Of a stretch of DNA of 64,000 nucleotides, positions 1-64,000 are shown in pieces (the first letter of the stretch is position 1; each line of letters opens with the position of its first letter). The notes under the pieces are model-generated. The model did not search any database. It had not been told where the DNA came from and saw only the letters and a list, made by a program, of their open reading frames with translations. The stretch is from IMG/VR virus record IMGVR_UViG_3300044796_000662, positions 1 to 64,000 of that record. One strand, given 5' to 3'. A program made the translations under genes and the position numbers.

Positions 1-732
1 TCAGTCCTTCGAGCTGGACGAGATGCTGAGGAGGCGCACGAAGATGTTGAACACGTCGAGGAACAGGTTGAGAGCGTCCCCGATGGCGTCGTCCCCGTTG
101 CTCTTCTTCAGGATCTGCTGCGTGTCGTAGACGATGTACCCGCAGAAGAGCAGGATGACCACGCTGTCCACGGCCAGGATGAACGGCCGCGAGCCGGTAA
201 AGATCGAGATGCAGGTCGCGATGAGGGTGACCCACAGGCCCGTCCAGAGCATCCCGGCCATCCAGGAGAAGTCCCTCTTGCTCGTCCAGGAGTAGGCGGT
301 CAGTCCGAGGAAGGCGCCGAGCGTGAGCAGGAACGAATCTCGGATCGGGTTCGCGCTCAAGGTTACGTGCTGCGCGGCCTTGTACTGCGCGTAGAAAAGC
401 GCCGGACCCGCGATGACGCCCATCACCCCGGTGAAGACGAAGTAGAACACGGCCGAGAGGCCGCGTACCTTGCGAAAGACCGTGGCGCAGATGACCAGGA
501 CGATGGACAGGATGAACGAGATCCAGAAGTGCTCCGTGGCCCACGCGACGATGGCGGGCGCCAGAACATCCGGGTGTCCGGTTTCCATGGTCACGTACGT
601 CAGGGTGCCGACGTTGAGCGAGAGCCATGCCGTGCCAGATGCGACGAGCAGCCCGACGACCAGCCAGAGGTAGACCTGGCGCACGTAGGTCATGTCGCGA
701 GAGTCGGAGAAGTCGAACGTTGTGGTCTTCAC
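1..732 (-). CDS. Bax inhibitor-1/YccA family membrane protein
   Basis: About 7 hydrophobic helices, 'YVRQVYLWL' N-terminus and 'YIVYDTQQI...ALNLFLDVFNIF' C-terminus. GTG at 732 overlaps the upstream stop (GTGA). Confidence 0.9.
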   Translation of the reverse strand: MKTTTFDFSDSRDMTYVRQVYLWLVVGLLVASGTAWLSLNVGTLTYVTMETGHPDVLAPAIVAWATEHFWISFILSIVLVICATVFRKVRGLSAVFYFVFTGVMGVIAGPALFYAQYKAAQHVTLSANPIRDSFLLTLGAFLGLTAYSWTSKRDFSWMAGMLWTGLWVTLIATCISIFTGSRPFILAVDSVVILLFCGYIVYDTQQILKKSNGDDAIGDALNLFLDVFNIFVRLLSISSSSKD

Positions 733-1025
733 GATTGCCTCTTCTTGTAGCCTCGCACTTCGAGGTTCTGCTCGAACGAGGTCCAAAACGCATCCTTTTC
801 GTCTTGCGGCGTGCCGTTCAGGGGCCACGGCTTCCCGGTGATCTTGCGTCCGAGGAACTGCGCGATCGTCTCGCGGGCCACGGTGTCGAAGTCGATCGTG
901 ACCATGCTGCGGACATACGGGTCCGCAAGGATCTCGTCCACTTGCGCTGGAGTCAGGTCGATTCCGATATAGTCGGAAACGGTGTCCTGGACGTGTTGCC
1001 TGGCCTCGGAGCTGTTCGGATCCAC
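729..1025 (-). CDS. hypothetical protein
   Basis: Coding-like ORF. CGGTGTA lies 10 nt before the GTG. Confidence 0.7.
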   Translation of the reverse strand: MDPNSSEARQHVQDTVSDYIGIDLTPAQVDEILADPYVRSMVTIDFDTVARETIAQFLGRKITGKPWPLNGTPQDEKDAFWTSFEQNLEVRGYKKRQS

Positions 1026-1034
1026 GACCTACTA

Positions 1035-1553
1035 CTACACCGCGGATCGGGCCTTGCGCACGTGGACGTACGGGCAATCGAGAATTCGCAGGGCTTCCTC
1101 GACGTTGGCCTTGGTCAGCCCGTATTGAGGGTTCACGTGGACGAACCTGTCGGTTAGGTGGGCCATCTCCGTGTCATCGTCAAGGATGACGAAAGATTCG
1201 ACCTCGTAGCGTGTGGTGTCGAGCCACGCCTGGATCTCGTGGCCGCGCTGGTCGCGGCGGTACGGTTTGATCTCCGGGGTCTTGTCGAGGATCTTACCCT
1301 TGTACCCGCGCCCGTTGAGGATGTCGCAGAGCTGCGTGCGCATCCGGCCGATGCGCCAAGCTGAGCTGACGACCGCGTAAGCGTTGCCTCTGGTCACGAG
1401 GTCGTTGAGGAGCACAACCGCGATCGGATCGATGTCGTCGCGCTCGTGGACGTACCCAGGCTGCGACGTGTTGTTCTGAAGCAGGTACTCCGTGTTGTTC
1501 AACACGCCGTCGAAGTCGAGGAAGACCACCCGAACCTTTGTCGGGCGCATCAC
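1035..1553 (-). CDS. HAD-superfamily protein (Swiss-Army-knife RNA-repair-like HAD)
   Basis: 'VFLDFDGVLN', 'VVSSAWR', 'RGHEIQAWL', 'FVILDDD' motifs. Confidence 0.85.
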   Translation of the reverse strand: MMRPTKVRVVFLDFDGVLNNTEYLLQNNTSQPGYVHERDDIDPIAVVLLNDLVTRGNAYAVVSSAWRIGRMRTQLCDILNGRGYKGKILDKTPEIKPYRRDQRGHEIQAWLDTTRYEVESFVILDDDTEMAHLTDRFVHVNPQYGLTKANVEEALRILDCPYVHVRKARSAV

Positions 1554-2408
1554 TCACCGATCCGGTTTGCTGGCCTGCCGAACATGCAGCTCCCCTACAC
1601 CGAGGACGTCGAGCCTCACGGGCAGGCCCATGAAGTCGCGCAGGAACCGAGACTCGTGGGACTCCAACATCCGGTTGACGCTCACGAGCAGGTACTTCTT
1701 GCCGGAGGGTAGCGACGCCGGCTGCACGTCCACGAACCATGCACAAGCCGAGTAGAGTCTCTTGAAGACCTCCGCGGCGCGAGCTTCTGGGCGTTCGAGG
1801 GCCGAGATCGCAGCCTTGGGTTGCTTCTGAATGACCGGCTTGGGCTCCGACTTCTTCGTCTCCTCTCCGAGGATTTCACGCTGCTCCTCGGGGGGTTTCT
1901 TCGTCCACTCGTCGATCAAGATGCAGCGGCCAACGGAGCCAGCGTGCGGGTTGGTCTGGATCGCTCGGATGCACGCTTCGCAGAAGCGCTGCTTGCGCTT
2001 GACGGAGAACTTCGTCGCGGTGGCGTTGTTACAGCCCTGGCATTCGAGGCCGTCATCACGAGCCCGCATCATCTCCATCTCGTGGAGCATCTCCGCCCGC
2101 TCTTCCTGGTAGGTGAGGAACTCGCCGTACTCCTCGGCAGCGGCCACGTTCTCCATGGCGCCCTCGGGCAGGACGGTCACGCAGATCCGCTCACGGGTGC
2201 GCCTGTCCCGCTTCACGACGAACAGGATCTTGCGGGTCTTGTCGTTGGCAACCCAAAGCTCTTGCCCGCCCCTGGTCCGGGTCTTCTCCGGCCGGGCGCC
2301 CTCTGACAGAATGAGCAGCTCTTCCCGTGCCTGCTTGGAGGTCAGGTGGGGTGCCCACCTCTCCCGGTAGCGCTCGATGGCATGGGGCATGATGCTGAGC
2401 CGGCTCAT
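1554..2408 (-). CDS. hypothetical protein ('HAIERY.ER' N-terminal domain, central CxxC..CxxC)
   Basis: ORF. Start set at ATG 2408, 10 nt after CGGTGTA. Confidence 0.7.
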   Translation of the reverse strand: MSRLSIMPHAIERYRERWAPHLTSKQAREELLILSEGARPEKTRTRGGQELWVANDKTRKILFVVKRDRRTRERICVTVLPEGAMENVAAAEEYGEFLTYQEERAEMLHEMEMMRARDDGLECQGCNNATATKFSVKRKQRFCEACIRAIQTNPHAGSVGRCILIDEWTKKPPEEQREILGEETKKSEPKPVIQKQPKAAISALERPEARAAEVFKRLYSACAWFVDVQPASLPSGKKYLLVSVNRMLESHESRFLRDFMGLPVRLDVLGVGELHVRQASKPDR

Positions 2409-2484
2409 TGTCACCACCTACACCGGACGCACTGCGCTACCCCAAAAAACGTAGGGTTTCCGCTCTTCTACATGGGGGTCTTTT

Positions 2485-2521
2485 CGGGTTGATTCTGGCC
2501 GATCTCGGGTTGTAGTCCCCT
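2485..2521 (+). promoter_or_regulatory. repeated 37-bp promoter-like element, copy 1 (TTGATT-N16-TGTAGT)
   Basis: 34/37 identical to 58757-58793. Both copies precede + strand gene runs. Confidence 0.7.
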
Positions 2522-2527
2522 CAGGTG

Positions 2528-2890
2528 ATGACCATGAGCGAGCTGCAACTCTACTACGACAACTTCCGCGCTGGCTGGTGGGCTTCGGAGAACGAGGACG
2601 AGTGCGCCTGCCATGGTAAGGGTTGGGCTCTGTCGGAGGTGGACACGTGGCACAAGTGCCCCGTGCACTTCCACGGTCAGCCTTCCCCCGAGGACTGCGA
2701 CGGCTTCGAGTCGGCTGAGGAGTACGAGACCTACCGTGACATCTGCCTGGTCACGTGGGCCGTCGAGCACGGCCTGGCCGAGTACACCCCCGCGGAGACC
2801 TCTCGCCGCGCCGCTGAGCGTGCCGAGGCTCTCAGCTACCTGCCCCCGGTCGTGGCGACCGAGGGCGACGACGCCGACATCCCCTTCTGA
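2528..2890 (+). CDS. hypothetical Cys-containing protein with SSB-like acidic tail (DDADIPF)
   Basis: ORF directly after the repeated promoter. Confidence 0.7.
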   Translation: MTMSELQLYYDNFRAGWWASENEDECACHGKGWALSEVDTWHKCPVHFHGQPSPEDCDGFESAEEYETYRDICLVTWAVEHGLAEYTPAETSRRAAERAEALSYLPPVVATEGDDADIPF

Positions 2891-2896
2891 GGCCCC

Positions 2897-3115
2897 ATGG
2901 ATACCAAGGTCAGCATCGAAGAGACGATCGACGAAGCAGCGCTCGAAGCCGAGGATACCGCCAGGAAGTCCAAGTGGTTCTCCTCGCTGCCTACCCTGCC
3001 GCAGCGCCAGGACTCGCTCCTGGACCAGCTCCGCGACCTCCAGGCCGTCGCCAACCGGCTTGGCATGTACGACGCGGCCGACTTCCTCTCCACGACGTTG
3101 AGGAGGATCCCGTGA
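2897..3115 (+). CDS. hypothetical protein
   Basis: ORF. Its stop overlaps the next GTG. Confidence 0.7.
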   Translation: MDTKVSIEETIDEAALEAEDTARKSKWFSSLPTLPQRQDSLLDQLRDLQAVANRLGMYDAADFLSTTLRRIP

Positions 3116-3738
3116 CCGCCGAAGAAGACAAGGCCACATTCCCCGACTTCAAGACGAACGGGATGCCCAAGTTCCCCATGGTCGGGGAGGAGATCTACGT
3201 GCCCACGTGCACGGGGGTCAACTGCTACATCGTCGGCGGCCGCGCCAAGGTCAAGCAGATCCTTGGCCCGACCAAGATCGAACAAGGGGGACGCCCCTCG
3301 GCACGCAACTCGGTCAAGAACGCGAACATCGAGGTCGAGGAGCACCCTGGCCAGCTCTTCAAGTGGTCGGACCTCCGCGACACGCAGTACGCGCTCTGGA
3401 TGGAGTTCAAGTCGAACCGCACCCGGATGGCCACGATGGAGGAGGGCGAAGAGATCCGGCTGCGCGACCAGCGGCGAACGGAAGCGCTCAACGAGCTGCG
3501 GGTCGAGCGGGAAGAGGAATTCCGCGAACGGCCGTGGAGCGGTGACGGATCAGGTAAACCTTCTCCGCCCACACACAGCTTGAAAGTGCAAGAGGCCGGC
3601 AGCTCGTGGTGGGCGACCGTGGGCGCGGGGTGGCAGCGCACGGATGGGTCGTTTTACGTCAAGCTCAACCCCGGCACCGTGCTCTCTTGGAGGGACGACA
3701 TCAAGATCGGGCTGTTCCCACCGAAGCGCCGCTACTAG
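3112..3738 (+). CDS. hypothetical protein, C-terminal DUF736-like segment
   Basis: 'WATVGAGWQRTDGSFYVKLN' pattern. GTGA overlap start. Confidence 0.6.
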   Translation: MTAEEDKATFPDFKTNGMPKFPMVGEEIYVPTCTGVNCYIVGGRAKVKQILGPTKIEQGGRPSARNSVKNANIEVEEHPGQLFKWSDLRDTQYALWMEFKSNRTRMATMEEGEEIRLRDQRRTEALNELRVEREEEFRERPWSGDGSGKPSPPTHSLKVQEAGSSWWATVGAGWQRTDGSFYVKLNPGTVLSWRDDIKIGLFPPKRRY

Positions 3739-3754
3739 AACCAAAGGACCGATC

Positions 3755-4057
3755 GTGCCCCTCAAGATCAAGTCACTCTCCCCGAAGAGCCCCACCCACG
3801 AGTCACTGAAGGAGCACGCCGAGGCCATCGCGCACGCGCTCAATCTCACCGCCGAGCAGGGCGGGATCCTCTCGCACGAGATCCGCAACGCCATCACTCC
3901 GCTTGCGATGTTGTCGCCGGAAGACGACTACGAGGAGGTCTTGCGGGACGTGCAAATTGCCGTCCGGCGCATCATCGCCCTGTGCGACGTGTTCAATCCG
4001 CCCCTGACGGCAGGACAGTCACCCGCGAGACGGCCTTCAGGTGGACAGGGCGGTTGA
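3755..4057 (+). CDS. small protein with histidine-kinase H-box-like segment
   Basis: 'GILSHEIRNAITPL'. No ATPase or sensor domain. Confidence 0.55.
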   Translation: MPLKIKSLSPKSPTHESLKEHAEAIAHALNLTAEQGGILSHEIRNAITPLAMLSPEDDYEEVLRDVQIAVRRIIALCDVFNPPLTAGQSPARRPSGGQGG

Positions 4058-4217
4058 GGGCCATCCCTTCCCGTGTGCTGCGGATGGGGAGAACGACCAG
4101 TTCATCCTGTAGAACCTGATCGACGACCGCCTCAGTGACCCAACTCGACGGCCCCATGTGGCTCGCATAGATGAGCTTCGAGCCGACCTTGATCGAAGTG
4201 CCGCGCCAGTCCTTCAT
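3993..4217 (-). CDS. hypothetical phage protein
   Basis: 'MKDWRGTSIKVGS' start. CGGTGTA lies 10 nt upstream. Confidence 0.65.
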   Translation of the reverse strand: MKDWRGTSIKVGSKLIYASHMGPSSWVTEAVVDQVLQDELVVLPIRSTREGMALNRPVHLKAVSRVTVLPSGAD

Positions 4218-4227
4218 GGGGCGCCCC

Positions 4228-4241
4228 TACACCGTGGTGTA
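4228..4241. promoter_or_regulatory. divergent pair of YGGTGTA elements
   Basis: TACACCGTGGTGTA between divergent starts 4217 and 4252. Confidence 0.7.
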
Positions 4242-4251
4242 ACAGTAGGGG

Positions 4252-4668
4252 GTGAGCCTCAAAGAGAAGATCCGAAAGATCGCGGCCGAGAAGAACGGCC
4301 CGTCCATCTCGGTCCCCGTGCTGAACGATCCGACGAAGGCGCTCTCGCTGCCGGAGAGCTACCGCGACGAGCTGCTCCTGGCCTACAGCATCAAGCTCGA
4401 AGACCTCACGGGCGAGTCGCCCTTCCACATGGTCTTCGTGCGTGAGGGCGTCGCGTTCTGCATGCTGAGCAAGCACGATGGCGGTGGGATGCGCACGGTC
4501 ATCCACGGAGTGGACCTGCGACCGGGCGAGGACGCCAACATCTACATGGTGGGCTCCGAGGTCTACGAGATCTGGAAGGCGTTCGAGCCCGATCAGCTCA
4601 TGACCTACGAGCAGCTCACGAAGAACTACGACAAGCTCCCCCGTACGCTTCAGAAGCGCTTCAACTGA
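4252..4668 (+). CDS. hypothetical protein
   Basis: Coding-like ORF. Confidence 0.7.
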   Translation: MSLKEKIRKIAAEKNGPSISVPVLNDPTKALSLPESYRDELLLAYSIKLEDLTGESPFHMVFVREGVAFCMLSKHDGGGMRTVIHGVDLRPGEDANIYMVGSEVYEIWKAFEPDQLMTYEQLTKNYDKLPRTLQKRFN

Positions 4669-4670
4669 AC

Positions 4671-5189
4671 GTGGACACGACAGGCTTCAACGACGAGGAG
4701 CACGCGAACGTCCGAGAGATGTTCTCGTCAATCCTAGACCTGGTCTTGGGTTACAGCGACCGCCTAGACCTTCTCGTGCACTTCGTGGAAGAGCGACTGG
4801 ACGCGAGGGAGTGCAAGTTCGGCACGTTGATCCCGGTCCCCACTCTGACGTTCTCCTTCACGAAGGGGATCTCCACGCCCATCCCGGTGATCATGGTGCC
4901 GTTCGATTGGAACATGCAGGGCCTCCTTGCCGACATCCTGGATGCGATCCGCGTCTGTTCACAGATGACCGACTACTTCCACGGCGTGTTCATCGGACAG
5001 ACGGACCTCTCGGCTCTTCGTGCAGAGGCGTATCAAGCCGAGTGGGTCAAAACCACAGTGCACTTCGGCGCTGAAGCGAGAAACCCTCGTATGCTGGACC
5101 TGATCCAGAGATACCCAGAAGGTTTGGACTCGCCGCACATCAAGCACTTGGTCTACATCCTCAAACCGTACATTTCGCTGAATGACTGA
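4671..5189 (+). CDS. hypothetical protein
   Basis: Coding-like ORF in operon. Confidence 0.65.
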   Translation: MDTTGFNDEEHANVREMFSSILDLVLGYSDRLDLLVHFVEERLDARECKFGTLIPVPTLTFSFTKGISTPIPVIMVPFDWNMQGLLADILDAIRVCSQMTDYFHGVFIGQTDLSALRAEAYQAEWVKTTVHFGAEARNPRMLDLIQRYPEGLDSPHIKHLVYILKPYISLND

Positions 5190-5214
5190 CCCCAGCGGTG
5201 TAGGTACTGCCACG

Positions 5215-5514
5215 ATGGCAGACTTGAAACCTGGGAGATCGGATCGCCAGACGCTTTCGGCGCTTCTGCTCTCTGGCAAGCTGACCCCTTCCGAAGAGAA
5301 GGCGTTCCGGTCCATGTACAACTCGCTGGAGACCGGCCAGATACGACTCACCCCGCCACAACGCATGTGGGCCGACGAGGTCTACAAGAAGCTCAAGCTC
5401 GACACGGCGGAGCCCTCGCGCTTCAAGAAGCTGCCGGCTGGCGCGCCGATGCCAGAGCATCCGTACGACAAAATGAAGGCGAGTTTGCCTCTGAAGCCTC
5501 CGGGAAAGAAATGA
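5215..5514 (+). CDS. hypothetical protein
   Basis: ATG 12 nt after CGGTGTA (5196-5202). Confidence 0.65.
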   Translation: MADLKPGRSDRQTLSALLLSGKLTPSEEKAFRSMYNSLETGQIRLTPPQRMWADEVYKKLKLDTAEPSRFKKLPAGAPMPEHPYDKMKASLPLKPPGKK

Positions 5515-5744
5515 GCACCGTGCGAACCGAAGAGGTGACGCTGGTCCTCATCCCGAAGCTCCAGCCGCAGCGCACGCAGCGCATGGAGTTGAAGTACAAG
5601 AGGGGCAAGTCAGAGCACCTCGCTCTCGTGTGTCAGACGGCCGAAGATGGCACTGGCTACGTGAGCACCACCAGCACACACTTGGGCAAAGACGACATCG
5701 AAGAGCTGATCGAAAGGCTCATCGAAGCAAGAGGAGAGATGTGA
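5511..5744 (+). CDS. hypothetical protein
   Basis: ATGA overlap with the upstream gene. Confidence 0.55.
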   Translation: MSTVRTEEVTLVLIPKLQPQRTQRMELKYKRGKSEHLALVCQTAEDGTGYVSTTSTHLGKDDIEELIERLIEARGEM

Positions 5745-6004
5745 TGCCTGCGAATCGAGTCCATCCGCGTACGTTCACGAAGTGCGGGCACAAGGGCCTC
5801 GGGGCCTACTGTCATCGTTGCGCGGAGGGGGACCGACTCATCGCAATCGGCAAGGGCGAGGCCAAGCCCGCAGCGCCGGGCAAGAACCGCCGCGTCGAGT
5901 CCTTCAAGGGCTGGTCCAAGGACGCCTTTCTCAAGGAGGGCGCTCGCCTGAAAGCCCCTCGGGTGAGAGAGAACACGTTCACTCCCACCACCGAAGGCGG
6001 TTGA
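5744..6004 (+). CDS. small Cys/His protein
   Basis: 'KCGH...YCHRC'. TGATG overlap. Confidence 0.55.
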   Translation: MPANRVHPRTFTKCGHKGLGAYCHRCAEGDRLIAIGKGEAKPAAPGKNRRVESFKGWSKDAFLKEGARLKAPRVRENTFTPTTEGG

Positions 6005-6035
6005 CGGCTGTCCTATTGCTCGGTACGCCGAGACG

Positions 6036-6449
6036 ATGCCAAGTGAGACGTTCGAATCCCGCCAGGAGATGGACAGGCGGGCCCAGTCCCTTCAAGAGCA
6101 AGGCGACCGTGTGCTTGTGGACGATGACCCCGACTCGGGTGTTCTCGGCTACAACGTGCTGGCCATCGCAGGTCGCGAGAGCACCAAGCTTCGGCACTAC
6201 TTGTTCGGGTTCGGGCTGACGCCCACCGTGCAGGTAGCCGAATCCGTCGAGGAGTTCCTCACCTGGATTCAGAGGCACGAGAAGCACTTCCGCATCCGGT
6301 CGAACGCTTCTCGCGAACGACAGATCGGCATCGTGTGCTTCTGTGAGGCTTTTCAGCGCCGGTCCCTGGTCTTCCGGCTCGCGGTAGAGAAAACCCGTCA
6401 GGCGCCCCCTGGGGCACTGGCAGAACTCGTCCGCCTCACGTCGGTCTAG
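6036..6449 (+). CDS. hypothetical protein
   Basis: ORF. Confidence 0.6.
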   Translation: MPSETFESRQEMDRRAQSLQEQGDRVLVDDDPDSGVLGYNVLAIAGRESTKLRHYLFGFGLTPTVQVAESVEEFLTWIQRHEKHFRIRSNASRERQIGIVCFCEAFQRRSLVFRLAVEKTRQAPPGALAELVRLTSV

Positions 6450-6982
6450 TCGTCGTCATCCGTGGACATGAGCCGCTTCCAGGCGGTGTCCTTGGGCTCG
6501 GACCGTTTCCTGGTCTCGTTCGGGAGCGACTCCTGCGCCTCCGGATCGTAGTGCCTGTGCAGAAGCACGGTTCCCCCGAACTCGACGATCTCGCCCATCA
6601 AGAAGTGCTGGACGGCGCTCTCGTTGTACGGCCCCACGAACACGAACGAGTTGGGCGACGAGTGCTTGACCACGACAAGGATCATCCGCTTGTGCTTCAT
6701 GAGCACCGTGTCGAACATCGGCGCGATGTAGCAGAAGAACTCCTCGTTGCGCCGGCGATTTGGCGACAAGCGTGTCTGCCGCATGATCGAGCCGTGACCA
6801 GAGTCCCACTCGACTGCGGGGTCTTGCTTGTCCCGAAGGACAGGACGAGAGGAACTTCCGAGCCCAACCCGGATGACGAAAGGCTCCGTAGACTCCATCG
6901 GCCGCACGGTCGTGAGGACGATGGACTTCGGCAGCGTGTCGTAGTCGATGTGCGGGCCAGAGCCTACGAGGTGGATGATCAT
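6446..6982 (-). CDS. hypothetical protein with C-terminal TAWKRLMSTDDDD tag
   Basis: ATGA overlap start. Shared tail motif. Confidence 0.65.
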   Translation of the reverse strand: MIIHLVGSGPHIDYDTLPKSIVLTTVRPMESTEPFVIRVGLGSSSRPVLRDKQDPAVEWDSGHGSIMRQTRLSPNRRRNEEFFCYIAPMFDTVLMKHKRMILVVVKHSSPNSFVFVGPYNESAVQHFLMGEIVEFGGTVLLHRHYDPEAQESLPNETRKRSEPKDTAWKRLMSTDDDD

Positions 6983-7215
6983 TCGTCGTCCCCGTCCATG
7001 GTTGGGGCGAGGTCCATTTGGCGGCGACGCTCCGCCTCGAAGAGAACGCCAAGGGCCTTCACTTCGGCCGTCGTCATCCACTCTGACTTGCACTTGGAGC
7101 AGGTGCGGATCGGGAAGGTCTCCGGGACCGTGCATAGGACCCCGCGGTACTTCCGCGTACGGCCGGCGACGCAGACCACGGTGATCTCACCGCCGCATTC
7201 TGCGCAGGACTTCAT
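6979..7215 (-). CDS. YgiT/MqsA-type zinc-finger protein
   Basis: 'MKSCAECGG...RTCSKCKSEWM'. Confidence 0.65.
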   Translation of the reverse strand: MKSCAECGGEITVVCVAGRTRKYRGVLCTVPETFPIRTCSKCKSEWMTTAEVKALGVLFEAERRRQMDLAPTMDGDDE

Positions 7216-7685
7216 CACGCCTCTGCGACCTGGCGCTGCGGCCGGCGGTTGATGTGCTCTAGCCACCACGTGAGCTTCTTCGTGTTGCGGTCCCAGAAGT
7301 ACCAGGTGCGCCGGGGTTTCATCGCGAAGAAGAGCGTCCAGGCGCGGTCCTTGAGCAAGTCCACCCTGTGGTAGTCCTCGCCCTTGATGAAGTTCAGCGA
7401 GAAGGGGAGCACGGGTCGGGTCACTACCCGCGAGCCGAACCGCCGCTCCTCGATGTAGCCGCCCGTCAGGATGAGCGAGACCGATGTCTCCCACGGGTGG
7501 CTGTGCAGCTCTGGTTCGGCGTCCCCGCTCACGAACAGGTGGAGGAACAGGTTGTACGGGCGGTCCTCCCGACCGAGGAGGTAGTACCGGACGAGATACG
7601 GCTCACCGTCAGGTCGAGGAATGACCTTCTTGGGGAACCTCGCCGCCACCCTCTCGCAGATCGCTTCGATCAACCGCCCGATCAT
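7215..7685 (-). CDS. phage cupin-like protein
   Basis: 'LFLH.F..GD....LHSHPW...S.IL.GGY.E' and 'DYHRVDL...AWTLF'. Confidence 0.7.
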   Translation of the reverse strand: MIGRLIEAICERVAARFPKKVIPRPDGEPYLVRYYLLGREDRPYNLFLHLFVSGDAEPELHSHPWETSVSLILTGGYIEERRFGSRVVTRPVLPFSLNFIKGEDYHRVDLLKDRAWTLFFAMKPRRTWYFWDRNTKKLTWWLEHINRRPQRQVAEA

Positions 7686-7878
7686 GCCCGTCATCTACAC
7701 CGGACACGCACGCATCACAGACCACCATGCCGGAAAGTCCTAGCCCGACCGCTTCGACCTCGATCGCGATGGCCGTTCCGTCCGTGAAGAAGAACCGCCA
7801 GACGTTGACGGCGCGGGTGTCGATGCGCTTGATGGTCTTGCCGACGAAGTCTCGCGGCTTGGGGTTACGATGTGACAT
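7609..7878 (-). CDS. hypothetical protein
   Basis: ORF with AGGAG upstream. Confidence 0.5.
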   Translation of the reverse strand: MSHRNPKPRDFVGKTIKRIDTRAVNVWRFFFTDGTAIAIEVEAVGLGLSGMVVCDACVSGVDDGHDRAVDRSDLREGGGEVPQEGHSST

Positions 7879-7887
7879 GGGGCTCCT

Positions 7888-8730
7888 TCATGGCGTCCGG
7901 GGTTCGACCTTCGTAGCCCACCACTGGTAGGCTGCGTTCGCCCACGCATCGAGCGCTTCAGGTACGTCATCGAGGCCGGGGTAGGCGTTGACTTCCAGAA
8001 GGTGCGCTGTGTCCCCGTGCATGAGGAAGTCCACGCCAGCGATCTGGAGGTCGAGCCTTTGCAGAAGCGCGCTGGTCCGCTCGATGAGGTCGGGTGTGAA
8101 GTCGTTGGCGAGCTTCAGCACCTTCGTCGTCCGGACGTTCTTGCGCCAGTCCTCGCTCTCGTAGCGAAGGTGGTAGAAGTGCCCGCCGATGATGAGGATG
8201 CGTTCGCTGCGACCCTCGAAGAAGGGCTCCACGATCCCCTCGAAGGTTCCCCGCAGCACGTCCCCGTTGCCCCCTTCGCGGAAGTCCAGAAGAGAGACGC
8301 CTTCTCCGCAATGCACGGCGCCTTCCTTGACGACCACGCGGTCCTTCAGGCCGAAGTCCTCGCCCTTGGGAATGAAACCCCGCCGAACCACGTCCAGCTT
8401 GCGCGGGCGGTCGGCGGCCATCGCCATCGCCAGCGACACCGCACGGTCATCGTGGGGCAGCGTACGGCGAACATCGGGGAACGTCGGGGTGTCCGACAAC
8501 GCGAGAGCCCGGCGTGCGGCGGGCACGTGATCGTTGAAGTAGTAACCGTGGTAGATGATACCATCCGGCTTGAGCCAGTGGTTCATGATCCGGGCGCTCT
8601 CCACGTATGTCTGGCCCCCGTGCGAGAGGATGCGTGGAACGTTGGGGTAGACGGTGAAGTTCGCGTCGATCCTGCCCCGAAGACGTTCGAGCAGGGGGTC
8701 CTCGATCCCGATCACGATGAGCTGGCGCAT
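7888..8730 (-). CDS. ATP-grasp (RimK-like) protein
   Basis: 'VVVKEG..HCGEG', 'WRKNV', 'IAGVDFL...LLEVNAYPG'. Confidence 0.75.
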   Translation of the reverse strand: MRQLIVIGIEDPLLERLRGRIDANFTVYPNVPRILSHGGQTYVESARIMNHWLKPDGIIYHGYYFNDHVPAARRALALSDTPTFPDVRRTLPHDDRAVSLAMAMAADRPRKLDVVRRGFIPKGEDFGLKDRVVVKEGAVHCGEGVSLLDFREGGNGDVLRGTFEGIVEPFFEGRSERILIIGGHFYHLRYESEDWRKNVRTTKVLKLANDFTPDLIERTSALLQRLDLQIAGVDFLMHGDTAHLLEVNAYPGLDDVPEALDAWANAAYQWWATKVEPRTP

Positions 8731-8785
8731 TGTACCTAACTAGTACACCGACTCGGTGTACTAGAACAAGAGGAGACCAACCCCC

Positions 8786-9628
8786 ATGTGCTGCACGCTC
8801 GAACCCGCGAAGCTCTCGAAGACCATCCTGTACGCAGGCGACACGACCATCGACGGTCAGTACCGCCACGTTCTCGGCTACCAGAACAAGGCCGAGAACC
8901 TCTTCACGGGGCCGAACGCGATGATTCTGCCCTTCCCGTCAGCGGAACGGATGGGACCGGACAACGTCATCGACGTGGGCGAAAACAAGACGGTCCTGGC
9001 GGACATGGCTGAAGCGCTCGAACGTCGCGACCGCCGCTTTGCCAAGGGCATGAGGAGCCTCAGCATGGGCGAGGATGCGCTTCTCGGCAGCTATGTCGAG
9101 GTGTTCGACTCCGGCGATTACACGGTGGTTCTGGCCGCCGACGCCCGCGACATTCCACAAGTTCTCAACAGGGTGCCGGAGAACAAGCGCCCGCGCATCA
9201 ACCGGGAGATCTTCGCGGCGTACGCGCAGTGGTACCCGAATTGGCCCATCGCGCTTTGCTGCTTCGAGGCGAAGAAGGCCGTGGAGAACCAGCCCATGCT
9301 CTGGTGGTACCTGCCGACCTCGCACGACACCCTCTTCCTGCCGGGGCTCGACGGCCACTCCGGGCACGTTCCGAACCTGAAGGAGAAGGTGGACCGCGAG
9401 CACTCAATCGTGGTCGGGACGACCGCGAAGACCGCGCAGCTTACCTCGCAGGGCAGCAAGGTGATCTATGGCAGCACCCTCAGCACGGACCTCAAGAAGT
9501 TCGTGCCGGAGTATGTCGTCGGAGGCAAGATGCACCTGCCCACGCCCAATGGTGACTTCCAGGTGCGCACCGCCAAAGTCCACGAGGCCCGCTACGGCTT
9601 CGACACCGTGGCCCCTCCGGGAGCGTGA
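8786..9628 (+). CDS. conserved hypothetical protein
   Basis: Long ORF with GGAG RBS. 'HVLGYQN.A.N...GPNAMILPFP'. Confidence 0.75.
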   Translation: MCCTLEPAKLSKTILYAGDTTIDGQYRHVLGYQNKAENLFTGPNAMILPFPSAERMGPDNVIDVGENKTVLADMAEALERRDRRFAKGMRSLSMGEDALLGSYVEVFDSGDYTVVLAADARDIPQVLNRVPENKRPRINREIFAAYAQWYPNWPIALCCFEAKKAVENQPMLWWYLPTSHDTLFLPGLDGHSGHVPNLKEKVDREHSIVVGTTAKTAQLTSQGSKVIYGSTLSTDLKKFVPEYVVGGKMHLPTPNGDFQVRTAKVHEARYGFDTVAPPGA

Positions 9629-10029
9629 TGGAGCCTAGCAGCGTCGTCGCCCTGCTCTCGCGCGTCAACCAGTTCGGGACGCGCGAGGTGTGCTGTACGA
9701 CCAGGCGTAACGAGCCCGAGAACCTGTCGCTGCCCGGTGGCGGCATCAAGCCGGGGGAAGACCCGGTCATCGCGTTGGTTCGCGAGTGCGGTGAGGAACT
9801 CGGCAGGGGTCTACGGATCCTCGCTCTGCGGTTCGTCTACGAGCGCGTGGATCCCGTGGACCAAAAGGTGGCGTGGGTCTTCGAGATCACGCAGTGGGAG
9901 GGCGAGCCCCAACAGAACGAAGAAGGCATCGGCGTGTCCTGGCAGAAGCCAGAGCGCCTTCTCTGGGAGGGGTGCACCTTCCGCGAGTACAACCGTGGCC
10001 TCTTCAAGGCGGTAGGGCTGATCCCGTGA
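9625..10029 (+). CDS. Nudix hydrolase
   Basis: Nudix box 'PGGGIKPGEDPVIALVRECGEELG'. Confidence 0.85.
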   Translation: MMEPSSVVALLSRVNQFGTREVCCTTRRNEPENLSLPGGGIKPGEDPVIALVRECGEELGRGLRILALRFVYERVDPVDQKVAWVFEITQWEGEPQQNEEGIGVSWQKPERLLWEGCTFREYNRGLFKAVGLIP

Positions 10030-10476
10030 CTCTCATGTGGCTCGAAACGAAGCGGCTTCTCACGCCTGGACGCGTGGATGCCGACCTGCGCACGGTCTTG
10101 GATCGCAGGTTCAAGACCGTGTCGCTGGCGCGGCAGGGACTTCAAGCTGGGGAACTCGGCTCTTGGCGCGTCATCTACCCGAGGCACCCCACTTTCGGCG
10201 GAGCGGTGGTCCTGCGGCGCAACGGCCACCGCATCGTCTTCCGAACGGAGTGTGAGAACGACTGGTCGGCCTGGTGTTGCTATGTCATGTGCTCGGAACT
10301 CGCTGTCCTGTACCAGGCGGAGTGCGGCGAAGAAGGCGTCGATGTCACGTGGACAGCCGATCTCTCGAAGTGGCCTCGGTTCGAAGACTTCGTACGAACG
10401 GTGTATCGACGCACGAACGAACAGACTATCCAGTCACATCTTGATGAAGTTCCTGTCGCGCTGCTAGGAGAGCCGC

Positions 10477-10785
10477 ATGAGAAAGATCGAAGCCCCGATC
10501 GTCACGCTGACCTGCAAGTTCGGCGAGACCACTCTGACCGTGACGCGCATGCGGAACGGCAAGCCGCCAGTCGCCAAGCTCCAGCGCGAAGGTGAAGAGC
10601 CCATCGAGGCTCCCCTCATCTACGGCGAGCCTTTGGCAGGGTTCGACGAGGAGGAGAGTCGCGCGGCCTTCACCATCTCGGACAGCCTCTCAAGCGTGCA
10701 CGCGAACCTCGCGAACAGCGAGTCCATGCATGCCGAGATCGAGCGTGCCCGTGAGCGCCGTCGCTCCGAGCGTCCGCACGCTTAG
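10477..10785 (+). CDS. hypothetical protein
   Basis: ORF with GGAG RBS. Confidence 0.6.
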   Translation: MRKIEAPIVTLTCKFGETTLTVTRMRNGKPPVAKLQREGEEPIEAPLIYGEPLAGFDEEESRAAFTISDSLSSVHANLANSESMHAEIERARERRRSERPHA

Positions 10786-11231
10786 GGGTTCGCCCGCAGA
10801 TCGGCGCGCAGCTCCATGAGCAGGCGGCCTAGCCAGTTCTCTCCCTGGCCGTTGACCTGCCCCCAGAACACGTCGCCCCAGGTGTTGCCCTCGATCAGCT
10901 CCGCATCGCCGGTATCCAGGAGCCTCTCCTTGAGGTGCTCGTTCTGAACCGACGTGAACTTGGAGCGGAGGACCTGGCGCATGACGTCAATCCGCATCTC
11001 GTTCCAGCCGTCACGGAGCCGGATGGGTCCCTTCTTCCCGGCGTACTTCTTCGCCTCTCCCGGCGTCAGGAGATCTCGGATCTCCTCGCGCTGCGCTTGA
11101 ATCAGCGTCTTGGCTGCCTGAAAGGCGTGCTCACTGGTCCGGTAGAGAATGCCCTCGTAGAGCGTGGGCGCCGAGTAGAAGTTGCTGAGGAATCGGTACT
11201 CGCCGTTAAACTCGGAGATGACGTTCACCAT
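10782..11231 (-). CDS. NADAR (YbiA-like) family protein
   Basis: 'FLSNFY', 'TSEHAFQAAK', 'LLDTGDAELIEGNTWGDVFWG...GENWLGRLLMELR'. Confidence 0.93.
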   Translation of the reverse strand: MVNVISEFNGEYRFLSNFYSAPTLYEGILYRTSEHAFQAAKTLIQAQREEIRDLLTPGEAKKYAGKKGPIRLRDGWNEMRIDVMRQVLRSKFTSVQNEHLKERLLDTGDAELIEGNTWGDVFWGQVNGQGENWLGRLLMELRADLRANP

Positions 11232-11234
11232 GCT

Positions 11235-11744
11235 CTACTCCGTGTCGAAGTCGTAGACGTGGACTTGCTGCCCTTGAAGCGCCTTCTCCAGGAGCGGTTC
11301 GATCTCCTCCCACTTGCCGCCCGCGAGCCCGGTTCCGATCCGCGGCATGTGGACGGTGGCCCCGAGGATGTTCGAGAGAGGTACGAGCTTGTCGAGGCAG
11401 AGAGCGAGAGAGGGGTAGCGGATGGGGGGTCCGTTGCTGCCCGTGCCGATGCCGTGTTGGGCGACCATGTTCACGACGAAGATGTCCTCCTCGACCACCT
11501 CGATGAGCTGCACCTCGCCAAGCTTGCAAGGGCCCGTCATGAGCAGACGCGAACCCATGGTCTGGTCGTTCTTCGCGCGTCCCGAGTACCAATCGAGATA
11601 GTGCGACCTGGTCTTCGGCCACTTCTTCGACACGGCCATCACGAAGCCCTTGCCCCATTTGCCGATGTCGTTGCAGATGTGCGCGATGATCTTGGGACCC
11701 TTGACGGACGGTGATGTCGCGTCTCCGTGTACGTACGTGATCAT
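11235..11744 (-). CDS. Macro domain protein (DarG/TARG1/Poa1p-like ADP-ribosylhydrolase)
   Basis: 'YVHGDAT', 'IAHICNDIGKWGKGF', 'HMPRIGTGLAGGKW'. Confidence 0.9.
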   Translation of the reverse strand: MITYVHGDATSPSVKGPKIIAHICNDIGKWGKGFVMAVSKKWPKTRSHYLDWYSGRAKNDQTMGSRLLMTGPCKLGEVQLIEVVEEDIFVVNMVAQHGIGTGSNGPPIRYPSLALCLDKLVPLSNILGATVHMPRIGTGLAGGKWEEIEPLLEKALQGQQVHVYDFDTE

Positions 11745-11807
11745 CGTGTCCTCCCTACACCACCCGAAAGGTCGCCCAGGTGATGCTTTTTATGCACCCT
11801 CAAAGGC

Positions 11808-11963
11808 ATGGGGATCGGGAAGAAGCACTTTCTCGGAGTGGACTTTCGGAAGCGCACCACCCCGATCGTCCGCACCTACCTCTTCATCCGGAAGCCCAAG
11901 AGCAAGGTCGTCATCGCCATCGTGGAATACACGAAGGGCGCCGTACGGATCATCGCTTCCTGA
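11808..11963 (+). CDS. 51-aa basic protein (absent from ORF track)
   Basis: MGIGKKHFLG...RIIAS, GC3-rich codons, TTTAT element 14 nt upstream. Confidence 0.55.
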   Translation: MGIGKKHFLGVDFRKRTTPIVRTYLFIRKPKSKVVIAIVEYTKGAVRIIAS

Positions 11964-12195
11964 CGTCGTACTCGTTCTGACGACGCAGCCAGAAGTCGGA
12001 GCTGACGTTGAGGATGTGCTCGAAGCGCTCCGCATGCTCGGGCCGGATCGCCGTCTTGCCTGCGAGGATGCTGAGGATGTCCTCGTGCGGGATGCCAGTA
12101 GCCAGGGCGAACGCTTCTGCGTGAAGACCCCGAGCGTGGAGCATCTCGCGCAACGTCTCCCCCGGCGGAGTTACCGTGACGGGGTGATTGTTCAT
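11950..12195 (-). CDS. HigA-like HTH antitoxin (orphan)
   Basis: 'PPGETLRE...I..G...I.PE.A...FWL..QN.YD'. Confidence 0.8.
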   Translation of the reverse strand: MNNHPVTVTPPGETLREMLHARGLHAEAFALATGIPHEDILSILAGKTAIRPEHAERFEHILNVSSDFWLRRQNEYDVRKR

Positions 12196-12241
12196 CTCCT
12201 CTCTTACACCGGACGGTCCTGAAGACGGTGTACTTCTTTCC

Positions 12242-12571
12242 ATGCGACGTGAGCCTCCGACTCTGGCAGAGCTGAAGCAGGCACCCCCTGCTCGCTGCCC
12301 CCTCTGCAAGCGGCCCAACTACCACCCCACCGACCACCATCTGGTCCCCAAGTCTCGCGGTGGGGAGGATACCGAGACCCTCTGCCGCGACTGCCACAAG
12401 GCCATCCACGCGACGTTCAGCAACAAGGAGCTGGAACGGGCCTACAACACGGTGGAAGCGCTCATGGCGCACGAGGGGTTCGCCAAGCAGGTCCGCTTCA
12501 TCTCGAAGCAGGACGGGCGTGTCAACATCAAACTGGCCAAGAACCAGCAGCGGCGCGGGCGCAACGGTTGA
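12242..12571 (+). CDS. small HNH endonuclease
   Basis: 'CPLC...TDHHLVPKSRGG....LCRDCHKAIH'. Confidence 0.85.
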   Translation: MRREPPTLAELKQAPPARCPLCKRPNYHPTDHHLVPKSRGGEDTETLCRDCHKAIHATFSNKELERAYNTVEALMAHEGFAKQVRFISKQDGRVNIKLAKNQQRRGRNG

Positions 12572-12613
12572 AATTCCCCAAGAGATTCCGTCTCCCGGTG
12601 TACGTGTCTCTTC

Positions 12614-13447
12614 GTGGCGGTCTTGACTACCAGAAAGAAGGTGCTTGAGCACCGCCGTGACCGTGAGGTCACCCGCAAGGCCCTGTCGCGATTCCTGTCC
12701 GTCCTCTCTCCCGTGACCGCGATCCAGCTCTTCACCGGGCCGGAGAACAAGCCGCTCGATGCAAGGTACGCGGGTCTGCCGCCTTACGGCCGGCGCGCCC
12801 TCGAACGCCTGCGTGATGAGGGCATCATCACCCTCCAGCGTCCCTTCTATAGGCTCGCGGACGACGGTAAGAAGAAGCTGGAGGAGATCCTCAGCGACGA
12901 CAAGAAGCTCGACCTCTTCCACCTCGCGGACAAGTACCTGCCCAAGTCCAAGACAGACTCGGATGATTCCGAGGATCTGGCCAGTGTGTTCGAACAGCTC
13001 GATCAGGCGGCGGCCGCTGTGGGTGGCTCGGACATCGAGGACGTTCTCGACAAGGCTGCCGAGAACGTCCAGGGACTCGACCCCAAGACCACGCCTCTGG
13101 AGTTCGCGACTCCGTTCGACCCCTCTGCGCCGCAGGCCGAGCCGGAACCCAAGGAAGGAGACGAGGTCCCCTTCCCGTTTTACGTCGCTGCCCGCTTCGA
13201 CCATCTACAGGAGCAGTTCACGGATCTCGCGGAGATTGTTCCCGTAGACACGAAGGACCGGCTCGACGCTCTCGGAGCCGGTATCCAGGCCGTACGCAAG
13301 GACTTCGAGGCGCTCGCCGAGATGTTCCTCAAGACGGCCCTCGCGGTCGAGCAGATCGTGGACATCACGAAGCAAGACCACGAGTTCCTCATGAGCCTAC
13401 GTGAATCCCTCAAGCCCAAGGTCCCAACGAACCATGTCCAACCGTAG
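12614..13447 (+). CDS. hypothetical protein
   Basis: GTG 11 nt after CGGTGTA. Confidence 0.7.
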   Translation: MAVLTTRKKVLEHRRDREVTRKALSRFLSVLSPVTAIQLFTGPENKPLDARYAGLPPYGRRALERLRDEGIITLQRPFYRLADDGKKKLEEILSDDKKLDLFHLADKYLPKSKTDSDDSEDLASVFEQLDQAAAAVGGSDIEDVLDKAAENVQGLDPKTTPLEFATPFDPSAPQAEPEPKEGDEVPFPFYVAARFDHLQEQFTDLAEIVPVDTKDRLDALGAGIQAVRKDFEALAEMFLKTALAVEQIVDITKQDHEFLMSLRESLKPKVPTNHVQP

Positions 13448-14414
13448 CCTCGAAGACCTCGTGCGGGAGTACCGCAGCGGCACGCTCAACGAGCGCGAGA
13501 AGGCCGAGTACGAGCAGGCCATCTACACGCAAGCGACGATGGAGAAGGCTCGCGAGCCGGGGGAAGATCGCGTCGCGTTCCTCTATCGTGCGCTCGGTGT
13601 CCCGAAGTACGAGAGCGTGAACCGGCAGGCGCTCCTCACCCGCGGGGACAACGTTGACCTGCTCTGGGAGCGCGTCATGCGCGATTCCCTGCCCGTCACT
13701 TCTGCGGTGCACTTCGCCAGGCAGGCGCAGACGATTTGCTACAACGAGCACATCGCCTTTCCCGAGGCTCTGAAGCGCGTGCTCGATGAGTACGATGCCC
13801 GGCCTGGCGTTACCGCGTTGAAGAGCGGCAAGATCGTCAAGAAGTCCGCGCCGAACAGGCTGCGCAAGCTGGAAGTCAAGATGAAGCCGGAGGCCAAGAC
13901 TTCGCCCAAGCTGCCGGCAGCGCCCACCGTGCCCCTGCTCGAAGAACCTCCGGTCGCGAAGAACGCTCGCGACACATGGCGCGTCATCCGGCAGATCACG
14001 GAGAACATGCTCAACGAGCGGATGGCCGGCTGCGACCCTGTCTTCATCGAGACCATGCTCCGAGACTTCCGTCACGATCTGGAAGCGCTCATCGAGAGCT
14101 ACCAGAGCCGCATCAACCGCGTCGGTGCTGCTCACCGGGGAGAGACCCTCCTGCCAGTCGAGAATCAGAAGGACGAGATCAACGACGCCTGCCGTGAGCT
14201 GAGCCTCGACGAGATCGAGAACATCGGCGACGTCATCGACATCATCCAGGCGCGCAAGAACGCAAGATCGTTCCTCGCCAAGTTCCACCCGGACAAGAAC
14301 CCGGGCAAAGAGAAGCTGTTCACCACGAAGTACAGGGCTGTCCAAGAGGCCCTTACGACGCTGGAAACCTACAACGATGTACATGGAGTGAAGGCCAATG
14401 CCGGAAGCAACTGA
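13434..14414 (+). CDS. hypothetical protein with C-terminal J-domain-like region
   Basis: 'FLAKFHPDKNPG...YRAVQEA..TL'. Confidence 0.65.
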   Translation: MSNRSLEDLVREYRSGTLNEREKAEYEQAIYTQATMEKAREPGEDRVAFLYRALGVPKYESVNRQALLTRGDNVDLLWERVMRDSLPVTSAVHFARQAQTICYNEHIAFPEALKRVLDEYDARPGVTALKSGKIVKKSAPNRLRKLEVKMKPEAKTSPKLPAAPTVPLLEEPPVAKNARDTWRVIRQITENMLNERMAGCDPVFIETMLRDFRHDLEALIESYQSRINRVGAAHRGETLLPVENQKDEINDACRELSLDEIENIGDVIDIIQARKNARSFLAKFHPDKNPGKEKLFTTKYRAVQEALTTLETYNDVHGVKANAGSN

Positions 14415-15012
14415 GACCACCACAACCCGTCGCCGGCGTGCCGGCACATCCAAGAACGTCCTCACGGCCATCGGCCAGGGGGAGTTCGACTTCGACGAGT
14501 CGCTCTCGTACCCAAAGCGCGCAGCCGCCATCCTCATCGAGGCCGCCAAGCGCTACCCGCTGGAGACCATCCCGTGGAGGTACCTCTTCAAGGCCATCAC
14601 CGGCCTCGATCGTCTGCTCACGAACGAGTCGCCTCAGGTGCTCGACCTCGCGAAGCGCTCGCAGGCGATCCGTGACGAGCTGGAGAAGCACCCGCACTGC
14701 GGCCTGGTCAACGAGGAGACCGGAGTCCGCTGCACGACCAACGACGCCGACTACGCCGAGCACGTCGCTCTGCCCACGGCGAAGCGGTGGGCAGCCGCGG
14801 GGCGCAAGCTCCAGCAGCGCTCGCAGAACTTCAACCCGAGCGCGATCCCGGCGAGCCACACGATGAAGCGCTTCGGTCACGCCGTCGCGAACGTCGCCAA
14901 GGAGCTGCGGGCGGCCGACTTCGAGACCAAGCTCCGTCTGCCCCCGAAGCCGGAGCGCCGCAAGGCTCCGACGACGCAGACCACGAACGGACGCGAGCCC
15001 GGCAGCGCGTGA
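14398..15012 (+). CDS. hypothetical protein
   Basis: Coding-like ORF. Confidence 0.7.
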   Translation: MPEATETTTTRRRRAGTSKNVLTAIGQGEFDFDESLSYPKRAAAILIEAAKRYPLETIPWRYLFKAITGLDRLLTNESPQVLDLAKRSQAIRDELEKHPHCGLVNEETGVRCTTNDADYAEHVALPTAKRWAAAGRKLQQRSQNFNPSAIPASHTMKRFGHAVANVAKELRAADFETKLRLPPKPERRKAPTTQTTNGREPGSA

Positions 15013-15333
15013 TGGTCGCCCTCGACACGCGAGGCCCCTTCACCGGGGCCTCGCGGAAGAGCGGCTAGACTCCGGACCCCGGGTGGAAGGTCTTGAGCGT
15101 GAGCCACAAGAGGTAGACGAACTCGTGGGTGCACGACTCGAAGCCCTCCGCAAGGGCGTCCTCGATCACCTTGTCGGCGATGGCCACAAGTTGAAGGTGC
15201 TGGTTGAGGTCGAAGTCCTCGGGATCCAGCTTCGCATCTCTCACCCGTTCAACGAGGCGCCCGCCAGCGAAGACCGAGAGAGCCATCTCCGGTCCGGCGT
15301 GCTCCATGAGCAGCTTGAGGTCGTCTCGCACGG

Positions 15334-15672
15334 TCAGCTCCGTAGGCGCGGTCGAGGAACTGTCACGTCGTGGATCCAGAGCCCGAGCTTCGGCTTGCCG
15401 AACCAGGCGCACACCTGCATGAGCGGGTGACCCACGAGGTTGTGGACCGTCCAGGCATGACGCACGAAGCGGAAGCGGCGTCCCTCGAAGACCTTCGGGC
15501 AGAGACGCATGAGCAAGTCCACCGTGTCCGCGTTGTGCAACTCGACGGGAGGGCCACCATCCGCAATGTGCACGGTCACACGCAGCTCGTCGAGCCTCCG
15601 CATGTCGATTGTGCGGATAGAGCTGCGGGCGACGACCATCTCCCCGACCTGTACCAGCTCGTTGGGGATCAT
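15334..15672 (-). CDS. hypothetical protein
   Basis: ORF. 'HNLVGHPLM..C.W....LG.WIHD.T.P'. Confidence 0.6.
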   Translation of the reverse strand: MIPNELVQVGEMVVARSSIRTIDMRRLDELRVTVHIADGGPPVELHNADTVDLLMRLCPKVFEGRRFRFVRHAWTVHNLVGHPLMQVCAWFGKPKLGLWIHDVTVPRPRLRS

Positions 15673-16019
15673 GCTCGTGGTCCCCTCATGATCTCGGACA
15701 GGGTATCGGCGAAGTAACGCGAGCGCTCCGGCCCATCGAGGTCTTTCAGCGTCCGCTCGACGTTCTCGATGAACTCCTGGCGGGCGCGGGCAATCTCGTG
15801 GCGCAGACGGTAGTAGCGCACGTCGATCAGAAGCCTCGAAACGCTCTTGTAGATGACGAACACTTGGAGAGCGCTGATCACGACAGCGATTCCGTAGGTG
15901 CCATGCCAGATGAGCACCCCCGAGGCGAAGAGGAGCAGGGCACTGAGCAGGAGCGGCAGGCAGCTCCCGAAGATGATGTGCGTGAGCCGCACGATCGGCA
16001 TGTTGTGGGTCGCACGCAT
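15669..16019 (-). CDS. two-TM membrane protein
   Basis: Two hydrophobic stretches. Confidence 0.6.
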   Translation of the reverse strand: MRATHNMPIVRLTHIIFGSCLPLLLSALLLFASGVLIWHGTYGIAVVISALQVFVIYKSVSRLLIDVRYYRLRHEIARARQEFIENVERTLKDLDGPERSRYFADTLSEIMRGPRA

Positions 16020-16022
16020 GAC

Positions 16023-17342
16023 TTACAGGCTGGCGAGCACCGGAGCGGGGAGACGCATCGCGGCGGGGACCTCGATGGTCAGGTTGTCGGTCCTGCCCTT
16101 GAGGTTGAAGTTGTCGTCGATGAACTTGATGACGTCGTCAGCGTTGATGTTCTTCGGGAACACGATGTTCGGCCCGTGCTTGTCGAGCATGACCGCGTAG
16201 ATCCGGCCGCTCGGCAGATCGAACGCCTTGAGCCCCTGGCTGGTGTTGCGGCCACACTGGTGAGAACCGCACTCGTACGGGCGCTGCGATGCCTCTGGCA
16301 CCACTGAACCCGGCTTCTTCGGGCAGTGGAAGTGGACGATGCAGTCCGCACCCGGGTGCTCACGGAAGATGATGCGCTGGCTCTGGCCGCCGACCGAGGG
16401 CTTGAAGCCGTACGCCTTGACCTGGTTGTTGTCCTTGGCCTCGACGAGCACGAGACCCGTCTTGTACAGGTCGTTGAAGTTCGACTTGCGGATCGACGTG
16501 AGGAACCGGCCGTTGCCGATGTTGACCGCGAAGTGGCCCACCGTGGAGCCCAGGAACGGCTTGTACGCGCCTTCCATGCGGCAGTGGTCCACCACCCGCC
16601 GCAGAGACTCCGGCACGTCCTGCGACTCCCACGACACGGAGGCGCCGCCTTCGACGACCGTTGAACGGGTGAAGGTCCCGTTGATGTGCCGCAGGACCGT
16701 CATCTCGATGAGGCCGTGGAGCGCCTCGATGCGGTCGGTCGTCTCGTGGTAGCGCGCCTGCTCGGGCGTGATGACCATGTTGAGCTTCGTCTCGCCGTCG
16801 TTGGCCAGCACGAGGTTGCAGGAGGACTTCTTGAGGAGCTTGAGCCCTTCGAGGTACTGCTCGTCAGGGGTACGTCCGAACGTCTGCTTGAAGCCCACGA
16901 GGAAGACGTCCTTACGAGTCTTGCGGATCTTCTGGATGACCTTGGGCAAAGGCTCCAGCGTCATGGTCTTGGTCCCTTCGTCCGTCCGCAGCCGGGTCTT
17001 CCGCTGGCCGAAGTTGTCGGTGAAGTGCCCGCCCATCACCTTGCCGTCGAAGTCCACCATCGCGCAGCTCATGAAGATGATCTTCGTGAGCGGGTCGGCG
17101 AGCACCTCGTCGAGCTTCTTGGACACGTCGTCCGGCGTGACCAGCTTGGAGAGCGGGTCACCCTGCCGCGTCAAGTGCACTTGGATCGAGTACCCGTCCA
17201 GAGGGTTGTGCGAGCCGTGGTAGAATTCGTCCCTGATCTGCAACGCGGTCTTGCCGGTCCCGCGTGCCGCGAGGGAAAGATGGGGGGCCACGTCGATGAA
17301 GGTCCCGCCGCCGAAGATGTGGACGATGCCTCGTGTTTCCAT
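16023..17342 (-). CDS. CoaB/Dfp-like ligase domain fused to class II aldolase-like domain
   Basis: 'FGGGT', 'MSCAMVDF', 'FLVGFK', 'CNLVLAND' (Dfp-like). C-terminal 'KPS....Q..I...HP....IVHFH', 'HG' (aldolase II-like). Confidence 0.7.
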   Translation of the reverse strand: METRGIVHIFGGGTFIDVAPHLSLAARGTGKTALQIRDEFYHGSHNPLDGYSIQVHLTRQGDPLSKLVTPDDVSKKLDEVLADPLTKIIFMSCAMVDFDGKVMGGHFTDNFGQRKTRLRTDEGTKTMTLEPLPKVIQKIRKTRKDVFLVGFKQTFGRTPDEQYLEGLKLLKKSSCNLVLANDGETKLNMVITPEQARYHETTDRIEALHGLIEMTVLRHINGTFTRSTVVEGGASVSWESQDVPESLRRVVDHCRMEGAYKPFLGSTVGHFAVNIGNGRFLTSIRKSNFNDLYKTGLVLVEAKDNNQVKAYGFKPSVGGQSQRIIFREHPGADCIVHFHCPKKPGSVVPEASQRPYECGSHQCGRNTSQGLKAFDLPSGRIYAVMLDKHGPNIVFPKNINADDVIKFIDDNFNLKGRTDNLTIEVPAAMRLPAPVLASL

Positions 17343-17425
17343 GCTGTTTCTTCTACACCTCCAGGGCCGTCGAGTCCCCAAGAAAAGTTCCCTTACTAGG
17401 TGAAGCGGCGGTGTATAAGTAGGAC

Positions 17426-17665
17426 ATGCCCACGATGACGGCTGAAGAGAAGGCACGGGAGGTCGAACGGCTCAAGGACCCTCGCCAGTGGCCCCTCTAC
17501 CCACGGATCCCTGTGAAGCGTTTCCGGAAGGACGAGAGCTACGAGTTCGGGATCGTGCTCGCCAACGGCGACGAGCCCGTGCCGGTCGTGTTCAACGAAG
17601 GCGTGCACGAGGCCAAGTTCGAGTCCATCGAGGCCATGGTGGACGCCGGCTGGATGGTGGACTGA
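17426..17665 (+). CDS. hypothetical protein
   Basis: ATG 10 nt after CGGTGTA. Confidence 0.7.
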   Translation: MPTMTAEEKAREVERLKDPRQWPLYPRIPVKRFRKDESYEFGIVLANGDEPVPVVFNEGVHEAKFESIEAMVDAGWMVD

Positions 17666-17668
17666 AAC

Positions 17669-18352
17669 ATGAGCAGGTTCAACATCTGGGGGTACAAGGG
17701 TGAGGTACGAGACAGCCTGCCCATCCGCATCGTGGGTGACTTCGAAGAGGCGAAGCGGGACACGGACGACTCGTTCGACCAGGGCAAGCACACGAAGATC
17801 CTCGTGATTGACAATGCCGTGGGCAAGGTCGTCTATGCCCGCGAGGTCCAGTACGGTGCCCACTGCACCTACTGCGGCAAGCCGATGGGGGAGCAGAGCT
17901 GGCCGAAGAAGTGCCCTAGCCCGACCTGCGGACACCTCATGTACCTCAACCCGGTGCCTGTTGTTGTCACGCTCGTGCCCGTGGAAGTGTGGACGGGCTC
18001 CGTTGGACTGCTCATCATCCAACGAGGCATCCAGCCTGGTCGTGGGCTGTGGGCGCTCCCGGGCGGGTACATGGACGCCAAGGAGCAGTGGCAGGACGCC
18101 AGCGCCCGCGAGGTCTTCGAGGAAGTGAAGCTCCGGGTCCATCCGGACAAGATGAAGCTGTCCCACCTCGTCACGTCTTCGAACGGCCGGCTTCTCGTGT
18201 TCGGCGTGACGGAGACCGTGCCCTTCTCGGCGCTTCAGGACTTCCGGGCGAACGAGGAAGTCCTTGACATCAAAGTGATTCACCAGGCGATCCCGCTGGT
18301 CTTCCCGCTCCACACGGAGGCTGCCGAGCGCTTCTTCAGGTCCGCTGCGTGA
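17669..18352 (+). CDS. Nudix hydrolase with zinc ribbon
   Basis: 'HCTYCG...CP..TCG...YLNP', 'WALPGGYMD..E....ASAREVFEE'. Confidence 0.88.
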   Translation: MSRFNIWGYKGEVRDSLPIRIVGDFEEAKRDTDDSFDQGKHTKILVIDNAVGKVVYAREVQYGAHCTYCGKPMGEQSWPKKCPSPTCGHLMYLNPVPVVVTLVPVEVWTGSVGLLIIQRGIQPGRGLWALPGGYMDAKEQWQDASAREVFEEVKLRVHPDKMKLSHLVTSSNGRLLVFGVTETVPFSALQDFRANEEVLDIKVIHQAIPLVFPLHTEAAERFFRSAA

Positions 18353-18370
18353 CCCGTGGACCTTCAGCCC

Positions 18371-18931
18371 TCAGTTCAGCGAGAGACGGCCCGTGCGGAG
18401 GGCGGAGACCTTCGCACGCAAGAGCTTGTTCCACTGGTCTCGGAAGGTCTCGTCCGGGGAGATGCCCCCTTCGAGGATCTCTCGGATGGCGGAGAGGCAG
18501 AGCTGCTCGGCCTGAGCGTCGTCGATGCCGTGGAACTGCTCGATGACGTCAGGAGGGTGCAGGTAGGTGTAGCCGTCGTCCACGAAGTCCGGGTCCGGTG
18601 CCGGGAAGTGGTCGGGATCGATGGTGAGGATCTGGAATTCGTAGGCCGCTTCAGGGTAGATGCGAGCGGCCGGAGCGAGCCCCTGGACGTCGCGCAGGCA
18701 GACCACCGTGACGATCCACCACTCCCACCACGGGTGCGCTCCGGGGCGGTTCAGGAGCCACGAGGAGACCGTAGCCTCCTGCTCCGGCCCCTCATCCGTA
18801 GGGCGGAGCAGCCAGGCCCTTCCTGCCGGTCCTTCTTCGTCGGGCGCTCGCAAAGGTTCCTCGTCGTTCCACCTCTGCGAGTCAATCAAAACGTCTTCGA
18901 TGCGGGACCGAGGATTCGAGCTGGTGGTCAT
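18371..18931 (-). CDS. hypothetical protein
   Basis: ORF. 'PGAHPWW'. Confidence 0.65.
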   Translation of the reverse strand: MTTSSNPRSRIEDVLIDSQRWNDEEPLRAPDEEGPAGRAWLLRPTDEGPEQEATVSSWLLNRPGAHPWWEWWIVTVVCLRDVQGLAPAARIYPEAAYEFQILTIDPDHFPAPDPDFVDDGYTYLHPPDVIEQFHGIDDAQAEQLCLSAIREILEGGISPDETFRDQWNKLLRAKVSALRTGRLSLN

Positions 18932-18940
18932 GAGGCTTCC

Positions 18941-26916: not shown

Positions 26917-28413
26917 ATGCCTCAAGATCGTCCGGCCATTGGTGAGACTTGGGAGATCCCCGATCCCTACGGAAGGGTCACGAGGGGAATCGTCTCGGAG
27001 GTCACCCCGACGATGGTTGTCCTCGTAGCCCTCACGGGTGCGCGCCTGCGCGTGCCCGCTGGACGCTTTCCAACTCAGTGGCGTTTCGCTGCTTCTCCCC
27101 CAGTGACGAGCATCAACTGTCGCTGCGGACGGCCTGGCATCCTGCGCTACACGCGAGGCGTGAGCCCGGACTTCGTGTGCCCGAAGCACCTTCCCGTGGG
27201 GGAGATCGCGACGCTGCACACCCCAGGGACACCAGTCACAGAACGTGCTGCACCCCCAAAGAACATTATCCAGTGCCCTCAGTGCGGCAACGCGGATCCT
27301 GTCGAGGATGCACGCATCCGGCACATCGGGACTCTGGAGCGCGGCGAGACCGGATGGTGGACTTGCACCATGTGCAGCTCACGCTGGGGTCTCATCGCCG
27401 AGCCGGCCAACGAGACGGACAATCGAACGCGCTGGTACTACGAGGCGCTTCGAGACCTCCACCACACGATGGACGAGCACAACGTCGAGATCACCACCAT
27501 CGAGATGAGCCGCTCCGCCTGGAACGCGATCTCGGCCCTCGTCTCCCCCGACTTCACGACCAACGGCGAAGAGCCCAACTCCGGGATGGAGATCGCTCGC
27601 CTGTTCGACATCCCGGTCAAGATGATCGCCTCGCTCATGGACGGGGCGATTCTCCTTCGCGCCCGCAACGCCCCCGCAGGGAGCGTCGTCTCTCCGGGTC
27701 GCAAGCCCGTCCAGAAGATCGGCGGCGTTGGGGGTCGTGCAGGGGTCGTAGGGGAGAGCACGCGGCCTCGCGACCAAACGATGCTCGGGGCGCTTGAACG
27801 CCTCTACGAGACCGACCGGGTGTCCCGAAGGACGCTTCTTGACGCGATGCGTCTACCGGAAGCGCCCCCTCCCGAGGTTCTGCCCACACCTACCCCTATC
27901 CCCGTGGAACCGCCGCCCGTGCTCCTCGAAAAGGTGTCGAACGCCGTGCGTGACCAGCGAAAGCCCAAGGCCGGTGACCGCTTCACGAGTCGCAGGACGG
28001 GCAAGACCGTCGATGTTCTGCGCATCGAGGAGAGGGACGGAATGTGGGCCGTCGCGCTCCAGGAGTCCTCGTACGGCAAGGACACCCTACCAAACTCCCC
28101 GACCATCCTGTGGGCCAACGACTTCGTAGCCGAGTACGTCCCCTTCGGATCGAGCGCTCGTCAACCAGAGCCCGAACCCGTGGCCCCGCTCAACATCAAC
28201 GTGTCTGCCGGCGAGGAATGGTACAGCGCGGAGCACAACGAGTACGTGACCGTGGAGAGCCTCGACCTGCGCAAGATGAAGGCGGTCGCCCGCGGTGCCT
28301 CGACGGGCAAGCTGCGCAACATCCACCTGGACGACTTCAACGACGAGACCAAGTGCAAGCGCATCGTGCGCACCACCGCCCATCGGCGGCTCATGGGTGA
28401 CGACGAATACTGA
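26917..28413 (+). CDS. multidomain hypothetical protein with zinc ribbons and C-terminal TAHRRLMGDDEY tag
   Basis: Long ORF with CxxC pairs. Confidence 0.75.
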   Translation: MPQDRPAIGETWEIPDPYGRVTRGIVSEVTPTMVVLVALTGARLRVPAGRFPTQWRFAASPPVTSINCRCGRPGILRYTRGVSPDFVCPKHLPVGEIATLHTPGTPVTERAAPPKNIIQCPQCGNADPVEDARIRHIGTLERGETGWWTCTMCSSRWGLIAEPANETDNRTRWYYEALRDLHHTMDEHNVEITTIEMSRSAWNAISALVSPDFTTNGEEPNSGMEIARLFDIPVKMIASLMDGAILLRARNAPAGSVVSPGRKPVQKIGGVGGRAGVVGESTRPRDQTMLGALERLYETDRVSRRTLLDAMRLPEAPPPEVLPTPTPIPVEPPPVLLEKVSNAVRDQRKPKAGDRFTSRRTGKTVDVLRIEERDGMWAVALQESSYGKDTLPNSPTILWANDFVAEYVPFGSSARQPEPEPVAPLNINVSAGEEWYSAEHNEYVTVESLDLRKMKAVARGASTGKLRNIHLDDFNDETKCKRIVRTTAHRRLMGDDEY

Positions 28414-28570
28414 CTCAGCTATACAGCGGGATGCTGAAGCGCTCCCTCCCGTTCCGCAAGACCCACGCCAGCGGCACCCCCTTGAAAAAGCATAGGAAAA
28501 GAGCGATAAAGGGTGGCCTGCCGACGAACCACCAGGACTAGGGGGCGCTGATCGGTGTAAGTACGGATCG

Positions 28571-28984
28571 ATGGCGGACTCCGTGGGAACAGTGAAGAAA
28601 ATCCAGCAGAAGCCGAAGCGCAGCAAGAGCGTGACCCGTCACTTTGGGCTTGCGCTCCGGAAAATGCGCGAGGCCAAAGGAATGCGCCTGCTCGACCTGG
28701 CCGAGCACTTGGACGTGAGCTTGCCATACCTCTCGGACGTCGAGCGCGGAAGACGTGAGCCTCTCTCCAATGACCGCATCAAGCTAGCGGCGCTGCACCT
28801 CGAAGGCGACGCCCTCTTGCTCATCGAGGAAGCGATCCGCGACCGTGGCTTCGTCACCCTCCCGATCGACGACCGCGACAACTTGCGGGTCAAGGCCGCG
28901 ATGATGCTCGTCGTCGCCCTGCCGGATGCCGGCGATGACGTCGTGCGCAAGATCATCAACACGCTGAAGGCTTCCACCGCCTAG
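28571..28984 (+). CDS. XRE-family HTH protein
   Basis: 'FG..LRKMRE.KG..L.DLA..L.VS.PYLSDVERGRR'. Confidence 0.88.
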   Translation: MADSVGTVKKIQQKPKRSKSVTRHFGLALRKMREAKGMRLLDLAEHLDVSLPYLSDVERGRREPLSNDRIKLAALHLEGDALLLIEEAIRDRGFVTLPIDDRDNLRVKAAMMLVVALPDAGDDVVRKIINTLKASTA

Positions 28985-29775
28985 AACGTGAGCACGTCGG
29001 TCACGCGCGGGTACCCGTACGCCGCGTGACCCGTGCGGACGAGCAGGTTCGGTGACCGTTCGTAGCGCCCTGCGCTGTGCGTGTGTCCGCAGAAGACCGT
29101 GAACTCCACATCGGGGTTCGCGCCCGTGACCTCGTCGAGCATCTCGCCCATCGAGCGGTTGCTCATCCAGGGCAAGAAGTTTTTGTCGGACATCTGCCCC
29201 TGGTGCCAGGTCGCTTGCGCGTACGGGGGCACGTGCGTGGCGAAGAGGATGCGCTTGTAGCCTTGAGCGACCGCCGCTTCGAGTAGAATGCGGGCCTCCT
29301 CTGTGAACGCGTCAGCGATCTCCCGCACTGTCGTGATGATCTCCTCCTGCGAGCATCCGAGCAGCTCTCGAATCGTCATGAAGTCGCTCAGCACGACATT
29401 CGACCGCTTGGGGTCGCCGAGCCGAGCATCGTACCACCCGTCGTGCCCCACGAGCGCGACGCCCGGTGCCAGCTCCACGGTCCCGGCCTTGGGCAGCCAG
29501 CGGGCCTTGCCCGCCATCTCCTCGGCCTTCACCCGCATGCCCACGATCGAGCCCCTGTACGCGTCGTGGTTGCCGAGGACGAAGTAGACCGGCGCGCCCA
29601 CCCCTTCGGCGAACGACTCGATGAGCGTGTTGAAGTCCGGATACTCCCCAATGTCGCCGGTCACGAGCACAGCACCAAGGTCAGGGATCGCCTCTCGGAC
29701 CTTCAGTCCGAAGTCCCTGGGGCCTTCAGTGTCCAGGAAGTTGAGGTGCGGGTCAGTAATCCAGGGAAGTTGCAT
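28981..29775 (-). CDS. calcineurin-like metallophosphoesterase
   Basis: 'TDPHL', 'TGDI', 'LGNHD', 'THVPP', 'CGHTH'. Confidence 0.92.
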   Translation of the reverse strand: MQLPWITDPHLNFLDTEGPRDFGLKVREAIPDLGAVLVTGDIGEYPDFNTLIESFAEGVGAPVYFVLGNHDAYRGSIVGMRVKAEEMAGKARWLPKAGTVELAPGVALVGHDGWYDARLGDPKRSNVVLSDFMTIRELLGCSQEEIITTVREIADAFTEEARILLEAAVAQGYKRILFATHVPPYAQATWHQGQMSDKNFLPWMSNRSMGEMLDEVTGANPDVEFTVFCGHTHSAGRYERSPNLLVRTGHAAYGYPRVTDVLTF

Positions 29776-29928
29776 GGCAATTCCCCCTACACCGCTGGGC
29801 GAAGATCGTGTATTGTCCGACTATCGCCTTTTTGTCGCACAACGTCTGACGCGCCGCATGAGGGTGGCTCTACGATGATCGTGCGCTATGGTGGAAGTGC
29901 CCGCAGGTCTGAATAAGGACGGTTCCGG

Positions 29929-30267
29929 ATGCCTAAGCAGCAACACATCAAGCAACCGGCTCAACGCCCAGCGGTCCCAGCGTGGAAGGCGATCGACAGC
30001 CTGGGGTACAAGGCGTCGCTCTACCTCGCTTCAGCCGACAAGCAGCGCGGTGTCGTTCTCCTCAAGTGTCCTTTGCGGCCATCCCTGACAGGGGTCGCAT
30101 GGTGGCAGGGCTCCGAATGGGAAGACCCCGCACGACTGCGAGCGCAGATCCAGTGGAGCCCTTCAACGCTGAGCCTCCTCGCCTGGGCAGCCGAGCATCC
30201 GACCGTCAGCGAGTTCGACACGCTTCTGCACCTTCTGACGCTTCAAGTCCAGCGCACATCGAATTGA
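29929..30267 (+). CDS. hypothetical protein
   Basis: ORF. Confidence 0.5.
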   Translation: MPKQQHIKQPAQRPAVPAWKAIDSLGYKASLYLASADKQRGVVLLKCPLRPSLTGVAWWQGSEWEDPARLRAQIQWSPSTLSLLAWAAEHPTVSEFDTLLHLLTLQVQRTSN

Positions 30268-30286
30268 GCGGTGTAGGGGCGCCGCA

Positions 30287-30853
30287 ATGGCGACCCAAGG
30301 CTACGACCCTCTTCTCAAGCTGGCACAGATCTTCTGGGGCACAGGAACACTCACGCCAGAGCAGATCGATCTAGCACGCATCTCGGTCATGGAATCCACG
30401 AGGGTCAACGATCCCTTGCAGAACTACCGTGAGCCGGAGCTGGATCAGCCCCCGCTCGGCCGCTTCATGAAGGAGCAGGAGAGAGTTACTGGTAGGCACG
30501 GCCTCACCCTCGTTGAGGCGGACCTGGCACACGGTCTCCTCATCTGCATTCAAACCGGCGCCTACCACGATTCCCACCACCCGCCGCCGCTGGGGATCTA
30601 CGACCACTTCAAGGGAGGCGTCTACCTCATCACGGGGTACTCTCGATGGGCGAGCGGCAACGGCGAGCCGGTCATCGAGTACCTCTCGATGCTCTTCGGC
30701 ACGAAGCACACTCGTCTCCTCGATCAATGGATCGAGGTCGTGAAGTGGCCGGATGGCCGCTACCGCAGTCGCTTCATCTACCGCGGCGCCAACCTCACGG
30801 TAGCGGAACCGTCCTTCAAGGTCCCAAGCCCCACTCATCCGCCCGAGGGGTGA
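30287..30853 (+). CDS. DUF1653-like domain protein
   Basis: 'GIYDHFKGGVY...E.VIEY...R..RF'. Confidence 0.7.
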   Translation: MATQGYDPLLKLAQIFWGTGTLTPEQIDLARISVMESTRVNDPLQNYREPELDQPPLGRFMKEQERVTGRHGLTLVEADLAHGLLICIQTGAYHDSHHPPPLGIYDHFKGGVYLITGYSRWASGNGEPVIEYLSMLFGTKHTRLLDQWIEVVKWPDGRYRSRFIYRGANLTVAEPSFKVPSPTHPPEG

Positions 30854-31584
30854 TGTACGGCGCGGCCATCCTTACCAATCCGGCCCCCGGGTGGTCCTTT
30901 CGGGTTGCCGAAGAAGTCCTGCCCGGCGCGGCCATCATTGCCTTCGGCAACGACTTCGTGGGCATCGAAGGACGACTTGCGGATCTTGAGGTACGGGACA
31001 CGTTCGTGGTCTTGGCGCCGCGAGCGTTCTGTTTCGCGTTCTTCTTCCGCAAGCCGCTCAGCGAGCCGACCGTGACCGACCAGTTGTCCGCGACGAGCAC
31101 GGGCGCTGTCGCTATCGACGAGTGCCGAGTGCATCCCGTTTCGGGAGACGACTACGGCCGCAGTTCCCGCAACGCCAAGGGTACCAACAACGCCCACCAG
31201 GGGTTCAAAGGCAAGGCGTTCAAAATCAAGGAGCGCCACGAGGACTACGCTCACAGCGACGGACGCTGGCCGCCGAACCTGTTGCTCATGCACGGACAGG
31301 ACTGTGGGACCGTCTGTACATCGGACTGCCCCGTGAAACTCCTTGACACACAGAGCGGGGAGTTGACGAGCGGCATGATGGTGCCCGGACAGAAGCGCGT
31401 GCAGACCAACGGCGCTGGGGGCTATCACGGCGGCTTCGACGAGACCGCCTCGCTTCGGGGGTCATATGGGGACACGGGAGGGGCCAGCCGCTTCTTCCCG
31501 CAGTTCTACAACGAGTCCGAGGTACTCGACTGGTTCCGCACCCTGGTCTTGCCGCCGGGCCTGACTCTGTACGAGGGCACATGA
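30853..31584 (+). CDS. DNA-methyltransferase-derived protein lacking catalytic motifs (copy 1)
   Basis: 'RKPLSE.TV...TGA..IDECRV', 'GRWPPN', 'DTGGASRFF'. No DPPY or FxGxG. Confidence 0.65.
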   Translation: MYGAAILTNPAPGWSFRVAEEVLPGAAIIAFGNDFVGIEGRLADLEVRDTFVVLAPRAFCFAFFFRKPLSEPTVTDQLSATSTGAVAIDECRVHPVSGDDYGRSSRNAKGTNNAHQGFKGKAFKIKERHEDYAHSDGRWPPNLLLMHGQDCGTVCTSDCPVKLLDTQSGELTSGMMVPGQKRVQTNGAGGYHGGFDETASLRGSYGDTGGASRFFPQFYNESEVLDWFRTLVLPPGLTLYEGT

Positions 31585-32276
31585 TCTTCTCCGGAGCGAT
31601 CCTCAAGGGGAGCTGGCAGCCGGTCGATGTCCTGCCCGGCTCCTACGTGGCGCTACTCACGTCCGACGAAAGGGCGTCCATCGAGGCCAGGACTGCGGGC
31701 CTTCATCTGCGGGACACGATGCTGCTCCTCGGACCAGCGCAATCCGTGAGCTTCGCCTTCCTCTTCCGAGCCCCCATGTTGAGCACCGTGGTGGAGAACG
31801 TCATCGCCCACGGGACGGGAGCGCTGCACATTGACGCTTGCCGCATCGCCGGGGACATGAGCGAGTTCTTCTCGAAGACCGGCAAGCCGAGGTCTGGCAT
31901 GGGCCACGCGAAGGGCTACGGCATGGGGGATGGCTATGGGGGCGACCGGGCCAATCCGCCACACAGCGCCGGACGGTGGCCCTCGAACCTGGCGTTCATC
32001 CAATCGACCGAATACACGGCCTCTCTTGACCAACAGAGCGGCGATAGGCCCTCAACCCTCACGGGAAGGGCTGACCCACTGGCCGCCCATGGGCACCCCT
32101 CACAGGCCGTGACCGACTCTTGGTTCAGCGGAGGCGCCGCAAAGGACACCCTCGTGTATGCGGACGCTGGGGGCGCCTCTCGCTTTTTCTTGCAGTTCGC
32201 CAACGAGGTCGAGTTTCTCTCCTGGCTGCGGTGCCTTCTCGTGCCCGAGGGTGCCCCTATCTTCGAGGTGCCGTGA
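31581..32276 (+). CDS. DNA-methyltransferase-derived protein lacking catalytic motifs (copy 2)
   Basis: 'TVVENV..HGTGALHIDACRI', 'GRWPSN', 'DAGGASRFF'. Confidence 0.65.
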   Translation: MIFSGAILKGSWQPVDVLPGSYVALLTSDERASIEARTAGLHLRDTMLLLGPAQSVSFAFLFRAPMLSTVVENVIAHGTGALHIDACRIAGDMSEFFSKTGKPRSGMGHAKGYGMGDGYGGDRANPPHSAGRWPSNLAFIQSTEYTASLDQQSGDRPSTLTGRADPLAAHGHPSQAVTDSWFSGGAAKDTLVYADAGGASRFFLQFANEVEFLSWLRCLLVPEGAPIFEVP

Positions 32277-32986
32277 TGTCTACCCGCTGGAACATCGGAA
32301 CCTGTACCATCATCGCCGTGCAAGGGGCCATGGATGGGTTGGCCCCCTTCAACCGCTGCCAACCCATCGTGCAGAGCACGGACAAGCCGGGCTTGTACGG
32401 CATCGTCAACGCCACCTGGGGCGACTTCGCCATCGTCTCGGAGATCGAGGAGCCGATGCTCCAGGAGGCACTCTCGGGAAAGGCGTGGACACAGGTCGGC
32501 CCGCTGCCGCTCACCCCTTACGCTGACGTCTGGATGCTTCGTCCGTGCTTCCCCTTTCGCGAGGATGCGCTTGCCGAGATCAAGGCAGTCCACGGACCGG
32601 AGGCCAGCGGAGACACGCAGTGGGCCATCGTTAGGATGGACGCTGACGCAGAGGCTCTCTTGCGCGACTGGTGCGATCGAGCCGAAGTCGAGGCGGTACG
32701 GGACTGCGCCGCAGGCAACTCCGAGCGAGCCCTCCTGTGCGCCAACCTCGTGATCAGCCTGTGCAACGCCCCCGAGAAGTGTGGGCTCTACATGGCGATC
32801 CTCGAAGAGACGGGACACATTGCCGAGCACAACAAGGCTCTTCAACAGTTCGAAGCTGGGCGCGGTCCCGCTTTCACCATCGCGGTCATGCACTGCAAGC
32901 AGAAGACGTTGACCGACCTCTACAAGCAGCGTTGCGCTCTCCTGGAAGAGAAGCTTAAACGTCTGATTCCAGAGCAAGGGGGATGA
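32276..32986 (+). CDS. hypothetical protein
   Basis: TGATG overlap. Confidence 0.6.
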   Translation: MSTRWNIGTCTIIAVQGAMDGLAPFNRCQPIVQSTDKPGLYGIVNATWGDFAIVSEIEEPMLQEALSGKAWTQVGPLPLTPYADVWMLRPCFPFREDALAEIKAVHGPEASGDTQWAIVRMDADAEALLRDWCDRAEVEAVRDCAAGNSERALLCANLVISLCNAPEKCGLYMAILEETGHIAEHNKALQQFEAGRGPAFTIAVMHCKQKTLTDLYKQRCALLEEKLKRLIPEQGG

Positions 32987-33162
32987 ACCTCGTGCTCACC
33001 CTTCTTCACGACGCCGGCGTCAACATCACAGACCGGGACCTGCGGAACCGCAAGCCCCATGAGCTGTCCCTCGCCGAGAAGTGGGCCGTCGAGACGGTTC
33101 AGCCGGGAACGTTCCCGGGGGCGCGCCTGCCCGCGTGGCTCCGTCCGTACTTGAGGGTCTGA
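32983..33162 (+). CDS. 59-aa hypothetical protein (absent from ORF track)
   Basis: ATGA overlap. Fills the gap to the next ATG. Confidence 0.5.
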   Translation: MNLVLTLLHDAGVNITDRDLRNRKPHELSLAEKWAVETVQPGTFPGARLPAWLRPYLRV

Positions 33163-33165
33163 GTC

Positions 33166-33771
33166 ATGCCCACCGGGATCCCAATGCCGCTGTACGTCCT
33201 ACCTTCGGCAAGCGTCGGACTAAGGACACAAGCACCCGCCGCCGGGCACGCGTGGAAGCTCTACTACCCGATGGGGGACGACCAGATGGTGCAGCGCTAC
33301 CGGCTTCACTACGAGTCCCTCCGCAGTGACCCACACGTCGAACGAGTCGATTGCTACGACGAGGTGGAGCACTTGCCGGGTGTGGCGATCCTGTCCGTGC
33401 TGTTCAAGGGCGGGTGGTGTGAGCCGGAACAGATTGGACTGCGCCATCTGAACCTGGTCTACAAGGAGCCGCGCCTCCACATCGAGCCCGCCGCTCGACG
33501 TCTTCAGATGCGCACCACTCCCGCTCTCCCGCACGCCCCCGAGTGGGTCAAGACCGGGTCCTGGGTGCGGAACATCGCCGGTACGGTCTTCGAGATCCTT
33601 GGGGTCGAGCGCAGCGTAGGGGAGATCCCGGTGGTCATGCTCCGGGAGAACCACGAGACACAAGTGCTCACCCTGCTCCTGGACGCGGTTCTCGCCAGCT
33701 TCAGTCCGGCCCCCAAGCCCAAGGGACCGCTGACCGCGCATCAACGTCTCATGAGCGACGACGAATACTGA
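33166..33771 (+). CDS. hypothetical protein with C-terminal TAHQRLMSDDEY tag
   Basis: ORF. Confidence 0.7.
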   Translation: MPTGIPMPLYVLPSASVGLRTQAPAAGHAWKLYYPMGDDQMVQRYRLHYESLRSDPHVERVDCYDEVEHLPGVAILSVLFKGGWCEPEQIGLRHLNLVYKEPRLHIEPAARRLQMRTTPALPHAPEWVKTGSWVRNIAGTVFEILGVERSVGEIPVVMLRENHETQVLTLLLDAVLASFSPAPKPKGPLTAHQRLMSDDEY

Positions 33772-33889
33772 CGGCGCGTCCTCTTCAGACGGTGTAAGAA
33801 CCGTGTGGCCCATTGAGCAAGTGGGCCCAAGCCTCAGCGGCACGGGAAGTGTCCCGGACGTTGGAGAGGCGTGAGGAAGGAGAACGCAC

Positions 33890-34738
33890 ATGTCAGATCG
33901 CATCTTGGAAGGGTCCAACTCGGTCCTGGTACGCACGCTCACGGACGCGGCCGCGGGGCTGCTTGCGAAGAGCGGCCAACTCGACGAGTTCATCGACGTG
34001 TTCCGCAAGAACATGATGACTCAGCCTGAGGTTCTGAGGAACCCTAAGTACGCCCGGCACATGTCCGAGGTCATCGACCGGCTTACGCTGCGAGCCGAAA
34101 TCAACGGGGCTCAGCTCGACCCAAACTACACGGTGATCTCCAATCATGGGCCAAGCCCCAAGACCAACGGCAAGAGTCAGCACGACTTCGACGACTTGCT
34201 CGACCTCATCGACCCGCCCGCGACCGAAGACGTGTCGCTGGAGGACGAGCCGGACACGATCGACGACATCTTGGACGGGACCTCGAAGGCGAGCGCGGTG
34301 GATGTTCTCTCTTTGATTCTGCGAAAGTGCGCCGTGGACTTCGCAGAGAGTAGGCAGCACCCGTTCGTGCGGGCGTTCGATGACGGCTCGCATTCGCCCC
34401 ACGCGTCGGGACGCTATGTCGTGGTCGGGACGTGCGTCGGCCGCTCGAAGAAGAACCCGAGGGCCGAGTTCAACGCCAACTGCACGACACAGAACTTCCG
34501 CAAGATCAAGGACGCTTCGGACGACATCCTCGTGTACCGTGACGGACGACCCATGTCCGTTTGCCACGAGGCGACGGACGGGGGCCGCTTCTTCGTCTGG
34601 CTGCTCCACCACAAGCCGGGTCTGGAGCTGCGTTTCTGGGTCAACGTCAACGAGCCCGGCAAGCCCCGCTCGGACATCGACAGCGGGAACGTTCGCGTCC
34701 GGCTGACCGATGACGAGCAGGGCTGGAAGCGCGCCTAG
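33890..34738 (+). CDS. hypothetical protein
   Basis: AAGGAG RBS. Confidence 0.75.
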   Translation: MSDRILEGSNSVLVRTLTDAAAGLLAKSGQLDEFIDVFRKNMMTQPEVLRNPKYARHMSEVIDRLTLRAEINGAQLDPNYTVISNHGPSPKTNGKSQHDFDDLLDLIDPPATEDVSLEDEPDTIDDILDGTSKASAVDVLSLILRKCAVDFAESRQHPFVRAFDDGSHSPHASGRYVVVGTCVGRSKKNPRAEFNANCTTQNFRKIKDASDDILVYRDGRPMSVCHEATDGGRFFVWLLHHKPGLELRFWVNVNEPGKPRSDIDSGNVRVRLTDDEQGWKRA

Positions 34739-35046
34739 TCGTCGAAGACCGAGGCGATGGCCCGTGCCGTCGCCTCGTCAATCTCCAGGTCCACGATCCC
34801 GGCCTTGAGGCGCATCTCGATCTGTGCGATGCGCCCCGAGGGCTTGCGGGTGATGCTGACGACCTTCATGAGCTTGGTCGTCTCCTGCGTCACCCGCTCG
34901 GGCTCCACCTTGGCCTCGATGACCTCTCCTTCGTGCAGCTTCTTGCGGATGACTTTGGCCTTGCCGTTTCCCATGGTGGGCGGCTTGGGGGCGAGCGCTG
35001 CGTCGTCCATGAACTCCTCGGGGGTGGGATCGTCGGCGGGAATCAT
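34735..35046 (-). CDS. hypothetical protein
   Basis: ORF. Confidence 0.6.
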   Translation of the reverse strand: MIPADDPTPEEFMDDAALAPKPPTMGNGKAKVIRKKLHEGEVIEAKVEPERVTQETTKLMKVVSITRKPSGRIAQIEMRLKAGIVDLEIDEATARAIASVFDD

Positions 35047-35537
35047 TCGGTCTCCATGAGCGCTTGCCAGATGGTGCGGGCGTCTACCGGAGGCAGGGGC
35101 ACCTCAGGACTAATACACAAGTCGCCCTTGAGTGTCACGGGGCGCCATGTGTTGTTTGGGTACTCGCGCAACCAGTCGCTGAAGAGCACCCGTTCGAACT
35201 GCATTCTTCTGTCCGGCCACCACACGTAGTCGATCTCTCGATCCACTTCGTTCAGGCATTCGCCAAGAGCGTCGGGATCAGCCCCCGCAGCTTCCATGAT
35301 CCAGAGCATGCCCTTGCCCCCGGTCCAGGGACCAGACCAGGTCGTGATCGTGTAGAGGGCGGCACCGTTGACCAAGATCTGACGGCCGCACCATCGTGCT
35401 CGACCGAGCAGCTTGTCCGCGCTGTTCAACATCCCTCGGGCTTCAGCTTCATCCCTCGCGAGCACCAGCGAATGCGTGCCGTCTTGCGATGCTTCGATCG
35501 CTGCGGCAATGACTTTCCCCACGTAATCGCGCGTCAT
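35043..35537 (-). CDS. hypothetical protein
   Basis: ORF ending TIWQALMETE. Confidence 0.6.
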   Translation of the reverse strand: MTRDYVGKVIAAAIEASQDGTHSLVLARDEAEARGMLNSADKLLGRARWCGRQILVNGAALYTITTWSGPWTGGKGMLWIMEAAGADPDALGECLNEVDREIDYVWWPDRRMQFERVLFSDWLREYPNNTWRPVTLKGDLCISPEVPLPPVDARTIWQALMETE

Positions 35538-35984
35538 CTAGTCGTCCTCGGTCTCCATGAGACGGCTCCACGCGCTCTTGGGCTCCGCGTCGGCCTTCGG
35601 TGTGATCTCTTGCACCGTGGGGATGACCTGCGTGGTCCTCCAGCGCAGGTACGGCACCTTCTCGTACTGCCCCCTCTTGTTGGAAGCGTAGACGTACGAC
35701 GGGTTGCCCACGTCGTCGTTGGGCTTCAGGTCAGGCTCGGGGAAAAAGAACACCCATCCCCTCGACTTCAAGCGCACCTGCCACGGGTTGGGGCTGGCGA
35801 GGATGAAGCTCTGTGCCTCGTGCGTGGTGACCCCCGCGTTACGCACGAGGTTCTCCACGGTCATGAGCTTGGCTCGCGAGACGATGGCGTCCGTTTCGCT
35901 GGCCAAGGGCGTGATCACGAGCACACCCTTGCCTTCGGCGGCGTCCGCCATGGCTGCGATGATGGTCTCGTCGGGGATCGGCAT
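35538..35984 (-). CDS. hypothetical protein with C-terminal SAWSRLMETEDD tag
   Basis: ORF. Confidence 0.65.
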   Translation of the reverse strand: MPIPDETIIAAMADAAEGKGVLVITPLASETDAIVSRAKLMTVENLVRNAGVTTHEAQSFILASPNPWQVRLKSRGWVFFFPEPDLKPNDDVGNPSYVYASNKRGQYEKVPYLRWRTTQVIPTVQEITPKADAEPKSAWSRLMETEDD

Positions 35985-35986
35985 CT

Positions 35987-36451
35987 TCAGGCTTTCTTGC
36001 CGCCGTGAAGGGTGGGGCGGTGCTTGTTGAAGGCGTGCTTGACGGCGACGGCCTTCGCGACGTTGACGTTGTATGCCTCGGCCTTGTCGAGCGCGCGGAT
36101 GATCTCGTCGGCGATCTCCTCTTCGGCGCACGTGAGGCCCTGGAGACCGAGATCCTCCATTTTCTTGGCCTTGTCGCAGGGGCTGTGTAGGTTGCCCTTA
36201 CGGAACGCTTCCCAGAACTCGCTCGTCTCGCCGTGCTGGTTGGCCGTGTAGGTTGCTGCCTTGACCAACTGCCCGATGGGGCCTGCGATCTGCTCCGGAG
36301 TCAGTGACTCCACCATCTGGTCTCGGAATTTCTTGTCCTTGGCGTTCCTCGCGATGTCGTCGCGGAGGGTGTTGAGGAAGGCAAGCTTCTCCGGGGTGAT
36401 GTCAGAGTCGTCCTGCTTGAGGATGGCGAGCGAGTCGGGGTGGATTTCCAT
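35987..36451 (-). CDS. MazG-like nucleotide pyrophosphohydrolase
   Basis: 'HGETSEFWEAFRK', 'EEEIADEIIRALD', 'K..FN..RP..HGGKK'. Confidence 0.82.
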   Translation of the reverse strand: MEIHPDSLAILKQDDSDITPEKLAFLNTLRDDIARNAKDKKFRDQMVESLTPEQIAGPIGQLVKAATYTANQHGETSEFWEAFRKGNLHSPCDKAKKMEDLGLQGLTCAEEEIADEIIRALDKAEAYNVNVAKAVAVKHAFNKHRPTLHGGKKA

Positions 36452-36487
36452 AGTCGTCTGCTACACCAGTGATACGAGGGACCCAGC

Positions 36488-36847
36488 ATGCCGAACGACA
36501 AGGTGACTTGCCCGAGCTGCGGAGATGTTCACGACGATCTGTTCTCTGATGAGCTGGTCGCCCTCTGGCGTAAGGTCCAGAAGACCGAAGACGAGCAGAC
36601 CCGGTTCGAGCTGATGGTCAAGCTTGCGGGGCAGTTCGTCGAGGACATCTCGGACACCGACGAGGGGGTCGGCGAGACCCTTCACGGTCTCATCGCCAAC
36701 GTCATCGAGAGCCGCTTGGCCTTCGAGAAGAACTCCCTCGCTCTTGCGCGCGTGCTCATGCGCTCTCTGCCCCACCTCGTCACGGAGGGGGATGGAGATG
36801 AGCCGACCACACATCGGACCCCTGCTACGAAGGCGAAGGCGAACTAG
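36488..36847 (+). CDS. hypothetical protein
   Basis: ORF with N-terminal CPSC. Confidence 0.65.
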   Translation: MPNDKVTCPSCGDVHDDLFSDELVALWRKVQKTEDEQTRFELMVKLAGQFVEDISDTDEGVGETLHGLIANVIESRLAFEKNSLALARVLMRSLPHLVTEGDGDEPTTHRTPATKAKAN

Positions 36848-37824
36848 CCTTCGTCGTCGTCTCGAAGGTGATCCCAAGCACTCGGCTTGCTCGCGTACTC
36901 GGTTGCGCGAGCAAGAGCCGAAGGGCGAACCTCGACAGGAGCGGGACGTCCGGCCGCCTGACGTTCGGCCACCTGCTCACGGAAGCTCGGGGGAAGGCGG
37001 CTCTGCGCGATCTGTCGGGCTTCTTCCCGAGACATCATCTGACGCGCTGGACGAGGAGCCTCGGTCACGACCGGGTAGCGCCCCGCCTGTCCGACCTGGA
37101 TACGAGGTCCCCCGATGGGGGCACGCTGCGGGGGACGGTACCCCGCCAGCTCGGCATCCATCTCGTTGTCGAAGCTGATCTCGTTGTTCGAGGCCATGCG
37201 AGACATGCCCATGGCCGCCATGACCTGGCGCTCCTCGGCTGCTTCCTGCGCCCAGATCGAGTCGAGGTTACCACTGGACGATCCGTAGCTCGGGTCGAGC
37301 AGCTCTTCGGCACCCTCTGTGTTCCAGAGTCCCTGAAGCGACTCGACCGCGAGGCCGCCACCCTGCGAGGCAACGCGAGAGGTGCCGGGCGTCGGATCCG
37401 CAAGCATCTGCTCGATGTCCGCGTCAATGGACGCCGAGTTGCCCCAGAAGTCCATGTCGATCTCGAACTGACCCCGTGCCGGCTGCCGCGGTGCAGGCGC
37501 ACTGGCCATGCGCTGTTGGACCGGAGCAGGTCGCTGCGGAGGAAGCGCGATGCGTTGCTGTTGCTGGACCGGGGCTGGCCTCTGCACGGGCGCCAGCGGG
37601 TTGTTGACCCGAAGGCCACCCTGGACGGGTCGAGGCGCTACAGGGGCGGCAGGGGGCAGACCCGCTGCCTGCCGGATGGTCATGGGCTGTGGCCGCTTCG
37701 GCGCACGGCTTGCCGCGAGCAGTTGCTTCAACTGGCCCTCGGGGCAACCGCAAGCGCCGGGCACACCATCCACATCGTAAACGGCGGCAGTACAGGTACG
37801 GCAGTAGTCGATCTGGACAGGCAT
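36844..37824 (-). CDS. Pro/Gln/Ala-rich protein with C-terminal SAWDHLRDDDEG tag
   Basis: Low-complexity ORF. Confidence 0.7.
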   Translation of the reverse strand: MPVQIDYCRTCTAAVYDVDGVPGACGCPEGQLKQLLAASRAPKRPQPMTIRQAAGLPPAAPVAPRPVQGGLRVNNPLAPVQRPAPVQQQQRIALPPQRPAPVQQRMASAPAPRQPARGQFEIDMDFWGNSASIDADIEQMLADPTPGTSRVASQGGGLAVESLQGLWNTEGAEELLDPSYGSSSGNLDSIWAQEAAEERQVMAAMGMSRMASNNEISFDNEMDAELAGYRPPQRAPIGGPRIQVGQAGRYPVVTEAPRPARQMMSREEARQIAQSRLPPSFREQVAERQAAGRPAPVEVRPSALARATEYASKPSAWDHLRDDDEG

Positions 37825-37902
37825 AACAGTTCCCTCTAAGGAGGGTTGATAAGCGGTTTCGTCGGTGTAAAGGGGCTACATGCGCACCCCCAAGAGGAGC
37901 TG

Positions 37903-38193
37903 ATGGACGAGACCAGGGCGCCGCCGCTCTCGGATCCCCGTTGGAAGGAGTGGTCGCAACCGCTTCTCGACTTCCTCCAGACCCCTCGGAACTGGAAGCA
38001 GCTCAACGCGTGGTGCCGCGAGACGAAGTTCAACGGGGCCAAGCTGCGCCACTGCTTGGCGTGGTTGGAGACGTTCGGGCACATCTACTCTCTCGACCAG
38101 GAAGGCGTCCTCTTTTGGGTCGCCTCGGTCATCCGTGTCGGAGAGGTGACCAGCGAATTCGGGCCGCCGGGTGAACCTTCTATGCAAAACTGA
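37903..38193 (+). CDS. hypothetical (winged-helix-like) protein
   Basis: GAGGAG RBS. Confidence 0.6.
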   Translation: MDETRAPPLSDPRWKEWSQPLLDFLQTPRNWKQLNAWCRETKFNGAKLRHCLAWLETFGHIYSLDQEGVLFWVASVIRVGEVTSEFGPPGEPSMQN

Positions 38194-38197
38194 GAGC

Positions 38198-39370
38198 GTG
38201 AGCTACCGCGTAGCCCTCCGTTTTCTACTCGCTCGGGCGCAACTCGCCCCGGCGCTTGACCAGGTCGAGCACCTCGTCAAGGCGCAGAAGTGGCGCGAGG
38301 CTCTCGATGCCATCCGGGAGTTCGGCAAGACCCTCGGAGTGTTCTTCACGGGCGACAGCTACCGAGTCAGCACCGAGTGGTTCAGCGGTCTTGACCGCGA
38401 GGACAAGGACATGTTCCTGTCCTTCGTGAAGATCCTGCACAACCTGTTCGAGATGGTCCACCCGTTCTCGGTCAACGCTCCGTGGGCCAAGGAAGACGAC
38501 CGCTGGTACGCGTGGGTTGAGTCTCTTCGTCGGGACCTGCCGCAGGTGCAGGATCTCATGCGTGACGAGAGCGATGCCTTCAAGCACGGCAAGTTCCAGA
38601 TCCTCCCGCTGAAGGGAGTGACGAACACGGACGAAGCCGTCAAGACACTCGATGAGGCATCGGGCCACATCCAGAGCAAGTTTCCGCAGGTGCTCTACGG
38701 CAAGGTCTACATCCGCAAGGACCTGCATCCCAAGGGCAGCTACGAGGCGCGACCTGGGGCGGCGAGCGGCGGTCAGGTCGCGGGCGCGTACCAGGGCACT
38801 ACGGACACGATCACGTTGAGCATGTACGCGACGCCCGAGCGCAACAGCGTCATGACCCTCATCCACGAGTTCGGGCACCGCTACCACACACGCTTCTTGC
38901 ACGGCGACTTGCGGGAGAAGTTCATCCAGCTCTCGACCGTGGGCGACATCGTGGAAGAGCACTTCTCGCTGTCCGAGCGTGAGAAGTTCGCCGACGAGTA
39001 CATCGCCCGCAAGAAGGGCTTCCGGGATGACGAGAGCTTCGGGATGGACGGTCCCGTGCACCTGTCACCGCGGGCCGACTTCTTCTTCGACAACTTCCCG
39101 CGCGACGAGTTCAAGGCGCAGGTCATCCCTATCATGCGCAAGTTCGACGACGGGGACGACTCGGTTATCCCAGCCTTTAGGAAGGCCCTCGCGCGGTCGC
39201 AGTTCGGCGGCAACCTCGGGGTCGTCAAGGACCCCGATAACGTCAAGCCGGTCTACGCGTCCACCTACGGTGAGACCTCGTGGGAAGAGAACTTCGCCGA
39301 GAGCTTCCTTGCCTTCTGCATGCACAAGGTGCTGCCCGAGCCTCTTCAGCGTTTCATGGAGTCGCTCTGA
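38198..39370 (+). CDS. zincin-like metallopeptidase domain protein (RVAxRF class)
   Basis: 'TLIHEFGHRY', 'STYG....EENFAESF'. N-terminal 'YRVALRFL'. Confidence 0.78.
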   Translation: MSYRVALRFLLARAQLAPALDQVEHLVKAQKWREALDAIREFGKTLGVFFTGDSYRVSTEWFSGLDREDKDMFLSFVKILHNLFEMVHPFSVNAPWAKEDDRWYAWVESLRRDLPQVQDLMRDESDAFKHGKFQILPLKGVTNTDEAVKTLDEASGHIQSKFPQVLYGKVYIRKDLHPKGSYEARPGAASGGQVAGAYQGTTDTITLSMYATPERNSVMTLIHEFGHRYHTRFLHGDLREKFIQLSTVGDIVEEHFSLSEREKFADEYIARKKGFRDDESFGMDGPVHLSPRADFFFDNFPRDEFKAQVIPIMRKFDDGDDSVIPAFRKALARSQFGGNLGVVKDPDNVKPVYASTYGETSWEENFAESFLAFCMHKVLPEPLQRFMESL

Positions 39371-40373
39371 GGGTACCCGGCAAGGGCTGGGGCTTCCAAC
39401 CGACGAGGCGATGGTTCAGATCCTTGATCCAGTCCTCGTAGTTCCGGATCTTCTGCTCGCGTCCCTCGGCGTCGAGTGGGATCTGCTCCTTCCTGCGGGT
39501 CAAAAGTTCGATGAACGACTTGGTGCCCTCGGGGCTGACCTCGAAAGGCACAAGGCCGGTACCGAAGCACGGACCTGAGTGCCAGCTCTGGTTCCAGACA
39601 CCCTTCTGTCGGTCGCCGCCTACCTGCCAGCCGTGCCGCATGAGGACGCCGCCCCCGACGAGCTTCACGTTCTTGAAGCAGCACGGGCAGGTGCCTGTGT
39701 TCTCGATGTCACGCACGGTGGACGGGCGCAAAGCGCGGTCCACGACTTCGGCGCCGACCGAGGAGAGCACTTGCGCGGCGCTTTCCTTCAAGCCGTTCTT
39801 GTAGAGGAAGGTCCAGAGCCTAGCTTGAGGCAGCTCACCGTGCGCATCCGGGGCGAACTGCAACACCTGTCCCGCCGCCGCGAGCGTCCAACCTTCCTTG
39901 CCGATCCACGCCTTCTTCATCGCGATCGTCCACTTGTGGCCAGCGCCAGAAGGGACTGGTTCCTCGTGAGGGGCCTTGCTGAGGCCCGAGACGTAGACGA
40001 TGCCAGGCTCGGGATTGCTCGGCTCGGAGGAGACCTCCGTGAACTTGTGGCGCGTGTCGTGGAGAAGCTGCTTGGCGACGTCCTCGGACATGAGCCAGAG
40101 GCGATCGTTGTAGACGTGGCTGTTGCGGAAGATGTCGGGCGAGGTGAAGGGAGCCTTCTCCCAAAAGTCGTCTTGGGAGAGCTTGACCGCGATGGGGTGG
40201 GCGGTGAGGGTCCAACCGAGGAGCGGTGCGACCTCGGAGATGACCTCCAACGAGAGCCCAGTGCCCTTGATACCCTTGGCGGCCTTGGTCAGAAAGGCGA
40301 GCGCCTCACGACTGAGGCTGGAAGCCTGGCGGTCGAGGAAACGTGAGAGCACCCTGTCGGAGATGGGGGTCAC
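39354..40373 (-). CDS. hypothetical protein (RVxxRF class) with zinc-ribbon C-terminus
   Basis: 'SDRVLSRFL', 'NTGTCPCCF...MRHGW...CFG...P.E.S'. Confidence 0.72.
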   Translation of the reverse strand: MTPISDRVLSRFLDRQASSLSREALAFLTKAAKGIKGTGLSLEVISEVAPLLGWTLTAHPIAVKLSQDDFWEKAPFTSPDIFRNSHVYNDRLWLMSEDVAKQLLHDTRHKFTEVSSEPSNPEPGIVYVSGLSKAPHEEPVPSGAGHKWTIAMKKAWIGKEGWTLAAAGQVLQFAPDAHGELPQARLWTFLYKNGLKESAAQVLSSVGAEVVDRALRPSTVRDIENTGTCPCCFKNVKLVGGGVLMRHGWQVGGDRQKGVWNQSWHSGPCFGTGLVPFEVSPEGTKSFIELLTRRKEQIPLDAEGREQKIRNYEDWIKDLNHRLVGWKPQPLPGTLRATP

Positions 40374-40404
40374 GTTCTGAGGGTACTACAAGAGAATCCG
40401 TGTG

Positions 40405-41856
40405 TCACCGGCTCTGGGAGAACTGCTTCAAGTGCTCGGGAAGCTCCGGTTTTTCGGCCACGCCTCCGGACATGATCTTCTCGAAGCGCTCCGTGATCTT
40501 GGGGTCCCAAGTCGTGTGCGCGGATGTGATGCCGAAGTTCGTCAACGCGAACAACTCCGCGAACTGCTCCGAGAGTGCTCCGAAGCCATCCTTGGCGCTG
40601 TACGGAGTCGTGTTCCACTCAGACCGGGCGAAGTCCACGGGGACGTGATGCTTGTGGTCGTAGCGGTGCCCCAGCTCGTGGACGATGATGTACTCGAAGC
40701 TACCGTACGACTTGCCCGAACGCGAAAGCACAGCAGGGGTTGCGCGAACGAGCAACGTGTCCGAGTCCGACTTGTACTTGCCGCTTGCGTGCGAGCCGCC
40801 GAAGTCCGCAGGGCTCGCGAGGACTACCTTGAGGCCGCCCGTGAGGGCTCCCTTGCGCCAGCCCTTCAAGTCCTTGAAGATCGCATCGAGGCGTCCAGCG
40901 TACAGGGCGAGCTTCTTCTCGTCGAAGCCGACGCTGTTGATGAAGACGTTGCCGTCGAGCTTCAGTTCTTTCGGAACGACCTTGCCGCCCTCGGAAGAGA
41001 AGTAGCGCGTGAGGGCGTCGAGCTGCGGTTCGATCTTCGACCATGCAGCCTCAATGGTGTCCCGAACACCCTTCTCTCGCTCGGGCGTGGCCATGTCGTG
41101 CATGTTGATGCCGGACTTGAGCCACCAGTGCAGCTTGAGCATCTCCTCCTTGAGCGCCTTCTGACCCTTCGGAGTCTTGGACGAGAGGATGGCGAAGTTG
41201 TCGGTCATCCAGTCCGCGATCTCAGTGCCTTTGGCTACCTGCAACGGGGAGTCCGCGAACAGTTCCTTCATCTTGCGCTGGAAGTCGTTGGCAAGAGAGG
41301 CGGTCACATAGCTTCGTGCCGCAACGCGCAGGGACAACGTCTCGTCTTCCTGCTCCGCCTCCAGGGGCAGCTTGACCACGATACGGTTCGCCCCCTTGTC
41401 GCCGCCCCAGACCACGATCTCATCGACGGTCCAGGTGACGGGGTCGATGGGTTGGTCAGCCGGCTGAGGTCCGCTGTCCTCGTACGCAAGGGTCACGTGC
41501 GGGCGGTACTCCGGGTACTTCTTGCTGTACTCAATGCCGGCGGCGTCGAAGGCAGCGCAGAGGTTCTTGCGGAACTCGTGCAGCGCCGGGGACTCGATGA
41601 GGGCGACGATAGGCACACCATCGTCCCCGGACTTGAAGGACGAGATGACCTTCGTGCTCACCTGGAACGGAGCTGTCCTACGAGCCGTGACGTATGCCAC
41701 GATGGCCGCCTGCGCCACCTGTTCGATGGGCACGTCCTTGCCAAGGTGGTGGATCGTGACGTGGTGGTGGTCCTCAGGCTCTAGCTTGCCTGGCACCTCG
41801 TACTGACCGAGGACATCACTGACCTCGGTAGGAACCTTGAGCCCGATGAACGCCAC
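40405..41856 (-). CDS. Acb1-like 2H phosphoesterase fused to zincin-like metallopeptidase
   Basis: Two HxT motifs, 'HHVTI' and 'YRPHVTLAY'. Linker 'LRVAARSY'. 'IVHELGHRY...EQFAELF'. Confidence 0.8.
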   Translation of the reverse strand: MAFIGLKVPTEVSDVLGQYEVPGKLEPEDHHHVTIHHLGKDVPIEQVAQAAIVAYVTARRTAPFQVSTKVISSFKSGDDGVPIVALIESPALHEFRKNLCAAFDAAGIEYSKKYPEYRPHVTLAYEDSGPQPADQPIDPVTWTVDEIVVWGGDKGANRIVVKLPLEAEQEDETLSLRVAARSYVTASLANDFQRKMKELFADSPLQVAKGTEIADWMTDNFAILSSKTPKGQKALKEEMLKLHWWLKSGINMHDMATPEREKGVRDTIEAAWSKIEPQLDALTRYFSSEGGKVVPKELKLDGNVFINSVGFDEKKLALYAGRLDAIFKDLKGWRKGALTGGLKVVLASPADFGGSHASGKYKSDSDTLLVRATPAVLSRSGKSYGSFEYIIVHELGHRYDHKHHVPVDFARSEWNTTPYSAKDGFGALSEQFAELFALTNFGITSAHTTWDPKITERFEKIMSGGVAEKPELPEHLKQFSQSR

Positions 41857-41989
41857 GCTCCTACCGGCACACAAGAAGGCTAGTAGCGGCGGCCTCCACG
41901 GCATACGCCACGGATGTAGCTGGGATTTTACGGGACATGCTGGACCCCCAATACACCGGGCCAGGATTTCCTTTTACCCCCACTGGGCT

Positions 41990-42241
41990 GTGGAAGCACT
42001 GACTCGACTCTGTGAAGCTGTACGAACGCTCTCCCCTCAGGGAGAAGTGCGGTTCAGGGGTGTCCCTGATCGCGAAGACTATTGGGTGTGCAACGTGTGG
42101 GTCAGCGACGTGATCCTGTTTCAGTCGGCCGCCGGCCCGTTGGACGAGGTCATCGACCAGGTTCTCTCGAAGATTAAGGCCATGTCGCAGCGGGCTCTTC
42201 GTATTCTGGGACCTGACGGCAACCCACCCGACACGGTGTAA
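41990..42241 (+). CDS. hypothetical protein
   Basis: ORF. Start uncertain. Confidence 0.5.
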   Translation: MEALTRLCEAVRTLSPQGEVRFRGVPDREDYWVCNVWVSDVILFQSAAGPLDEVIDQVLSKIKAMSQRALRILGPDGNPPDTV

Positions 42242-42253
42242 GATCCGGCGCCG

Positions 42254-42589
42254 ATGGCGCCAACCGATCCTCCGGAACCGTTCATCATCATCCATGGCCG
42301 CCGTTCAGGCATGAGCGCCATGAGTGCCCTGATCAATGGCGCGCTGCGCGAGTTCACAGACGCGTTGAGCCTCGGCCCGTGGTGGAACGAGTCGTTCAGC
42401 TCGAATGAGATCCGTGTCCTTCACAAGGTCTTGCAACCACCCGCCAAGCACAAGAAGAAGCCGAAGAGGCGTCGTAGACGCAACAACCCGCGACCGAATC
42501 GCCGGCGCAAGGCACAGAAGCTACGCGCTGCGAAACAGCGCCCGACGTGGTATCAACACATCACAGATGGGGATGAAGGCCATGAGTGA
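42254..42589 (+). CDS. basic hypothetical protein with degenerate acidic tail tag
   Basis: ATG 13 nt after CGGTGTA. Ends TWYQHITDGDEGHE. Confidence 0.6.
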   Translation: MAPTDPPEPFIIIHGRRSGMSAMSALINGALREFTDALSLGPWWNESFSSNEIRVLHKVLQPPAKHKKKPKRRRRRNNPRPNRRRKAQKLRAAKQRPTWYQHITDGDEGHE

Positions 42590-43025
42590 CGACGACCAGA
42601 GACTTCCAGAAGGACGACCGGGTGAACTGGTCATCGGCACATCACCTGAGCGCATCCTCGTCCGCATCGCTGCCGATGGCACGTTGACCTACGGCCCCGA
42701 GTACACGCCCGACGAAGCCGCACAGGTCTTCTGGCAGGCTCTCGCTCGTCAGCGTGAGGGCGGCGAGGAGAAGATGGTGCTGCTCGCCCACGTCGAGAAG
42801 CTACTTGCACGCATCGGGGAGCAAGACTTGCGGACCGAGACGGCTCGGATGCAGGCCAGCGAGACCAAGAGCGCGCACGACGAGTTCCAGGCAGAACGCG
42901 CCACGGGCCAGCTCGAAGTTCTCGTACACGAGCTGATCGAACTGGCCCGTGGCATCGCCCTTCGTGACCGGGACAATGCCAAGGCTGCACCGCCCAAGGG
43001 CGCTCCACCGAGCACCCTGAACTAG
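42582..43025 (+). CDS. hypothetical protein
   Basis: ORF. Confidence 0.65.
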   Translation: MSDDDQRLPEGRPGELVIGTSPERILVRIAADGTLTYGPEYTPDEAAQVFWQALARQREGGEEKMVLLAHVEKLLARIGEQDLRTETARMQASETKSAHDEFQAERATGQLEVLVHELIELARGIALRDRDNAKAAPPKGAPPSTLN

Positions 43026-43486
43026 TATTCGTCGTCGCCCATAAGGCGCCGCCAGGCCGTGAGGATGATGCCCTCCTTGAGCCTGGCCTTCGCGTGCTTG
43101 ATGACGCGTTCGCAAGTCTTGACGTCGAAGCGGCCGATGTGCGCGGTCTCCTTCGTCATCCCGAGCTTCTGTGCGAGCCACTTGTAGGCGTCGTCCCGGC
43201 TCATCTTCCCGGTCTTCCAGAGCTGGTCGAAGATCTCGTGAGCGCGCATGCGGGCCTCACGTGTGAGCGTGTCCCCCGGGGTGCCCATCGGCGAACCGTC
43301 CGGGTGTGCCCCGTGTGTTCCACGGCACGTCGGGTAGCGTGCGCACCCGTAGAAGTGGCCGGTAGGCAGAGCGATGAGGCGCATCTTGGACATGCCGCAC
43401 TCGCCGCAGGTGAGGTCATCCCTTTCGCCAGGGAACCGCGGTCCGACGTCTTCGAACCCGATGTCCTCGATCATCCCGGGGAGCAT
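43022..43486 (-). CDS. topoisomerase-type C4 zinc finger/DUF3268-like protein with TAWRRLMGDDEY tag
   Basis: 'CGECG...FYGCARYPTC', 'R..AH..FD.LWK...SR..AY.WLA..LG.....HIG.FD...C'. Confidence 0.8.
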   Translation of the reverse strand: MLPGMIEDIGFEDVGPRFPGERDDLTCGECGMSKMRLIALPTGHFYGCARYPTCRGTHGAHPDGSPMGTPGDTLTREARMRAHEIFDQLWKTGKMSRDDAYKWLAQKLGMTKETAHIGRFDVKTCERVIKHAKARLKEGIILTAWRRLMGDDEY

Positions 43487-43488
43487 GG

Positions 43489-43932
43489 TCAGAGCTGCGC
43501 GGGGATCGTGACCTTGTCCGTCTTCGACGACTGGTAGACGTCCTCTGCCGTGACCCACGAGCACGGCGTTGGCGTGGGGTCGAGAACGATGGAGATGGTG
43601 TCATCGGTCTCACCCTTGACGAGCGAGAACTCGTACAGCCTGGGCTGCTTGCGACGCGTGAAGCATTGGATGCGGTAGTGGCCGTACCCGGTGAGGTCCC
43701 GCTCCCGGACGCGCATCTCGACAGCCTGGGAGCTGGTTGGCGTGCGGATGGTCGTGCGTTGTGTGGCCGAAGCAGCGATGGGGATGGCCACCGGCTTGTC
43801 GTCGGTGCCGTTCGCACGGAAGATCACGAGATCTTCCTCGTCGGCGGTTGTCATGGTCTCGATGCGCACGAAGCCTTCGCCGTCGATCGTCTCGACCTCC
43901 GGCGCATCATCGGTGAGGGTCATACGGATCAT
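43489..43932 (-). CDS. hypothetical protein
   Basis: ATG 10 nt after CGGTGTA. Confidence 0.65.
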   Translation of the reverse strand: MIRMTLTDDAPEVETIDGEGFVRIETMTTADEEDLVIFRANGTDDKPVAIPIAASATQRTTIRTPTSSQAVEMRVRERDLTGYGHYRIQCFTRRKQPRLYEFSLVKGETDDTISIVLDPTPTPCSWVTAEDVYQSSKTDKVTIPAQL

Positions 43933-43960
43933 GTCCGGCAATTACACCGAACAGCGTCCC

Positions 43961-44944
43961 TCAGGCGTCGTTCTCCGCCGTCCAGGCCAGGCCGTCCTCG
44001 ACACGCGAGGCGAGCTTGGGGTGGTGCTCCCGGAGCAGAGCCCTGTTCCTGGCCGTGTCAGCGAAGCCGACCAGAACTCCGACCGGACAACCGCCCGGCA
44101 CCTTGATCCACCGCTCGACGGCATCGACGAAGTGGTTGAGCCCTCGAAGGAGCTTCTGGCGCTGCGGGTGTTCGAGCGCCCGCTCCAGGCTGTCAAAGGT
44201 GAGGACGATGCGGTTCACGAGACTGTTCTGCGCCGCGAGCGTCATGACCATGCAGAGCATCTCGGCTTGCTGCGCGGTCGTCTCCACCTTGGTAGTCACG
44301 CCGACCGTGGCGATGAGCTTCTCTTGCGCTTCCGAAAGGGGCTTGCCTCCCGCCCAAAGAAGCGCGGCGTCGAAGACCTCCTGCGCGGGGGTGAGGTTGA
44401 CGCTGTTCTCCTTGACGCGGAACCGTGCCTCCCACAGGAGCCGGTAGAGGTCGTGAGCGAGAAAGCCTTGCTGGTCTACCATTGTGGCCAGCGGCTCCTG
44501 GATGACGAGATCCTCGACGCCGATCAGACCCCAAAGCAGCTCCCACACGCCCTTGCGTGGCGGGCACCACACGGGCAGCACATCACGGCAGTCCGCCGGG
44601 ATCGAAGCCTCGCTGAGACGGGCCGTTGCATCCTCGATCACACCGACGTCGAGCCAGTGGGTCGTGTGCGGACCGTACACGTCTTCGACCGTTCCGACGC
44701 GGAACCTCTCCCACTTGGGCGAGAGGTAGCGCTGGAAGTAGAAGCGGCGGTCTTCTCGGCTCGGTCCGGGTATGACGAACATCGGCAAGCGGTCTTCCGA
44801 ATGAAACGTGAGGGTCCAGCGAACGACGCGGTCTATTGGTAGCGAGAATGTGTCCGAGATGAAAGAGGGTCGCGTCGATGACGACGGAGACACCTCCTCG
44901 TCATCGTCCACAGGTTTTGCAGGTACTCGGGGATGGCGTTTCAC
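43961..44944 (-). CDS. hypothetical protein (possible BrxD/DUF2791-like C-terminal remnant)
   Basis: 'IVLTFDSLE...LRGLNHFVD'. No Walker A. Start uncertain. Confidence 0.5.
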   Translation of the reverse strand: MKRHPRVPAKPVDDDEEVSPSSSTRPSFISDTFSLPIDRVVRWTLTFHSEDRLPMFVIPGPSREDRRFYFQRYLSPKWERFRVGTVEDVYGPHTTHWLDVGVIEDATARLSEASIPADCRDVLPVWCPPRKGVWELLWGLIGVEDLVIQEPLATMVDQQGFLAHDLYRLLWEARFRVKENSVNLTPAQEVFDAALLWAGGKPLSEAQEKLIATVGVTTKVETTAQQAEMLCMVMTLAAQNSLVNRIVLTFDSLERALEHPQRQKLLRGLNHFVDAVERWIKVPGGCPVGVLVGFADTARNRALLREHHPKLASRVEDGLAWTAENDA

Positions 44945-45063
44945 GGGACGGCCCTTCAGACGGACCCCCAACCTTGGGGATCTACACCGAGAGCATCGCC
45001 TTTTTTGGGGGTAAACGCCAGGCACCGCATCTGAATCGGTGGTCGTCCTGGATTTTCCGGCAC

Positions 45064-45531
45064 TTACGGGACGGCGAGCAGGGCTGTCCGCATCCATTCG
45101 GGCACGGGACCCGCCTGATCGAAGCCGAAAGCCGCCCACCGATCCGGCACGTTTCGGAGCTGAAGAACACGGCTCCCCGAGACGACGCTCTGGATCAGGA
45201 GCGCGAGCATCTTCGCGCCCGCGACGCTTTTCTTCTTCTTCAGGACGCCGAACATCTTGGTCGCCGACGCCCCGACCTGCTCACCGCTCCACGCAGACAT
45301 CGACGCGGGCACGAAGAGGTAGCTCTTGACAAGCTCCTCACCCTGCTTCGCGGGAAACGTCTGCACGATCGCGAGAACGAGGGTGGCTTCGAAGAGCGCC
45401 GGATCCTTCTCCTGGAACGAGAAGCCGCGCATCGCGGGGAAGGAGCTGTAAAGGAGGCGCTGCTTCTCGTTCGGTTCTTCGCCGAGGAAGACACGGTGGA
45501 ACTTGTTGGGATCACTCACGACCAGGGACAT
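45064..45531 (-). CDS. hypothetical protein
   Basis: ORF. Confidence 0.55.
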   Translation of the reverse strand: MSLVVSDPNKFHRVFLGEEPNEKQRLLYSSFPAMRGFSFQEKDPALFEATLVLAIVQTFPAKQGEELVKSYLFVPASMSAWSGEQVGASATKMFGVLKKKKSVAGAKMLALLIQSVVSGSRVLQLRNVPDRWAAFGFDQAGPVPEWMRTALLAVP

Positions 45532-45895
45532 ACACCAGCAAGGCGCAGAAAAAAGTCCGTAGGAAGTTGGCCCGTGCGGTGTACTCCAGGTCTCATGCCC
45601 TCGCTGGGGGTTCGTCCACAAGTTTCCGGTAGTTCTCTTGTAGACGAACCCTCCAAGTCACCGAAGCGAACCCCCGCCCCATCCCCAAAGCGCATGGAAC
45701 TTCTTGCAGTCTGGCCCGAGCGTGACTATCTATCGACGATCTTGTCGAAGGTCAGCTCCCTCGTGCGGCCGGACTCTGTGTCAAATCTCCACGAAATTGC
45801 AGCACTCTGCGCCCCTCGAAGTTTGGGGGACGTGGCTGACGGACGGTCTCATTGCTCGGTTCGCCGAGACAGGACCGCCCGCTATCGGAGGCAAG

Positions 45896-46909
45896 ATGAA
45901 CCAGGTCAATCAAAGGGTCGAGGGGACACCGGCACGCAGCATTCCGCCGGCAAAGATGGGTCGAGGCCACGGCCTCACTCTCTTCGCGTCCTCTCTCGTC
46001 GTTGGCACCGCACTGGTGTTCGCTTGGGCGATTCCCGCCCGGTCGAGCATCAATCCGCCAGTGCCGGCGTCCCCCGTTCTCCAGGGAGCCACTCTCGCTT
46101 CCGTTGAGGAGAACAGGGTTCCCCCGCTGGAACTGGAAGAGCGACCCGTCGCAGACGTGAAGCTCTCGAAGTACCTCGCGGACTCCGCCCTCACGTGGGT
46201 GCAGAAGGCTCGCTCGTGGAACGAGTGGCCGGATTGCAGTGGCGTCGTGGGCACACGTGAGCACGAGCGGCTCTGCGCCAACTACGAGAAAGTGGAGCAC
46301 GAGACGACCAACGACACGCGCAAGCGCATCGAAAGCATCGCGCACGATGTCGCTACAGCGGCGACCGTCGAGTACGGTGCGTGGCCCAACGATCCGGGCA
46401 ACGCTCGGATGGCGGTGCTCGTGCTCGGGCTCGGCTTCGAGGAGACGCTCTTCCGCGGATACGTGGACGACGGCCGCTGCAATAGCAAGAGCTGGCAGTC
46501 CACGCCCGAGGGCATCAACCTCACCCGTATCGGCGGCACCTGCGACGGCACGCTCGCGCACTCGGTCTGGCAGATCCACACGGGAGACGGCATCCTGCTC
46601 TTGAACAACAAGGGCAAGGGCCAGGACTGGATGCACGTCATCGAGACGGTCCCCCAGCGAATCCTCGACGAGGATGCAAAGACCCCCATGGGGCTGCGCC
46701 AGTACGTGGACGGTGAGAACATCATCACCGACCGCCTGCTCGCCGCACGCACCGCATGGCGCATCGCCAGGCAGGCGCTCCGCATCGGGAAGTTCCAGAG
46801 CCTCTGCGCGTACACGGGCGAGTTGAACGGTGTCTGCCCCAAGGGGGACATCCGCCTCAACTTCGCGAACGGCTGGTGGCAGAACCACCCGTTCTCTCCC
46901 ACCAACTGA
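45896..46909 (+). CDS. membrane-anchored/secreted protein, possible lysozyme-like fold
   Basis: N-terminal TM. Helix ending 'FEETLF' and later 'VWQIH'. GGAGG RBS. Confidence 0.6.
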   Translation: MNQVNQRVEGTPARSIPPAKMGRGHGLTLFASSLVVGTALVFAWAIPARSSINPPVPASPVLQGATLASVEENRVPPLELEERPVADVKLSKYLADSALTWVQKARSWNEWPDCSGVVGTREHERLCANYEKVEHETTNDTRKRIESIAHDVATAATVEYGAWPNDPGNARMAVLVLGLGFEETLFRGYVDDGRCNSKSWQSTPEGINLTRIGGTCDGTLAHSVWQIHTGDGILLLNNKGKGQDWMHVIETVPQRILDEDAKTPMGLRQYVDGENIITDRLLAARTAWRIARQALRIGKFQSLCAYTGELNGVCPKGDIRLNFANGWWQNHPFSPTN

Positions 46910-46936
46910 GCTTCCTCTTATTCCCTCAGTGAGGGT

Positions 46937-47326
46937 ATGACTGGTCAGGAACTCAGCGATCTCAAGGCCCGTATGTGGCAGGCGCACCACTACCACTGGA
47001 AGGTTGGCAAGGCCAACGAAGTGGCAGAGGAACTTGCAGCGATGGGCGCAACGATGCCGAAGGGTGTCGAGGCGCCCACCGCTCTGCACCTGCTCAAGAT
47101 GATCGAGCAGATCGAGGGTGGGGCTCCGGCTCCGAAGCCTGTGGTCTCGCCCCCGAAGCCCAAGGCGGAACCGCCGATGGTCAAGGTGGAGCCCAAGGTG
47201 GAAGCACCCCCGCCGCCCGCCCCCAAGGCCGAAGAGCCCCCGCAGGTCGAGTCGCACGAAGCTGGCGATGAAGACCTGGCCGAGATGCTCAACGTGCTCG
47301 GCAACCAGGAAATCAAGACGTCCTGA
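46937..47326 (+). CDS. Pro-rich hypothetical protein
   Basis: ORF. CTTAT 15 nt upstream. Confidence 0.65.
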   Translation: MTGQELSDLKARMWQAHHYHWKVGKANEVAEELAAMGATMPKGVEAPTALHLLKMIEQIEGGAPAPKPVVSPPKPKAEPPMVKVEPKVEAPPPPAPKAEEPPQVESHEAGDEDLAEMLNVLGNQEIKTS

Positions 47327-47640
47327 GCTGAGCCTCTCGGATCATCTCGATGAGTGCGCGCATTCGTTGCAGTGAGAGCCACTGCCGGTCGCGGATGCGG
47401 TACGCCCTGTAGATGACGAACTTCTTGGCCTCAAGCGCCAACTGTTCGAGCAATTTCGTCGAGATGGCGCTGTCAGACAAGGCTACAGGCTTGCCTGACA
47501 TTGCGTCTGCAAGCTGCCGGATCGCGATGAACCCTTGACGAAGACCCTGCACAGTCGGGGTACCGTAAAGGGAGAAACGTGCGGCCGCTCTCCTTATGTG
47601 GTTGAAAAAGCTCTTGTCTGGGCCCATGAGCGAGGAACCG

Positions 47641-49134
47641 ATGCGTAGCCTTGCCGATTCGCTGACCTTGCGCGTGCTTCGCCGGGCTGTCGGTGCGAAC
47701 TCGACAAAGCCGATGGTTCTCAATGTCGTGGCGCGCTATCGGCAGGCCATGGAGTTCTCGTCGCCCGAGACGATGAAGGAATACCTTCACGAACACCCGG
47801 GTGCCGATCCGGGCAATCACTGGGTCAAAACCCCGGGTGAGCACGAGAAGAAGCCCGAGGGCGAGAAGAAGGAAGAGAAGCCCGAAAGTGAGGGCGAGAG
47901 CGAAGGCAAGGAGAAGAGCAAGCCGAAGCTCGAAGTCCCCAAGTCGAAGCCCATGGCGAGGCCGAAGGAGCAGGCTCGTGTCGGCGTTGCTGGCAACGAT
48001 GTGCCGCCCCCGCCCAAGCAGCTTCCGCGTCTGGCGAACCTTCGCGAGGACGAGAAGAAGTACGAAGAGCGGATGAACGACGCCTTCGAGAAGAACCCCG
48101 AGGGAGCAGCGAAGGCGTTCCTGGAGTCGTGCGAGAAGAACAACTGGGTCTTCGAGACTGACGCTGCGAAGAACCTACTCCCCGAGTGGTCTCGTCCGGA
48201 CCTCCCCAAGGACGAGAAGACAGTCCATCCCGAGCGTGCCGAGTTCCGAGGCAAGTACAACGCCGTTCTCCACCAAGCGGCCAACGCCATCGCGAAGCGG
48301 GCGTTCGTCAGCCGTCTGGACGAGATCGCGAAGATGCCCGAGGACAAGCGCAAGGTGCTCGTGACCTCGGGCGGTGTGGCGGCGGGCAAGGGGTCAGCGC
48401 TTGCTGCCCAGCCGGATCTCGCCAAGAGCGTTTCCGCAACGTGGGACGCGGCGGGAGAGCAGAACGCAACCGAGAACGAGTGGGTCCTCGAAGAGTGCAA
48501 GAAGCGCGGGATTCGACCCACCTTCCTTTTCGTCCACGCGGACCCGAAGCAGTCCTGGCCGGGCGTTGTCGAGCGGGCCAAGGGGATTGGCCGTATGGTG
48601 GACGCGCAGCTCTTCGCGGACTCCTACGCGGTGGGGTCGAAGAACTTCGCCGACTTCCACGACAAGAACAAGGACGAGGCGGACTTCGTGTTCGGCGTCT
48701 TCCAAGGACGCGGCAAGCCCGCGAAGATCACCGACAGCATGCCTGAAGAAGCGCTCAAGCTCGATGCCGACGACATCTACGAGCACGCCTCGAAGTACAT
48801 CGACGAGAAGAAGGACGACCTTCCGAGCTACATCTACGACGGTGCCACGATCGGGCGTAGGGCGTTCAAGAACGTCTCGGACAAGAACGCCAGCTACCCC
48901 GAGCTTACCTTCCGCGTCGCTGCCAAGCACATCAGAGGCCGAGCAATCATGGCAAACCCCAAGATGCCCCCGCAGGACAAGAAAGAGCTGGACCGGATTC
49001 GGAAGCTCTTCGAACAAGGTCTGTCTGAAGCCTCGAAGGATCCGAAGAAGATGGAAGAGCTTCGGATCAAGCAGGAACAGTTGATCAAGCCGTGGGAAGA
49101 CTACATCAAGGGCTGGAAGGCTCCGAAGGGTTGA
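47641..49134 (+). CDS. zeta-toxin-like P-loop kinase domain protein (RVAxR class)
   Basis: 'VTSGGVAAGKGS', 'FLFVHADP...W..VVERA...GRMV'. Start could be 47626. Confidence 0.72.
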   Translation: MRSLADSLTLRVLRRAVGANSTKPMVLNVVARYRQAMEFSSPETMKEYLHEHPGADPGNHWVKTPGEHEKKPEGEKKEEKPESEGESEGKEKSKPKLEVPKSKPMARPKEQARVGVAGNDVPPPPKQLPRLANLREDEKKYEERMNDAFEKNPEGAAKAFLESCEKNNWVFETDAAKNLLPEWSRPDLPKDEKTVHPERAEFRGKYNAVLHQAANAIAKRAFVSRLDEIAKMPEDKRKVLVTSGGVAAGKGSALAAQPDLAKSVSATWDAAGEQNATENEWVLEECKKRGIRPTFLFVHADPKQSWPGVVERAKGIGRMVDAQLFADSYAVGSKNFADFHDKNKDEADFVFGVFQGRGKPAKITDSMPEEALKLDADDIYEHASKYIDEKKDDLPSYIYDGATIGRRAFKNVSDKNASYPELTFRVAAKHIRGRAIMANPKMPPQDKKELDRIRKLFEQGLSEASKDPKKMEELRIKQEQLIKPWEDYIKGWKAPKG

Positions 49135-49159
49135 ACGAGGCGGTGTAGGAGAGCCCTAC

Positions 49160-49888
49160 ATGACCTCCACGTTCGTGATCCAAGAGGGGGACGCTCTCCT
49201 GCATTACGCGAACTGGCCCAAGCCGGCCGTCATCATCTCCGATGGTGTCTACGGAACGAGCGCGTGGCCGGGGGACCTCGACAACCCCAACGGGATCATC
49301 GACTGGTACGAGCCCCACATCGAAGCGTGGACGTCCTACGCCGGCGAGCAGACGAGTCTATGGTTGTGGTGCAGCGAGGTTGGTTGGGCAACCCTGCACC
49401 ACATTCTGTCCGAGTACGACTGGACGTTCCGCGGATGCAACGTCTGGGACAAGGGTCTCGCGCACGCGATCCCGAGCGAGGCTGGTGCTCTGGCCTTCCC
49501 CTCCGTGACCGAGCTGTGCGTGCACTACGTGCGTGACCCGGACAAGGCGAAGTTCAACCTCCCCTCCGCGACCACGAACACCTGGCGTGAGCCGACCGTG
49601 CGAGGTGCTGAGCGTGTGAGTCGCGCCAAGGTCGGGCAGAAACCGCTCCGCCTCATGAACCTCATCATCCAGGCGTCCAGCGACCCCGAGGACATCATCT
49701 GGGAGCCTTTCGCAGGCGTGGGCTCGGCGAGCGTGGCGGCCTTCCAGAGTGGCCGTAAGAGCTACGGTGCCGAGATCAATCCGGCTACCTTCGAGATGGC
49801 TCAGGCTCGCATCGAAGCGGTCACTGACGCGGAGGGGGCTCTCCGTCGTCAGATGGAGCTGTTTGCCCACGCGCAGACAATCGAGTAG
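49160..49888 (+). CDS. DNA N6-A/N4-C methyltransferase (beta class)
   Basis: 'IISDGVYG', 'QKP.RLM..II..SS.P.D.IWEPFAGVGS', 'GAEI'. Confidence 0.85.
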   Translation: MTSTFVIQEGDALLHYANWPKPAVIISDGVYGTSAWPGDLDNPNGIIDWYEPHIEAWTSYAGEQTSLWLWCSEVGWATLHHILSEYDWTFRGCNVWDKGLAHAIPSEAGALAFPSVTELCVHYVRDPDKAKFNLPSATTNTWREPTVRGAERVSRAKVGQKPLRLMNLIIQASSDPEDIIWEPFAGVGSASVAAFQSGRKSYGAEINPATFEMAQARIEAVTDAEGALRRQMELFAHAQTIE

Positions 49889-50188
49889 TCGTCCGCTTGA
49901 GGTGCCTTGCGATGGCACACGCAAGCTGCCACCTGTTCTTCGTGCCAACAGGCACTCCGAGGTACATGGCCAGGCGTCGGAGGTCTTCGATCTTGCCCTT
50001 GTAGAGGGTGTCAGCCGAGATGTACCTCATCCTCGGACTCCTCTTCCACGAAGGGTCCAGGTCCCTCGGCACCTTCGTCCCAACCAATGCCACACGGGCA
50101 AGAGAAGTGCCCACAGCCTGGGCAGCACTCCTTCATCGCCGAGTGGTCGCAGAAGACGGCTTCGTAGACGTACGTCACAACCTCTAGT

Positions 50189-50917
50189 CTACACCAAGCC
50201 CAACGTCTCGACCAGACCCCCAACGGCCGCTTCGAGAACGTCCAGGCTCTCGGAGTGGTTGAGCAGGTGATAGTCGAAGAGGGAGTCCGGGATCGCGTTC
50301 TGTTCCGTTTCGCTCTGGTGCTTCGCCGATGCGCCCACGAGGCCCGAGTTCTTGCGGACGATGCGTACGACCTTGCCGCCGGCTGCCGAGACTGCATCGA
50401 CCTCGTTGCGGAAGCGAACGTCACTGATCACGACCCCCTTGGGCTTTGGACCCACCGGGACATTCGTGACTGCGAGCCCGCCCTTGGCGTTGTACGAGTA
50501 GTGGACGCTGCGGAGGATGCCGCTCTTGTGCAGGAGATTGTCTGCCACACGCAGCGCGTAGTCCACCCACACGTTCTGGTAGCAGTCCCGCCCCCACTCG
50601 CTGCCCAAGAGCTGCAAGGCGAGCCGAGGAGTGAGGAAGCACGCCTTGTTGTCCGCCTCCTCGTAGGAGACGTTGCAGCACCCGCAGGCCATCCCCTCCT
50701 CGTAGATCGAGTGTGCCCGAGGATAGCGCTCGTCGGCGGCGTTGCGCATCGCGCTTGGCCCCCAGAGCTGCTCGTCGGTGAAGTTGAAGACATCCTTGCA
50801 GATGCGCTTGAGCGGGTCAGCGAAGGCCACCTTGACGAACCCGTGATTCTTCACGAGGAAGTCGGCGACCGTATCCTTGCCTGAGCCCGCGACACCACAT
50901 AGACCGACGACGTTCAT
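50189..50917 (-). CDS. deoxynucleoside monophosphate kinase
   Basis: 'GVAGSGKDT', 'AFADPLK', 'TPR..LQ.LGSEWGR', 'ISDVRFRNE', 'HQSE'. Confidence 0.92.
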   Translation of the reverse strand: MNVVGLCGVAGSGKDTVADFLVKNHGFVKVAFADPLKRICKDVFNFTDEQLWGPSAMRNAADERYPRAHSIYEEGMACGCCNVSYEEADNKACFLTPRLALQLLGSEWGRDCYQNVWVDYALRVADNLLHKSGILRSVHYSYNAKGGLAVTNVPVGPKPKGVVISDVRFRNEVDAVSAAGGKVVRIVRKNSGLVGASAKHQSETEQNAIPDSLFDYHLLNHSESLDVLEAAVGGLVETLGLV

Positions 50918-50984
50918 GCGCCTCCACGTGAGCCGTATGGGCCCAGCGTGGCCGTCCCTACACCACTTGTGGCCGTGCCATCAT

Positions 50985-51458
50985 GTGGAGCCGATCAGCA
51001 AACGGGTAGCCCTACGGTACGCGGCCAAAGCTGCCGAGACCGCGGAGTCCTTCGCGGCCGCTTTCTTCGCCAAGCACCCGCATTTGCAGAGGTTCGCGCC
51101 TCGACGTGTGCTGGACAAGGCGGCAGGAGGCTCCGGCTCCCATCCCGAAGCTCGCCAGAGCGGCAACGAGATCTGGCTCTTCCCCAAGTTCTGGCACCTC
51201 GACGACAAGATGCGCGACTTCGTGTTCGCCCACGAGCTTGGGCACTACACGCAGAGCGAGACTCTACCCGGGTCGAAGTTCATCGACGCGTGCAAGGAAC
51301 TTGACATCGACCCGTGGGACACGTCGAGCCTTCCGTTCGGACAGGGCAACATGGACGAGGCGTTCGCGGACAGCTTCGCAACCTACTTCCTCGATCACGG
51401 GGACCTGCACCACCGCTACCCCAAGTGGGAGACCCTGGTACATCGTGTCGTGGGTTGA
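50985..51458 (+). CDS. small zincin-like protein (RVAxRY class)
   Basis: 'KRVALRYA', 'FAHELGHY', 'DEAFADSFATY'. Confidence 0.75.
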   Translation: MEPISKRVALRYAAKAAETAESFAAAFFAKHPHLQRFAPRRVLDKAAGGSGSHPEARQSGNEIWLFPKFWHLDDKMRDFVFAHELGHYTQSETLPGSKFIDACKELDIDPWDTSSLPFGQGNMDEAFADSFATYFLDHGDLHHRYPKWETLVHRVVG

Positions 51459-51824
51459 ACGCTGCACCGGAGACCTTGGGGCTTTCACGGGTCTCCCCAC
51501 ACCTGGCAGCCTTTTGACCCCAACTCGCACGCGCGTACGAGTATCGGTATCTGCTCAGTTGGTACTGTCGTCTCCGATGCAGCGTCCAACACACGATGGA
51601 AGCCCCCACCGGGATTCGACCCGGGTCTCCGACTTTATAGGTCGGCGTGTTCATCCTCGGCCCACGAGCCGATCGTATCTCGTGGTACCTGCCCGCCCTG
51701 GCGCCAGAGAGCGCAGGTTTTTCCGGTGGATGCGCGGTCGAGCTGCTCCGCCTACTACTATGGGGACCCCCAAACTACAACCCCAGCGAGCGCGGAATCA
51801 ACTTGTCGAGCGAGATAGGTTGTG

Positions 51825-52100
51825 ATGGTGGGATCAGCCTGGGAGAACTTGGGAGCGTTGATCACGGCAACGGCCGCAGGCGTAGCTTGGGGGGCCTACC
51901 AGGCGATGCAGTGGGGCGACCTTGGCATGTCCTCTGGCGTCATGTTGTTCGGGCTCCTCATAGCCTACCTGGGGTTCCGTGGGCGCATGAACGCACAGGT
52001 CGAGGAGAAGCGCCTCGAAGTCATGCTGGAAGAACTCAGGGCGCCACGTCGGAGTCTTGTGTCATCGTCAGGACATCGGGATCCAAGCTCCCACGATTGA
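51825..52100 (+). CDS. small two-TM membrane protein
   Basis: Two hydrophobic segments. Confidence 0.5.
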   Translation: MVGSAWENLGALITATAAGVAWGAYQAMQWGDLGMSSGVMLFGLLIAYLGFRGRMNAQVEEKRLEVMLEELRAPRRSLVSSSGHRDPSSHD

Positions 52101-53769
52101 CCAGCGTGCGCATGAGCGACGCCACCCGCTTCATGGTCGCATCGTTCGGGGGCGGCGCCTTGCTCGGGTGTGGAAGCAACATCGCGAGGTAGAACGCCTC
52201 CTGCGCGGTCAGCTCGCTCGGCTTCTTGTGGAAGTAGGTCTGCGTCGCGTTGCCGATGCCGTAAAGGTTGGGGCCGTACTGCACCACGTTGAGGTACAGC
52301 TCCATGATCTGGTCCTTCGAGAGGCAACTCTCCAGCGCCATCGTCAGGAACGCCTCCTGGACCTTGCGCCCGATGGTCTTGGACCGCGTCAGGAAGACGT
52401 TCTTCGCGAGCTGCATCGAGATGGTCGAGCCGCCACGAATGAAGCGCCCCTTTTCCACGTCCGCCTTGAGGGAGTTCTCCAGCGCGGCGGGCACGAACCC
52501 GTGATGCGTGGGGAACGCCTTGTCCTCCATGTTGATGACCGCCATAGGCATCACCGGAGAGATGTCCTTGAGCGGCGTCCAGCCCTGCGTCCCGGGACCC
52601 GCGACGGCGACGGCAACATCGTCCCCCTCCCCGTAGTCCACGTAGATCGTGTGCTCGAACGGCTTCTTGAGCGCCTCGATGGACTTCACGGGGCAGACCG
52701 CCTTGCAGGTGTTGGTCATCGAGACCTTCACCTCCGGCTTGAAGTGCACGTCGAACCCGAGGCGGCCGGTGAAGCGCAGGCCATCGAACGCCTTGGCCTT
52801 CAATTCCTTCGGCAGCGTCTTCAACCAGTCGTTGCACTCATTGTCACCGGAGACGCCATACGTCTTCGGGTCGAGAACGAGTGAGGTGCTCCCCACCTGA
52901 ACCGTGAGGGTCTGCTCGCGCACATGCTCGGGGTTGAATGACGTGCGGATCCCCTCAATGGTCAACGGCTGGTCGAAGACACGGTTGGCGAGAAACGACA
53001 GGCTGTTGGCGTTCACGTCCACACGTGAAGGCTTGCCTTCCATCGCCCAGTAGTTCAGACGCACCTGGTCCAAGGTCGTCTGTCCTGAGCTGATCTCCTT
53101 GACCGTGACGACCCTGGAGTTGGATGCTTCCCGGTCGTCCGTGTAGTCCACGTCCTCGAAGAAGACGTTGTCCGGCTCCATGTCGTCCGGGATGAGGGAG
53201 GCGACCTTGCTGCCCATCCCGGGGATCGATGACAGCATGATGCGGACGATCCCCAGATGAGCGTGCCGCTTGTCACGCGACACGCACCCGGGACGCTCCC
53301 CCCACGCGAAGACACCGTTGTCGTCGTGGTAGGCTTGGAAGCTCTCGAAGCAAGCTTCGCTGTCGTTCACGCGCAGCCCGTCGATGGCGACGGAGTAGTC
53401 CCCCTTGTGGACCGTTCCGGAGAGCCCGCTGGCTTCGATGCGGTGCTTCTCGGCGCCTTCGCTGCTGCTCCCCTGGCCCTCTCCGAGAACGTAGTCGAAC
53501 TTGCCACCCTCGATCTTGACGGACTCGTCATTGATCGAGACCGTCACGAGCGGGAAGGTACCGTGAAGGTTCGCCTTCTCCACGAGGACGTCGTGCAAGA
53601 CCACCTCGTGACGGTGCACCTCGATGGCACCGCGCACGTGGACGTAAGGCGCCCGCTCCGCGATCTTGTTCCGCACGTACGTGGGCGCGTAGCGGTACAG
53701 CCCGTAGGCGCTCAACCCGAGGACGGCGACGGACGCCCCTGCGATCACGAGACCCTTGCGCAGCTTCAT
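52036..53769 (-). CDS. monofunctional peptidoglycan transglycosylase (GT51)
   Basis: 'EDKAFPTHHGF', 'GGSTISMQLAKN', 'RKVQE', 'KDQIMELYLN'. N-terminal TM. Confidence 0.92.
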   Translation of the reverse strand: MKLRKGLVIAGASVAVLGLSAYGLYRYAPTYVRNKIAERAPYVHVRGAIEVHRHEVVLHDVLVEKANLHGTFPLVTVSINDESVKIEGGKFDYVLGEGQGSSSEGAEKHRIEASGLSGTVHKGDYSVAIDGLRVNDSEACFESFQAYHDDNGVFAWGERPGCVSRDKRHAHLGIVRIMLSSIPGMGSKVASLIPDDMEPDNVFFEDVDYTDDREASNSRVVTVKEISSGQTTLDQVRLNYWAMEGKPSRVDVNANSLSFLANRVFDQPLTIEGIRTSFNPEHVREQTLTVQVGSTSLVLDPKTYGVSGDNECNDWLKTLPKELKAKAFDGLRFTGRLGFDVHFKPEVKVSMTNTCKAVCPVKSIEALKKPFEHTIYVDYGEGDDVAVAVAGPGTQGWTPLKDISPVMPMAVINMEDKAFPTHHGFVPAALENSLKADVEKGRFIRGGSTISMQLAKNVFLTRSKTIGRKVQEAFLTMALESCLSKDQIMELYLNVVQYGPNLYGIGNATQTYFHKKPSELTAQEAFYLAMLLPHPSKAPPPNDATMKRVASLMRTLVNRGSLDPDVLTMTQDSDVAP

Positions 53770-53809
53770 CGCACGAGGGTGCCTCTATCTCGACCGTTTC
53801 GTCAAGTAG

Positions 53810-54463
53810 TCAGGGAACGAGTTGACCGAGAGATCGCCTGAGATTTTCGCGCGCCCGCACCTCGAAGATCGACCTGAAGCGGGATGTCACGTAGATGTGC
53901 GAACGTGCCAGGAAGTCATTGAGGATCTTGCCTCGCCCGAGCCTGTACTGCTCCCACGGGACGAACTCGTACTCGGCGCGGATGTCCTTCTCGTACTGGT
54001 CAAAGACCTCCGGGGTCTCCCCGAGAATCGAGAGGTCGATGTCCACCATGTACTGGTAACGGTCGGCCATGGTCTCGACGCTGGCCGCGTGCTTCGTGTA
54101 CCCAATCATGTCCGCGACCTCTGCGAGAAGCTTCTCGTTGAGCCCCATCCGACGCCCCGCCCGGTGCATCGCGAAAGTGCTCTCTTCCTCGTTGTTCGAG
54201 CGGCCAGGAATGTAGACGTAATCGTGCCACCAGAGCGCCAATTCCACGTGGTTCAAGTCCGCTCCCACGGGCACGTGAGCGTCCAGGAGGTCCAGGCACG
54301 CCTTGATGTGCACGAGCGAGTGGTAGTGCCGGACAGGCCCGTAGTACGCCTTCACGAGGTCCGTGTAGACTTCGTCCGCGACGTCCATGTCCGCGCCGAG
54401 ACGCTTGGCGAAGAGCATCCAGCGGGTTTCTAGCTGCTCGGAAAGCATCGTCTCGGTGGTCAT
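53810..54463 (-). CDS. HD-superfamily phosphohydrolase (COG4339-like)
   Basis: 'RHYHSLVHI', 'WWHDYVY', 'NEEES', 'DIDLSILG', 'IRAEY'. Confidence 0.88.
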   Translation of the reverse strand: MTTETMLSEQLETRWMLFAKRLGADMDVADEVYTDLVKAYYGPVRHYHSLVHIKACLDLLDAHVPVGADLNHVELALWWHDYVYIPGRSNNEEESTFAMHRAGRRMGLNEKLLAEVADMIGYTKHAASVETMADRYQYMVDIDLSILGETPEVFDQYEKDIRAEYEFVPWEQYRLGRGKILNDFLARSHIYVTSRFRSIFEVRARENLRRSLGQLVP

Positions 54464-55092
54464 CACTTGGTCTCCTTGGGGTCGTCCAGGAGCTTCTTCA
54501 AGCCGCGGGGGTTGATGATACCACCATGACCCCCGGGTCTTGGCGTACGACCGTCGATGTACGCGCTCACGTCGGCTCCGTAGCGGCAACCGATGAGCCC
54601 TACGTCCACCTCCTGGTCGATCTTGCGGATGATGCCTGTCGGATCGATGTGAACCGTCACGCGCCAGGACATCGAGTCGCAAGTCATCTCCCCGGTGGTC
54701 ACACGGATGGAGGACGGTCGCAGCGCGTGCACGACGTTGAGTGCCGCGTTGTTCCATGGCCTCCCGTTGAGGAACTCCAAGACCGGGATGACCGTGCCGC
54801 CCCAACGGTCCAACTTCTGAGGCTGCACACTCCAGGTGGAGCGGTACTTGTCGGATTCGTCAGTCTCCGTCCAACGGTGGGGTTGCAGCTCCTTGTCCCA
54901 CTCTTCGGCCTCCGGACTGCCGGAGACGACCTCGTAGCACTTCCAGCCGATAGGGACCTGCTTCGGGTCATCCCCGGGCAGGACCGTGACGCCTTCTCGT
55001 CGTGGAATCACGATGTCCGGTTTGGGGGCATCGACCGTCAGTCTAAGCTGCGCGGGATCCGTGATGAGACGGTTCTTCCAGTCGTCACTCAT
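54463..55092 (-). CDS. hypothetical protein with peptidase-inhibitor-I78-like segment
   Basis: 'IRV..GEMTCD...WRVTVHID..G.I..I'. Confidence 0.6.
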   Translation of the reverse strand: MSDDWKNRLITDPAQLRLTVDAPKPDIVIPRREGVTVLPGDDPKQVPIGWKCYEVVSGSPEAEEWDKELQPHRWTETDESDKYRSTWSVQPQKLDRWGGTVIPVLEFLNGRPWNNAALNVVHALRPSSIRVTTGEMTCDSMSWRVTVHIDPTGIIRKIDQEVDVGLIGCRYGADVSAYIDGRTPRPGGHGGIINPRGLKKLLDDPKETK

Positions 55093-55108
55093 GCTCGGCA
55101 CTACACCG

Positions 55109-56218
55109 TCAGTCGAAGACCGAGGACACAGAACCGAGCATGACACGGATGCGGTGTCGGCTGCCAAGTTGGTAGGTCTCGAACTCGCTGTAGCTCTTCG
55201 GCGTGTACGGCCAGGAGTCGCCCTTGCGGCCCGTGAACGTGACCGTGTAGCTCTCCTCGCGACCGGACTCACGCTCCTGCTCCCCATCCTGCAAGGGCGG
55301 CGGAGTCGTGTCGGGCCACCTGACATCGGACGTGGTGCCGTTCGCCATGGCGTCTCGGTTGTGCCCCCAACCCCAGAAGTCCCACTCGTAGAAGTCCGCG
55401 TAGATCGGCAGGTCTGCGTAGTCGTTCACGCTGCATGTCTTCGGGTCGCAGATCGTGGAGCAGACAGGGTCCGCCTGCGTGCAGCTCTTGAAGCCGTTGT
55501 TCAGCTTCGTGCACACGGGCTTGGGCGTCGTGCAACTGCTCCTGTCCGTGCGGCAGTTTTTCGTGCCACAGAGGGACGCGTCGGTCACACGGTGATGGCC
55601 GACCAGGACATGGTAGTTCCACCCGTTCTGACGCTGCCCGTCGTTGACGAGGTTCAGCGCACCCGAGGGCACGGTGAAGCCGCTGTCATGCCGCAGCGAG
55701 TAGCGGTCGATGTGGATGGTGCGCTGCCAGGCGAGAGCCGTGACCGTGCCGTGCAGGTCGAGGGGCTTGAAGAGGAAGTAGCCGCCGATGATGAGCGCCA
55801 GGACGATCGGGATAGCGATGGCCCACCATGGCAGGCCCTTGGAACGACGGCGCGTTTCCAAGATGGGAGGGGGAGCGTAAGACGACATGGTCTTCCGCCC
55901 TTCAGGCCGGGTCGGAGCTTCAGAGGAGAATGAGCGTGCGCGGGGAGTCTCCCCCTGGTCCTGCGAAACGCCGCACTGCACGCACTCCCCGCTGTCCCGA
56001 CGCTCGGCCGAGCCGCAGAAACGACACTTCCAGTCCACCCCCGCAGCCGCCTGCTCGACGAAGGACTCGTCGGCCACGGGCGTCAGACCGCCGTCGTCGA
56101 TGTCCCCATCCACGTCTGTCTTCGGCTTCCCGCAGACCTCGCAGACCTTGAGGTGGCCCTCGTTGAGGTGCTTGTTCTCACACTCCCACTTCAACTCGAC
56201 GAAGAACTGACGCGACAT
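55109..56218 (-). CDS. zinc-ribbon + TM + Cys-rich extracellular protein
   Basis: 'WEC..', 'DWKCRFCG', TM 'WWAIAIPIVLALIIGGYFLF'. Confidence 0.75.
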   Translation of the reverse strand: MSRQFFVELKWECENKHLNEGHLKVCEVCGKPKTDVDGDIDDGGLTPVADESFVEQAAAGVDWKCRFCGSAERRDSGECVQCGVSQDQGETPRARSFSSEAPTRPEGRKTMSSYAPPPILETRRRSKGLPWWAIAIPIVLALIIGGYFLFKPLDLHGTVTALAWQRTIHIDRYSLRHDSGFTVPSGALNLVNDGQRQNGWNYHVLVGHHRVTDASLCGTKNCRTDRSSCTTPKPVCTKLNNGFKSCTQADPVCSTICDPKTCSVNDYADLPIYADFYEWDFWGWGHNRDAMANGTTSDVRWPDTTPPPLQDGEQERESGREESYTVTFTGRKGDSWPYTPKSYSEFETYQLGSRHRIRVMLGSVSSVFD

Positions 56219-56256
56219 GCCCCTATTCTTACACCAGGTGGTGTATCGTGGGCACC

Positions 56257-56529
56257 ATGTCCGAGCTAACGGGATGGACGAAGGTTGGGGACAAGATCGA
56301 AGGCAAGGGCAAGTGGGTCGTCTACCGCCTGAAGAAGGGGTTACTGCCCACGCCCACCATCGTTGGCGAGGAGTTCGAGCCGACCGATGCGAAGAAGGCC
56401 CTGCGTGAGTATCAGAAGCGCGCCACGGAGATGACCACGAGCAACCGCAGCGGGGGTCTCTGGCTCGTGAACCCGGAAGGCGTGGTCGCCAGCGTCGTCT
56501 TCATCGCCCCGCAAATGCGCTTCTATTGA
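56257..56529 (+). CDS. hypothetical protein
   Basis: ATG 11 nt after TGGTGTA. Confidence 0.65.
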   Translation: MSELTGWTKVGDKIEGKGKWVVYRLKKGLLPTPTIVGEEFEPTDAKKALREYQKRATEMTTSNRSGGLWLVNPEGVVASVVFIAPQMRFY

Positions 56530-58678
56530 GCCTCGTCAGGAACCTGTCGAGCACGCGCTGCGCGATGATCTTCCGGTCCTTCATGGCCGCGAACAGCTTG
56601 TCGTAGAGCGGCATGATCTCCTTCTCGAAGCGTGCCTGCTCGATGTACTTGGGGTCGTCGTACTGGAGCCACGTGAGCCAGGGGTTGCTCACGCCCTGCC
56701 GTGCGAGCTTCGTGTAGACGTACTGCTCGGTCACGCGCGCCCAGACCTCTGTGGCGCTGTGGTAGTACGTGAGCTTGCGGTTGTCGCCGTCCATCATCTG
56801 CGTGTACCGCTTGGTCGCCTCGGCAAGCAGCTCCGGAGGCACCTCGGACTTGTACTGCGCGTCCAGAGCCTTCGCGTACGGGTGATCCTTGGGCAAGTCG
56901 TAGCGGCTCTTGCCCGTGAGCGTCTCAACGGCCTTGTCCCCGGTGAACTCCATCAAGTTCCCAAGCATGTCCTCCCACCGCTTGTAGTCGGGGGTGTTGC
57001 GGATCGCTTTGAGAACGTCTGACAGCTCGGGAAGAGTCTTGTCGATGTACGCGCGGTTGGACTTGTCGGTCACGTAGTCGAGGGGAACGCCTGTGTTGGC
57101 GACGCCACCTGGACCCGAGTACACGCCAAATTCACGCTTCATCTTCTCCACGTGCTCGGGGTTGTCGCGCGCCGCGAGGTCACGTGACACCATGTCGTCC
57201 AGATAGTGGCTCAGCTCGTGCGCCAGCACACCCTCGTAGTCCTCACCGAACGTCACCCTCGGCTGCCACGTACGGCGATCGTCCCACTGGAAGTAGTGGG
57301 CCTTGGCCATGAAGCTCGATGACCCGCCGAAGTTGAACGCCAGCTTCTTTCCGTGCTTGCCACAGAAGCCCTTGCCGAAGACCGTCTCCAGATCGCTCAC
57401 CGCGCGAGAGACCCGCCCAAGAAGCTCGTGCCGCTTCTCCTCCGGGATGTCATCCGAGAACTCGATCGGCCCCGTGTCATGCCGCGCCTGGAACTCTTCA
57501 GGGGTCGTTGGCTGCCAGGTGAGGGGGACGAGCGGGATGCCCTCTTTGATGGCGATGTTCTTCTGCGCCTCGTCGATCATCCGCTTGATGTCGGTCACGG
57601 CGTCGCCGGTCAGGATGCGGCGGTTCACCGCTTCCTGGATGATGCGCAGGAGCGTGTCGAACGAGCGCGACTTCTCGATGAGCGTCAGGAGTTTCTTGTA
57701 CTCCATCGGCACGCTCTTGGGCTTCACCGGCTTGTCGTCAGGCTTGTTGTCCCTGCGCTTCCGTGATGGTCCCTTGGTACGCTGTACCGCGTACTCAGCG
57801 GACCTGCGTACGTAGTCCGAGACCTGCTTGAGGATCCACTCAGTTGGGCCGTCAGGGTCGTTCTTGGACTCGCGCTTGAGCACCACATCCAGGGGCTCTT
57901 CTTGAGCGGCTCCGGCCGGTGTTCCAGAGCGGCGGATGGTCTCGACGTTGACGCCAGCCTCTCGCTGGACCTTCGCAAGAGCTGCCGCGTTCTCCTTGTA
58001 GAGCTTCGAGCGCGTATCGGCATCGGTCGTCTGCCACGCGTTCATGATCTCGGCACGTTCAGCGGTGAGGCGCTCGACTTCTGCACGCAAGGCGGCCTTC
58101 TGACCCTCGTCCATCTCGAAGAACGCGCCGGGCGTGGTTTCCTCGTGCGGTTCTTCCGAGACCTCCGAAGAGGGCAGCTTGAGGATCTTGCGCAGTAGCG
58201 TTCGAATCGGCGCGGGTACGACCTCAAGACGGATGACGTCCTTGAGCATCTCCTCACGCTCGCGAGACCGCCAACCGTACTGGTCGTCCTCGGAAGGGTT
58301 GTCCTCCCCGATCACGTAGATCGCGTGGCGAATCAGACGGAACACCCTCGCGTCCACGTCCGTGTGCTTCAAGTGCTTCAAGCCGCGCAGGATGCGCACG
58401 ACCGCAACAAGAGCCTGTCGATCTTGCGTGGGACTCAGATGCTCGATCGCCCGGAGCCCTGGCGCTGCAGGCTTTGCACCGGCTCCCAGAGTGCCGTCAT
58501 CGATCGCCTCGCCAAGCACCTTGCAGGCAGCAACGAACTGGCCGTGAAACTGACGGCGCAGAGCGAGGAACTTCCGGATCTCTTTCTCGTCGAAGAAGGG
58601 CGCTGCGACGATCTTGCTCTGCGCGATCACAAGAGCGATGCCGGCTGTGACCGTGGAGACCGCATCGTCCAGGCTCAT
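56501..58678 (-). CDS. large polyvalent-type protein with zincin/LPD1-like domain
   Basis: 'LAFNFG...AKAHY', 'LAHELSHYLD', 'YY....EVWARVTEQYV..KL'. C-terminal 'QRVLDRFL'. Confidence 0.75.
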   Translation of the reverse strand: MSLDDAVSTVTAGIALVIAQSKIVAAPFFDEKEIRKFLALRRQFHGQFVAACKVLGEAIDDGTLGAGAKPAAPGLRAIEHLSPTQDRQALVAVVRILRGLKHLKHTDVDARVFRLIRHAIYVIGEDNPSEDDQYGWRSREREEMLKDVIRLEVVPAPIRTLLRKILKLPSSEVSEEPHEETTPGAFFEMDEGQKAALRAEVERLTAERAEIMNAWQTTDADTRSKLYKENAAALAKVQREAGVNVETIRRSGTPAGAAQEEPLDVVLKRESKNDPDGPTEWILKQVSDYVRRSAEYAVQRTKGPSRKRRDNKPDDKPVKPKSVPMEYKKLLTLIEKSRSFDTLLRIIQEAVNRRILTGDAVTDIKRMIDEAQKNIAIKEGIPLVPLTWQPTTPEEFQARHDTGPIEFSDDIPEEKRHELLGRVSRAVSDLETVFGKGFCGKHGKKLAFNFGGSSSFMAKAHYFQWDDRRTWQPRVTFGEDYEGVLAHELSHYLDDMVSRDLAARDNPEHVEKMKREFGVYSGPGGVANTGVPLDYVTDKSNRAYIDKTLPELSDVLKAIRNTPDYKRWEDMLGNLMEFTGDKAVETLTGKSRYDLPKDHPYAKALDAQYKSEVPPELLAEATKRYTQMMDGDNRKLTYYHSATEVWARVTEQYVYTKLARQGVSNPWLTWLQYDDPKYIEQARFEKEIMPLYDKLFAAMKDRKIIAQRVLDRFLTRLNRSAFAGR

Positions 58679-58756
58679 AGCGGCAGAGGGCTCGTCGGCG
58701 GCCCATCTGTGGTCGTAGGTGTAGTCCACGCCTCTGTAGGTTGAAAAACGGACCAC

Positions 58757-58793
58757 CGGGTTGATTCTGGTCGGGCTCGGGTTGTAGTCCCCT
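58757..58793 (+). promoter_or_regulatory. repeated 37-bp promoter-like element, copy 2
   Basis: 34/37 identical to 2485-2521. Confidence 0.7.
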
Positions 58794-58993
58794 GTGAAGG
58801 ACCACTAACCCACCCAAAGAAGGAGTTTTCCGGGCTTTTTCGTGGGTCCCCTATGCGGGACCTGCGTAACAGACTGGGCCCCGCATGGGCCAGAAGAGGC
58901 CGCCCACCTCCAGAAGCGCTTGCCCCCCTAAGACGAGGGTGTTACCACCACTAGGTGAACTTGCTTAGCCAACCCCCAAACAACAGGAACCAG

Positions 58994-59887
58994 ATGAACA
59001 CCTCGAACGCAGTCACTCAGATCCGTGAGGCCGCCCGCAGCGTGCAGGCGAGCAAGCAGGCGCTCAACGCGAGCACCACCGCCTTCACGCTGGCCGTCAC
59101 CGAAGCCGCCAAGGACCCGAACGTCATGGCGTCCCTCATGCTCAGCATGCTGCTCGGCGAAGACCCCGCAGCGGCGGTCAACGTCTCGACGCCGACGAAC
59201 GGCGAGACCGCTGTCACCGCTCCCGTCATCAGCAACGTCGGCCGCAACGCGACCGTCGCTCGCGAAGATCCGGGCACGCTCCCGGTGCGCCTCGCCTTCA
59301 TCCTCGCCGATGCTGGCGTCGGCAACTCGCTCACCGTCGATCAGGTCATCGAGCAGCTCAAGGTCCGCGGCTGGAAGCCCAAGTCGAAGGATCTGCGCAA
59401 GTACATCGGCGTGATGCTGCCGCACCTGAGCGCCGAGAAGAGCAAGGCCGGCAAGGACATCGCCATCCTGCGCGACAACGGCAGCTACACCATCAACCCC
59501 GACGCGGTGATCTCGATGGGCCGCAAGGGCAACCGCGTCACCGTGACCGTCAAGGATCTCCTCAAGGGAGCGTCCATGCCGAACGCGGCGGCGGTCGCCG
59601 AAGCTCGCGCGGAGGCCACTGCATCGGCCCCGGCCGAGCCGAAGCGCAAGATCGACGTCAAGGGTCGTGCGCTCAAGGCGCTCAAGGGCATGCGCAAGCC
59701 GGTCAGCTTCACGGACATCACCACGGCCGCGAAGGTCGAGTCCAAGAGCTTCCAGATGATCGGCATGGGCTTCATCCGCACCGGCCTGCTCAAGAAGACC
59801 CGCAAGACCGACGAGGCGGGGCGCAAGCTGTTCGAGGTCGTCCACCCGAAGGTCAACGCGGCCATCAAGAAGGTCGCCGCTTCCTGA
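58994..59887 (+). CDS. Ala/Lys-rich putative DNA-binding protein (winged-helix-like repeats)
   Basis: Very strong GC3 codon bias. 'LTVDQVIEQLKVRGW'. Confidence 0.7.
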   Translation: MNTSNAVTQIREAARSVQASKQALNASTTAFTLAVTEAAKDPNVMASLMLSMLLGEDPAAAVNVSTPTNGETAVTAPVISNVGRNATVAREDPGTLPVRLAFILADAGVGNSLTVDQVIEQLKVRGWKPKSKDLRKYIGVMLPHLSAEKSKAGKDIAILRDNGSYTINPDAVISMGRKGNRVTVTVKDLLKGASMPNAAAVAEARAEATASAPAEPKRKIDVKGRALKALKGMRKPVSFTDITTAAKVESKSFQMIGMGFIRTGLLKKTRKTDEAGRKLFEVVHPKVNAAIKKVAAS

Positions 59888-59911
59888 GCGGCGGACCACT
59901 AGAAGGTCGCG

Positions 59912-60232
59912 ATGGAAGGCATCCGCATCGCACCGGGCCAAGTCTTCGTTGACGTAGACAAGCGCAACGTCGGCTTCCGCCTCGTGCAGTTCGAGCGCAC
60001 CTTCTTCGGCCTCGACCGCTACGGCGAGCGCGTCACATACGCTGCCTGCCGTATCCTCACAGCCGGGGGTCGTCCGTGTGACTTCACGGACACCCCCTGG
60101 CTCAAGGGAACAGGTGCGGTCGGACAGATCACGTACATCCGTCTGGATCGTCTCTTGACGCTCCGGTTTTACATCCCGGCTCCGCAGCCGTCGTTCGAGA
60201 TGTTCGAGCAGTTCCACCCACTGGCAGCCTGA
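59912..60232 (+). CDS. hypothetical protein
   Basis: ORF. Confidence 0.55.
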   Translation: MEGIRIAPGQVFVDVDKRNVGFRLVQFERTFFGLDRYGERVTYAACRILTAGGRPCDFTDTPWLKGTGAVGQITYIRLDRLLTLRFYIPAPQPSFEMFEQFHPLAA

Positions 60233-60241
60233 CGTGAACCC

Positions 60242-61126
60242 ATGAGCGAGACCGTGAAACGAGGAACCATCCACTGGTACGGCACGATGCCGGAGTCCCG
60301 TGGGGCAGCATCGGCCCCCGCCTCAGGGGTGGTGGAAATCGGCCACTACCCGAGCGGGGAGCCTGTCATCAACTTCCCCAACCGGGGAGTCCAGGTCAAG
60401 AGACTTCTCCTGCGTCCCATGTCGATGCTCGACCTCATGGGAGGACTGTTCTTCGCCGATGCGCTCCAGGAACGGGGGCAGAGGTTGATCGAACTGGTCC
60501 TGCCGTTCGTCCCCGGCGCGCGGCAGGACAGGATGAACTCCGAAGGGGACTACCTCTTCACGGCGAAGTCCGTCGCGAAGGACATCAACGCCCGGACCTT
60601 TCGCAAGGTCACAGTCCTCGACCCGCATTCGGAGGTGATCTCCGGCATGATCAACCGCTGCTCCATCGTCCACGCCGACGAGTGCGTGCGCTACGGCTTG
60701 GGGCACGGCCTCGTCACCGCCTCGCGCTACACGGCGGTCGTCTCGCCGGACTCGGGTGCCGAGAAGAGGGCTGGCGCCGTCGCGAGGATGCTCTCACTGC
60801 CGATGATCCACGGGTGGAAGACGCGCGACGTCTCCAACGGCAAGATCACCGGCTTCGGACTCGAACGGGCGGACATCTCCGGGCACGTCCTGGTCGTGGA
60901 CGACATCTGCGACGGCGGCGGGACCTTCGTCGGTCTCGCGTCGATCCTGAAGGAGCGGAACCTGAAGGCGGACCTCTACGTCACGCACGGGATCTTCTCG
61001 CAGGGCACCGCGAGGCTCCTGGAACACTACGAGCAAGTGATTTGCACGGACTCCTTGGAGGTAGTTCCCTCGACTGGTGTAGTAGTCCTTCCCGTGAGCC
61101 AGAACCTCTTCGAAGGGACGACCTAA
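60242..61126 (+). CDS. ribose-phosphate pyrophosphokinase-like enzyme (putative ADPR-PP synthase, Adps)
   Basis: 'YPSGE', 'LPFVPGARQDR', 'LDPHS', 'VSPDSGAEKR', 'VVDDICDGGGTF', 'YVTHGIFS'. Confidence 0.9.
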   Translation: MSETVKRGTIHWYGTMPESRGAASAPASGVVEIGHYPSGEPVINFPNRGVQVKRLLLRPMSMLDLMGGLFFADALQERGQRLIELVLPFVPGARQDRMNSEGDYLFTAKSVAKDINARTFRKVTVLDPHSEVISGMINRCSIVHADECVRYGLGHGLVTASRYTAVVSPDSGAEKRAGAVARMLSLPMIHGWKTRDVSNGKITGFGLERADISGHVLVVDDICDGGGTFVGLASILKERNLKADLYVTHGIFSQGTARLLEHYEQVICTDSLEVVPSTGVVVLPVSQNLFEGTT

Positions 61127-61129
61127 ACC

Positions 61130-62647
61130 ATGCGTAGCTGCCTCATTCCCGGAACGTTCGTGCCCGATCCGATGACCCTCATCGACGGGTACAAGTTCGA
61201 CCACCGCCGTCAGTACCCGCCGGGCACGAGCCTGGTCAGCTCGAACTGGACCCCTCGCAGCTCGCGCGTACCGGGGCACAAGAAGGTCGTCTACGCAGGC
61301 GGGCAGTATTTCCGCCAGAAGATCCTCGTCGAAGCCTTCCGTGAGTTCTTCGGCGACAGCGAGAACGCTGCGGCCAAGCGCTACGAGCGGCGCACCAACG
61401 GCTATCTCGGCCCCAACACCATCGGATCGGATCACATCCGGCAGCTTCACCGGCTCGGGTACATCCCGCTCCTGTTCCGTGCCGTCCCCGAAGGCACTGC
61501 GGTGCCCCTGCGTGTGCCGATGGTCACCATCGAGAACACGCACCCGGACTTCGCGTGGATGCCCAACTACTTCGAGACGATCATGTCGTGCGAGCAGTGG
61601 ATCCCCTGCACGTCAGCGACGACTGCTCTCGGGTTCCGGCGCCTCCTCGAAGCGGCGGCCAAGAAGACCGGCAGCCCTCCCGAGTTCGTGGACTGGCAGG
61701 CGCACGACTTCTCCTTCCGGGGCTTGCCTGGCCTCGAAGCCGCGATGCTCTCGGGTCTCGGTCACCTGCTCTACTTCACGGGCACGGACACGGTCCCTGC
61801 ACTCGATCTGATCGAGGACTACTACGGCGTCCCCGATGGGTACCTCATCGGGGGGTCGGTCAACGCCACGGAGCACTCTGTCATGTGCGCTGGCGGCGAG
61901 GGCAACGAGCGGGAGACGATTCTTCGCCTGCTCGACCTCTATCCCGAAGGCATTCTGTCCGTCGTCTCCGACACGTGGGACCTCTGGCATGTCCTCACGA
62001 AGATCCTGCCCGACCCCGAGGTCAAGGCCAAGATCATGAACCGCAACGGCAAGTACGTCACCCGGCCCGACTCGGGCAATCCGGCCAGCATCCTGTGCGG
62101 GATCCCGGGCTCGTACCGCAGCGACTACAACAAAACTCCCGCCGAGAAGGGCGTCATCGAGTTGCTGTGGGAGACCTTCGGCGGCACCGTGACTTCAACG
62201 GGGCACCGCTTGCTCGACTCCCACGTGGGGGCCATCTACGGGGACTCGATCACCCGGGAGCGTGGACAGGAGATCACTAGCCGCCTCGATGAGCAGAGGT
62301 TCGCTTCGGCCAACGTCGTCTACGGCATCGGCTCGTACACGTACCAGTACGTCACTCGCGATACCTACGGTTTCGCGATGAAGGCTACGTACGTCGAGAT
62401 CAACGGCAAGGGCAAGGACATCTTCAAGAGCCCCAAGACCGACGACGGGGTGAAGCACTCCGCCCGCGGTCGCCTCGCTGTGCTCCGGGGCTCGGACGGC
62501 GAGATGCACCTCGTCGAACAGGCGACGCCCGAGCAGGAGGCGATGTCCCTTCTGCGCCCCGTCTGGAAGGACGGCAAGCCGCTCCTGCACGAGACCTTCG
62601 ACATGGTACGCGCAACCGCCAGGCTCGCCCTGGCAGAACCGGCCTGA
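61130..62647 (+). CDS. nicotinamide phosphoribosyltransferase-like enzyme (putative Namat)
   Basis: 'DGYKFDHRRQYP', 'HDFSFRG', 'GTDT', 'ATEHSVMC', 'VSDTWD', 'RPDSG', 'IYGDSIT', 'TRDT.GFAMKAT'. Confidence 0.93.
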   Translation: MRSCLIPGTFVPDPMTLIDGYKFDHRRQYPPGTSLVSSNWTPRSSRVPGHKKVVYAGGQYFRQKILVEAFREFFGDSENAAAKRYERRTNGYLGPNTIGSDHIRQLHRLGYIPLLFRAVPEGTAVPLRVPMVTIENTHPDFAWMPNYFETIMSCEQWIPCTSATTALGFRRLLEAAAKKTGSPPEFVDWQAHDFSFRGLPGLEAAMLSGLGHLLYFTGTDTVPALDLIEDYYGVPDGYLIGGSVNATEHSVMCAGGEGNERETILRLLDLYPEGILSVVSDTWDLWHVLTKILPDPEVKAKIMNRNGKYVTRPDSGNPASILCGIPGSYRSDYNKTPAEKGVIELLWETFGGTVTSTGHRLLDSHVGAIYGDSITRERGQEITSRLDEQRFASANVVYGIGSYTYQYVTRDTYGFAMKATYVEINGKGKDIFKSPKTDDGVKHSARGRLAVLRGSDGEMHLVEQATPEQEAMSLLRPVWKDGKPLLHETFDMVRATARLALAEPA

Positions 62648-62648
62648 C

Positions 62649-63290
62649 ATGCCCCACATTGTCCCTCACGAAGAGACGAACGAGCAGCGGTACAAGCGCC
62701 AGAACAAAGAGCGCGAGGACCGCATCGCCGCCTGCCCCATCAAGGAGACCAACCTCCTGTCGATCAGCCGGGGCACGGACAAGTGCATCTCGTACGTCAC
62801 CCTCGATTGGGGAGATAACGACGACCGCATCACCTGGCTCACGTTCGGTGAGGCGTCCCTTCGCACGAACGATCGCCGGGATGGTCGGTGGAACCTCGAA
62901 GCCCGCATGGGCCTCGGCGCCACGGACCCTGAGCACGACACCGCGTTCGCACTTCGGTTGCCGCTCATCGGCGTCGAGTTCGAATGGGCTGATCACCACC
63001 AGTTCCGGTTCCACGGGTTCGTGGACCCTAGCGCTGGGGAAGGGCGCCACCCGACCTTTCACGTCCCGCTGCCCGGATACAACCCGACCAAGCATCCCAA
63101 GGCCGAGATGTGCGACGGGATCTACAACGAAAAGGCGGGGAAGTATTGCAAGTGGAACGACAAGAAGAAGCACGTCATCGTGCCGGAGGGCTTCTACGTC
63201 CCACCGTTCAACGCTGACCTGTTCAAGCTCGTGGCGGGCCTGCGGGTCTCGATCATCATGGGCAAGAACCACGACAAGGACGACGAGTAG
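62649..63290 (+). CDS. hypothetical protein
   Basis: ORF 1 nt after the NAMPT-like gene. Confidence 0.7.
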   Translation: MPHIVPHEETNEQRYKRQNKEREDRIAACPIKETNLLSISRGTDKCISYVTLDWGDNDDRITWLTFGEASLRTNDRRDGRWNLEARMGLGATDPEHDTAFALRLPLIGVEFEWADHHQFRFHGFVDPSAGEGRHPTFHVPLPGYNPTKHPKAEMCDGIYNEKAGKYCKWNDKKKHVIVPEGFYVPPFNADLFKLVAGLRVSIIMGKNHDKDDE

Positions 63291-63332
63291 GAAATTTGGC
63301 CCTCGAAACCTGAAGCCCGTACGCTCGGGGGC

Positions 63333-63572
63333 ATGAAGGTCACATTCGCTGTCGAACTAGACGTAGACGAAGAACTCCCGGCGTCCGAAGCCCACGACCG
63401 CATGACCGCCCTGCGTGTGCTCGTTCACGTGGCCGCCAAGTCTTGCTTCCAGGGCGTAACTGTGCGACCCATTCAAGCTCAACTGTCCGCTAGGGGAAAC
63501 CATGCTGAAGATCATCCGCGTCCTGCCTCTTGTCCTGTTCACCCTCCTCTTCTCCGGGCTCGGGCAGGCTGA
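63333..63572 (+). CDS. hypothetical protein
   Basis: ORF. Confidence 0.4.
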   Translation: MKVTFAVELDVDEELPASEAHDRMTALRVLVHVAAKSCFQGVTVRPIQAQLSARGNHAEDHPRPASCPVHPPLLRARAG

Positions 63573-63873
63573 CAACAGCTCCGCGATCCTCAAGGCCATC
63601 TCGGAGTGCTTCCACCCGCTCTCGGACTACGTGGACGGGTACATCGGGAGCCCCTACCCGGTGGGCGAGCACACGCGGGCCATGGACGGAAGCCTCCGCT
63701 ACCGTCAGCTCGACAACCACGTGAAGCGGATGCCCTTCCAGCTTCAAGTGCGTGACGTGGACGGAGAGCGCATGTGGCGCGTCGTGCCCGACGACGAGGG
63801 TGACAACGGCCAGTTCGGACCCAGCGCCTCATGCAACATGCGGCAGTGGCATAGCAGCGGATCGGGAAACTGA
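63502..63873 (+). CDS. secreted protein
   Basis: Signal peptide 'MLKIIRVLPLVLFTLLFSGLGQA'. Confidence 0.65.
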   Translation: MLKIIRVLPLVLFTLLFSGLGQADNSSAILKAISECFHPLSDYVDGYIGSPYPVGEHTRAMDGSLRYRQLDNHVKRMPFQLQVRDVDGERMWRVVPDDEGDNGQFGPSASCNMRQWHSSGSGN

Positions 63874-64000
63874 CTGACCTGCTCGATGAACAACTACCTC
63901 GAACGCCGCGAGTTCCGCAGGTACGACCAGAGTACCGGGACTCTCAATCCGCCGCGCACCACAGCCCCGTGCTTCGTCGGACGGCATGACAGGTGTAAAG

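What the first reader, a model, noticed from the sequence alone, without database searches (positions are those of the whole stretch)
1036..56245. Pervasive YGGTGTA element 9-13 nt upstream of start codons (phage promoter class, near-leaderless mRNAs)
CGGTGTA/TGGTGTA precedes more than 25 genes on both strands, e.g. 1036, 2419, 4228/4235, 5196, 7696, 8744/8754, 12205/12226, 12596, 17409, 20193/20200, 28553, 30269, 49141, 56230/56239. The spacing is nearly fixed and the spacer often lacks a Shine-Dalgarno. It forms back-to-back pairs at divergent genes and is often built into the upstream gene's Val-stop (GTG TAR). Inference: a -10-like element for a phage-encoded sigma factor or RNAP, making almost every gene its own short-leader transcript. 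It also corrects many start calls.
Basis: partly seen in the sequence, partly recalled or inferred. Interest (0 to 1): 0.68.

Follow-up and report, generated by a model that had tools for sequence, protein, structure and literature searches.

The report
Seven-base promoter-like motif before phage genes
A huge soil/peat phage places the same 7-base word (YGGTGTA) about 10 bases before the start codon of roughly a third of the genes in this window, most likely as a minimal promoter that makes messenger RNAs with little or no leader, a layout its closest relatives share and its distant relatives lack.

Summary
YGGTGTA occurs 40 times in the window against 5.5 expected. In 28 of those copies (plus 2 AGGTGTA) an ATG or GTG that opens a real ORF lies 9-13 nt downstream, most often 10. 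The host record is a 363-kb fragment of a phage of about 570 kb, with roughly 90-100 non-random copies.

Only the 7-mer is conserved. There is no -35 element and no T at the -7 position, and the spacer is poor in Shine-Dalgarno sequence.

Several results favour a DNA-level promoter over a translation signal:
- Back-to-back copies fill 35-bp divergent intergenic regions.
- Copies that sit 18-47 nt from a start are often followed by a normal SD leader.
- One copy lies 15 nt upstream of the phage tmRNA gene.
- All 12 sites compared keep their position in a relative with 48-83% protein identity.
- More distant relatives have a classic SD before the same gene.

The start site itself was not measured, because the only RNA data were assembled contigs. 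No phage RNA polymerase or sigma region 2 was found in the 363 kb. "Every gene its own transcript" overstates the case, and the Val-stop claim holds for only 3 of 59 sites.

Two further promoter-like classes were found.

Verdict: a new variant of a known kind (a phage promoter class giving leaderless mRNAs). Interest 0.6.

The parts
1036..1042 (-). CGGTGTA, start-adjacent
   Evidence: GTG 1025 after a 10-nt gap (ORF 729-1025). Its TAG is the stop of upstream ORF 1035-1553.
2419..2425 (-). CGGTGTA, start-adjacent
   Evidence: ATG 2408, gap 10 (ORF 1554-2408).
4228..4234 (-). CGGTGTA, start-adjacent, back-to-back with 4235
   Evidence: ATG 4217, gap 10.
4235..4241 (+). TGGTGTA, start-adjacent
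   Evidence: GTG 4252, gap 10 (ORF 4252-4668).
5196..5202 (+). CGGTGTA, start-adjacent
   Evidence: ATG 5215, gap 12.
7696..7702 (-). CGGTGTA, start-adjacent
   Evidence: ATG 7685, gap 10.
8744..8750 (-). CGGTGTA, start-adjacent, paired with 8754
   Evidence: ATG 8730, gap 13.
8754..8760 (+). CGGTGTA with an SD-containing leader
   Evidence: ATG 8786 lies 25 nt downstream, with AGAGGAGA in between.
11756..11762 (-). TGGTGTA, start-adjacent
   Evidence: ATG 11744, gap 11.
12205..12211 (-). CGGTGTA, start-adjacent, divergent pair
   Evidence: ATG 12195, gap 9. Conserved in L020 at 2451.
12226..12232 (+). CGGTGTA, start-adjacent, divergent pair
   Evidence: ATG 12242, gap 9. Conserved in L020 at 2480.
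12596..12602 (+). CGGTGTA, start-adjacent
   Evidence: GTG 12614, gap 11. L020 2854 has GTG at gap 10.
17354..17360 (-). AGGTGTA, start-adjacent
   Evidence: ATG 17342, gap 11 (aldolase-like gene). Conserved in L020 at 7393 and L069 at 914. Distant relatives have an SD here.
17409..17415 (+). CGGTGTA, start-adjacent
   Evidence: ATG 17426, gap 10. Conserved in L020 at 7449 and L069 at 863.
18950..18956 (-). CGGTGTA with an SD-containing leader
   Evidence: ATG 18931 lies 18 nt downstream, with AAGGAAG in between. L020 8746 has a 17-nt gap.
20193..20199 (-). CGGTGTA, half of the 14-bp palindrome TACACCGCGGTGTA
   Evidence: ATG 20182, gap 10 (AAA ATPase). The divergent starts are only 35 bp apart.
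20200..20206 (+). CGGTGTA, other half of the palindrome
   Evidence: ATG 20218, gap 11. This copy is absent in L020.
24927..24933 (-). AGGTGTA, start-adjacent
   Evidence: ATG 24916, gap 10. L020 14596 matches.
26443..26449 (-). CGGTGTA, start-adjacent
   Evidence: GTG 26433, gap 9. L020 16093 matches.
26864..26870 (+). CGGTGTA with a long conserved leader
   Evidence: ATG 26917 lies 46 nt downstream. Motif and leader (TTTAACGAGCGCAC...AGGAAGAACCTC) are both conserved in L020 at 16497.
28553..28559 (+). CGGTGTA, start-adjacent
   Evidence: ATG 28571, gap 11. L020 18484 matches.
29788..29794 (-). CGGTGTA, start-adjacent
   Evidence: ATG 29775, gap 12. L020 19758 matches.
30269..30275 (+). CGGTGTA, start-adjacent
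   Evidence: ATG 30287, gap 11. L020 20164 matches.
36462..36468 (-). TGGTGTA, start-adjacent
   Evidence: ATG 36451, gap 10.
37863..37869 (+). CGGTGTA followed by a 7-codon mini-ORF and an SD-led gene
   Evidence: ATG 37880 at gap 10 opens 7 codons. AGGAG and ATG 37903 follow.
42234..42240 (+). CGGTGTA, start-adjacent
   Evidence: ATG 42254, gap 13.
43943..43949 (-). CGGTGTA, start-adjacent
   Evidence: ATG 43932, gap 10.
45531..45537 (-). TGGTGTA, start-adjacent
   Evidence: GTG 45519, gap 11.
45577..45583 (+). CGGTGTA, start-adjacent
   Evidence: ATG 45595, gap 11 (170-aa ORF). It overlaps another call, so the gene model is uncertain.
49141..49147 (+). CGGTGTA, start-adjacent
   Evidence: ATG 49160, gap 12.
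50190..50196 (-). TGGTGTA, start-adjacent to a small ORF
   Evidence: GTG 50178, gap 11 (55 aa).
50959..50965 (-). TGGTGTA with an SD-containing leader
   Evidence: ATG 50917 lies 41 nt downstream, with GGAGG in between.
55102..55108 (-). CGGTGTA, start-adjacent
   Evidence: ATG 55092, gap 9.
56230..56236 (-). TGGTGTA, divergent pair
   Evidence: ATG 56218, gap 11.
56239..56245 (+). TGGTGTA, divergent pair
   Evidence: ATG 56257, gap 11.
1596..1602 (-). CGGTGTA copy, unassigned
   Evidence: The ATG at gap 10 opens no ORF of 40 aa or more.
10399..10405 (+). CGGTGTA copy, unassigned
   Evidence: The next gene start, 10477, is 71 nt away.
33790..33796 (+). CGGTGTA copy, intergenic, unassigned
   Evidence: No ATG or GTG at gap 9-13. 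The gene downstream starts near 33890-33905.
41952..41958 (-). CGGTGTA copy, possibly leadered
   Evidence: The ATG at gap 13 opens only a short ORF. The main ORF starts at ATG 41904, 47 nt away.
44983..44989 (-). CGGTGTA copy, start uncertain
   Evidence: Only a TTG at gap 11.
59486..59492 (-). TGGTGTA copy, probably chance
   Evidence: Antisense inside gene 58955-59887.
61075..61081 (+). TGGTGTA copy, possibly leadered
   Evidence: 48 nt before the NAMPT start at ATG 61130.
2488..2516 (+). Second promoter-like class: GTTGATTC-N10-YYGGGTTGTAGT
   Evidence: One of 15 copies with identical architecture in the record. GTG 2525 follows.
51774..51802 (-). Second promoter-like class
   Evidence: Same 27-nt architecture, with no start codon adjacent.
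58760..58788 (+). Second promoter-like class
   Evidence: Same architecture. Gene 58955-59887 lies 168 nt downstream.

Best explanation
YGGTGTA is the core, and apparently the only conserved part, of one class of promoters of a huge phage from soil or peat. The record holds 363 kb and the genome is probably about 570 kb. The element acts on DNA, in one orientation and without a -35 partner.

Its TA lies at about -12/-11 relative to the first base of the start codon. Transcription would therefore begin at, or within 0-4 nt of, the ATG or GTG and produce leaderless or near-leaderless mRNAs. Where the coding start is further away, the same element drives an ordinary leader that carries a Shine-Dalgarno sequence.

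The class serves accessory genes, replication and repair genes, small ORFs in the tRNA region, and the tmRNA. Structural genes use a different motif.

Shown: the enrichment, fixed spacing, orientation, SD depletion, conservation in close relatives, and presence before a non-coding RNA gene. Inferred: that it is a promoter, where the transcript starts, and that the mRNAs are translated without a leader. Unknown: which polymerase or specificity factor reads it. My best guess is host RNA polymerase with a phage-supplied or phage-modified specificity factor.
For: Enrichment and spacing:
- 40 copies against 5.5 expected.
- Gap histogram peaks at 10 nt with a hard lower edge at 9.
- 137-fold excess before independently called starts, with one-mismatch variants unused.
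- The logo shows only the 7-mer plus a purine-rich 4 nt after it, and nothing at -35.

Placement:
- More frequent at heads of divergent units: 15 of 30 against 11 of 59 tandem genes in the window, and 19 of 62 against 40 of 321 genome-wide.
- Two copies back to back fill divergent gaps of 35-46 bp, leaving no room for another promoter.

SD dichotomy:
- SD core in 7 of 66 sites at gap 9-13 against 10 of 25 at gap 14-69. Leadered examples are 8754, 18950, 37863 and 50959.

Non-coding genes:
- A copy lies 15 nt upstream of the mature 5' end of the phage tmRNA.
- A copy lies 19 nt upstream of a tRNA-Pro/His pair. A translation signal has no role at either place.

Conservation:
- All 12 window sites compared keep their position in L020, whose proteins are 48-83% identical, while the flanking intergenic sequence has diverged. 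One further window site (20200) has no counterpart there.
- L037 has 8 of 9 copies near starts and L069 has 2 of 2.
- Distant relatives have AAGGAG or GGAGG before the orthologous gene instead.

Geometry and context:
- Two other motif classes with promoter-like layouts exist in the same genome, one bipartite and sigma-70-like, also mostly 8 nt from an ATG, and one before structural genes with SD leaders. This fits a temporal programme.
- Motif genes outside the window are replication, repair and nucleotide enzymes.
Against: - No transcription start site was observed. The metatranscriptome that holds the locus is available only as an 18.6-kb contig.
- No RNA polymerase and no sigma region 2 were found in the 363 kb. 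Only region-4-only proteins were found.
- The 10-nt spacer is G+C rich (66%) and lacks the T expected at -7 of a sigma-70 -10 element. The element is therefore not a standard -10 box.
- The purine-rich bases after the motif could act as a weak SD in some genes.
- C at -1 and ATG usage do not differ from SD-led genes.
- The host is unknown, so its capacity for leaderless translation is assumed.
Confidence: 0.6

Rival explanations
1. The motif acts in the RNA as a start-associated translation signal, like the SAS of Cluster K mycobacteriophages. It would be bound by the ribosome, a ribosomal protein or a phage factor, replace the Shine-Dalgarno sequence, and set the start codon 10 nt downstream.
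For: - Fixed distance to start codons.
- SD depletion.
- Precedent of conserved asymmetric sequences immediately upstream of phage gene starts (PMC3203893).
- Many copies lie between tandem genes only about 10-25 nt apart, where translational coupling is plausible.
Against: - Copies occur upstream of the tmRNA and a tRNA pair.
- Copies 18-47 nt from the start are conserved in L020 and often come with their own SD.
- In 35-bp divergent gaps, each mRNA would have to start inside the neighbouring gene for the motif to be transcribed.
- GGUG would pair with only 4 nt of the canonical 16S 3' end (established anti-SD sequence) and sits too far from the start. Other genes in this genome use ordinary AGGAG.
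Confidence: 0.12
2. The motif is the binding site of a phage DNA-binding regulator: an activator, or a repressor in the manner of Cluster A 'stoperators'. It would not be the core promoter. The polymerase would recognise weaker, unseen signals.
For: - The site is asymmetric, oriented with transcription and lies in very short intergenic gaps.
- Palindromic pairs could bind a dimer.
- The phage encodes several helix-turn-helix and sigma-region-4-like proteins.
Against: - Seven bases is short for a specific protein site.
- No other conserved promoter signal exists near these starts, and no sigma-70 consensus promoter was found in the first 20 kb.
- The very sharp spacing to the start codon is what start-site geometry predicts and is not needed for an operator.
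Confidence: 0.13
3. The motif marks an RNA-processing site. A host or phage endoribonuclease would cut long transcripts about 10 nt downstream, producing monocistronic leaderless mRNAs and the precursor ends of tmRNA and tRNA.
For: - Presence both before coding genes and before tmRNA and tRNA.
- Many copies lie inside same-strand gene runs.
Against: - Back-to-back copies at divergent gene pairs still need promoters, and none other is visible.
- The motif is enriched at heads of divergent units.
- There is no structural context. Only 7 nt are conserved.
Confidence: 0.07
4. The pattern is a chance or compositional artefact, for example a codon or stop-codon by-product (Val-stop GTG TAR) of overlapping gene ends.
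For: TAG or TAA is formed by the motif plus the next base in 43 of 59 sites.
Against: - Only 3 of 59 serve as the upstream gene's stop.
- 137-fold positional excess.
- Conserved in relatives.
- Present at divergent junctions, where no upstream gene ends.
Confidence: 0.01

Closest known systems
[quoted passage not shown]
   Same: A single -10-like element with no conserved -35, placed so that +1 falls on the A or G of the start codon. No SD. Both ATG and GTG starts are used.
   Different: The sequence is GGTGTA followed by purines, with no T at -7. It is an almost invariant 7-mer rather than a loose TANNNT. It is carried by a phage lineage. Start sites are not measured here.
T4 late promoters (TATAAATA at -10, read by gp55/gp33 with host polymerase; from established knowledge)
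   Same: One short element without a -35, repeated many times, defining one class within a multi-class phage programme.
   Different: T4 late transcripts have SD leaders and the element is AT-rich. No gp55-like or region-2-bearing protein was detected here.
Start-associated sequences (SAS) of Cluster K mycobacteriophages, 5'-GGGATAGGAGCCC (PMC3203893)
   Same: A conserved asymmetric word immediately upstream of the starts of a subset of phage genes, conserved across related phages even before unrelated genes.
   Different: SAS is 13 bp and contains an SD-like GGAG. The motif here is 7 bp, SD-free, 10 nt from the start, and also precedes a tmRNA gene and SD-led leaders.
Short promoters of jumbo-phage non-virion RNA polymerases (AR9 AACA-N6-TA/G; phiKZ TATG; PMC5312081)
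   Same: Very short consensus elements, used in large numbers by a giant phage, with the start site a fixed few bases downstream.
   Different: Those phages encode split beta/beta' polymerases and their UTRs are 26-491 nt (AR9) or never leaderless (phiKZ). No polymerase genes were found in the 363 kb here, and the spacing implies leaderless RNAs.
Stoperators of Cluster A mycobacteriophages (from established knowledge)
   Same: Asymmetric sites oriented with transcription in short intergenic gaps.
   Different: Stoperators are 13-14 bp repressor sites with no fixed distance to the start codon.

Membership tests
Sigma-70 housekeeping promoter (-35/-10) | A -35 element (TTGACA-like) 16-18 bp upstream of the -10 | tested here: not met
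   Information content is about 0 at all positions from -60 to -2 relative to the motif in 72 aligned sites. The consensus scan found 0 sigma-70 promoters in window 1-20000.
Sigma-70 housekeeping promoter (-35/-10) | A -10 hexamer TAnnnT with a conserved T at -7 | tested here: not met
   TA is invariant, but the position four bases later is mostly G (40 of 72) and T occurs in only 7 of 72.
Leaderless-mRNA promoter | [quoted passage not shown] | tested here: met
   The A of the motif lies 9-13 nt (mode 10) before the ATG or GTG, which places TA at about -12/-11.
Leaderless-mRNA promoter | No Shine-Dalgarno sequence between element and start | tested here: met
   SD core in 7 of 66 (gap 9-13) against 10 of 25 (longer gaps) and 124 of 324 non-motif genes.
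Leaderless-mRNA promoter | Primary 5' end at the first base of the start codon | not testable with these tools
   The RNA run is held only as contigs, and one 18.6-kb contig spans the region.
T4-late-type promoter (gp55) | A phage-encoded minimal sigma (region 2 only) plus co-activator | tested here: inconclusive
   No Sigma70_r2 hit above noise. The weak hits are a spurious frame and a zinc-ribbon protein. Only 363 kb of about 570 kb was searched.
Jumbo-phage own-polymerase promoter (phiKZ/AR9 type) | Phage genes for beta/beta'-like polymerase subunits | tested here: not met
   No RNA_pol_Rpb2_6, Rpb1_2 or T7-like RNA_pol hit at E<=1. No DFDGD-type motif in any called protein. The genome is incomplete.
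Shine-Dalgarno / ribosome-binding site | Complementarity to the 16S 3' end at 5-10 nt from the start | tested here: not met
   Only GGUG could pair with the canonical CACCUCC tail, and it ends 12 nt from the start. Ordinary AGGAG is used elsewhere in this genome. The host 16S is unknown.
Cluster K start-associated sequence | 13-bp GGGATAGGAGCCC-like word containing GGAG immediately before the start | tested here: not met
   The motif is 7 bp with a different sequence and no GGAG.

The most novel reading that the evidence does not exclude
A lineage of roughly half-megabase phages has replaced Shine-Dalgarno-led expression of about a hundred genes with mass production of leaderless mRNAs from a 7-bp, -35-less promoter. 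This would be a private transcription-translation channel that could keep phage genes expressed while host initiation is shut down.
Probability: 0.3. Interest if true: 0.8.

Novelty: new variant of a known kind. Interest (0 to 1): 0.6.

Why it matters
- It gives a simple rule, motif plus 10 nt, for placing gene starts and finding small ORFs in a group of huge uncultured phages whose proteins are mostly unrecognisable.
- It points to a three-class promoter programme that can be read from sequence alone.
- It shows a lineage-specific switch from SD-led to apparently leaderless gene expression. This makes the question of how and why phages use leaderless mRNAs testable by mapping 5' ends and finding the factor that reads a 7-bp element.
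- A 7-bp orientation-specific promoter would also be a compact part for engineering.

Tried and rejected
- RNA evidence. One metatranscriptome (X2) holds the locus, but only as an 18.6-kb contig covering both strands. It gives no ends, strand or level.
- Relatives in IMG/VR. Two scans found none.
- Closest named record by DNA polymerase. LR745208 (485 kb, 34% identity, GC 0.54) has no such motif.
- Polymerase and sigma hunt. Rpb2_6, Rpb1_2, T7 RNA_pol and Sigma70_r2 were all negative. The catalytic-motif regex was negative. Giant ORFs of 1389-2738 aa have no Pfam, PHROG or Atlas lead.
- The weak region-2 hits at 36521 and 42773 were dismissed.
- A full-text paper search for the motif word returned only primers.
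- Intrinsic terminators are not enriched.
- C at -1 and ATG preference do not separate motif genes from SD genes.
- An analogous motif in distant relatives was sought. Only L065 shows a hint, GTATACT 8-9 nt before ATGs.
- Host. The only hints are weak. The GT51 protein's best matches are Polyangiaceae and other Myxococcota MAGs at 40-42% identity. There is also a weak GcrA-like hit and the tmRNA tag ANDNGVAQARAA.
- The stop-codon by-product idea was rejected.

Full report
**What the window is.** The window is the first 64 kb of a 362,937-bp IMG/VR virus record with GC 62.6%. The sequence is found in peat and soil metagenomes.

The record is a huge tailed phage. It encodes a baseplate wedge protein, a family-A DNA polymerase, helicases, DNA methyltransferases, NAMPT and a GT51 transglycosylase. 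It also carries 52 tRNAs, a tmRNA, and two tRNAs with a CUA anticodon inside the window.

An identical protein is on record on a contig of 569,965 bp, so about 200 kb of the phage is not in the record I could search. Most large proteins have no recognisable family.

**The observation.** YGGTGTA occurs 40 times in the window against 5.5 expected from dinucleotide shuffles, with a maximum of 12 in any shuffle.

In the whole record there are 160 GGTGTA copies. The distance from the final A to the next start codon opening an ORF of at least 60 aa is 9, 10, 11, 12 or 13 nt in 11, 26, 13, 5 and 5 cases. No other distance from 0 to 38 nt has more than 5.

I called genes independently from codon statistics, obtaining 383 genes at 89% coding density. 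For 40 of 59 motif-linked genes the start chosen by coding score alone is exactly the motif-linked start.

At gaps 9-13 before called starts the hexamer occurs 58 times against 0.42 expected. One-mismatch variants are almost absent.

In the window, 28 YGGTGTA and 2 AGGTGTA copies are start-adjacent. At least five more sit 18-47 nt before a gene. Only a handful look like chance. Intragenic copies in the whole record number 58, which is the background level for such a hexamer.

Aligning 72 sites shows that only the 7-mer is conserved. The four bases after it are purine- and G-rich. There is nothing at -35 and no T where a sigma-70 -10 box would have its last T.

**Promoter or translation signal?** Several independent results point to a DNA-level promoter.

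1. *Heads of transcription units.* The motif is more frequent at heads of divergent units: 15 of 30 in the window against 11 of 59 tandem genes. At five divergent pairs, two copies lie back to back. At 20193/20200 they form the palindrome TACACCGCGGTGTA inside a 35-bp gap between the two start codons. That leaves no room for any other promoter, and an RNA signal there would require each mRNA to begin inside the neighbouring gene.

2. *A dichotomy with SD.* Sites with a start at 9-13 nt rarely have an SD core in the spacer (7 of 66). Sites whose gene start is 14-69 nt away have one in 10 of 25 (p=0.005). Examples are 8754 (25 nt, AGAGGAGA), 18950, 37863 and 50959. This pattern is expected if transcription starts about 10 nt after the motif, so that the RNA is leaderless when the start codon lies there and SD-led when it does not.

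3. *Non-coding genes.* A copy lies 15 nt upstream of the mature 5' end of the phage tmRNA (record 273915-273920, minus strand). The tmRNA boundaries were confirmed by Rfam. Another copy lies 19 nt upstream of a tRNA-Pro/His pair. A translation signal has no role at either place.

4. *Conservation.* A relative was recovered through a homologous protein. Its proteins in the syntenic region are 35-83% identical to the window's (48-83% for the genes flanking the compared sites), and the contig is 536 kb. L020 is syntenic with window positions of about 11.8-30.9 kb.
   - All 12 window sites I compared are kept at the same place. These include the two with longer leaders and the one with a 46-nt conserved leader. 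The surrounding intergenic sequence has diverged. The copy at 20200 has no counterpart.
   - Two further close relatives also carry the motif next to starts: L037 in 8 of 9 copies and L069 in 2 of 2.
   - More distant relatives of the same gene family have GC 0.32-0.56 and include contigs of 482 and 743 kb. They lack the motif and have a classic AAGGAG or GGAGG before the orthologous gene.
   - The SD-free, motif-led layout is therefore a derived trait of this high-GC subclade.

**Geometry.** With a 10-nt gap, the motif's TA falls at -12/-11 relative to the A of ATG. That is the place of the first two bases of a bacterial -10 element. [quoted passage not shown]

The rest of the element does not fit a housekeeping -10 box. 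There is no T at -7 and the spacer is G+C rich. I therefore call it -10-like in position only.

**Other promoter-like classes.** Looking for variants revealed a second class, GTTGATTC-N10-YYGGGTTGTAGT. It has 15 copies of identical architecture, three of them in the window at 2488, 51802 and 58760.

This class looks bipartite, with a TTGATT -35-like box. In 9 of 15 cases an ATG follows 8 nt after GTA, which is 10 nt after GGGTTG. The other copies have SD leaders. The genes it drives are all ORFans, as expected of early genes.

A third class is a pyrimidine-rich run ending in YTTATS, 20-70 nt before SD-led genes. It is confined to the long minus-strand block of large structural genes, where GGTGTA is rare.

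YGGTGTA genes outside the window include a ClpX-like ATPase, SNF2 and UvrD helicases, NAD-dependent ligase, a Dam-type methylase and a nucleotidase. Three sequence classes with different gene sets fit a temporal transcription programme, with YGGTGTA as the early/middle, non-structural class. That assignment is an inference.

**Who reads it?** This is unknown.
- In the 363 kb there is no multisubunit or T7-like RNA polymerase, no catalytic DFDGD-type motif and no credible sigma region 2.
- There are three proteins with only sigma region 4. One has two such domains, and one is close to region 4.2 of primary sigma factors.
- Free region-4 domains could in principle interfere with -35 recognition and favour -35-less promoters. 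This is speculation.

The host is also unknown. The hints are the Myxococcota matches of the GT51 protein at 40-42% identity and weak alphaproteobacterial signs, namely a sub-threshold GcrA-like hit and the form of the tmRNA tag, the latter judged from memory.

**Comparison with known systems.**
- Closest in layout are leaderless-mRNA promoters of Deinococcus and Actinobacteria.
- Closest in logic are single-element phage promoter classes such as T4 late promoters, and the short AR9 (AACA-N6-TA/G) and phiKZ (TATG) promoters. These give leadered RNAs and come with phage polymerase genes.
- Cluster K start-associated sequences share the 'word before many starts' pattern but are 13 bp and contain GGAG.
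- The motif fails the defining tests of a sigma-70 promoter, an SD and an SAS.

**Verdict.** A promoter function giving leaderless or near-leaderless mRNAs is the best explanation, at a confidence of about 0.6. It remains unproven without 5'-end data. The recognition factor is open. I rate it a new variant of a known kind, interest 0.6.

Noticed in passing
window 2488-2516 (+), 51774-51802 (-), 58760-58788 (+); 12 more in the record (e.g. 79466/79476, 320120/320555, 359282/359335): Second promoter-like class, GTTGATTC-N10-YYGGGTTGTAGT. It has 15 copies of identical 27-nt architecture, often in divergent pairs. An ATG follows 8 nt after GTA in 9 of 15 copies, and the rest have SD leaders. The downstream genes are all ORFans. 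These are likely early, host-sigma-type promoters.
   Followed up: partly
record 142960, 175152, 189087, 191967, 204086, 207107, 210234, 212435, 237511 (minus strand; outside the window): Third promoter-like class: a pyrimidine-rich run ending in YTTATS, 20-70 nt upstream of SD-led genes in the structural-gene block. This is a candidate late promoter.
   Followed up: partly
window 21351-21424 (-) and 21430-21503 (-): Two tandem tRNAs both carry a CUA anticodon (amber suppressors). The first has an 8-nt anticodon loop. TAG ends 75 of 383 called genes, so some TAG read-through is conceivable.
   Followed up: partly
record 237736-238371 (-), about 237.6 kb (-), 301449-301847 (+): Three small proteins contain sigma-70 region 4 but no region 2. 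One has two region-4 domains. One resembles region 4.2 of primary sigma factors (PDB SigA hits, E about 1e-8). They may modulate host polymerase.
   Followed up: partly
window 26871-26916; L020 16503-16553: A 46-nt leader between a motif copy and the 498-aa gene at 26917 is strongly conserved in the relative (TTTAACGAGCGCAC...CATAGGAAGAACCTC). It may be a regulatory 5' UTR.
   Followed up: no
window 17361-17408; L020 7400-7448: Between the divergent motif pair 17354/17409, a block (GAAAGTTCCC..ACTAGGTGAA) is conserved in L020 and L069. It may be an operator.
   Followed up: no
L065 19020-19031 and 7261 (743-kb contig, GC 0.56): A distant relative has the palindrome GTATAC(T) 8-9 nt before divergent ATGs. 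This hints at an analogous, more canonical -10-like leaderless arrangement.
   Followed up: partly
record 192907-201123, 152503-158604, 114295-118857 and others: Giant ORFs of 1389-2738 aa have no Pfam, PHROG or Atlas match.
   Followed up: partly
whole record: IMG/VR labels the record 'provirus' at 76% completeness. An identical protein sits on a 570-kb contig and a Logan contig runs about 970 nt past window position 1. The record is therefore a cut fragment of a larger phage genome rather than an integrated prophage.
   Followed up: partly

What the first reader, a model, noticed from the sequence alone, without database searches (positions are those of the whole stretch)
6446..43486. Shared C-terminal tag [TS]A[WH]x[RH]LMxDDEY on otherwise unrelated proteins
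Termini: TAWKRLMSTDDDD (6446), TAHRRLMGDDEY (28413), TAHQRLMSDDEY (33771), SAWSRLMETEDD (35538), SAWDHLRDDDEG (36844), TAWRRLMGDDEY (43022), and weaker TIWQALMETE (35043) and TWYQHITDGDEGHE (42589). It is an amphipathic helix plus acidic tail, usually after a Pro/Lys linker, on dispersed genes of both strands. Inference: a portable docking, localisation or degradation signal read by one phage or host partner (e.g. an AAA ATPase, a compartment-import factor or RNAP). I do not recognise it as a described motif.
Basis: partly seen in the sequence, partly recalled or inferred. Interest (0 to 1): 0.75.

Follow-up and report, generated by a model that had tools for sequence, protein, structure and literature searches.

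The report
Shared C-terminal docking tag, huge phages
A clade of uncultivated huge phages attaches the same short C-terminal peptide, in a version specific to each genome, to between 8 and 45 or more otherwise unrelated small proteins, which points to a single still unidentified phage-encoded reader that handles up to about 10% of the phage proteome.

Summary
Six ORFs in the window end in [ST]A[WH]x[RH]L[MR] plus an acidic tail, exactly at the stop codon. A profile of the six scores 26-30 bits; everything else in the 363-kb record scores 7.4 or less, and 50 shuffled proteomes 9.5 or less. The carrier bodies are unrelated and the codons differ, so selection acts on the peptide.

Of the two weaker claims, 35043 is a probable member and 42589 is not. 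Further members lie at 82653 and upstream of the window.

Relatives carry the same kind of tag in genome-specific versions:
- TVWDHLM: about 25 ORFs
- TLWDHLR: 45 or more
- SRFDLIG: 12
- TRFDRI: about 20

Orthologues carry their own genome's version or no tail, and most DUF3268 proteins elsewhere have none. Two outgroup phages have no tags.

The tag reads as an N-capped mini-helix after a Pro/Lys-rich linker, so it is a docking peptide for one co-evolving reader. There are 56 clade-specific core genes. Two stand out as candidates: a complete phage ClpX (my pick, about 0.3) and a second HK97-fold capsid/encapsulin-like protein (about 0.25). The one complex prediction gave no answer.

The parts
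6446..6982 (-). Carrier 1, 178 aa, orphan protein. Tag TAWKRLMSTDDDD at 6449-6487, then the stop.
   Evidence: 28.8 bits. A 178-aa gene is also called at this place on the longer public contig. No Pfam or PHROG hit.
26917..28413 (+). Carrier 2, 498 aa, Cys-rich (zinc-ribbon-like) orphan. Tag TAHRRLMGDDEY at 28375-28410.
   Evidence: 27.3 bits. The long start at 26917 is supported: residues 1-170 match a G003 protein that ends in a G003-like tail, TLFDYLKMDDF.
33166..33771 (+). Carrier 3, 201 aa orphan. Pro/Lys linker, then tag TAHQRLMSDDEY at 33733-33768.
   Evidence: 29.2 bits. No family hit.
35538..35984 (-). Carrier 4, 148 aa orphan. Tag SAWSRLMETEDD at 35541-35576.
   Evidence: 25.9 bits. 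Weak paralogue of the next gene, 35043-35537 (E 0.02).
36844..37824 (-). Carrier 5, up to 326 aa (start uncertain; my gene model starts at 37509). Pro/Gln/Ala-rich, low-complexity protein. Tag SAWDHLRDDDEG at 36847-36882. This is the most divergent tag here and looks like the version used by relatives G001 and G003.
   Evidence: 25.8 bits. Not recovered in the leave-one-out test.
43022..43486 (-). Carrier 6, 154 aa. Topoisomerase-type zinc ribbon plus DUF3268. Tag TAWRRLMGDDEY at 43025-43060.
   Evidence: Pfam PF11672 at 3e-28; 30.0 bits for the tag. Homologues carry another genome's version or no tail.
35043..35537 (-). Probable divergent member, 164 aa. Tail TIWQALMETE at 35046-35075.
   Evidence: Shares W..LMETE with its neighbour and weak paralogue 35538. 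It scores only with a profile that included it as a seed and not with the six-seed profile.
42254..42589 (+). Claimed weak member (TWYQHITDGDEGHE). Rejected.
   Evidence: No profile score. The ORF is not chosen by the codon-usage gene model.

Best explanation
What the comparative data show:
- The peptide is a portable docking motif about 7 residues long. Its positions are a small polar N-cap (S/T/N/D), one variable residue, an aromatic residue (W/F/Y/H), usually D/E, then H/R/L, then an aliphatic residue (L/I/M). It is often followed by an acidic run and a terminal hydrophobic or aromatic residue.
- It sits at the extreme C-terminus behind a disordered Pro/Lys-rich linker.
- It is carried by many unrelated, fast-turning-over small accessory proteins and by one conserved Tudor-like core protein.
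- It occurs throughout a clade of uncultivated huge phages, and every genome uses its own version.

What I infer: one co-evolving, phage-encoded reader binds it as a short N-capped amphipathic helix.

The tag would tether its carrier to ClpX, most likely through the variable N-terminal zinc-binding domain, as the C-terminal XB peptide of SspB does. The carriers would then be one of two things:
- adaptors that hand bound host proteins to phage ClpX and host ClpP, or
- substrates themselves, cleared on a schedule.

The generic part (a real, selected, portable docking tag with one co-evolving reader) I hold at about 0.9. The ClpX assignment I hold at about 0.3.
For: Generic part:
- The six members are discrete (26-30 bits against 7.4 or less), all at the stop codon, and absent from shuffled proteomes.
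- Synonymous codons differ between tags.
- C-terminal tags by genome: 25 in G001, 45 in the first 320 kb of G003 and 12 in G006; about 20 in G005; more in G004 and G008. De novo enrichment reaches P 4e-47.
- Position-specific counts fit a capping box.
- The linker is enriched in Pro (2.3-fold) and Lys (1.75-fold).
- The AlphaFold2 model of the core tagged protein has a confident beta domain (residues 1-144) followed by a disordered stretch (145-178) that ends in the tag.
- The tag follows the genome, not the protein body.

ClpX part:
- The gene at record 88778-90061 has the ClpX C4 zinc finger, AAA_2 and ClpB_D2-small domains. It also has a GYVG pore loop and an LGF tripeptide that I read as the ClpP-docking loop.
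- ClpX is present in all 10 relatives tested and absent from both untagged outgroups.
- No ClpP gene was found in this record or in four complete relatives, so the conserved docking loop implies use of host ClpP.
- The zinc-binding domain is the most variable part of ClpX, with indels, as a co-evolving receptor should be.
- The conserved tagged protein lies 6 kb from clpX in the same clade-specific block.
- Established knowledge, recalled rather than tested here: ClpX reads short terminal peptide tags, and its N-domain binds the C-terminal tail of the adaptor SspB. One enzyme can serve dozens of clients.
Against: - There is no direct evidence of binding. The only complex prediction (zinc-binding domain x2 plus a 24-residue tail) gave 'no answer'.
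- 55 other clade-specific core genes share the same presence/absence profile. These include an AAA ATPase and a second HK97-fold protein, which offers an equally good analogy.
- The tag resembles neither the SspB XB peptide nor ssrA-type degrons (comparison from memory).
- A few copies of the motif are internal, so a free C-terminus is not always needed.
- ClpX conservation and tag version both follow phylogeny, so their correlation is not independent evidence.
Confidence: 0.32

Rival explanations
1. Cargo-loading or capsid-targeting peptide. The tag would dock its carriers onto the clade-specific second HK97-fold protein (record 96193-97374, 393 aa, encoded directly after a 533-aa AAA ATPase). 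It would act like an encapsulin cargo-loading peptide or, with the opposite polarity, the T4 capsid-targeting sequence. Carriers would be enclosed in a phage-built shell, or packed into the virion and delivered to the next host as a ready-made set of small effector proteins.
For: - The AlphaFold2 model (pLDDT 78) matches encapsulins and phage capsid proteins only. Foldseek against PDB: 7lis at E 3.9e-4, probability 1.0, with the top 50 hits nearly all encapsulins or phage capsid proteins. VIA-align: Z up to 7.5, with residues 176-382 covering whole encapsulin protomers. AlphaFold DB hits include 'phage major capsid protein' and protease-capsid fusions.
- The true major capsid protein is a different gene (record 214134-215015, PF05065), with no profile similarity to this one.
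- The HK97-fold protein is present in all 9 tagged or related genomes tested and absent from both untagged outgroups.
- It diverges fast (27-48% identity), as a co-evolving receptor would. The true capsid protein is 92-97% identical and cannot track the tag versions.
- Established knowledge: encapsulin cargo proteins are unrelated proteins that share a short C-terminal peptide behind a flexible linker, which is exactly this layout.
Against: - The fold match is middling (Z below 8, TM 0.26-0.39) and does not separate an encapsulin from a capsid vertex protein.
- The gene has no encapsulin Pfam hit, and cargo genes are not adjacent to it.
- Known encapsulins load a handful of cargo types, not 45.
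- A stoichiometric shell offers few sites for so many clients.
- The tag sequence is unlike known cargo-loading peptides (from memory).
Confidence: 0.25
2. A different reader. Candidates are another of the 56 clade-specific core proteins (for example the 533-aa AAA ATPase at record 97376-98977, or proteins of the conserved block 81003-86558), or a variable host protein. Under the host-protein reading, the genome-specific versions would reflect different hosts.
For: - Phyletic profiling leaves 56 candidates.
- The AAA ATPase has a 270-residue N-terminal part of unknown function and a paralogue inside the window at 18941-20182.
- The core tagged protein has a Tudor/KOW-like N-terminal barrel. 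Its best structural matches are RNA-polymerase-binding domains of CarD and UvrD/PcrA (Z 6.5), which hints at a transcription-related hub.
- Hosts are unknown.
Against: - None of these proteins has a known peptide-reading function.
- Conserved bacterial hubs (beta clamp, SSB, RNA polymerase) bind near-universal motifs and would not drive genome-specific versions.
- The Tudor match is below the level the tool calls reliable.
Confidence: 0.25
3. T4-type sliding-clamp-binding motif. The tag would be a relative of the C-terminal LDFLF motif that tethers T4 gp43, gp33 and ligase to the gp45 clamp.
For: - T4 gp43 ends in SLDFLFG, and the motif binds gp45 as an amphipathic helix (PMC6212786).
- The G006 version SRFDLIG is superficially similar in length, the Ser, the acidic residue, the hydrophobic residues and the terminal Gly.
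Against: - The replicative polymerase here is family A, and neither it nor the helicases carry the tag.
- No clamp gene was recognised among the replication-region proteins scanned.
- One candidate of clamp-like size turned out to be an HK97 fold.
- Dozens of small orphan proteins are not a replisome.
Confidence: 0.05
4. No function as a peptide. The match would be chance, a translated DNA or RNA signal at gene ends, or full-length paralogy.
For: None beyond the weak paralogy of 35538 and 35043 and three small paralogue pairs in G001.
Against: - Shuffled proteomes top out at 9.5 bits, against 26-30 for the real tags.
- Codons differ at synonymous and at Ser/Thr positions.
- Substitutions are conservative at the protein level.
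- The bodies are unrelated.
- The motif sits on both strands and always in the coding frame, next to the stop.
Confidence: 0.01

Closest known systems
Encapsulin cargo-loading peptides (family 1 encapsulins)
   Same: A short conserved peptide at the extreme C-terminus, behind a flexible linker, on otherwise unrelated proteins. It is read by an HK97-fold shell protein and co-varies with it. A second HK97-fold protein exists here.
   Different: The sequence is unlike the Gly/Ser/Leu-rich peptides known from encapsulins (from memory). There are 8 to 45 or more carriers per genome rather than a few. Carrier genes are scattered, not next to the shell gene. The candidate shell has a 175-residue N-terminal extension and no encapsulin Pfam hit. 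The setting is a phage genome.
XB tail of the adaptor SspB, which binds the ClpX N-terminal zinc-binding domain
   Same: A folded domain, then a long disordered linker, then a short C-terminal peptide. A complete ClpX with a C4 zinc finger is encoded by every tagged genome tested.
   Different: No sequence likeness to the XB peptide (from memory). Many carriers instead of one adaptor. ClpX is phage-encoded. Binding is not shown (one search gave no answer).
T4 capsid-targeting sequence on the hypervariable internal proteins
   Same: The only conserved element on a set of small, fast-evolving, otherwise unrelated phage proteins. It gives a plausible link to proteins delivered with the DNA.
   Different: The T4 signal is N-terminal and is cut off by the prohead protease (from memory). 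Here the signal is C-terminal, and no cleavage or virion location is known.
T4 gp45-clamp-binding motif (LDFLF; gp43 C-terminus SLDFLFG)
   Same: A short hydrophobic/acidic helix, mostly C-terminal, shared by unrelated proteins and read by one hub (PMC6212786).
   Different: The carriers here are not replisome or transcription proteins, the polymerase is family A without the tag, and no clamp was found.
Poxvirus ankyrin proteins with a C-terminal PRANC/F-box-like motif
   Same: A virus puts one C-terminal docking motif on many variable substrate-binding proteins to plug them into a degradation machine. This is the logic of the adaptor version of the ClpX model.
   Different: That is a eukaryotic ubiquitin system, its motif is a roughly 40-residue helical domain, and its carriers are paralogous repeat proteins. 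This is an analogy only (from memory).
Acidic C-terminal tips of SSB (DDDIPF) and T7 gp2.5/gp4
   Same: An acidic run ending in a hydrophobic or aromatic residue (DDEY, DEDL, DDLF) that docks onto partner proteins.
   Different: Here the conserved core is the upstream capped helix. Many G003 tags have no acidic tail at all. A separate window protein (2528-2890) does end in DDADIPF.

Membership tests
Encapsulin cargo-loading peptide | Short conserved peptide at the extreme C-terminus behind a flexible linker, on unrelated proteins | tested here: met
   Nearly all tags lie within 8 residues of the stop: 8/8, 25/29, 45/51 and 12/12 of the profile hits at 12 bits or more in four genomes. The linker is Pro/Lys-rich and disordered in the model. 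Bodies are unrelated.
Encapsulin cargo-loading peptide | An encapsulin shell protein (HK97 fold, encapsulin sequence family) encoded with the cargo | tested here: inconclusive
   A second HK97-fold protein exists and co-occurs with tags. However, it has no Pfam hit, the fold match does not separate encapsulin from capsid protein, and cargo genes are not adjacent.
Encapsulin cargo-loading peptide | Peptide binds the luminal face of the shell protomer | not testable with these tools
This needs co-expression or a peptide-shell model.
SspB-type ClpX-tethering (XB) peptide | A ClpX with an N-terminal C4 zinc-binding domain is present | tested here: met
   PF06689 at 4.3e-11, plus AAA_2 and ClpB_D2-small. 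The four Cys are invariant in 8 orthologues. ClpX is present in 10 of 10 relatives.
SspB-type ClpX-tethering (XB) peptide | Peptide binds the zinc-binding domain | tested here: inconclusive
   The complex-prediction job scored 0.00 with the verdict 'no answer', which is neither support nor evidence against.
SspB-type ClpX-tethering (XB) peptide | The carrier is an SspB-fold adaptor, or the peptide resembles XB | tested here: not met
   The core tagged protein has no SspB Pfam hit, and its fold matches Tudor/KOW barrels rather than SspB. The tag is unlike the XB sequence (from memory).
ssrA-type C-terminal degron | Nonpolar Ala-rich last residues with a free carboxylate as the recognised element | tested here: not met
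   The termini vary (DDEY, EDD, RET, IG, DPL). The conserved part lies 4-9 residues upstream of the end. A few copies are internal.
T4 gp45-clamp-binding motif | Present on the DNA polymerase and other replisome or late-transcription proteins; a clamp is encoded | tested here: not met
   The family A polymerase, DnaB-like helicase and SNF2 helicase lack the tag. No clamp family hit among the replication-region proteins scanned. The genome was not searched exhaustively for clamps.
T4 capsid-targeting sequence | An N-terminal signal removed by the prohead protease; carriers found in virions | tested here: not met
   The signal is C-terminal. Virion content cannot be tested because no cultured member is known.
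Ordinary paralogous gene family | Similarity extends over the whole proteins | tested here: not met
   BLASTP of the bodies without tails finds only 35538/35043 at E 0.02 in this genome and three small pairs in G001.

The most novel reading that the evidence does not exclude
These phages run a private protein-sorting system. A genome-specific C-terminal 'address' would send a large, rapidly changing set of small proteins to a phage-built machine encoded in one clade-specific block (ClpX, an AAA ATPase and a second HK97-fold shell protein). Two versions are possible:
- The carriers are adaptors that feed host defence proteins to phage ClpX and host ClpP, which would be a bacterial-virus counterpart of viral hijacking of ubiquitin ligases.
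- The carriers are cargo loaded into a capsid-like shell or into the virion for delivery to the next host.
Probability: 0.3. Interest if true: 0.92.

Novelty: new variant of a known kind. Interest (0 to 1): 0.8.

Why it matters
Short terminal address peptides are known from encapsulins, microcompartments, the T4 head and ClpX adaptors. I found no report of one that marks 2-10% of a phage's genes and changes its wording from genome to genome. Searches for the motif strings and for phage ClpX or phage encapsulins returned nothing relevant.

- It gives a one-line rule for picking out a functionally linked set of otherwise unannotatable orphan proteins in huge phages.
- It predicts a single reader that can be fished out with a peptide.
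- It offers natural, orthogonal tag/reader pairs that could be useful as tools.
- If the carriers are adaptors or delivered effectors, the tag is a direct handle on the anti-host arsenal of a large group of soil and freshwater phages that nobody has cultured.

Tried and rejected
- Complex prediction of the ClpX zinc-binding domain (2 copies) with the 24-residue tail of carrier 33771 scored 0.00 with the verdict 'no answer'. It counts neither for nor against binding.
- An exact DNA pattern for T-A-[WH]-x-R-L-M-x-DDEY-stop found nothing in IMG/VR, because relatives use other versions. The first six-seed profile likewise missed G004-G006.
- Phyletic profiling cannot separate ClpX from the HK97-fold protein. 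Both are in every clade genome tested and in neither outgroup.
- The idea that the conserved tagged protein is an SspB-like adaptor was not borne out. Its fold is a Tudor/KOW-like barrel plus a second beta domain, with no significant PDB match.
- The record 96193 protein was tested as a possible DnaN-like clamp because of its size and its AAA neighbour. It is not a clamp; it has an HK97 fold.
- The gene just downstream of clpX ends in AVYRALDEDGLV. This is conserved only in G001 and looks like part of a folded domain, so I did not count it as a tag.
- The internal LWDHL in the G003 orthologue of the HK97-fold protein is not conserved in the other genomes.
- In outgroup LR745208, three proteins end in S[IV]L[DG]MF. 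This looked like a clamp motif, but two of the three carriers belong to an unknown paralogue family, not the replisome; the third was not placed.
- Pfam and PHROG scans of carriers and of the ten largest tagged proteins of the relatives found almost nothing: DUF3268 once and RlaP once.
- I did not run a covariation analysis of tag version against receptor columns over many genomes.

Full report
**Setting.** The window is the first 64 kb of a 362,937-bp virus record with 63% G+C. The record is a fragment of a huge phage. The same proteins lie on public contigs of up to about 570 kb, and phage genes continue upstream of the window start. The large terminase finds no cultured close relative. The nearest database phages are an uncultured 485-kb genome (LR745208.1, 46% identity) and Tunturiibacter phage Tunturi_5 (28%). 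IMG/VR holds about 40 related contigs of 300-530 kb with terminases 55-70% identical.

**The observation.** All eight quoted termini translate as written. A strict pattern, [ST]A[WH]..L[MR], occurs 12 times in the six-frame translation of the whole record. The other six lie in short junk frames.

- A profile of the six tails gives 25.8-30.0 bits for the six, all ending at the stop. Everything else scores 7.4 bits or less.
- Fifty shuffled proteomes never exceed 9.5 bits, and the real proteome has no internal hit.
- The bodies without tails are unrelated, apart from the adjacent pair 35538/35043 at E 0.02.
- Only carrier 43022 has a known domain: a topoisomerase-type zinc ribbon plus DUF3268.
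- The tags use different synonymous codons, and Ser/Thr are encoded by unrelated codons, so the conservation is at the peptide level.
- Of the two weak claims, 35043 is a probable decayed member and 42589 is not supported.

**The tag is a property of the whole clade, with genome-specific wording.** Profile searches of ten related genomes found C-terminal matches in most of them. I fetched four relatives whole or nearly so and made a census that does not depend on gene calls.

| Genome | Tag version | C-terminal copies |
|---|---|---|
| G001 (closest; terminase 70%) | T[VI]W[DE]H[LI][LM] | 25 |
| G003 (first 320 kb) | [TND]LWDHL[RKT] | 45 |
| G006 | SRFD[LM][IM] | 12 |
| G005 | P[ST]RF[DE]R... 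| about 20 |

- In G003 the de novo C-terminal enrichment reaches P 4e-47.
- G004 shares the G003 wording. G008 uses [ST][LA]W[DE]R[LI]L followed by an acidic run and a terminal hydrophobic residue.
- Nearly all copies lie within 8 residues of the stop.
- An exact DNA pattern for KTLWDHL finds only big contigs of this clade in IMG/VR.
- The two outgroup phages show no C-terminal enrichment at all: 1 observed against 1.35 and 0.73 expected.

**The tag follows the genome, not the protein.**
- None of the six window carriers has a homologue in G001. The carriers therefore turn over fast while the tag stays.
- Where homologues exist, they bear the local wording or nothing. The DUF3268 carrier ends in TAWRRLM here, SRFDLM in G006, TRFDRV in G005, and has no tail in G003.
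- Among 39 database homologues, a handful of close ones have tag-like tails and about 33 stop right after the domain.
- The N-terminal part of carrier 28413 matches a G003 protein with a G003-like tail.
- One tagged protein is a core gene (record 82653). Its orthologues in G001, G003, G005, G006 and four database relatives all keep a tail in their own wording.
- Uniform tags within a genome and different tags between genomes are what a single co-evolving reader would produce.

**Anatomy of the tag.** Aligned on the aromatic residue (position 0), the positions are as follows:
- Position -2 is S/T, or T/N/D/S in G003.
- Position -1 is typical of the genome (A, V/I, L or R).
- Position 0 is W/F/Y/H.
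- Position +1 is D/E in most genomes.
- Position +2 is H, R or L.
- Position +3 is L/I/M.

S/T/N/D followed three residues later by D/E is the classical helix N-capping box. I therefore read the tag as a capped amphipathic helix of one to two turns that shows residues -1, 0, +3 and +4 on one face. This is an inference from the sequence.

The 18 residues before the tag are enriched in Pro (2.3-fold), Lys (1.75-fold) and Cys (2.4-fold). The Cys enrichment comes from small zinc-ribbon bodies. In the AlphaFold2 model of the core tagged protein, residues 1-144 are confident and residues 145-178 (linker plus tag) are disordered. In several genomes the tag runs on into an acidic stretch that ends in a hydrophobic or aromatic residue (DDEY here). 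In G003 most tags stop 2-4 residues after LWDHL.

**Who reads it?** The major capsid protein (record 214134-215015, PF05065) is 92-97% identical across genomes whose tags differ, so it cannot be the co-varying reader. Comparing five clade genomes with the two untagged outgroups leaves 56 clade-specific core genes. Many sit in one block (record about 75-99 kb) that also holds the core tagged protein. Two of the 56 have a relevant known function or fold.

1. *A complete ClpX (record 88778-90061).*
   - It has the C4 zinc finger, the AAA_2 module, a GYVG pore loop and an LGF tripeptide that I read as the ClpP-docking loop.
   - It is present in 10 of 10 relatives and in neither outgroup.
   - Its zinc-binding domain is its most variable part.
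   - No ClpP gene is found here or in four complete relatives, so it should work with host ClpP or alone.

2. *A 393-aa protein (record 96193-97374), encoded right after a 533-aa AAA ATPase.*
   - Residues 176-382 of its AlphaFold2 model match encapsulins and phage capsid proteins and little else. Foldseek gives E 3.9e-4 and probability 1.0; VIA-align gives Z up to 7.5; AlphaFold DB hits include 'phage major capsid protein'.
   - It has no sequence-profile likeness to the true capsid protein and no Pfam hit.
   - It belongs to a small family found only on such large contigs.
   - It diverges fast, at 27-48% identity.

**Weighing the two.**
- *For ClpX.* It is by nature a reader of short terminal peptides. 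A phage that carries its own ClpX needs its own signals. A disordered C-terminal stretch ending in a tag is the layout both of ClpX substrates and of the adaptor SspB. One enzyme can serve dozens of clients.
- *For the HK97-fold protein.* It offers an equally exact analogy. Encapsulin cargo proteins are unrelated proteins with a short C-terminal peptide behind a flexible linker, and T4 marks its hypervariable internal proteins with a shared targeting sequence.
- *Against the HK97-fold protein.* The very large number of different carriers, and a fold match that cannot tell a shell of its own from a capsid vertex protein.
- *Against ClpX.* No binding evidence. The one complex prediction gave no answer.

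I put ClpX at about 0.3, the HK97-fold protein at about 0.25, another phage or host reader at about 0.25, and a T4-like clamp motif at about 0.05. T4 gp43 ends in SLDFLFG (PMC6212786), but the family A polymerase and the helicases here carry no tag, and no clamp was found. Chance, a DNA-level signal and paralogy are excluded.

**What the carriers might be.** They are small (median ORF 116-219 aa), mostly orphans and often Cys-rich. They sit in mixed-strand or arrayed accessory regions away from the structural module and are replaced quickly between relatives. That is the profile of host-takeover or anti-defence genes, but nothing here tests it. The N-terminal barrel of the core tagged protein resembles the RNA-polymerase-binding Tudor domains of CarD and UvrD/PcrA, though only at Z 6.5, so this is a lead and not a finding.

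**Novelty.** Full-text searches for the motif strings, for phage ClpX and for phage-encoded encapsulins found no description of this tag. The principle of a shared terminal address peptide is known.

Noticed in passing
window 2528-2890 (+): A 120-aa protein ends in EGDDADIPF, a near copy of the bacterial SSB C-terminal tip (DDDIPF). It has no Pfam hit. One database DUF3268 homologue (P0058) also ends in DDDIPF.
   Followed up: partly
record 214134-215015 (-), outside the window (L008:10134-11015): The 293-aa major capsid protein is 92-97% identical among clade genomes whose terminases are only 60-70% identical. It is 82% identical to the outgroup LR745208. This is an unusually frozen capsid protein.
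   Followed up: partly
record 96193-98977 (-), outside the window (L002:12193-14977): A second HK97-fold protein with a 175-residue N-terminal extension is encoded directly after a 533-aa classical AAA ATPase. Both are clade-specific and lie far from the structural module.
   Followed up: partly
G005 280076-282358, G009 215750-218017, G010 277143-279434 (loci L116, L117, L123-L126): In three relatives the ClpX gene is a 777-795-aa ORF. It has an insertion of about 310 residues between the zinc-binding domain and the AAA module, near the Walker A region, which looks intein-like.
   Followed up: no
L257 12441-20846 (public contig upstream of the window start): The phage continues beyond the window. 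Genes there include ones with Pfam hits to ribosomal protein S12/S23, peptide chain release factor (PCRF/RF-1), CoaE and a cytidylyltransferase, as well as three further tagged genes.
   Followed up: partly
window 7888-8730 (-): Weak RimK-like ATP-grasp match (E 6e-4, below the Pfam cut-off). RimK-type enzymes extend acidic protein C-termini. The gene sits about 900 bp from carrier 6446-6982 (two small genes lie between) and has a homologue in G006 only. This is probably a coincidence.
   Followed up: no
window 61172-62647 (+), 40405-41856 (-), 28981-29775 (-), 18941-20182 (-): Nicotinamide phosphoribosyltransferase (PHROG 448, 2e-179); a protein with an RNA-ligase-like N-terminal part; a metallophosphoesterase; and an AAA ATPase paralogous to the one next to the HK97-fold gene.
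   Followed up: partly
window 30853-32276 (+) and 49160-49888 (+); record 74747-75592 and 305521-308331: A paralogue family of unknown function. Its relatives in the untagged outgroup LR745208 end in S[IV]L[DG]MF[GA], a different recurrent C-terminal motif found on three proteins there.
   Followed up: partly
record 114295-118857 (-), L003:10295-14857: A 1520-aa core protein with a borderline match to the ubiquitin-activating enzyme E1 FCCH domain (29.0 bits against a cut-off of 29.5).
   Followed up: no
G001 348469-349795 (-); G003 168837 (+): A few strong tag copies lie 70-230 residues before the stop of a long open frame. They may be gene fusions after loss of a stop codon, or true internal docking sites.
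   Followed up: no
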